Source: Reclinomonas americana ATCC 50394 (Eukaryota). From it: a stretch of DNA of 35,987 nt. Positions 1 through 35,987 of the stretch are shown here, piece by piece. Within the stretch, counting starts at the first letter, position 1. Every line of letters starts with the position of its first letter. The stretch lies in the NCBI GenBank assembly GCA_048213135.1, contig PS015403.1, positions 3,459-39,445 on the forward strand. Direction: 5' to 3'. The notes beneath the pieces were generated by a model that saw only the letters and a list, made by a program, of their open reading frames with translations, did not search any database and had not been told where the DNA came from. The translations under genes and the position numbers were made by a program.

Positions 1-92
1 TTGGGCTTGATAAAGTGGAGAAGTTGTTGGCTTCTTTCTCGAGTGCAACGAGAACTAACACTGTTCGTTTTCGCCACGATCGTCGCCTGCAG

Positions 93-1574
93 GGCAACAA
101 GCGGTGAGGCCGTTCTCATCGCGTGTGCGCACGCGTACTGCCGTCCACTCGCTCACTCGTCCGCGACACAGGTGCAACATTGTCGACACCTGGTGGCAGA
201 CGGAGACGGGTGCCTGCATGCTGACGACTTTCCCGCACGCAACGCACATGCGCCCCGGCTACCCCGGTCTCCCTATGTTCGGTGTGTGACGCGTCGCCCA
301 GCAACCTCATTTGCACTTGTGCTGTAGAGTCTGAGTTTCGTCTGCAGGTGTGCAACCGTTGTTGGTCGACGACGCCGGCCGGGAGGTGGACGGCAATCAC
401 CCTGGACAGGGCAAGCTGCTGCTCAAGGCTCCATGGCCCGGCATTGTTCGTGCTCTGCGTTTGACTGTGTTTTGTAGTAGCTCACTCGACTGTGGTGATG
501 TAGATGCGCACCGTCTACGGCAACCAGAAGCGCTTCGAGGAGACGTACTTCCAGGAGCATCTGGGCTACTACACCACCGGTGACGCCGCTGCGCGTGACA
601 AGGACGGTTTCTACACCATCAAGGGACGCACCGACGACGTGCTGATTGTTAGGTGTGTGCTGCACGTCGTTGGTGTGGACACGACGGCTGCATGACTCAT
701 CTAGTTGTTTTTGCGTGTGTCCAGCGGCCACAATCTGGTTCGACGACTCGCGCACAGATGCACCAGCCTTACGATTGAGACTCACATCTCCTCTGTTCAC
801 ATGCAGGGTACCGCTGAGCTGGAGAGCGCATTCCTCACTCACCCGGTGCGTAGAATGACGTCGGATATCAAGTTTGTGATTGTAAGCGACTGACCTTCCC
901 GTACAGGCATGCATCGAGGCTGCCGTGGTCCCCGTGCCGCACCCCATCAAGGGACATGTGCGTCACTGTCTCCAGCATGCTGTGTGCGCACAGCCGACCC
1001 TCGTGACGCGTTTTGTTGTTGTTGTGTTTGCAGGGTTTGTATGTGTACATTGTGCCTCGTGACCCGAAATCCGTCGGCGAGCCACTGCGCAAGACCCTCA
1101 AGGAGCACATTCGCCACGAGATCGGAGCTTATATCCTTTGCTGTTCTCACTTCCTCCCATCTTGCGCTGTTCTCACATTTTTTGTCGTCCTTGACTGTGT
1201 TTGCGTCTTACTCGCCGCCCCCGAGGACATTCAGTTCTGCGCCGCCCTGCCCAAGACCCGCTCTGGCAAGGTCATGCGCCGCCTGCTGAAGAAGGTGGGC
1301 CGACGCAGTGTTTTGTCACGAAGTGTGTGTCGAAGACGGAGCACTCACAGGCGACGACTGCACAGTTTGCTCGTGACGAGTTTGACCATCTCGGCGATCT
1401 GTCCACGCTGCTCGGTGCGGATTACACTTTCGCGCTCGCTCGCTTCCTCCCTGTCTTCCACTGACAAGTCTCACCGCGCATGCAGACCCGCCGGTGATTG
1501 ATCAGCTCATTGCCGGTCGCAAGGCCCGCGTGGCCGAGGTCGCCGCCGCCGCCAAGAGTGCCAAGAGCAAGTGA
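93..1574 (+). CDS. ACS: Acetyl-CoA synthetase (AMP-forming), 3' part; 11 exons in window, 5' end upstream of window
   Basis: Spliced exons give [17 protein letters not shown]...PWPGIMRTVYG...[42 protein letters not shown]...[28 protein letters not shown]...GDLSTLLDP, the hallmark ACS motifs. Stop TGA at 1572-1574. Includes microexons 93-103 and 725-737. Confidence 0.95.
1131..1211 (+). other. U12-type (minor spliceosome) AT-AC intron
   Basis: 5' end ATATCCTTT, branch site TCCTTGAC at 1188-1195, 3' end TAC. Removal joins GCT T|TC GCC and restores EIGAFAAPED. Confidence 0.93.
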
Positions 1575-1858
1575 AGGAGAGCTCTGCGGTAAGTATGGTG
1601 CGGAGGCGATAACAACGAAAAAAATGCAAAAGTCCGCGCCTTTGTGAACGAAGTCGTCGAAGTTGCTGTCTTTGACAACAAAAGTGCTGCGACTGTTTAG
1701 TAACGCGAAAAGCGTGGGCATAGTCATCGTGGAAGCAGCACAGTGTAAGCTTCATTATCCAGCACTTACTTCTGAGAGACAACAACTTCGATCGTCCTGT
1801 CTTTGTTGTCTTGTTGTGTCGGGAGAGCTTGCCTCCCTTCCCTCTCTCTCTCTCTCCG

Positions 1859-4800
1859 ATGGGTCACGTCTTTGCACGCGACACACTTCCTCGCGGCGTC
1901 ATTCGTCAGTTCGAAACATGGTGTGTCTTCTGTGTGTGTATGCATTTTTCCTACACACTCACTCGCACTCACAAATCCTCACTTTGCTGTGCTCTCTCTT
2001 GTTCTCTCGCATGTGGCAGGGACACCAATGATCGCCGTCGGATGGTGGTGAGCACGCGGACATGGCACACACACGAAACATCTTGTCAGACGAACGCACA
2101 CACTCTCTCTCACACACACACACACTGCTCACTCACTCTCCTTACATGCACACATGCGCACACACACTGAGTAACAAAGAAAAGACATCTCTTTTTATTG
2201 TTGTCCGCCTCTCCCTCTCACGCATTGCATTCCAGGTGAAATCAGGCAACATTGTCGGCGAAGAGGTCTCTGCGATTGTCAATCCCGCTCACTCGACACT
2301 CTCCTTCAAAGGAGGTGCGCGACTCTGCCTTTCTCTCCCCTCTTTGCTCACTCACTTACTTGAAACACAAAGGCGTGGCGCAATCGCTGCTCAAGAGCGG
2401 TGGTCGGGAAATCGAGGACGAGTGCAAGAACTATGTGCGCAGGAATGGCCCTCTGCCGACTGGATGTGCCATGAGCACCAGTGCGGGCAACGGTCGGCTG
2501 GCGTGCATGGCGATCATTCACACGGTGGGGCCGAACTGTCGCGATTCGGCAAAGGTGGACTGGGCGCGCGCCGACTCGGAGTTGTCGCAGTCGGTGATGA
2601 ACTGCCTGCAGATTGCCGACGAGCAAGTGCTGCGTAGCGTGGCCTTCCCGGCCATCTCCACGGGCATCTTTGGCTTCCCGGCCGACCGATGCGCATACAT
2701 TATGATCACGTCGGTGCTGCAGTTCTTCAATCAGCGGCCGAATGCCAATGTGACCGAGGTGCGCTTTGTGCTCTTCCAGGACGAGGTGGCGGAGAACTTT
2801 GCACAGGCCGTTGCGTGACACTGTTTTTCCCCCACATTCTTTGCTGCAATCCACACCGCGACATTGTTCTCAATGCATTTGTCCCGTGCAGTTTGACAGT
2901 CTCATGGAGGCCTACATCATGCCTCGGCCGCTGCCGGAGGTGCCGGCGACGCCAAGCACTGTTGCGGCAGCGGACATGCCGTCGGAACCGTCTGGATCGT
3001 CAGGGTCGTCGCCGCCCTCTGGTGCAGCGGCAGCGGCAACACCAGCGGCAGCGGAGCAGCCGCGTCGCAGTGAACCTGCGGTCGCGCAACCGCCGCCATT
3101 GGCCCTCAGCGACAATCCGCGACTGGCACTCGATGCACAGCTCAACATGTGCCGCCAGTCTGAGCGCTCGCTGACAGAAACGGTCGACAGTGTCAGTCGT
3201 CTCATTGACGACCGCCACTTGGTGGACGCCATCGAGGCCTGGGGCATTTTGCTGAAGGCTCAGCAGGCCATTGTTGCGTGCTCTCACCTGTGACTTTTTT
3301 CTGGCGTGGCATACGCGTGCTGAAAAGCAGAGAATGACATGCGTGCAGAACGAGCGGCAGCAATCGGATGTGGCGCCCGAGCTGCGCCGGCTGCACGAGG
3401 TCGTGGATCGCCGCATTCGGCTGGCATTCGCGGCCGCCGGTGAGCTGCGCGCGCTCATCGAGCGTGACAAGGCCATCACTCCTGATGTGGCACGAGCTGC
3501 CGACCTGCGCACGGAGTCGTGTACGGCGGCTGGCGAGTCGATTGATCAGCTCATGGCGTTCTTGGATGCGCGGTGCGCTGCGGAGAACAGTGTGGTGGAG
3601 AGTTTGGAGCGCGTGGCTGCCAGCCTGCGTCGTGTCGGTGTCGCAGTCCCTGTCGACCTGAATGAGTTGCCGGCGCCGTCGCACGAACTCGGTTTGCTGT
3701 GTTTGTTGCCCGTTGTATCGCGTAACGGGTCAGTCTGCTTACGTGTTGCTTCGTCGCAGATCTGCCAAGTCTGTTCATGAGCGTCGAGCAGTGGCTGAGC
3801 ACGCATGTCACGGAGCTGGCCACGGCCACGCACAACTGCAACTTTTACTTTGAGCATGGCACAGTCACGCAGTGGAGGGAGGCAGTGGCCGTGGAGCGCA
3901 CACTGATTCAGCAGGTGTGTTTTTCGAGGGAGAGGGACGAGAGTGTCCACACACAAATGTCTCACCTCGTGCGTGCGCACACAGTGCATGGCATCGTGGC
4001 CGCTGAACCCGGAGTTGGCAGACCCGCTGCAGGTGCTCACGCACATGCGCCGAATGGCCAAGGACACGGTGCAGCTGCTGATCAACCGTCGTGCCAGCAT
4101 GTCGGAGTTGGAGGGTAACCGACGAGTCTTTGATCGCGTCATTCGTGCCCGTCGGGAGGTGTCGTCGCTGGCCACACAGATGGAGGCGGCGCAGCGCAAG
4201 CTCAATTTGAGCCAGCTGGACATTGAGCAAAAGACACTCGATCGCCGCCGCATGGAGTTGCAGGGCGCGTCGGTTGGTGCACTCGACGACATGGACCAGC
4301 AGCTGGCCGAGGCGCGACGGAAGCACGATGAGGCGCGTTCCGAGTTCGAGCGACTCAATGCACAGTTGAAAGACTTCCAGGATCCCGAGTGGCTGCCTGA
4401 TGTCCCGCTGCAGCCCGTCGGCAACACGGCCACGGTTGCGTGCCTATTTGAGGTGGTGGTGTACAGAAGGGGGAAAAGTGGGACTTATACGCGATGTGTG
4501 TGTGTGTGTGCAGGGCTTGTGGATCTCGCAATATGGTGGCACACTGCCGCTGCCGCGTGCGCTGCAGAGCGATGCGCTGCATTTGGTGGGTCGTCGACGC
4601 GAGGACTACGATGCAATCAAGAATTTGGCCAGTGCAAACTCTGTATTCAAGGCGCGCTACCGCCCCACCGAGCACGAGTGCGTCATCAAGCAGTTTGACG
4701 TCAGCCTCCCCGAGCTGCGCCGCGCCTTCCTCAAGGAGCTGTCTGTGCTGCGGAAAGTGCGCCACCCCAATGTCGGTGCGTGCAGCAGAAGAATGTTTGC

Positions 4801-5815
4801 GAGTTTCTCAGAGCGGAGAATACTCACTCTTTTGGCGTGACAGTGCCACTGAATGGCTTCTTTGAGGCGCCGAACAACTGCATGATGCTGGAGTTGCCGT
4901 ATGTCGGCAGCCAAAATCTGTGGCAGTGGCTGGACTCTGAGCGCCCGAGTGACGACGTGATTCGCGCCGTGTTTCAACAGTTGGTGCAGGTGTGTACTCG
5001 AGGGAGAGAGAGAGAGAGAGAAACGAGAGAAAGACTGAGAGAGAATGAGAGACTGATAACGACTGAGAGACACCCGCGCCATGTCGAGTATTCGCAGAGT
5101 GTCTTGCTTAAAATGTGTCACGTTAACTGCAGGGCTTGTTGGCGTTGCACCAAAACGACGTTGTGCACACGGACATGAAGCTGGAGAACGTCGTCATGCG
5201 TGATGACGGTCGTCCCGTGATTGTCGACTTTGATGTGGCCATCAGCAAGGACATGTTGACGAAGCGAACGGCGATTCGGCAGAGTTGCGTGACATGTGCA
5301 ATTCGGATGACCATTCGTTTCCACTTATGTGGAGAGCACACACACAGCGGTGCGTGGTACGGACGGCTATCTGGCGCCTGAGCTGCTCGGCGGTGATGCC
5401 GCGCGCTACATTGACAAGCCCGCTCGCGACATGTGGTGCATCGGTGTTATGCTGATCCGCGCCTACATGTTCAACAACGAGGTGTCGCCGATGATCGACT
5501 TTAGTCGACCCGTGGCCAACATGACGCAGTTTGCCAGCCGTCTGGAGAATGTGCCGTATCTCATGGCGCTGCTGTCGGCACTGGTGGGTGGATGGGAGGA
5601 AGTGGGGAAGGGGCGGAGGGGATATTGGGGAATGAGGGAGAGAGGAGGAGAGGGACGGGGGAAGAGAGAGTGGGAGTATGGGGGAGAGAGAGAAAGAGGT
5701 GGAAGAGAGAGGGGGAAGAACGATAAAGAAGGGAGAGAGAGGAGAGACATGATGTAATGCTCAGTGAGAAAGTGGGAGAATTTGGGAGTGGCGGTAAGGA
5801 CAGAAAGAGTTACAA

Positions 5816-5852
<37 letters not shown>

Positions 5853-6087
5853 GAGGGGAACTAGGATGAACAGANNNNNNNNNNNNNNNNNNNNTAGCAG
5901 AAAAGGGAGGGGGAAAGAAGGAGAGATGAAGTCAGAAGAGACAGAAGAGAGAGGGGTAGAAAAGTGACACTGGTAGAATGTTGGAGAGTAGCGGACAGGA
6001 CAGAAAAGGGTTACGAGAGAGAGAGAGTAGATATGAGAGTAGATAAGAGTGAGAGTGTGAGGAGATATTAGGAGGAGCAGATAACCG

Positions 6088-6118
<31 letters not shown>

Positions 6119-8734
6119 CGAGAAGGAGAAAGCAGGAGAGAGATGAAGAAGGGAGAGCGAGGGAGAGACTGCAGATGTGATAGAAGAGTGACACTGGGAA
6201 AAATTTGAAAGTGGCAGAGAGANNNNNNNNNNNNNNNNNNNNTAGGTTGTTCGGGAGAATATGAGAGAGTGAGAGCGCGAGGAGGAGAGATAAGGAAGGG
6301 AGAGAGAGGGAGAGACGTAGATGTGATAGAAGAGTGAGGGGGAGAATTTGGAGCGTGGCGGAGAGACATAAAATAGATGCAAGAGAGATAGAGAGGTGGT
6401 TGTTTGGGAAGAGAGCGATAATGCCTGTGTCTAAATGGTGCTCTTGTCGCTGCTCCAGTTGACACAAGATCCGAATGCCCGTATTTCTGCGGTGGACGCT
6501 TCTTGCCATCCATACTTTGTGGCATCGCGCGTGTTGATGATGCCATCGGCGCCGTTGCTGGAGCGGACGGAGCGAGCCTACATTAATTTCCGCCAGAGCA
6601 TCTCCAACGCCATTCAGCGCTGCGTCAATCGACGATATATGGTTGCGTTTCTCTGTTTCTCGCCTATTCGCATGCTCGCCTGCTGGGCGACTGACGCAGT
6701 GTGTAGCGTCTTCCGATTCGCCGTGATCACATGGTGGAGGACGTGGTAGAGTTGATGCTGGCACTGGCGCCTGCTTCGTGGCTCGAAAAATCCTACGTCG
6801 AGTATGCCGGCGAGCAGGGCATTGATGTCGGCGGTCTGACGTCGGACATGTACACAAAGGTGAGAGGTTTTCTCTTTCTGTGGGCGGTGTTTTGACTGTC
6901 GCTCACCTCCCTCGGATCAGTTCTTCTATGGCATGTGTGCGGAGGGCAGCGTGTTTGAGAAGGAGGAGCAGAGCCACTTTTACATGCCTGTGGATCTGAA
7001 CAGCATCACAAACGCGGCAAAACGGCAGGCGGCCGAGAGGACGCTCAGGGGCGTCGGCCGTGTGTTTGCGCGGTGCATTGTGGACGAGCGCAAGATTCCG
7101 TATCCGCTCATTGCGCCAGTTTTCTGGACACTGCTGTGCGGTACGGTGGCGTGGGATTGTAGTGTGCTTACTCTGCAGTGGCAATGACCCCATTGTTGAA
7201 TCACGCAGGTGGCGAGTCCACTCAAATCATTTTGCGCACGAGCAGCTCCACCAGCGAGTGCAACTTGCTGCTGCGTGCGCTGGAGCCCATCGACCCTGGA
7301 CTTGTGCGAGTTTTCCGGCAGGCACTGACTGACGACTCGGTGGACACGTGGATGATGACGTTTGAGGATGTGGATCCCGAGTTTTTGCCGTCGGATATGG
7401 GTGCGGAAGGGGGGCGGAGAATGGGAAGGGGGGAGGGGTGAAGGGTGGGAAGGGAGAGCGAATGCGAAATGTTTGTGTGTGAGTTTGGATTGTTGGGAGT
7501 TTGTTTGCTGGATGGTTTATCGATTGTCTGTTTGTCTCGCTGACTCTCGTCACGTCTCCCTTTCTGTCTTTTGACGTTTTTGATTGCTGGTCTGCTTGCA
7601 GTGTGTTGTGTGCTTGTCCCCTCTCTCTGGCTGTCTGGCTACCGTCGCACTTGCATGCCCTCCTGCCTGGCTGTGTGTCTGTCTGTTTTTCTTGCACACA
7701 CTCTTTCTCTCTCTCTCTCTCTCTGACACTGTCCCCATCTTTCTGTCTGCCTGTTTTTGTTCGACTGTCCCGCTTGTTCTGTTGCGTGCTTGTTTTTTGA
7801 CTGTCTCTGGCTATCTGTTTCTCTCTTTGTCTTCTCACTGTTCGGTCGGTTGCATTTCGTTGTGTACTCCTCTTTTCTCTCTCCTCTCTCTCTTTCAGCC
7901 TGGCTGTCTGTTTGGTTTCCTTCTGTTTGAGAACTCGTTTTGCTTGTCTCTTGGACGCTTTCTTCTCTCTCTCTCTCCATCTAGTTGAACGTTTGCCTGC
8001 TTGTTTTTCTACTCTCTCTTTTTCTGTCGCGTGTCTGTTGCTTACTTGATCGCCAACAGAGGCCACCACTCTTGTGCGAGCCTCTAACGCCTACACATAC
8101 GTGTGCAACCGATGTCGCTCGCGATTGGCCACCAACGGCCGCCGTGCTGCCATTGATTTTATCCGTGAGGGCATGCGAGATCTGCTCTGCGTGCCGGTGG
8201 AAGTTGCATTTCACAACCCCTCTGTTGCTGTGTATCGATCTCCAACTTGTGCTCATTACTGGCACTTCAGGTATTCGAGGCCATGACGCCATCGTCGTGG
8301 ATGCGAGTGCTGGTGGCCGACGAGTCGATGGATGTCAGCGACATTCTCAGCATTATCCAGTATCACGGGCGTGGTGGGGCGATCAAGGAGATTTTGGAGG
8401 ACGTGCTGCGGTCATTCTCGGAGCCGGAGCTGCGCGCGTTCTTGCAGTTTGTCACTGGCCAGCCGGCGTTGTGTGCCGAGTTGAACGTCAAGGCGGTGGA
8501 TGTGCCACGCGACGCACTGCCAGTGTTGCGTCTTTTCGTTGTTTGTCATTTGTTACTACTGTAGCCGTTGTTCACCACTGCACGTGTAGGGCGCACACGT
8601 GCTTCCTCCAGCTGGATGTGAGCCGTCGTCTTGGAGCCGTGGCATCCGAGGCCGAGCGCAGAGAAGCAGTAGACCTTTTGCGCTCCAAGCTGTTGTACGC
8701 CATGGAGAACTGCGACGGCTTTGCTCTCGAATAA
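1859..8734 (+). CDS. Macro domain - coiled coil - Ser/Thr-like protein kinase - HECT E3 ubiquitin ligase fusion (~1339 aa, 19 exons)
   Basis: Exons 1859-1920, 2020-2047, 2236-2314, 2373-2809, 2892-3272, 3349-3691, 3760-3914, 3985-4434, 4514-4775, 4844-4989, 5133-5283, 5348-5583, 6459-6641, 6707-6859, 6921-7140, 7209-7400, 8060-8202, 8271-8524, 8590-8734 splice in phase (4020 nt). Macro: AIVNPAH..KGGVA..IIHTVGP..VAFPAISTGIFGFP. Kinase: CVIK, FLKE, HTDMKLEN, DFD, GTDGYLAPE, DMWCIG, DPNARIS..HPYF. HECT: GEQGIDVGGL, FLQFVTG, LPVAHTCF, terminal GFALE. Confidence 0.85.
5584..6458 (+). repeat. Polypurine (GA)n-rich low-complexity intron with two short N gaps and an internal degenerate duplication
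   Basis: Almost pure A/G on the + strand. AGATGTGATAGAAGAGTGA occurs near 6173 and 6319. Confidence 0.8.
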
Positions 8735-8745
8735 GTTATTGCTGC

Positions 8746-8751
8746 AATAAA
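8746..8751 (+). terminator. Candidate polyadenylation signal AATAAA
   Basis: AATAAA about 12 nt after the HECT gene stop, in a short convergent intergenic region. Confidence 0.4.
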
Positions 8752-8893
8752 GCGAGGTGAGATCGCGAATCCACTCTAGCGAGGTGTGGTTTCTTGTTTC
8801 ATTGCGAGGCATGGACAGGGAGAACATATATATATAGGTAAGGAGGCGAGGTGCGGTGAAGCTTTGAGTGCAAGAAAATAATGAGGTGTCGCA

Positions 8894-10253
8894 TCACAAC
8901 TTGGCCGTGAGACCACCAGCAGACGCGGCGGCGATTTCGGTGACCGCACGCACGCCGGTCTCCATCGCAGTGTGAATGGTCGACGACACACTGGTGTGCG
9001 TGGCCTCACCGGCGAAGAACAAGCGCCCGTGCACCGGCTGTGCGAGACGAGATGAGGAGAGAAACGCAGTGCAGGCAACGTGCAGTGCACAAGCAAGTAC
9101 CTCGGCGAGTGCCAGCTTCTTGCCGTAGGCGCCGACCGAGGGATGGCTGTACGACCCGCGAATGAACGGGTGGTCCTTCCACGAGTACACAGCGGCGTCT
9201 CCAAACGAGCTGGTGGCCGGCTTCGGGTTCTGCTCGGTGCCAAACATGGTGTCGAGGAACTCGAGGAACTCGCGTGTGCCCTTCTCCTTGCCGAGCCGTC
9301 GGAGGCGATCGTCGGCATCGTCACCAATGACAAAGGCCACCACAGTGTACTCCTGCTCGCCAGGTCTGCAGCGTGCCGGGTTAGGGGTCTTACGAGGAAC
9401 ACCGAGGCGACAGGGTTACTCACCGCTTGCCAGGGAATGGACCATTCATCCACACTTGCGAAAACTGCGGATTCTCGGTGATCACCAGATCAATAGTCTG
9501 TTCACAAGGGTCAACGGTGAGGCCAGATGGGGACGAAGGGAGGCAGGTGACACTCACTGACCTCCGGCCAGAACCGCTTGTTGAATCGGCAGATAATCTG
9601 CAGGGGAGCAGAGGTTAGAAAAATCGACATGTGGGGAAAGGACACTGACACACACGCACCTTTGCGCCACCCTCCATGCCAATGCTCTTGGCGGCATCGA
9701 TCTTGGCCGGCGGCAGTGGCGGATCGAAAGTAATGTCGCCCGCGGCGAGAATCGTCACCGGCACGGTGATAATCACATGGTCACACCGCACCACTTCGCC
9801 GTTCTGGTTGGTGATCTCCACGCCCGAGTCCTCGCGGTAGCGGATGTTCTTGGCCTGCCAGTTGAGGCGGACATCGACGCCCTCGGTGAGCGCATCCAGC
9901 ACCTGCTTGGTGGAGCGCCAGAAGCGGAAATTGTCGCGTCCGTACTTCCACTGGCGATCCTCACGAGCGCCCTCCTGCGCACAGGGAGTGAGGCACCAGC
10001 GTGGAAACATGGATGGCAATAGAGAAAACTGCGCTCACCTTGACACCGAGCCGCGTGCACGTGGTGCCATAGGTGCGGCAGTAGAGCGACTCGGCCACGC
10101 GGAATAACTCCTCGTGCACGCCCTTCTCCCGCAGATACTCGTAGAAGGAGACATCGTCGGGCATGTCCTCCTCCTCGTCGCCAATCATGTCGATCACCGC
10201 AAACATGTGCTCCATGTGCGGACTGGTCTCGCCCTCGAACACCATTTGCCCGC
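8894..10253 (-). CDS. Flavin-containing amine oxidase (MAO/polyamine oxidase family), central and C-terminal exons; ends in PTS1 AKL
   Basis: DHVIITVPVTIL..ITFDPPLPPAK..AAKSIGM, W..HPFIRGSYSHP, LAEPVHGRLFFAGEAT...TIHTAMETGVRAV. Last codons GCC AAG TTG TGA. Exons 10253-10039, 9974-9660, 9597-9562 and three more; upstream part runs into the N gap. Confidence 0.9.
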
Positions 10254-11027
10254 CTGCGGGTTGCCGAAAGGAGAAGGGGTTGAGTAAGGGAGTAGTGAGA
10301 GTGACGAGAAGTGATCAGCAGCAAGCGCTGGCGTGGAGGTTGAGCAGAAANNNNNNNNNNNNNNNNNNNNNNNNNNNNNNNNNNNNNNNNNNNNNNNNNN
10401 NNNNNNNNNNNNNNNNNNNNNNNNNNNNNNNNNNNNNNNNNNNNNNNNNNNNNNNNNNNNNNNNNNNNNNNNNNNNNNNNNNNNNNNNNNNNNNNNNNNN
10501 NNNNNNNNNNNNNNNNNNNNNNNNNNNNNNNNNNNNNNNNNNNNNNNNNNNNNNNNNNNNNNNNNNNNNNNNNNNNNNNNNNNNNNNNNNNNNNNNNNNN
10601 NNNNNNNNNNNNNNNNNNNNNNNNNNNNNNNNNNNNNNNNNNNNNNNNNNNNNNNNNNNNNNNNNNNNNNNNNNNNNNNNNNNNNNNNNNNNNNNNNNNN
10701 NNNNNNNNNNNNNNNNNNNNNNNNNNNNNNNNNNNNNNNNNNNNNNNNNNNNNNNNNNNNNNNNNNNNNNNNNNNNNNNNNNNNNNNNNNNNNNNNNNNN
10801 NNNNNNNNNNNNNNNNNNNNNNNNNNNNNNNNNNNNNNNNNNNNNNNNNNNNNNNNNNNNNNNNNNNNNNNNNNNNNNNNNNNNNNNNNNNNNNNNNNNN
10901 NNNNNNNNNNNNNNNNNNNNNNNNNNNNNNNNNNNNNNNNNNNNNNNNNNNNNNNNNNNNNNNNNNNNNNNNNNNNNNNNNNNNNNNNNNNNNNNNNNNN
11001 NNNNNNNNNNNNNNNNNNNNNNNNNNN

Positions 11028-11556
11028 GCTGGAGCTGGCTCCGCCAACGTGAGTCTCGGCAGGTCGCTTCACGCCTCTCATTGCCTTCATCGACACATCG
11101 TCTGAGAGTGACGCGCGGGCCCGTCGCTGGCGGGAAACGAACAGATTGAGACGCTCTCTCTCTCTCTCCCTCCCTCCTTCTCTCTCTCTCTCTCTCTCTC
11201 ACACACGCATGCACACACACCCACGCACATACACATGCACGCACCTGTGCCGCCTCATGAAGCAACTTGATCTCCTTCTCCTTTATGTAAACATCGTCGC
11301 GCCACTTCAACAACCTCTTGATGGCCACTGCCTTGCTCGTCTTCTTGAAGGAGCCAGCCGGGAACAGCTGCGCAAGATGGTCACGAAGAGCGTTGATCGT
11401 GAAAGCGCGATCCAGCAGGTCGTCGGTCCATTCCTCTTCCGGTGCAGTCAAGATGGCCAGCTTGCGTTGACGCCCGCTGGAACCCGACGACGAGGCCTGG
11501 TTGGCCACTCGCTCGAGCTCGGAGGATGAATCGCCGGTGTCGTCGTCGTCCATCAT
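11028..11556 (-). CDS. CR/Crinkler-like NTPase-REase gene, copy 1, N-terminal exons (on flipped contig)
   Basis: MMDDDDTGDSSSE...EEWTDDLLDRAFTINALRDHLAQLFPAGSFKKTSKAVAIKRLLKWRDD, homologous to the starts at 14958, 19789 and 23068. Confidence 0.75.
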
Positions 11557-12252
11557 TCCAACTCGCAGCGTTGTGATCGATATCGAGATTGCCGGAAGGT
11601 TTACATATCGCAACAGAGTCGGTGAGCAGGCGCTGATAGCGGACTGGCTGTGTATCTGCGTTTTGCGGCGTGTGCACGAATTCAAAGCTGCGGAGGGGCA
11701 CCCGCAGGCGAGAACATCGGAAAGCCTTAGAGATATCGCAGCGCGATAGATCGGCGATCGTCGTCATCGCGGTCGCGGAATCAGAAGCAACCCCGGCGCT
11801 CTGAATTCGGCAGTGGGTGTCGGAGCTCAAGGCCACAATGAATGAGTGCCTAAGAGGTGCGAGAAGCTTGCCGCGAAATCGCACGCGCAGCGCTGCTGTG
11901 CACCGTGTTCGGATTTGATTATGATATGGCGAATTCGGATTAGCTGCCTCAATGCTCGCCAGCCCTGGATTCTGCCAGAAAGCAGTCTTCATGTGCTCAT
12001 GTGCTATCCTCTGACCTGCACGCAGAGACATGCGTATGCAGATCGCAGTGATCGATATCGATATCGTTATTTTACAGTATCCGATTGCGTATGCAATCGC
12101 AACGCAGACTCCTGAATTCGTTGCTGCCGGTGCGGAACGCTCGAAGCATCGAAGAGCCCACCTGTATACCGCGGACAATTCCGGCCAACTCGCGATGTAT
12201 TTGGAATCTATTTGTCACATAACACATTGAATCCAACCTTGGAGAGCGAGCG

Positions 12253-12399
12253 ATGTCGTTGAGATCCTCCCCAACAGTGGCCATTATCGGCGCCGGTGCC
12301 GCCGGCTTGTACGCCGCACAGCTGCTGCGTCGCCAATCCTCTATCCGCCTTGTGGGCGTCTTCGAAGCCGCCGATCGTGCCGGCGGTCGCGTCCGCGCA
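12253..12399 (+). CDS. First exon of a flavin amine oxidase (FAD-binding Rossmann motif); probably the start of the 8894-10253 gene on a flipped contig
   Basis: MSLRSSPTVAIIGAGAAGLYAAQLL...VFEAADRAGGRVRA (GxGxxG plus the E..GGR motif), followed by donor GTTGCA at 12400. Confidence 0.8.
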
Positions 12400-12456
12400 G
12401 TTGCATTCCTTCATCCATCCTGCATCTGCGCATCTTGCTCATGGAATGATGCGCAT

Positions 12457-12507
<51 letters not shown>

Positions 12508-12754
12508 NNNNNNNNNNNNNNNNNNNNNNNNNNNNNNNNNNNNNNNNNNNNNNNNNNNNNNNNNNNNNNNNNNNNNNNNNNNNNNNNNNNNNNNNNNNNN
12601 NNNNNNNNNNNNNNNNNNNNNNNNNNNNNNNNNNNNNNNNNNNNNNNNNNNNNNNNNNNNNNNNNNNNNNNNNNNNNNNNNNNNNNNNNNNNNNNNNNNN
12701 NNNNNNNNNNNNNNNNNNNNNNNNNNNNNNNNNNNNNNNNNNNNNNNNNNNNNN

Positions 12755-14832
12755 ACTACTGGCAGCCCGGCTGGAGTTCGGGTTCTCTCCTCGCCAGTGG
12801 CTTTTGTGCCAGCTGTGGCCCGACTTGTCCACCGGGCGTATGCGAGCGTCCCTCAATCGTCTGGACCACCATCACCTGGAGCAACTGCTGCGTTCATTGC
12901 TGGAGTTTGCGCGGAACTGTGACCCAGAACGGCAGCGGATGCCAGTGGCCGTCGATGAGGCCCAAGTGTGGATGCATACACTTCCGAACACATTTCCTTC
13001 GCATGCGCGACAAGATTCCGTTACGTCACATTGTTTTGCTTGTTTGCCGCTTTGTTGCCGATTTCTTTGCTGAATGGCACACCTTGCGTATGATTGCTGC
13101 AGGCCCCGCCTATGCGTGGATTGCTATCACCATTTGTACGGTTTTTGTGCCGACACAAATTCGTCAATGTCATGGTGGCCGGAACTGCCTTGTCACTGCG
13201 TGACGAAGCGCAGTTGGCGTCGACTGTGGCTAAAATAGCGGACGTTGGTCGCCTTGGGCAGCATCTTCGCCCGCTGACGCTCCTGGACGCGCGTGCTCTG
13301 TTCGCGCGATTCGGTGCGGAAAACCTGAGCGGTGAAGAGCTTGACGTGTTGCGGCCGATCATTGGTGCGTTGCATGCGATCGTGAACTGCATTGATACGG
13401 AGTCTTGTCTCTTAATGCACAGTTACAGGCCGCCCTCGATACTGTATGCGGATTCTTAGGCGCCTCTACCTTCACAAAACGCCGGTGGCATCGCGCAAGG
13501 ACGTGCTCGTGCAAGCTGTGCAGTGGATCGTGAGTCGAGAACTCTCCGGGCACTCTACGTCACTGTTCAAGTTAATCTCACGGACATTGCGTGGCGGCGA
13601 ATGCGGAATATCTGCAGTTGCTTTTCTCCTGTTGCTTTTTCTCTTGTCGGTGACTGATCGTTGCTCATCCGTCACACTGGGTCATGCAGTACTGCAAGAA
13701 AATGCTCGAGGGCTGGCGCACAAATACACCGGTGACCATCGACCCCAGGCAAGCGTTTGATGCAGTCGCTTCTGGCGTGTGCTACTTGGTGCACAGCACA
13801 CAAGACATGCAAGACATGGATGTCGATGTTTCTGAGGACGAGGACTGTGTGCAGGCTCGGATCGTCGAGGTGTGTACTGTGGTTGAATCTCTACGAGTCC
13901 CTGGGTTCTTGTCTTCTCACTGACTGTCTTGCAGCCATTGGCCTTCGTCTGCTTCCTGCGAGCGGTTCACCAGGAATTTGGAGCTGATGGACTGTCGCTG
14001 CCGAGAATGACTCTTGGCGATGCCTCCACCGGCTCTTCCAACGGCCGTCTTCTGGAGGAAGCTTGTGTGACCAATCTGGCTGTGCAAGCCAGCTTTGGCA
14101 AAGCTGGCTTACGTCTCTCAGACATCGTCGAGAGCGCTGTGGAGCCAAGGTCTCTGTCTACGTTTGTGTTGGGTGTTCATCGAGTGTTTCCTCTAATCGA
14201 TCGTCTTGCATTGTTGCAGTGCTGCCGAGAGCCTCGTGCTTCCCGACTTTGTGCACGAAGCAGCAGCATTGCAGCTGTGGCATCTGTTGGATCACGAAGC
14301 GTCGTTTGATATCAAGGTCAATGTTGATATGGAGCACGTGCTGCCGCTCCCACCGGCCGTGTTCAGACTTCAGCTTGCCCGTGCGCCTGACAACTTTCGA
14401 GGGCCAGACATCTTTGTCACGTTTGTGACACGCGGCGGCCGATACGTGCTGCTGTGCGTCTCGTGCAAGCAGACAACCCGCAGCAGTGAGCCACTGTCTG
14501 GCGACGATGTCGTCAGGTCGCTGGGCACGACGCATCGGACGAACCCGTTCCTGCGTCGCTGTCTGGCCGATCCGGATCGAGTGGCCGGTCTTGTTCGTGT
14601 CCACATTGGACTGCCGACGCATGCGCCTCTCCGCCAGCGTCCGGTCACGGAAGCAGCCGAACTCTTCGAGAGCGCGAAGCGTACTCGTGGCAGTTACCGA
14701 CTGCGATCGGGAGTCATTGTTGTTCGGTCCGAGTGGGAAGAGGACCGTGACGGCGTGCTTGCGCCGCCGGAGGTCGTGGTGAATATCGACTGCAGCAATG
14801 CCCGCCGCAGTCTCTTCTTGTCCCTGCAGTAG
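12755..14832 (+). CDS. CR/Crinkler-like NTPase-REase gene, copy 1, body (Walker B to stop)
   Basis: PVAVDEAQ (Walker B), VMVAGTALSL, IIGRPRY, IVEPLA, PDNFRGPDIFVTF...LLCVSCK (PD-(D/E)xK-like). Stop TAG at 14830-14832. Confidence 0.7.
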
Positions 14833-14869
14833 AACAACAGTGGGTGTCTGTTGGCCAAGAATGAATGCA

Positions 14870-14957
14870 CGCTATCAGCGCCTGCTCACCGACTCTGTTG
14901 CGATATGTAAACCTTCCGGCAATCTCGATATCGATCACAACGCTGCGAGTTGGGACG
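14870..14957 (+). promoter_or_regulatory. Conserved ~85-bp upstream element (promoter/5'UTR) of array copies 1-3
   Basis: CGCTATCAGCGCCTGCTCACCGACTCTGTTGCGATATGTAAACCTTCCGGCAATCTCGATATCGATCACAACGCTGCGAGTTGG is repeated at ~19701-19784 and, reverse-complemented, at ~11558-11641. Confidence 0.55.
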
Positions 14958-17900
14958 ATGGACGACGACGACACCGGCGATTCATCCTCCGAGTTCGAGC
15001 AACAACGAAAGCGAGTGTCCAACCGGGCCTCGTCGTCGGGTTCCAGCGGCCGCTCACTCGGGTTGCCTGTCTTGACCGCGCCGGACAAGGAATGGACCGA
15101 CGACCTGCTGCATCGCACTTTCTTGGTCAATGCTCTTCGTGACCATCTTGNNNNNNNNNNNNNNNNNNNNNNNNNNNNNNNNNNNNNNNNNNNNNNNNNN
15201 NNNNNNNNNNNNNNNNNNNNNNNNNNNNNNNNNNNNNNNNNNNNNNNNNNNNNNNNNNNNNNNNNNNNNNNNNNNNNNNNNNNNNNNNNNNNNNNNNNNN
15301 NNNNNNNNNNNNNNNNNNNNNNNNNNNNNNNNNNNNNNNNNNNNNNNNNNNNNNNNNNNNNNNNNNNNNNNNNNNNNNNNNNNNNNNNNNNNNNNNNNNN
15401 NNNNNNNNNNNNNNNNNNNNNNNNNNNNNNNNNNNNNNNNNNNNNNNNNNNNNNNNNNNNNNNNNNNNNNNNNNNNNNNNNNNNNNNNNNNNNNNNNNNN
15501 NNNNNNNNNNNNNNNNNNNNNNNNNNNNNNNNNNNNNNNNNNNNNNNNNNNNNNNNNNNNNNNNNNNNNNNNNNNNNNNNNNNNNNNNNNNNNNNNNNNN
15601 NNNNNNNNNNNNNNNNNNNNNNNNNNNNNNNNNNNNNNNNNNNNNNNNNNNNNNNNNNNNNNNNNNNNNNNNNNNNNNNNNNNNNNNNNNNNNNNNNNNN
15701 NNNNNNNNNNNNNNNNNNNNNNNNNNNNNNNNNNNNNNNNNNNNNNNNNNNNNNNNNNNNNNNNNNNNNNNNNNNNNNNNNNNNNNNNNNNNNNNNNNNN
15801 NNNNNNNNNNNNNNNNNNNNNNNNNNNNNNNNNNNNNNNNNNNNNNNNNNNNNNNNNNNNNNNNNNNNNNNNNNNNNNNNNNNNNNNNNNNNNNNNNNNN
15901 NNNNNNNNNNNNNNCCGCTGCTGTGTGGCCGCCGCTGGAGCTGGCTCCGCCAACGTGAGTCTCGGCAGGTCGCTTCACGCCTCTCATTGCCTTCATCGAC
16001 ACATTTGACAAAGGAGTGAGAAGGAATGCGCAAGGAGATGATGATGACAAGAAGTCACACAAAGATACACGCACGTTCTCTGCGTCTCTCCCTCTCTCTC
16101 TCTCTCTCTCTCGCACACACATACACACACATACACACCCAACACTCACCTTTCCCTGTTTGGCGTCCTTTGTGTAAACATCGTCGCGCCACTTCAACAA
16201 CCTCTTGATGGCCACTGCCTTGCTCGTCTTCTCGAAGGACTCAGCCGGGAACAGCTGCGNNNNNNNNNNNNNNNNNNNNNNNNNNNNNNNNNNNNNNNNN
16301 NNNNNNNNNNNNNNNNNNNNNNNNNNNNNNNNNNNNNNNNNNNNNNNNNNNNNNNNNNNNNNNNNNNNNNNNNNNNNNNNNNNNNNNNNNNNNNNNNNNN
16401 NNNNNNNNNNNNNNNNNNNNNNNNNNNNNNNNNNNNNNNNNNNNNNNNNNNNNNNNNNNNNNNNNNNNNNNNNNNNNNNNNNNNNNNNNNNNNNNNNNNN
16501 NNNNNNNNNNNNNNNNNNNNNNNNNNNNNNNNNNNNNNNNNNNNNNNNNNNNNNNNNNNNNNNNNNNNNNNNNNNNNNNNNNNNNNNNNNNNNNNNNNNN
16601 NNNNNNNNNNNNNNNNNNNNNNNNNNNNNNNNNNNNNNNNNNNNNATGCTGGTGACTCGCCGCCACTGCAACGTCGCAAGAGTGGAGGTGAGAGAGACTT
16701 GTGGCGGTGCGTGCAGTCGACACACATCCCTCTCATCGTCTGCTTAATCAGGTTGGCATCGCTCCCCCGACAACACCGATGAAGACGACGGCGACGCAGA
16801 GACAGAACTCATTGTGTTGGTGACGGCTGATGGCCGTCTGCCACCGCAACAATCCAGCCCCCCTCGAATGTCGTCGCTCGATCCGCCGTTTGCACCCGGC
16901 CAGATGGTGCCATTCGGCGAGTACACCGAATGGTTGATCATGTCGTCGGCACTCACGCCCGCCGAAAAGGAAGATCGCGCGCGCAAGTATGATGCAGCCC
17001 TTCAACTCACTGGTGAGTATTTGCGCTGCTGCTTTTCGATTCGTGAGCCTGAAGGTGCTCACCCGTGGTCCGTCTGTCGTTGTTGTTGTTGTTGTTGTTT
17101 GTGTGCACAGGCGTCGACATCCCTGCGGACGTCATTCTCAACGTGCGGCACACTCTCAACATGCCCAGACAGAAGCGCGTGGGCGTTGCTGCCGCCAACC
17201 CGTCCACAGGCGTATCTGGATTGCCAGTCGTGCTACCAGCTGGTGAGGTGGATCTGCGGTTCATCCGCGGTCACCTGGGCGATGAAAGCGGTCAATCGGA
17301 TGCCGTTTGCGAGTTCTTGCGTCTCTCGGCCGACAAGACTCTGTTCACCCTCGTCAACGTCTTCGGTACGGGCAAGACCAAGTGCCTGTTCGACATCCTG
17401 TCAGTCCGGTGGGGTCTGTACCTCGACTGCAACCGCCCGGAGACGGGTGGCCATGCCGATTTGGCCGCCATCTTTAACAGCGTCTGGTGGCGAAAGACGG
17501 AGAAGGCCTCTCCCGATGAGTTGGAGGCAGTGTTGCAGCACGAGGTTCTCAAGCTGCTTGTTGCTCGTATCATGCAGCTGCTGGCCGCTCGGCTGGAGTT
17601 CGGGTTCTCTCCTCGCCAGTGGCTGTTGTTCCAGCTTTCGTCCGACTTTTCCACAAGCCGCATTCGAGTGCCCCTCAATCATCTGGACCACCATCACCTG
17701 GAGCAACTGCTCGAGTCGCTGCTTGCGCTCGCCTGTGAGTGTGATCCAGAACGGCAGCGGATGCCAGTGGCCGTCGATGAGGCCCAAGTGTGGATGCATG
17801 CACTTTCGAACACATTTCCTTCGCATGCACGACACGATTCCGTTGCGTCACATTATTTTGCCTGTTTGCCGCTTAGTTGTCAGTCTTTTCTGAATGACAT

Positions 17901-19663
17901 GCTTTTGCGCATGATTGCTACTCTGCAGGGCGCGCCGATGCACGGACTGTTATTGTCGTTCCTTCGAGTTTTGTGCAACAACGACGTTTTCAATGTCATC
18001 GTCAGCGGAACTGCCTTGTCACTACGTGACGAAGCGCAGTTGGCGTCAGCTGTGGCGAATATAAAAGACATTGGCCACCTTGGTCAGCACCTCCACCCGG
18101 TGACGCTCCATGATGTGTGTGCTCTGTTTGCGCGATTCGGTGCCGGAGACCTCAACGACGACGAAAAGGATGCGTTGCGGCCGATCATTGGTGCGTTCTA
18201 TGCGAGCTGTGTTGATGCACTTTTCATTTGATTAACTCGCAATCGCAGGACGTCCTTTGTACTGCACGCGAGTGCTGGAGCGTCTCTGCCTTCACAACTC
18301 GCCGGTGGCATCGCGCAAGGACGTGCTCGTGCATGCTGTGCAGTGGATCGTAACTCGAGAGCAATCCAAGCACCCTCCGTCACTGTTCAAGTGGATTTCG
18401 GGGATGTTGCGCCACGGCGGGCCGGGCACGTCTGCAGTTAATCAATCTTTCATTGCTTTTCCATTTATCGGTGACTGATCGTCGCTCATCCGTCACACTG
18501 GGTCATGCAGTACTGCAAGAAAATGCTCGAGGGCTGGCGCACAAATACACCGGTGACCATCGACTCCAGACAAGCGTTTGACGCAGTCACTTCTGGCGTG
18601 TGCTACTTGGTGCGCAGCACACAAGAAACGCAAGACATGGATGTCGATGTTTCCGAGGACGAGGACTGTGTGCAGGCTCGGATCGTCGAGGTGCACGCGT
18701 GTTGTGGTTGAATCTCTACGAGTCCCTTGGTTCATTTCTTCTCACTGACCATATGCATCTTGCAGCCGCTGGCACTTGTCTGCTTCATGCGAGCGGTTCA
18801 CCAGGTATTTGGAGCTGATGGACTGTCGCTGCCGAGAATGACACTTGGCGAGGCCTCCACCGGCTCTTCCAACGGCCGCCTTCTGGAGGAAGCTTGTGTG
18901 ACCAATCTGGCTGTGCAAGCCAGCTTTGGCAAGGCTGGCTTACGTCTCTTGGATATCGTCGTGAGCGCGGCGGAACCAAGGTCTCTGTCTGTGTTTGTGT
19001 TGGGTGTTCATCGAGTGTTTCCTCTAATCGATCGTCTTGCATTGTTGCAGTGCTGCCGAGAGCCTCGTGCTTCCCGACTTTGTGCACGAAGCAGCAGCAT
19101 TGCAGCCGTGGCATCTGTTGGATCCCACAGCTTCGTTTGATATCAAGGTCAATGTTGATATGGAGCACGTGCTGCCGCTCCCACCAGCCGTGTTCAGACT
19201 TCAGCTTTCCCGTGCACCTGACAACTTTCGCGGGCCGGACATCTTTGTCACGTTTGTGACACGCGACGGCCGATATGTGCTGCTGTGCGTCTCGTGCAAG
19301 CAGACAACCCGCAGCAGTGAGCCACTGTCTGGCGACGATGTCGTCAAGTCGCTGAGCACGACGCATCGGACGAACCCGTTCCTGCGTCGCTGTCTGGCCG
19401 ATCCGGATCGAGTGGCTGGCCTTGTTCGTGTCCACATTGGACTGCCGACGCATGCGCCTCTCCGCCAGCGTCCGGTCACGGAAGCAGCCGAACTCTTCGA
19501 GAGCGCGAAGCGTACTCGTGGCAGTTACCGGCTGCGATCGGGAGTCATTGTTGTTCGGTCCGAGTGGGAGGAGGACCGTGACGGCGTGCTTGCACCACCG
19601 GAGGTCGTGGTGAATATCGACTGCAGCAATGCCCGCCGCAGTCTCTTCTTGTCGCTGCAGTAG
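14958..19663 (+). CDS. CR/Crinkler-like NTPase-REase gene, copy 2 (~956 aa; complete if contig 15915-16259 is reverse-complemented)
   Basis: Walker A LVNVFGTGKT..LF..L...WGLYLDC, Walker B VAVDEAQ, VIVSGTALSL, IIGRP, IVEPLA, GPDIF..CVSCK. Nine hand-spliced exons total 2871 nt in frame. Confidence 0.72.
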
Positions 19664-19788
19664 ATCAACAGTGGGTGTCTGTTGGCCAGGAATGAATGCA
19701 CGCTATCAGCGCCTGCTCACCGACTCTGTTGCGATATGTAAACCTTCCGGCAATCTCGATATCGATCACAACGCTGCGAGTTGGGACG

Positions 19789-22700
19789 ATGGACGACGAC
19801 GACACCGGCGATTCATCTTCCGAGTTCGAGCAACAACGAAAGCGAGTGTCCAACCGGGCCTCGTCGTCGGGTTCCAGCGGGCGCTCACTCGGGTTGCCTG
19901 GCTTGACCGCGCCGGACAAGGAATGGACCGACGACCTGCTGCATCGCACTTTCACGATCAACGCTCTTCGTGACCATCTTANNNNNNNNNNNNNNNNNNN
20001 NNNNNNNNNNNNNNNNNNNNNNNNNNNNNNNNNNNNTGCATGATGCGAGCAACAAGCAGCTTGAGAACCTCATACTGCAACAATGCTTCGAGCTCATTGG
20101 GTGTGGCCTTCTCCGTCTTTCGGCGCTCCACCAGGTCCACGACCTCGGCCAGATCGCCGTCGCCGCCATACCCCTCCTCAGGTGCGTTGCAGTCGAGGTA
20201 CAGGCCCCACCGGACTGACAGGATGTCGAACAGACACTTGGTCTTGCCCGCACCGGAGACGTTGACGAGGGTGAACAGAGTCTTGTTGGCGGAGAGACGC
20301 AAGAACTGGCGAACGGCATCCGATTGACCTCCTTCGTCGCCCAAGTGACCGCGGATGAACCGCAGATCCACCTCACGAGCGGGCAGCATAACTGGTAATC
20401 CAGATACGCCCGTGTACGGGTTGGTGGCAGTAACGCCAACGTTCATCCTCTGCCTGGCATCATGAACAGTTTGCCGAGCTCCGAGAACGACATTGGCAGG
20501 GATGTCGACGCCTGTACACACACACACACACACACGCACACACACACACACACACACACAAGAGAGGAGAGAGAGGGAGGGAGAGGGAGAGAGAGAAAGA
20601 GAGCAACAACAACATCAAGCAGCAGTCAGGTCCGCAGGTGAGACTGGAAGCTGAGGAGTCACACACACTCGCCATAGTCGAGATGCAGCACTCTTCGGAA
20701 CTCGCGCGCGCGATCTTCCTTTTCGGCGGGCGTGAGTGCCGAANNNNNNNNNNNNNNNNNNNNGCTGCTGGCCGCTCGGCTGGAGTTCGGGTTGTCTCCT
20801 CGCCAGTGGCTGTTGTGCCAGCTGTGGCCCGACTTGTCCACCAGGCGTATGCGAGCGTCCCTCAATCGTCTGGACCACCATCACCTGGAGCAACTGCTGC
20901 GTTCATTGCTGGAGTTTGCGCGGAACTGTGACCCAGAACGGCAGCGGATGCCAGTGGCCGTCGATGAGGCCCAAGTGTGGATGCATACACTTCCGAACAC
21001 ATTTCCTTCGCATGCGCGACAAGATTCCGTTACGTCACATTGTTTTGCTTGTTTGCCGCTTTGTTGCCGATTTCTTTGCTGAATGGCACACCTTGCGTAT
21101 GATTGCTGCAGGCCCCGCCTATGCGTGGATTGCTATCACCATTCGTACGGTTTTTGTGCCGACACAAATTCGTCAATGTTATGGTGGCCGGAACTGCCTT
21201 GTCACTGCGTGACGAAGCGCAGTTGGCGTCGACTGTGGCTAAAATAGAGGACGTTGGTCGCCTTGGACAGCATCTTCGCCCGCTGACGCTCCTGGACGCG
21301 CGTGCTCTGTTCGCGCGATTCGGTGCGGAAAACCTGAGCGGTGAAGAGCTTGACGTGTTGCGGCCGATCATTGGTGCGTTGCATGCGATCGTGAACTGCA
21401 TTGATACGGAGTCTTGTCTCTTAATGCACAGTTACAGGCCGCCCTCGATACTGTATGCGGATTCTTAGGCGCCTCTACCTTCACAAAACGCCGGTGGCAT
21501 CGCGCAAGGACGTGCTCGTGCAAGCTGTGCAGTGGATCGTGAGTCGAGAACTCTCCGGGCACTCTACGTCACTGTTCAAGTTAATCTCACGAACATTGCG
21601 TGGCGGAGAATGCGGAATATCTGCAGTTGCTTTTCTCCTGTTGCTTTTTCTCTTGTCGGTGACTGATCGTCGCTCATCCGTCACACTGGGTCACGCAGTA
21701 CTGCAAGAAAATGCTCGAGGGCTGGCGCACAAATACACCGGTGACCATCGACCCCAGGCAAGCGTTTGATGCAGTCGCTTCTGGCGTGTGCTACTTGGTG
21801 CACAGCACACAAGACATGCAAGACATGGATGTCGATGTTTCTGAGGACGAGGACTGTGTGCAGGCTCGGATCGTCGAGGTGCACGCGTGTTGTGGTTGAA
21901 TCTCTACGAGTCCCTGGGTTCTTGTCTTCTCACTGACTGTCTTGCAGCCATTGGCCTTCGTCTGCTTCCTGCGAGCGGTTCACCAGGAATTTGGAGCTGA
22001 TGGACTGTCGCTGCCGAGAATGACACTTGACGAGGCCTCCACCGACTCTTCCAACGGCCGCCTTCTGGAGGAAGCTTGTGTGACCAATCTGGCTGTGCAA
22101 GCCAGTCTTGCCGAGGGTGGCTTGCGTCTTTCAGACATCGTCGAGAGCGCGGCGGAACCAAGGTCTCTGTCTGTGTTTGTGTATGGGTGTTCATCGAGTG
22201 TTGTTCTGATCGATCGTCTTGCATTGCTGCAGTGCTGCCGAGTGCCTCGTGCTTCCCGACTTTGTGCACGAAGCAGCAGCATTGCAGCTGTGGCATTTGT
22301 TGGATTCCGCAGCTTCGTTTGATATCAAGGCCGACATGGATGTTGAGCGCGTGCTGCCGCTCCCACCGGCCGTGTTCAGACTTCAGCTTTCCCGTGCACC
22401 TGACGACTTCCACGGGCCAGACATCTTTGTCACGTTTGTGACACGCGGCGGCCGATATGTGCTGCTGTGCATCTCGTGCAAGCAGACGACCCGCAGCAGT
22501 GAGCCACTCTCTGGCGACGATGTCGTCAGGTCGCTGGGCACGACGCATCGGACGAACCCATTCCTGCGTCGCTGTCTGGCCGATCCGGATCGAGTGGCCG
22601 GCCTTGTTCGTGTCCACATTGGACTGCCGACGCATGCGCCTCTCCGCCAGCGTCCGGTCACGGAAGCAGCCGAACTCTTCGAGAGCGCGAAGCGTACGCG

Positions 22701-22854
22701 TGGCAGTTACCGGCTGCGATCGGGAGTCATTGTTGTTCGGTCCGAGTGGGAGGAGGACCGTGACGGCGTGCTTGCACCACCGGAGGTCGTGGTGAATATC
22801 GACTGTAGCAATGCCCGCCGCAGTCTGTTCTTCCAGCTGCAGCGTGATTCGTAG
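19789..22854 (+). CDS. CR/Crinkler-like NTPase-REase gene, copy 3 (Walker A exon on flipped contig 20037-20743; part of the N-terminus missing)
   Basis: LVNVSGAGKT on the - strand at ~20270-20240. Body 20764-22854 carries the same motifs and ends SLFFQLQRDS*. Confidence 0.7.
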
Positions 22855-23067
22855 TAGATGGTTGTTGACCAAGAATGAATGCATGCTGCAAATTATGTGC
22901 AGTCAGCTCTCCGTTAACGTTGCAAGTCAAGCAACCAGTCCGCAACTCTGAACTCTTAATCGCTGTTGCTCTTCAGATGTCGCGATCGTCGAGTCTCGCT
23001 CAAAGTCGACCCAATCGACATCGACCGAAAAGTTCGTTTTTTGCAAGTGTCAGCGGGCGTCACCACG

Positions 23068-23385
23068 ATGGACCTCGATGACACCGACGATTCTTTTTCC
23101 GGGCGAGAAAACAGAACAACTCGTGACGCGCGAGTTCCCAACCAGGCCTCGTCGTCGGGTTCCAGAGGGCGCCCACGCAAGTTAGACGTCATGAACATGC
23201 CAGAGGAGGAGTGGACCGAGGCCCTGTTGAAGAACACTTACAAAGTCGCTGCTCTTCGTGACCGTCTGGCGAAGCTGTTCCCGGGCGAGTCCTTCAAGAA
23301 GACGAAGGAAGCGGATGCGATCACGCGGCTACTGAAGTGGCGCGATGAGGAGTGGCAGATCAAGTTGCAACATGAGGATGCACAG
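23068..23385 (+). CDS. CR/Crinkler-like gene, copy 4, first exon (diverged; remainder in gap)
   Basis: MDLDDTDDS...PEEEWTEALLKNTYKVAALRDRLAKLFPGESFKKTKEADAITRLLKWRD, then GC donor at 23386. The intron end at 23501-23520 matches the copy-1 intron end. Confidence 0.7.
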
Positions 23386-23865
23386 GCAAGTGATTTGTGT
23401 GCATGTGTGCATGTGTGTTGCATCGGCGTGCGTGCGTGTGTGTTTGCGTGCGTGTGTGTTTGTGTGTGAGAGAGACAGAGAGTAAGTGTGTGAGAGAGAG
23501 TCTCAATCTGTTTGTTTCCCNNNNNNNNNNNNNNNNNNNNNNNNNNNNNNNNNNNNNNNNNNNNNNNNNNNNNNNNNNNNNNNNNNNNNNNNNNNNNNNN
23601 NNNNNNNNNNNNNNNNNNNNNNNNNNNNNNNNNNNNNNNNNNNNNNNNNNNNNNNNNNNNNNNNNNNNNNNNNNNNNNNNNNNNNNNNNNNNNNNNNNNN
23701 NNNNNNNNNNNNNNNNNNNNNNNNNNNNNNNNNNNNNNNNNNNNNNNNNNNNNNNNNNNNGTGCGCAAAACACAAACAAACAAAGCAAAAGGCTCGAGAT
23801 GAGCGACATCTCACTTTTGTCTCGCGCGCGCGCGCCCCCGTTTTTCGAGGTGCGTTCAACGTAAC

Positions 23866-24790
23866 CTCGCGCTCCTTGTTGAACTTGATCTCCTTCTCCG
23901 GGTAAAAGTTGTTCCACAGGCGGCACAAGAGTTGTCCGTCGGAAATGGCCTCCCACAAGTCGCCCGCCTAAGCACACACACGCACGAATTGATCAGCATG
24001 CATGCTCATATAGTACAGAGAGAGAAGGAGAGAGAGGCGAAGAGAGAGAGAGGAAAGTGTGCGTACTATGACAAAATGATCAGATTGTGATGCACACACA
24101 AGTGCAAAGAGCACACACACATACTCTCTCTCACGCAGAGAGGAGTGTGCAAAGTGCGCAAGTGACGCCACATGATCTTTCACAATGACGCACACTCACT
24201 GTGCGCGCGCGCAGAGAGCACACACTCGTGCACACACATGCACACACACAGGCGCGCACAATGCTCAGTGTGTGTGTGCATAGCGTGTGCGAAAGTGATG
24301 CAGTGGGCGAACAATGCACACAATGATGCACACCTCAATGAGCGCATCTGTGACAGCGCGCAACACAGGCGAGTGTGTGTGTGTGCGAGAGTGTGCGAGA
24401 GTGTGTGTGTGTGTGCGTGCATGAAAGAGCAGATGCTCAAAATCGTCTAATGCACGTGTCACAGAGAGACAGAGAGAGAGAACGCACAGAGACACTGGCA
24501 AGACATACAGGCGCAGTGTGTGTGTGAGTGTGTGTGTGTGTGTCCACTTATTGCACGACACATAGAGGAGATTAACGAACATGCACTCTTCTCTCTCTGT
24601 CTCTCTCTTGTTACGCAACTGCCTCTGCGCCTCCTGGCATGCGCAGTGACTCTGCGGCCCATCGACTGATCTCATGTGAGTAGAGCGCATCGTCTTCCAC
24701 GCGACGCTCCATGCGACGCGTGTCCATGGTCGAGCCTTCGGCCTCGCGTTGCGCCATCTTTTGGCGCAGTTCTTGCATAAAGTCTGCCAT
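23866..24790 (-). CDS. Calponin-homology (CH) domain protein, first two exons (rest in gap)
   Basis: Exons 24790-24620 and 23967-23866 give MADFMQELRQKMAQ...EISRWAAESL...AGDLWEAISDGQLLCRLWNNFYP, the W..DL.E.(L/I)SDG..LC.L.N pattern of single-CH (calponin/Vav/IQGAP-type) domains. Confidence 0.75.
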
Positions 24791-25014
24791 TTTTTGTTGG
24801 AGGAAGGGGGGTAACGGTGGTGCCTATGCGCCTGGTGTGTGTGTAGACGGGGAAAGGGTGTGCACGCGCGCGCAGGAGCGACTGTGCGATGGAGTGATTG
24901 CGATTTGCGGGACGCGACGTTTTTCATGGAAAGTTGGAGGCAGCGTTGACTTTCCGGCAACGTATTCGCCGTGGTGATGTACACTCAGAGGCAATCCTGC
25001 CCTTATCTCCTTCG

Positions 25015-25312
25015 AATTCTCTTTGCAGCTGAACTTGCAACGCGATTCGATCACGTTCGTCCGCTTCGACTTCCCAGCATCGCTTCTTGGTGGTGCATTC
25101 AGTGCAACCTTGTGGCTCCTCTGCTCTAAACCTCTCCAAATTCTCTTGAGCCGAACTTACAAGGCGATTCGATCGCGACGATCTCGTTCACGTTCGTCCG
25201 CTTGGAATTTCCACCATCGATTCTGCCTTGGTGCCGGCAACTCTTCCACTTGCACGTCGACACTCACAAGTCGAACCTACAAGCGATCATCCTGGACTTC
25301 CCAGCATCGCGT
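25015..25312. repeat. Degenerate ~121-bp tandem repeat, three units
   Basis: GAAC(T/C)T(G/A)CAA..GCGAT...GA(C/A)TT(C/T)CCA(G/C)CATCG begins at 25031, 25153 and 25273. Confidence 0.6.
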
Positions 25313-27135
25313 TCACCCAGCGGCAACCCTCTTGTTCATCTGCTCTCCGATTACCCGTCGATTTCCGCTTGCAGTTGACCATTGCTGCAACCCTCGGATC
25401 GGGAGCTCGACGTCAAACGCGCCACCGAGCGATCTCTTCCGTTCACCTAGACCTCGCTCGCCTGGCCTCCACTGACCCTTCGATTCGGTCAAGGTTAGCA
25501 AAACCGGCGTGCTCGTCACCCAGCACCGTGTTCACCTTGTCCACACGCCTTGTGGCCCTCTGCCCTCCATTGACCCTCCGAATCCCGCTTGCCTTGTCAG
25601 ACACCTGCAAGGCATCTCTCTCGCCGTTCTCATCCTGTGCCACTTACTCTTGATCCTTAAGGTGGTGCAGCCCCGATCGCCACCGCCTTGCCCTTCACAC
25701 ACACACACATAACAATCAACTTCCTCTCCCTCCTGACCTCATCATCCATCNNNNNNNNNNNNNNNNNNNNNNNNNNNNNNNNNNNNNNNNNNNNNNNNNN
25801 NNNNNNNNNNNNNNNNNNNNNNNNNNNNNNNNNNNNNNNNNNNNNNNNNNNNNNNNNNNNNNNNNNNNNNNNNNNNNNNNNNNNNNNNNNNNNNNNNNNN
25901 NNNNNNNNNNNNNNNNNNNNNNNNNNNNNNNNNNNNNNNNNNNNNNNNNNNNNNNNNNNNNNNNNNNNNNNNNNNNNNNNNNNNNNNNNNNNNNNNNNNN
26001 NNNNNNNNNNNNNNNNNNNNNNNNNNNNNNNNNNNNNNNNNNNNNNNNNNNNNNNNNNNNNNNNNNNNNNNNNNNNNNNNNNNNNNNNNNNNNNNNNNNN
26101 NNNNNNNNNNNNNNNNNNNNNNNNNNNNNNNNNNNNNNNNNNNNNNNNNNNNNNNNNNNNNNNNNNNNNNNNNNNNNNNNNNNNNNNNNNNNNNNNNNNN
26201 NNNNNNNNNNNNNNNNNNNNNNNNNNNNNNNNNNNNNNNNNNNNNNNNNNNNNNNNNNNNNNNNNNNNNNNNNNNNNNNNNNNNNNNNNNNNNNNNNNNN
26301 NNNNNNNNNNNNNNNNNNNNNNNNNNNNNNNNNNNNNNNNNNNNNNNNNNNNNNNNNNNNNNNNNNNNNNNNNNNNNNNNNNNNNNNNNNNNNNNNNNNN
26401 NNNNNNNNNNNNNNNNNNNNNNNNNNNNNNNNNNNNNNNNNNNNNNNNNNNNNNNNNNNNNNNNNNNNNNNNNNNNNNNNNNNNNNNNNNNNNNNNNNNN
26501 NNNNNNNNNNNNNNNNNNNNNNNNNNNNNNNNNNNNNNNNNNNNNNNNNNNNNNNNNNNNNNNNNNNNNNNNNNNNNNNNNNNNNNNNNNNNNNNNNNNN
26601 NNNNNNNNNNNNNNNNNNNNNNNNNNNNNNNNNNNNNNNNNNNNNNNNNNNNNNNNNNNNNNNNNNNNNNNNNNNNNNNNNNNNNNNNNNNNTGTGTACG
26701 CTCACTGTCACTCTCTCCACTGCCTCTGCCAGAGCAAGCACCTGTCAACGCACTCATCACAATCTCTCTCTCCACCCTCTCTCATCTCAGTGACTCACGT
26801 TGCGTGCCTGTTCATCCCCTCGACACCTCTCAGCACGCAACGCTTGAATCTCGGTACGAACAGCTATCTCTCACTCACTCTCACGCATACAGAAAGCTGC
26901 CTGACAGCTCGCTCACAGTCGCTCTCTCCACTCCCCTCTGCCAGAGCAACCGTCCCACATGATTAATCACTCGCTTCAAACCGCATCACGCAACTCGTCA
27001 CTCTAATGTGCAACACACACACACAAAGTCTCGCTCTCCACTTGCCGCCTACTGCTATCTCTCCCTTCCCCTTCCCTTTCCCCCTTCCTCCCTTCCCCTT
27101 CCCCTCCCTTCCCCTCATGCCCCCCTCATGCCCAC

Positions 27136-28928
27136 CGAGTCATCCTCGGACGCCACCGCCAGCTCATCTGAATCAGCCTCAAACGGATTCCACTCAATCG
27201 AGGTAATAGGGCCGGCGTGATACGCATGCCCGCCGACGGGCTGGAACGACGGCTGGCGCGCGATAAACTTGCGCAGATCCCACACCTTGAAGGCACCGTC
27301 GTCGCCGCCCGAGGCCAGCAAGTGCGCCTGATGCCTGCACTCCAACGAGTGAGAATGCGGAGGGAAGACACCACCACAAGACGGCTTCTTTTGACACCAA
27401 CCTGTTCCATGAAATCACATTCACGTCGCTGTCGTGCGCCTGCACCGTCAGCTGGCACTTCTTTTCCCTGGTGTCCCAGATGCGCACGGTGTGATCGGCC
27501 GAGCAGGTGGCAAACACAGTGCGCTCCGTCGGGCTCCACTGAATGTCCTCCACCGACGACTTGTGCCCTCTCCGAGCCGCCTCCACTTGCCATGCTCCGG
27601 CCTCCAGCGGCTTCCACACGCACACGTGATTTGCGCAGTCGCCACTTGCGAACCTGGGGAGCCGGTGTGAGTCTCTCACGACGAAGAAAAAGAGGGTTCT
27701 TGTGAGTGAACGAAACAATCCCGGCGTCAGCAGACTCCAGTCCATCGCAAATCCCTCGGCGGCGTGCTGATGCGAGAAGAGTGGCGCGGGGTTGGCCGAC
27801 TGGCGGTGCATGGGGCCGACCAGCGATGCAATCTTCTCCGCAATGTCCCACATGTAGACGTTGCCGTCCTCGGACCACGAGGCCACAATGTTCGAATGTT
27901 GTGGCATGCACTGGGAGGAGCAAGTCAGCGACGCAAAAGCAGAAGGGAGAACGTGAAGCGCACTCACCCTCACACGGTTGACAGCGCCAGGGTGCGGCAC
28001 AGTGCGATGCTCCAGCACTGGATCATCGTCGACATTGTCGCCCGTCTCGTCCTCATCGTCGCCTGCTCGCACTCGTCAGGCCTTGACTTGTCTACGCTTC
28101 TAACCCCCCCTCTCTCTCTCACGCAACTATCCAGCGCCTCATCAAACTTGGTGCGATACAAGTCCGAGAACTTCATCACATACAGCATACTGGCACCGTC
28201 CGCCGCCTGCGATCCACTGACCAAGAAGCCCGTCATCGGGAACTACACAAGCAGCAAGTGAGCAAGCGATGGTGAAGCCAACGTTCTACTACTACACAGT
28301 AACACAACATTGACGCGGTTCTCGCCCAAGTCATCTCGAATGCAATCAAACGACAAGCACGGCCACTCGGCGGCCACCGCGTAGTAAATCTCGTACGCAC
28401 TCGAGTCGTAATCAAGCACCTCGTCCTCGCCCATTCCCTGCGATCGACGCCACACTGCGACCGGACCCTTTGCCTCCTCATCTTCTTCGTCGTCTTCCTC
28501 TCCGTCGACTGGAGCCGCAGAGGAGCTTGCACCTCCCCCCTCGTCCTCATCACTGTCCTCATCGATTTCCTCATCGTCGAATGCCGCCGGTTCCTCTTCG
28601 TATTCGTCCTCAAAGGCATCCTCAAAGTTCGGCAACTCGCCGTCGTCCTCCAAATCGCGTCTGAGGGGCGCGCGCGTGTAAACAAAGTGTGTGAATGTGC
28701 CGTGATGTGCAGATCTGCACATGCCCCCCGCCCCCTCTCACTCGCGCTCGCGCCCACGCACTCTTCGTCGTGTTCCCCCTCGTCGTGCTCTAGTGGCTCC
28801 TCCGCGACATCACGCACAGAGCGCGCCACTGCATCGTCTCCGGCGGCTGCTCCTGCTCCGGATGAGGCAAAGGTCACTGCGCGTCGCTTCTTGCGCCCGG
28901 ATGAGCCCTCTCCTCTTCTCTTTGGCAT
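27136..28928 (-). CDS. GRWD1: Glutamate-rich WD40 protein 1 / ribosome assembly factor Rrb1 (last exon(s) presumably in gap 25751-26692)
   Basis: Acidic N-terminus, LDYDSSAYEIYY...EWPCLSFD.IRDDLG.NR..FP, H..EGFAMDWS, GHKSSVEDIQWSPTERTVFATCSAD, AHDSDVNVISWN, LASGGDDG.FKVWDLR, YH.GPITSIEWNP. Confidence 0.92.
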
Positions 28929-28996
28929 GTGTGTGAAAGGGGGAAAGGGGGAGGAGAGTGTTGTGCGTAAGAGAGGGGAAGAGAGTGTTTGAGAGA

Positions 28997-29477
28997 TTCC
29001 CGCCAATTTGTGCGAGCGATTGTCCATCATGCCGAAAACTCAGTCGCGCTGATTGCAAAGGACTTTTGTGCGTGCGTTTCCTCATGGTGGTTGCGTATGC
29101 CATGCGCACAATGCGAGAGAATCGCAAGAGCGTTGAGTGGAAAAGAGTGTGAGTCCGATTTCCCGCCATTTTGTGCGAGTGATTGTCCATCAAACGCACT
29201 CACTGTGCGACCCTCGCTCACGCGTATTCCCACGGTGAATACTAGATACACACACGCAGACAGAGAGAAACTCAAGAGTTCTTTTGTGGGAGTGCTGTTT
29301 CCCGCCAATTTGTGCGAGCGATTTGTCCTTTGCACTCAAACTTTCTCTGTGTTGAGCTCTTTTGCGCGCTCGTTTGTGTGTGTGTGTGCTTACAGTGAGG
29401 GTTACATAGAGGCGCAGAGGAAGAGAAGGAAGAGCTTTCATCAGGTGTGTGTGATTTCGTTTAGTTTTGGGCGGGAA
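28997..29477. promoter_or_regulatory. Three direct ~33-bp repeats each starting with an E2F-like TTCCCGCCA, plus one inverted GGCGGGAA
   Basis: TTCCCGCCA(A/T)TTTGTGCGAG(C/T)GATT(T)GTCC at 28997, 29160 and 29299; GGCGGGAA at 29470-29477. All lie 70-550 bp upstream of the GRWD1 ATG. Confidence 0.55.
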
Positions 29478-29989
29478 GTTAAATATTACTCTCTTTGTGT
29501 GTTCTCTTTCTCTCTCTCTCTCTGTGTCACACACACACTCTCTGTGTGTGAGAGCGTGTGAGAGCGCGTGTGCGTCTCTCTCTCAGTGCGTTCGTGTCAT
29601 GACATAACGCGAAATGCAATTTGTGAGTTGTGAATGAGCGCGTGTGTGTCACACTTCACTCTCGCAACACACACACTCTCACACTCTCAGAGAGTGCGCA
29701 CATTCTTCTCTGTGTCTCTCTTCGTGTGTGGGTGTTGCTCGTGAAAGTGTGTCATTGTGACAAACCCCTTGGCGCGCATCTGCGAGTGAGTGCGTGCTGT
29801 TAGCCTCACACTCTCTCTCACTTACACAGACACTCTCTACTCTCACTCTCTCGCTGTGTGTGTGCGCGTGTTGCGAATGACCCTCTGTCGCGCTCCTTCA
29901 TATTCGTTATTTTCGCTCGTTGTTGTCTCGTGTCGCAAACAGCTCTGCGCGCTCAGTCTCACTCATTGCTCTCAGTCGCGCGTTCATTC

Positions 29990-30530
29990 ATTCATTCACT
30001 GTGTCATTCGCGCGCTCTCACAACTCGCATTGTGACACTCAATTCTTGTCTTTGTCACTCTCCTTCACTCGTTTGTGTGCGTCTCCTTGCACACTGGCCT
30101 CACGCTGACAAGGCGCTCTGTTGCGCTCATGCTTGCAGCCTCTCATAAGTGCGCACTCTCACAAACTCTCATTGGGACACTCAATTCGTCTCGCTCACTC
30201 TCCTTCATGCCTTTGCGCTCTCCCATGCACTCTTGGACTCGCTCACGCTCGCACGTTCATTCATGCAGCCTCTCGCACTTGCGCACTCTCACAAACTCTC
30301 ATTGAGACGCTCAATTCTCTCAGCCACCCTGTCGTTCTCACCACGCGCTCTCACCCGCGCTTGTCACGCTGCTCTTGTCATTCACTGTGTCCCTCACCCT
30401 TGCGCACTCGATCTCCCTTTGCGACACGCAGTTCTCTCTGGCAGCCTTCTCTCCTCGTTCTCTTGTCGCTCACTCTCTCAGCCTCACCTCTTTCTGTCGC
30501 TCATCGCGACACTCAATTCTCTCACTCTCC
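29990..30530. repeat. Degenerate CT/CA-rich tandem repeats (units ~85-145 bp)
   Basis: GCGCACTCTCACAAACTCTCATTG.GAC.CTCAATTC at ~30151 and ~30281; related GACAC(T/G)CA(A/G)TTC at ~30034, ~30423 and ~30508. Confidence 0.6.
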
Positions 30531-30769
30531 CTTTCCACTCTCCTTTCCGCTCTCCCTCCCCACCCTGTGGTTTCTCACCGCTGCTCGCGTCGTGAAAGTA
30601 ATCTGTTCTGTGTCGGGGAAGTGAGGTTGCTTTGGCGTGAGAAGGAAGATTTTGCTCGCACTGTTCTTCTTCGTTTTGCGTGTTCGTGTGCGCGCGGGCC
30701 TGCCCTCACTCACTCTCGCTCTCCATCATGGCGACTGCAGAGTGCGCGTTCTTTTCGTTTGAGTTTGTG

Positions 30770-33700
30770 ATGGCGGATCTGGACTCGCTGGATGACCTGC
30801 TGGCGCAGCAGCGCGACATGCAGGCCGACATGTTGGCGATTGAGAGGGCGATTGGTGCGCGCGGGAGAGAGTGTGTTTTCGTGTGAATAAGTGTCATGCT
30901 CATTTCGGCGCGGGTGCAGCTCGTGGAGAGGATCCGTTCTCACGACCACGTGACGAGGATGCCGCCGCAGTGGCAGCAGCAGCCGCCGCCGCAGCACCTG
31001 CACCGTTCACCGCCACACGATTGACACAGGAGGCGTTGAATGGCGCTGCGGGTGGTGCGGGTGGTGGTGGACGGGGTCTGGTGATTGGCGACGACGATGA
31101 TGACTTTGCGGATGTGGACGGCTTGTTGAGTGAGCAGCTGAGCCCGAAAGACGAGGCACCTGCCGCGCCAGCGCCGGTGTCATCCGGCCCTGCACCACCG
31201 CTCCCGCCGCCACGACCAACACTGCCGTCGGCCTCTGGCCCTTCACGGGCGAATTACACGGCGCATGCTGTTGTCGCCGCGGCACCGACCAAGTCGATCA
31301 CGTCGCCGAATGCGACAGGAGTTGCGCGCACCCGTCCTCCCTCTCCCTTCCGTCCTCACTGCCGCCCTGACCCTCGCCATCTGCAGGGTTATCTGACCAA
31401 CGGAAGCAAAATCGTGTTGCGCGTGCAGGATCCCACACCGCGCACCGACGACATGGTGGAAGGAGAGCATGGTGACGACGAGTTGACGCCAGGCGGCAGT
31501 GCCAATGGGACACCGGCCAAGTCCACGCCGGGCAAGACGCGCACCGGCGCGCGCTCCGACACACCGTCGTCGATGGACTCGTCGAGTGCGGGAGGGTTGT
31601 TCGCGCGTCTGAATAAGAACGTGCCGACGCCGTCCTCCAAGACACCGGCGAAGAAGTTGGCGAGTGCCGGCAGTGCCTCGGCGCACGTGGTGTACCGCTC
31701 ACCCATGGGACAAACGACCGGCACGCCCAAGGCGGCATCGGCGGCCGCCAAGGCCAGCACACCCAAGGCGGCGGCCACGGCTGGAGGACCTACCCGAGGT
31801 GGTCCTCCTCTCGGTACGCCCACCAAGACACCGCAGCGCATGTCGGCCGCGCAAGTCGCGTCGTCCACCATTCGCGCTCCGGGAGCACGGACGCCGACAA
31901 ATGCACAGCAGTTGAGTGCTCTCCCCTGCAAGGAGGGTTTTGCGAAAAGAGAGAGTGCTCACCTTTCTGTTGATGTAGGCGAACTGGACGCTCACCAGCC
32001 AAGTCGCCAGCCACCAAATCACCCGCCAAGACACCGCCACGGTCGAAATCACCGGGCGCCTCGTCGAACGGCCCCTCGCCAGGCACCACCAAGTCACCGT
32101 CACACGCTCGCGGTTCACGGTCACGCTCGCCACCTCGCGCCGCGTCGGTGCGCTCACAGGGACGAGTTGCGTACTCTTCACCGTCTCCTCCTTTTGCACA
32201 AAAAGAAAGGCCACTCACCCGCTACGCAGGCGCAGTCGGCAGCATCAGGGCGCTCCATGTCGCGCGGCTTCTCCTCACGCGATCGCTCATGCATGAGCAG
32301 CGGAGCCGGGGAGCGAGTATTCGCGCCAGGCACATTCGGCACCGCCATTGCGCCGACCATTGTGTCGGAGTGCGAGGCCGTGTGCCCGGTGCTGGTGTAT
32401 GGTGATGCCGAGGCCGATATGATTCTGCACGAGCGACCGCCGTCGACGGTCATGGGTCGTGCACCGCGGCGCACCAGTATTGAGACGTACACGAGGAGCA
32501 AGCGGGATGCACCAGGTGGGTGGATGGGGAAGGGATGAGGGAAAGGGATTAAGGGGAGGGGGAAGGGGGTGAGAGGGGAAGGGGGTGAGAGGGGAAGGGG
32601 AAGGGGGTGAATGGGGAAGGGGGAGGGGGTGGGGTGACGGGTGAATGGTGAAGGGAAAGAGTGATACATGGCACAGTGAGTGAGGGAAAAATAAGTATGT
32701 GAGCGAGTGCAAGAGAGGGAGAGAGTGACTGCAGTATGTGAAGGCAGTGAGGAAGTGCATTCATTGAGTGAGTGAGAGAGAGAGTTATCACAATTGTTGA
32801 TGGTCAGAGCTGACAGGGTTTGTGGAGTGTGCTTGTATTTGATTGAGGAGTCGCGACTGTGGTCGGCAGACAGAGTGGCGTGCATACTTGTTGGGAAGGG
32901 AGCGAGGGAGCGCCGTCACAAACTCAGCGACGTGTTTGTGAGAGTGTGGGATACGAGATTTCAATTGTTAAAGGTAACGAGAACGCGGCTGATAAGCAGA
33001 ACGACATGCATGTCGGCTGTGGGAAGTGAGCGAGTGATTGGTTGTGTGAGAGGGAGAATGAGGGTGGGATTGTTGGGGACAGTGAGCGCTCCGCGCAACG
33101 GTGGCATGATAGGAGGGTGTGAGCGTACTTTGTTGACGCCCGCAAGATGGCGTGTGAGAGCGTTCAGCTCGTGATCTAAGTTGGAGAGATTACAGTTGGG
33201 GAGATAAACAGAATACTGTGCATGTTTGTGGAGTGTGCATCTTTCTTGGAGCGAGTGATTTTGGCAATTTGTGAGTGAGAGATGAGTGTCACTCAGCGCT
33301 ATGCATCTTTGTGCTGTGTGAGCACGACGGGTAGAGAGCGAGTGGCAATGCCGGTCGCAGTGATCTGATGTGTGAGATTGTGTATCGTGAGTGGGAGACA
33401 AGAGAGTGCACGGCACTGTTATGCATGTTTGTGGCGTGAGCTTGGTAGCAAGAGAGTGTCCGTGCGACAATCACAGCTATCTGAGCGTGGTCAAGCGTGT
33501 TGTGTGAGGAAGGGAGCAAAGTGGGTGCTTGCTCCACTCCCACGTGCCATGCTGATGCGTCACAACAAGGAGAACAACAACATCAGCACAGTGACAGATA
33601 CACTTGTTAGTGGCTCTCTCTCTCACAAAAAAGGTGTGCAACAGTTTGTTCAGTGGTGACTTGAGCCTGAAGTGTTTTGTTGATGTCACACAGTATGGTT

Positions 33701-34512
33701 GTGTTCGCGTTGAGAGAGTTGCGAGAGCGCGATTTGCAGATGAAGAGAACAGAAGTCATGTGTGAGCAGACAGTCACCCCTCTTGTCCTTTGCAACTCAG
33801 ATGTATTCGTTGTCCTCCTTCCCCCTTTTCCTTTCCCCTTCTCCTTTTCCTTATCCCCTTCCCTTTGCCCTTTGCTGACTGTCTCCTTTCGCGCAGGCCC
33901 CGGCTCCTACATGGACGACGTGCCAACCAGCTTCGGCAAGCAAACCTTTAACGCCTTCCTCAACCGCTCACAAAGCAACCGGGTACTCCGCAACCAGATC
34001 AACTCTGCGCGTCCTCCATCGGCTGGCGCCGGCAACCGAGTACCGCGACCATCATCCGCACCCGGATCGCGTCGCAACGGCGAGGACGAGGATGCGCCGC
34101 CAGTGTTCCAACGCCTGTACGAGCCGAATCGCAAGGGCTCAAGAGCAGGCTCGTCGGTTGCTGCGGCGTCACAGGTGCGTGCTCGCACGATAAGGCACAG
34201 CTTCCTTGCACCCAAGTGTGCTCACCTTCTTCTCGAATGCAGGCAGGGAGCGTGGCCGCACAAAAACGTGGCTGTTTCGGTTCCACGTCGCCGCGAACGC
34301 CGTCGTTCCAGGTGGCCAACAAGGACCGCGAGTTGGAAGCGGCGCGCGAGTTTGGCATGTACGAGGGTGCGTACAAGTCGGACTTTGATCGCATCAAGAG
34401 CAAGCCCGGCGGTCGCTTCGCCACCGCGCGCAAGGACGAGAAGGGTCGGTTCTTGAGTCGAAAGGAGGGTACGATTGTGGCATACATGAACAAGCTGCTG
34501 GAGGGCCAGTAA
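30770..34512 (+). CDS. Pro/Ser/Thr-rich, largely disordered protein with a PGPGSY (SHIPPO/STPG-like) motif; 7 exons
   Basis: Exons 30770-30854, 30920-31320, 31387-31910, 31979-32147, 32230-32515, 33897-34174, 34243-34512 splice in phase. APGPGSY..VPTSFGKQ forms across the 1.4-kb intron; many SP/TP sites. An in-frame alternative ATG lies at 30728. Confidence 0.65.
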
Positions 34513-34678
34513 CGTGTCAGCTGGCTCGGCGAGAGAACGTCGTCGTCGTTGTTGTTGTTTTCACCGCTACCCCTGATTCCTTTCACGATTTTTTCTCCAT
34601 TACTTCTGTGTTCATGATTAAAACGAAAAAGCATTTGATTACGTGTTCATTGCCGGCGACTTTTCCTCTTCATCGCTG

Positions 34679-35434
34679 TCACTTGACGTGCACCCACCAC
34701 GTCGGCGCCGTGTCCACTCCTTGCGCGCGCTGCCTCTCCGAGCTCTTGGCCAGTCGGCGGTAGTGGTGGAGGACGGGCTCGGTGTAGCCATTCGGCAGAT
34801 CGCATCCCTCGAAGACCAGGGCGAGGGCGGCACGCATGGCAAGGTTGCGGTGGTTGACCTCCAGTGGCTTGTACGCACGATCGCCGGCGTTTTGCTGATT
34901 GACCACTCTGGCCATGCGCGCGAACGAGTCAAACACCTGCTCGGCGGTGACGACTTCGTGCGCAAGCCAGTTGGCCACGTGCTGCGAGCTGATGCGCAGC
35001 GTGGCGCGATCCTCCATCAGTGGCACGTCGCTAATGTCGGGCACCTGACAAGATAACGATTGAGTAGGCGGCCAGCGAATTCTTGATCACAGACTCTCAC
35101 CTTCGAGCATCCGACACCCTGGTCGACCCATCGCACCACGTAGCCGAGCATGCTCTGCACGTTGTTGTCCAGCTCGCGTGCAATTTCCTCGGCGCCCAGC
35201 TTGACATCGGCCGGCAGCAGCGGTGGCGACAGCAGGTCGGTCAGTGACGCGCGCGGTCCGCCTTCCTTCAGCACCGCCTGCTTGGTGCGCACATCCACTT
35301 GGTGGTAATGCAGGGCGTGCAGGGTCGCGGCGGTGGGACTCGGGCACCACGCGCAGCTGGCACCGGCAGCCGGATGGCCGACCTTGGTGGCCAGCAGGCC
35401 CTTCATGTCGTCGGGAGCTGGGGAGGAGAGGAAG

Positions 35435-35465
<31 letters not shown>

Positions 35466-35649
35466 GAAGTGAAGAGAATAGAAGAAGAAATGCCTCTCTC
35501 CCAACTCACCTGCCCACATGCCCTTGCCGATCTGGCCGTGCCCGACGAGACCGAGAGACAGGCCAGCGTCCACGTTGCCGTCTTCGTAGGCACGCATGAA
35601 TGGTTGGCTCTTGATTTGTGCTTTTGGCAGCATCGCGCCGGCAATCATG
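34679..35649 (-). CDS. glcB: Malate synthase G, 3' three exons (5' part beyond window)
   Basis: [13 protein letters not shown]...[83 protein letters not shown], all diagnostic of the G isoform. Exons 35649-35510, 35417-35101, 35045-34679. Confidence 0.93.
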
Positions 35650-35894
35650 CTGCGAAGGGGGAAAGAGTGAGGAAAGGGAGAGTGATAGAGGAAGGGAGGG
35701 AGAGAGAAAGGGAGGGGGGAGTAGGGGGAAAGGGGGGAGGGAGGGAGAGAGGGAGAGAGGGAGGGAAGCGAGTGATAAGGCGGAGGTGATGAATGCGAGA
35801 GAGGGAGAGAGAGGGAGCGATGGGGATAGATAGCGAGTGTGATTGCGATCAGCGACTGCAGCGTGTGAGAGCATGCAGTGAATGTGTGTGGGAG

Positions 35895-35925
<31 letters not shown>

Positions 35926-35987
35926 GGAGGGAAGGAAAGGAAGAAGTGAGAGGAGGAGGGCATAGAAAGAAGAGAGCACAAGAAGAA

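Follow-up and report, generated by a model that had tools for sequence, protein, structure and literature searches.

Predicted 5' splice sites of a second, GTT-starting class in a 36-kb window of Reclinomonas americana

Results

Genes and introns of the window

The window, i.e. the whole 35,987-nt (36-kb) stretch of Reclinomonas americana ATCC 50394 DNA analyzed here, comes from a draft assembly (10 gaps) and contains 9 genes. These include a macro-kinase-HECT gene, a triplicated gene family and an S/P/K-rich gene on the plus strand, and a calponin-homology-like gene and GRWD1/RRB1 on the minus strand. One U12-type AT-AC intron is present in the window, and no snRNA gene was found in its 36 kb. 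Introns with the normal donor are referred to as class 1, and those with a GTT donor, listed in Table 1, as class 2.

Table 1. Class 2 donors and introns of the window. A slash marks the exon-intron boundary; on the minus strand, the donor coordinate is the first G of the GTT word.
Position	Strand	Gene or region	Donor	Status	Basis
2810..2891	+	macro-kinase-HECT gene	gcc/GTTGCGTGAC	class 2	donor-blind pick
3273..3348	+		att/GTTGCGTGCT	class 2	donor-blind pick
4435..4513	+		acg/GTTGCGTGCC	class 2, ambiguous	chosen only after donor model learnt
5284..5347	+	kinase activation loop	aga/GTTGCGTGAC	class 2	donor-blind pick
6642..6706	+		atg/GTTGCGTTTC	class 2	donor-blind pick
8203..8270	+		gaa/GTTGCATTTC	class 2 relative	donor-blind pick
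8525..8589	+	HECT C-lobe	agt/GTTGCGTCTT	class 2	motif rebuilt at junction
12400..12797	+		gca/GTTGCATTCC	class 2 relative, ambiguous	donor-blind pick
13020..13102	+	gene family, copy 1	tcc/GTTACGTCAC	class 2, ambiguous	paralog indels
13617..13689	+	gene family, copy 1	gca/GTTGCTTTTC	weak member	paralog comparison
17842..17928	+	gene family, copy 2	tcc/GTTGCGTCAC	13020 paralog	same column, three-copy alignment
21029..21111	+	gene family, copy 3	GTTACGT	13020 paralog	copy 3 95% identical to copy 1
21626..21698	+	gene family, copy 3	same as 13617	weak member	paralog comparison
23859..23865	-		gag/GTTACGT	class 2, donor only	coding-like sequence stops here
23968..24619	-	calponin-homology-like gene	gca/GTTGCGTAAC	class 2	donor-blind pick
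27654..27716	-	GRWD1/RRB1	att/GTTTCGTTCA (GTTTCGT)	class 2	7/7 homologs
28063..28127	-	GRWD1	ata/GTTGCGTGAG (GTTGCGT)	class 2	7/7 homologs
28243..28308	-	GRWD1	aat/GTTGTGTTAC (GTTGTGT)	class 2	7/7 homologs
31321..31386	+	S/P/K-rich gene	gga/GTTGCGCGCA	class 2 relative, ambiguous
31911..31978	+		gca/GTTGAGTGCT	class 2	finder chose once donor model learnt

GTT donors are detected without a donor model

The original prediction had listed 20 GTT words as intron starts, and all 20 were found where it had placed them. On both strands together, GTTGCGT occurs 16 times against 7.3 +/- 2.5 expected, a count reached by 1 of 100 shuffles. Donors were then placed with a Viterbi gene finder lacking a donor model, which accepts any GT and any AG and uses codon bias only. 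Seven of the 72 donors placed on the coding strand were GTTGCGT and 10 fitted GTT[GAT][CTA]GT, while none of the 72 donors placed in the opposite-strand control fitted either word. Among all 2167 coding-strand GT, a background that already counts the real donors, these words account for 13 (0.60%) and 32 (1.48%), respectively, giving binomial p values of 2.9e-7 and 1.2e-7 for the donor-blind excess. Two of the 10 picks need qualification, as 1310 is wrong by homology and 32166 is ambiguous. Furthermore, unsupervised EM with two motifs and a background, run on 66 donor-blind donors, returned.AG/GTGcGt (weight 0.46) and /GTTGCGTg (weight 0.22). The finder (p of about 1e-7) and the two EM motifs support the claim that the GTT donors are a real class of predicted donors, abundant and distinct from the normal one.

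In the curated set, with paralogous introns entered once, class 2 represents 17 of 51 distinct introns (95% CI 21-48%), about a third. Class 2 accounts for 4 of the 17 introns fixed by homology. The finder recovered 10 of the 17 curated class 2 donors and missed those at 4435, 8525, 13020, 13617, 31321, 31911 and 23865. Six of the 17 are ambiguous or weak, the ambiguous sites being 4435, 12400, 13020/21029/17842, 31321 and 23865. The distribution across genes is uneven, with 0/16 in three enzyme genes versus 17/35 elsewhere (p = 3.5e-4).

One-base displacement of the class 2 consensus

The class 2 matrix (n = 17) has T at +3 in all sites, followed by G at +4 (14), C at +5 (15), G at +6 (14) and T at +7 (16), a tightness that is in part circular, since the motif itself helped to define the class. 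The class 1 matrix (n = 34) has G at +3 (27/34), C at +4 (17), G at +5 (31) and T at +6 (20). Scored with the class 1 matrix, class 2 sites reach -5.2 bits when read directly, +5.5 bits once the +3 T is deleted and +3.7 bits when slid by one, which supports the proposed displacement of the downstream consensus by exactly one base.

The exon side differs as well. As originally noted, the preceding base is mostly not G (3/17, versus 31/34 in class 1; Fisher 2.8e-7) and often A (8/17), resembling the A at -2 of class 1 (19/34), although the -1 A preference taken alone is weakly significant (p = 0.03). For exon positions -2 and -1, the slid slots give a better fit than the usual slots, with a gain of 36.6 bits for all 17 sites and of 27.5 bits for the 11 sites with the best support.

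Class 2 shares intron length, branch motif and acceptor type with class 1. Median lengths of the two classes are 66 and 68 nt, the CTSAY branch motif is found in 19/33 class 1 and 9/16 class 2 introns, and in both, 16 nt separate the branch A from the intron 3' end. A TAG end is commoner in class 2 (5/16 vs 1/33, p = 0.011).

Support at individual junctions

Reading frames alone leave 2 to 13 GT-AG solutions in each of the 12 introns tested, showing that the description of several donors as forced by reading frame was overstated. At 8525, only one of 13 solutions, 8524 joined to 8590 with the split codon gt+g (V), rebuilds LP-V-AHTCF, the HECT catalytic-cysteine motif; the last exon begins at HECT profile position 271. 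The exons on either side of the 5284 intron correspond to Pkinase profile positions 110-146 and 158-193, and an in-frame alternative donor exists at 5296 (GTGCAA). Seven solutions are frame-compatible at 2810, where the other donors resemble neither consensus, and 12 at 8203, while the 3273 donor is used in 6 of 8. The 6642 intron carries a CTGAC branch motif 9 nt upstream of its TAG. Six in-frame donors are possible for the 4435 intron, for which the donor-blind finder took 4459 (GTGTAC).

The GRWD1/RRB1 donors were picked by donor-blind protein-to-DNA spliced alignment with 7 GRWD1 homologs. The 27716 junction, G-(R/L)-(L/F)-ASGDC, aligns without gaps with 71 homologs, and that at 28308, R-x-x-FP-x-T, also aligns without gaps. 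A donor 3 nt downstream of 28308 would add a residue absent from all 15 homologs shown. The 28127 intron sits in a variable acidic stretch, its acceptor being placed at 28063 with 6 homologs and at 28066 with 1.

In the triplicated family, the GTT is present in all three paralogous copies (86-95% identity); the sites at 21029 and 21626 repeat those at 13020 and 13617 almost identically, and 21029 is not an independent case. Paralog indels of -2, +1 and +5 fall inside the 13020 intron, indicating that it is non-coding, and a possible in-phase alternative donor lies at 12966 (GTGTGG). The 17842 intron, with its 87 nt, keeps the frame open and was therefore read through by the gene finder. The GTTGCT words at 13617 and 21626, proposed as class members, retain part of their case: the exon reaches the GT, since the upstream 87 nt are open with six synonymous changes between paralogs, but membership is weak, copy 2 having GTTAATC. 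The 12400 intron spans an assembly gap (12508-12754), making its acceptor uncertain.

The 24619 donor, shared by both frame-compatible solutions, is the only one possible because an in-frame TAA lies at +5, whereas the 23865 case is ambiguous because its acceptor is lost in the gap at 23521-23760. The 31321 intron is not needed for the frame, being 66 nt long, in frame and open; it is intron-like in being pyrimidine-rich, with CCTGAC and CTGCAG. Splicing at 31911, one of 7 frame-compatible solutions, yields a SPAKSPATKSPAKTP-type exon whose composition matches its flanks.

Discussion

From the donor sequences, we infer splicing at the GU, U1 as the reader and a slid register instead of a bulge. 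Of a slid register, a bulged U and a variant U1, we favor the first, and think the chances about even that these are ordinary U2-type GT-AG introns whose second form of 5' splice site is read by U1 displaced by one base. The normal donor, A-G/G-U-G-C-G-U, and the second form, A/G-U-U-G-C-G-U, would then be versions of one nine-letter signal that differ by a single change of G to U, with the cut of the second form moved upstream by one base. In the slid register, the intron G+1 would occupy the slot of exon G-1, U+3 that of U+2, and G+4, G+6 and U+7 those of +3, +5 and +6, while exon A-1 would occupy the slot of A-2. Later steps (U5, U6, Prp8) would still set the cut at the GU, and U6 would have to reach G+6/U+7 over one extra nucleotide. 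This register predicts the observed change at -1 from G to mostly non-G. The loss of G would also follow from an exon that is simply unpaired. The extra base is T in 17/17 sites, as pairing with U1 A7 would demand, and RNAduplex gives slid pairing as the minimum-energy structure of the class 2 consensus with the canonical U1 5' end, although this duplex is predicted to be weak (-2.4 vs -8.9 kcal/mol). The organism's snRNAs may differ, since neither canonical U1 nor canonical U6 offers a partner for the strong C at +5 (+4 in class 1).

A bulged-U register, in which U1 keeps its usual pairs (G+1-C8, U+2-A7), one U of +2/+3 bulges out and base pairs form again from G+4, appears unlikely. Removal of the +3 T gives the best class 1 matrix score (+5.5 vs +3.7 bits slid), a U beside a U can slip, so that the extra base would always be T, and experiments in human cells have proven the +2/+3 bulge as a register (Tan et al. 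2016, PMC4856993). Such human sites, as described there, have GUU followed by the normal downstream consensus, like class 2 (Roca et al. 2012; Tan et al. 2016, PMC4856993); 68 were predicted and 54 kept of 201,541 (Tan et al. 2016, Table 3, PMC4856993), and all validated non-canonical registers in human together are reported there at 1.5%. In a bulge, however, exon -1 would still face U1 C9 and its G should persist or rise, whereas it is lost in class 2 (31/34 to 3/17); the usual slots fit the exon positions worse by the 36.6 bits given above, and, for the consensus, the pairing preferred by RNAduplex with the canonical U1 end is the slid one. Slightly less probable again is a dedicated reader, i.e. 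a second U1 (e.g. C8 changed to A), a changed U6 or a protein factor, giving two parallel donor codes. A U1 with C8 changed to A would be fully complementary to A/GUUGCGU. This reading would account for the tighter class 2 (+5 C 15/17 vs +4 C 17/34, +7 T 16/17 vs +6 T 20/34), the weakness of the slid duplex with standard U1 (-2.4 kcal/mol), the +4/+5 C left unexplained by canonical snRNAs, the unevenness over genes and the commoner TAG end. Against it, the 36-kb window holds no snRNA gene, the tightness comes partly from how class 2 was picked, and branch motif, spacing and intron length are alike in both classes.

A further, improbable reading is that many of the introns, though real, start at a different GT close by, with the GTT word as a by-product. 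Candidates include in-frame GTs on either side and the GT at +6 within GTTGCGT itself. The 2-13 frame-compatible solutions per intron, the solutions with a GT five bases downstream at 2810, 3273, 5284, 28127 and 31911, and the other donors taken by the donor-blind finder at 7/17 sites point that way, but the alternatives have no common motif, most require GAG acceptors, and they were rejected with 7/7 GRWD1 homologs. Moreover, a word making up 0.6% of GT would not be expected at 7/72 donor-blind donors (p = 3e-7) and 0/72 on the opposite strand. We consider it very improbable that systematic errors of sequencing or assembly produced the extra T or that the introns are introners carrying their own 5' end, despite the gapped draft assembly and the 10-12 starting bases that several class 2 introns have in common (GTTGCGTGAC twice). 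The GTT recurs in all three paralogous copies, and an intron-internal error could not alter exon -1. An introner family was rejected: the 51 intron bodies, with donor word and acceptor removed, are similar only between paralogs and in short simple repeats, and self-comparison of the window shows gene triplication only.

The class 1 word has counterparts elsewhere. AG/GTGCGT donors were reportedly described in Ostreococcus by Irimia and Roy in 2008. The Micromonas donor is likewise AG/GTGCGT, and a CTGAC-like branch motif occurs there too (Verhelst et al. 2013, PMC3879977). Mamiellophyceae, by the account in that article, lack a U12 spliceosome, whereas our window holds a U12-type intron, and their branch motif lies 43-52 bp upstream compared to about 16 nt here; its passages on these donors make no mention of a GTT class (PMC3879977).

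Like U12-type introns, class 2 forms a parallel second intron class with its own donor word in the same genes. It was rejected as U12-type, having neither the [AG]TATCCTT donor nor the TCCTTRAC branch site; unlike U12-type introns, it has the CTSAY branch motif and YAG end in common with class 1. A tandem donor of STAT3 was described as using a non-canonical U6 register (Kramarek et al. 2024, PMC11162779), indicating that U6:5'ss pairing tolerates another register, as class 2 would need at G+6/U+7. As presented there, that case involves one human exon, whose two GUs are spaced three bases from each other, and not a genome-wide class (PMC11162779).

The slid register that we favor has a mammalian precedent. 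In mammalian shifted-register sites, every U1 pair is displaced by one and the GU is cut (Roca and Krainer 2009, as relayed by Tan et al. 2016, PMC4856993); U+3 pairs with A7, G+1 with C9, and the GU follows an exon base other than G (PMC4856993). The class 2 consensus is predicted to fold into this register with the canonical U1 end. The human sites, in the same account, are a handful of the GUUAAGU/GUCAAGU type (PMC4856993), compared to 17/51 introns here, on the lineage's own GCGU block. Slid donors would be abundant in R. americana, while splice-site recognition of this kind is very rare in humans.

A proposed second class of 5' splice sites

All 20 GTT words that the original prediction had listed as donors were found in the window, at the coordinates indicated there. 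They belong to a proposed second donor class (class 2), /GTTGCGT and its relatives, in which the normal donor AG/GTGCGT (class 1; the slash marks the exon-intron border) carries an extra T at +3. This class was confirmed in the window by a donor-blind gene finder, by EM motif discovery and by homologs of GRWD1. The word GTTGCGT occurs 16 times in the window, compared to 7.3 occurrences expected.

Donors were sampled with a Viterbi gene finder devoid of any donor model, which scored coding sequence by a codon-position Markov model, accepted any GT and any AG, and required a consistent frame. In its first runs it fused genes and predicted them on either strand, and it served only as an unbiased donor sampler, with the opposite strand as a control. 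Seven of the 72 donors selected on the coding strand were GTTGCGT and 10 fitted GTT[GAT][CTA]GT, whereas neither pattern was found among 72 donors selected on the opposite strand. Both patterns were strongly enriched over their background frequency among the 2167 GT of the coding strand, which already includes the true sites (0.60%, p = 2.9e-7 and 1.48%, p = 1.2e-7, respectively, binomial test). One of the 10 fits, 1310, proved wrong by homology, and another, 32166, shares its phase with a competing donor, 32148. The finder also missed micro-exons, and two of its donors in the acetyl-CoA synthetase (ACS) gene, 648 and 1310, were corrected by homology.

Furthermore, a mixture of two motifs and background fitted by EM to 66 donor-blind donors (30 random starts) returned.AG/GTGcGt with a weight of 0.46 and /GTTGCGTg with a weight of 0.22. 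Re-predicting the donors three times with this mixture raised the shares to 0.57 and 0.34 (63 donors), values that were set aside because the second motif was already drawing in doubtful GTNNNGT sites.

We then relied on a curated set of 51 distinct introns, in which paralogous introns were counted once and two introns have only their donor visible. Introns with unsettled borders (26, 3692/3701, 5584/5602, 1921 and 2048; introns are designated by the coordinate of the donor's first G) were excluded. The set comprises 34 class-1 and 17 class-2 introns, a class-2 share of 33% (95% CI 21-48%) in a sample of one 36-kb window. The basis of each class-2 assignment is given in the table. Class-2 donors were absent from the genes coding for ACS (0/8), amine oxidase (0/6) and malate synthase G (0/2), that is, 0/16 in these three metabolic enzyme genes vs 17/35 in the remaining genes (p = 3.5e-4, Fisher test). 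Small-sample chance, expression level or intron age could account for this uneven spread.

Genes of the window and class-2 introns of the curated set, by basis of assignment
Feature	Position	Strand	Remark
Acetyl-CoA synthetase (ACS), 3' part	1-1575	+	
Macro, coiled-coil, protein kinase and HECT gene	about 1920-8734	+	
Amine oxidase	8894-12000	-	
Lineage-specific gene, three tandem copies	12000-23400	+	
Putative calponin-homology-like small gene	24790-23860	-	authors' reading
GRWD1/RRB1	28928-27136	-	gene end lost in assembly gap
S/P/K-rich gene	30728-32538	+	
Malate synthase G, 3' part	35657-34700	-	
Class 2, homology (4)	8525, 27716, 28127, 28308		
Class 2, gene finder and long open frames (7)	2810, 3273, 5284, 6642, 8203, 24619, 31911		
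Class 2, paralog comparison (1)	13617		weak member (GTTGCT; paralog GTTAAT)
Class 2, ambiguous (5)	4435, 12400, 13020, 31321, 23865		

Homology and reading frame at the junctions

Junctions were examined using a protein-to-DNA spliced aligner allowing any GT...AG pair in all phases. In GRWD1, all seven homologs selected donors 28308 (GTTGTGT), 28127 (GTTGCGT), 27716 (GTTTCGT) and 27967 (GTGAGT), while donor 27401 (GTTGGT) was selected by four of the seven and 27397 by three. A MAFFT alignment of the joined GRWD1 model with 71 homologs ran without gaps across R-x-x-FP-x-T at junction 28308 and G-(R/L)-(L/F)-ASGDC at junction 27716; junction 28127 falls in the variable acidic stretch of the protein. 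Twelve of 12 homologs recovered the eight U2-type introns of ACS (282, 446, 653, 738, 846, 958, 1295 and 1415) as well as the two introns of malate synthase G (35509 and 35100), all of which are class 1.

In the macro-kinase-HECT gene, junction 8524/8590 was the only one of 13 frame-compatible solutions to yield LP-V-AHTCF, the catalytic-cysteine motif of the HECT domain. The first residue of the last HECT exon lies at HECT position 271 (Pfam). FLQFVTG, which precedes the 8525 junction, was matched weakly by HUWE1 in a PDB search; the penultimate HECT exon gave only weak matches, to HUWE1 and TRIP12, and the last one gave no PDB match. Single-exon Pfam coordinates agree with the kinase and HECT junctions, at a resolution too coarse to fix them.

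The original prediction had also held that several class-2 junctions are forced by reading frame and conserved motifs. With respect to the frame this claim was overstated: each of the 12 class-2 introns tested admits 2 to 13 GT-AG solutions. These alternatives share no common motif, and many require GAG acceptors. Use of the GT at +6 of GTTGCGT as the real donor was rejected: it is frame-compatible in 5 of the 12 introns, but it requires GAG acceptors and is contradicted by the homologs. We also rejected TT...GG borders slid by one base, which produce an identical mRNA only if the next exon begins with G and which at 28308 would put another residue in place of the conserved F in FP. A sequencing artefact was likewise rejected as the origin of the extra T.

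In the window, class 2 is distinct from U12-type introns and introners

U12-type introns are characterized by the donor [AG]TATCCTT and by a TCCTTRAC branch site 10-20 nt upstream of the intron end. This donor was found at none of the 17 class-2 sites, thereby ruling out that class 2 corresponds to U12-type introns. A U12-type AT-AC intron lies inside ACS (1131-1211, + strand) and provided a positive control, unlike class 2 in sequence. It starts with the donor ctt/ATATCCTTT and has a terminal AC; its branch site TCCTTGAC (1188-1195) lies 17 nt upstream of this AC. Its removal gives a 13-residue protein stretch, and it was picked by 12 of 12 homolog alignments once AT...AC borders were allowed (scores +34-48). 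The presence of this intron implies that the organism keeps a minor spliceosome.

In a blastn-short comparison of the 51 intron bodies for introner-type similarity, the only matches were between paralogous introns or in short simple repeats, and self-blast of the window revealed a gene triplication and nothing else. Since intron bodies at unrelated sites lack similarity within this window, class 2 as an introner family was also rejected.

Anatomy of the two donor classes

Class-1 donors (n = 34) most often have A at -2 (19) and G at -1 (31), followed by G at +3 (27), C at +4 (17), G at +5 (31), T at +6 (20) and G at +7 (18). Class-2 donors (n = 17) all have T at +3, followed by G at +4 (14), C at +5 (15), G at +6 (14), T at +7 (16) and G or T at +8 (7 each); on the exon side, C is found at -2 in 7 sites, and -1 is A in 8, T in 4, G in 3 and C in 2. 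A-G/G-T-G-C-G-T-G and A/G-T-T-G-C-G-T-G thus differ by one letter, with the cut displaced by one base.

The predicted one-base shift of the downstream consensus is real. The class-1 matrix scored class-2 sites at -5.2 bits directly and at +3.7 bits when slid, the latter despite a forced U in the '+1' slot. Deletion of the +3 T brought the mean to +5.5 bits, compared to 8.8 bits for class 1 scored with its own matrix. The change in exon pattern was borne out as well, with G at -1 in 31/34 class-1 vs 3/17 class-2 sites (Fisher p = 2.8e-7). Taken alone, the preferences of class 2 for A at -1 (8/17, p = 0.03 against 24%) and for C at -2 (7/17) are weak. At exon positions -2 and -1 together, the slid slots beat the usual ones by 36.6 bits over the 17 sites and by 27.5 bits over the 11 best-supported sites, an advantage due mostly to the absent G.

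The 16 class-2 introns whose two ends can be seen are all GT...YAG. Their removal joins exons into open frames, and the GRWD1 homolog alignments select class-2 introns. Median intron lengths are 66 and 68 nt in the two classes. A CTSAY branch motif lies within the last 40 nt of 19/33 class-1 and 9/16 class-2 introns; in each class, the branch A is at a median distance of 16 nt from the 3' end. The 3' regions of the two classes are alike apart from the frequency of TAG acceptors, which is higher in class 2 (5/16 vs 1/33, p = 0.011). By these features of sequence, class-2 introns are predicted to be U2-type GT-AG spliceosomal introns.

Genes and local features of the window

The window represents nuclear DNA of a eukaryote, has a G+C content of about 55% and contains 10 assembly gaps and numerous short introns. 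Genes were assigned using Pfam on six-frame ORFs and homolog searches, and the closest protein match to any of them, that of GRWD1, has 65% identity. ACS contains a 13-nt micro-exon (725-737, + strand) coding for part of VSGHNL between introns 653-724 and 738-806, which the gene finder skipped and which was recovered by 12 of 12 homolog alignments.

A macro domain, a long coiled coil, a protein kinase domain and a divergent HECT ubiquitin-ligase domain are united in the macro-kinase-HECT gene; a search with one HECT exon returned no match and no full-length relative. Its introns 5584-6458 and 7401-8059 are long and full of strand-asymmetric microsatellites of purines (GA/GGGA) and of pyrimidines (CT); two assembly gaps fall within the former. 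A probable intron of the macro domain (2315-2372, + strand; gag/GTGCGCGAC ... acacaaag/gcg) would have an AAG end, the sole non-YAG acceptor of the curated set.

A gene segment of 2.1-2.4 kb without a clear Pfam family is triplicated in tandem on the + strand (12756-15149, 17578-19980 and 20765-22887). Copies 1 and 3 share 95% identity, and copy 2 is 86-88% identical. Blocks of perfect identity adjoin diverged blocks, a mosaic that suggests gene conversion. Donors vary among the copies, as seen with GTGTGT vs GTGCAC (13870 and 18691) and GTTGCT vs GTTAAT (13617 and 18437).

In the S/P/K-rich gene, a 564-codon ORF (30844-32538, + strand) stays open across two well-formed putative introns, 31911-31978 and 32148-32229, and also runs, in the wrong frame, through the exon between them. 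The S/P/K-rich composition is more coherent in the spliced product than in this unspliced ORF. The class-1 word tcg/GTGCGC at 32148 and the class-2 word cga/GTTGCGT at 32166 are in the same phase, 18 nt apart.

Recognition of class-2 donors

The 5' end of U1 used in RNAduplex runs was the canonical AUACUUACCUG, as printed in PMC4856993. Its minimum-energy pairing with the class-2 consensus was the slid register, displaced by one base, in which C-2, A-1, G+1, U+3, G+4, G+6, U+7 and G+8 are paired while U+2 and C+5 are open. This duplex has an energy of -2.4 kcal/mol, whereas canonical pairing with class 1 reaches -8.9 kcal/mol. Class-2 sites appear to combine slid complementarity, a poor canonical fit and slid exon slots, as would be expected of a shifted register. 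We propose that U1 pairs with class-2 donors in a register slid by one base, in which the +3 U would pair with A7 of U1. Such pairing would explain why every class-2 donor has T at +3, why position -1 loses G and shows A, and why the GCGU block is shifted by one base.

The displacement would also be accounted for if U1 kept its canonical register and one U of +2/+3 were bulged, since removal of the +3 T restores a canonical site. However, with a bulged U, G at -1 should stay favored, and its near disappearance from class 2 would leave the exon pattern unexplained. A variant U1 (C8 to A) acting as the class-2 reader would account for everything, including the tight consensus. An Rfam search of the window returned nothing at gathering scores, snRNA genes included, and at E<=1 only two sub-threshold miRNA-like matches in a CA repeat. 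We regard as unlikely the existence of two parallel donor codes, with gene sets differing by code and a dedicated reader, serving class 2 alone, fully complementary to A/GUUGCGU. In its simplest form, this reader would be a second U1 altered at a single 5'-end base (C8 to A), built on a lineage-specific U1 of the ...ACGCACC... type, possibly with a matching change in U6 docking. In all versions, including the slid register that we propose, the cut remains at GU, so U6 must span the extra base to G+6/U+7. The strong C at +4 in class 1 and +5 in class 2 has no partner in canonical U1 or U6. Overall, these observations lend partial support to the second mode of donor recognition that had been put forward.

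Comparison with known systems and significance

Slid and bulged U1 registers have been demonstrated in human cells, where validated non-canonical registers represent 1.5% of 201,541 sites and +2/+3 GUU bulge sites number 68 predicted and 54 curated (Tan et al. 2016, PMC4856993). Such registers had to be demonstrated site by site with suppressor snRNAs. A human precedent is also described for a flexible U6 register (PMC11162779). Non-canonical U1 registers account for a few percent of human sites at most, whereas class 2 represents about one third of the introns of the window. AG/GTGCGT is reported as the bulk donor in Micromonas (PMC3879977) and Ostreococcus (PMC2483917), which are described as lacking U12 introns, in contrast with the U12-type intron of the R. 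americana window. In the part covered of the literature on GTGCGT donors and atypical or shifted registers in protists, no paper was found to describe a donor class of the GTT type. Class 2 would represent splice-site recognition of a known kind, notable for its abundance.

If a displaced donor is indeed a major class, R. americana would provide a natural genome-wide system for non-canonical U1 registers. It would allow one to ask what determines the cut site if U1 pairs out of register, how U6 handles one extra nucleotide, and whether snRNA variants co-evolve with classes of splice sites. In such a genome, gene predictors based on a single donor matrix would mis-call about one third of junctions. 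Two donor codes, if true, would constitute a U2-type counterpart of the split between major and minor spliceosomes and would give the organism a built-in handle on class-specific control of splicing.
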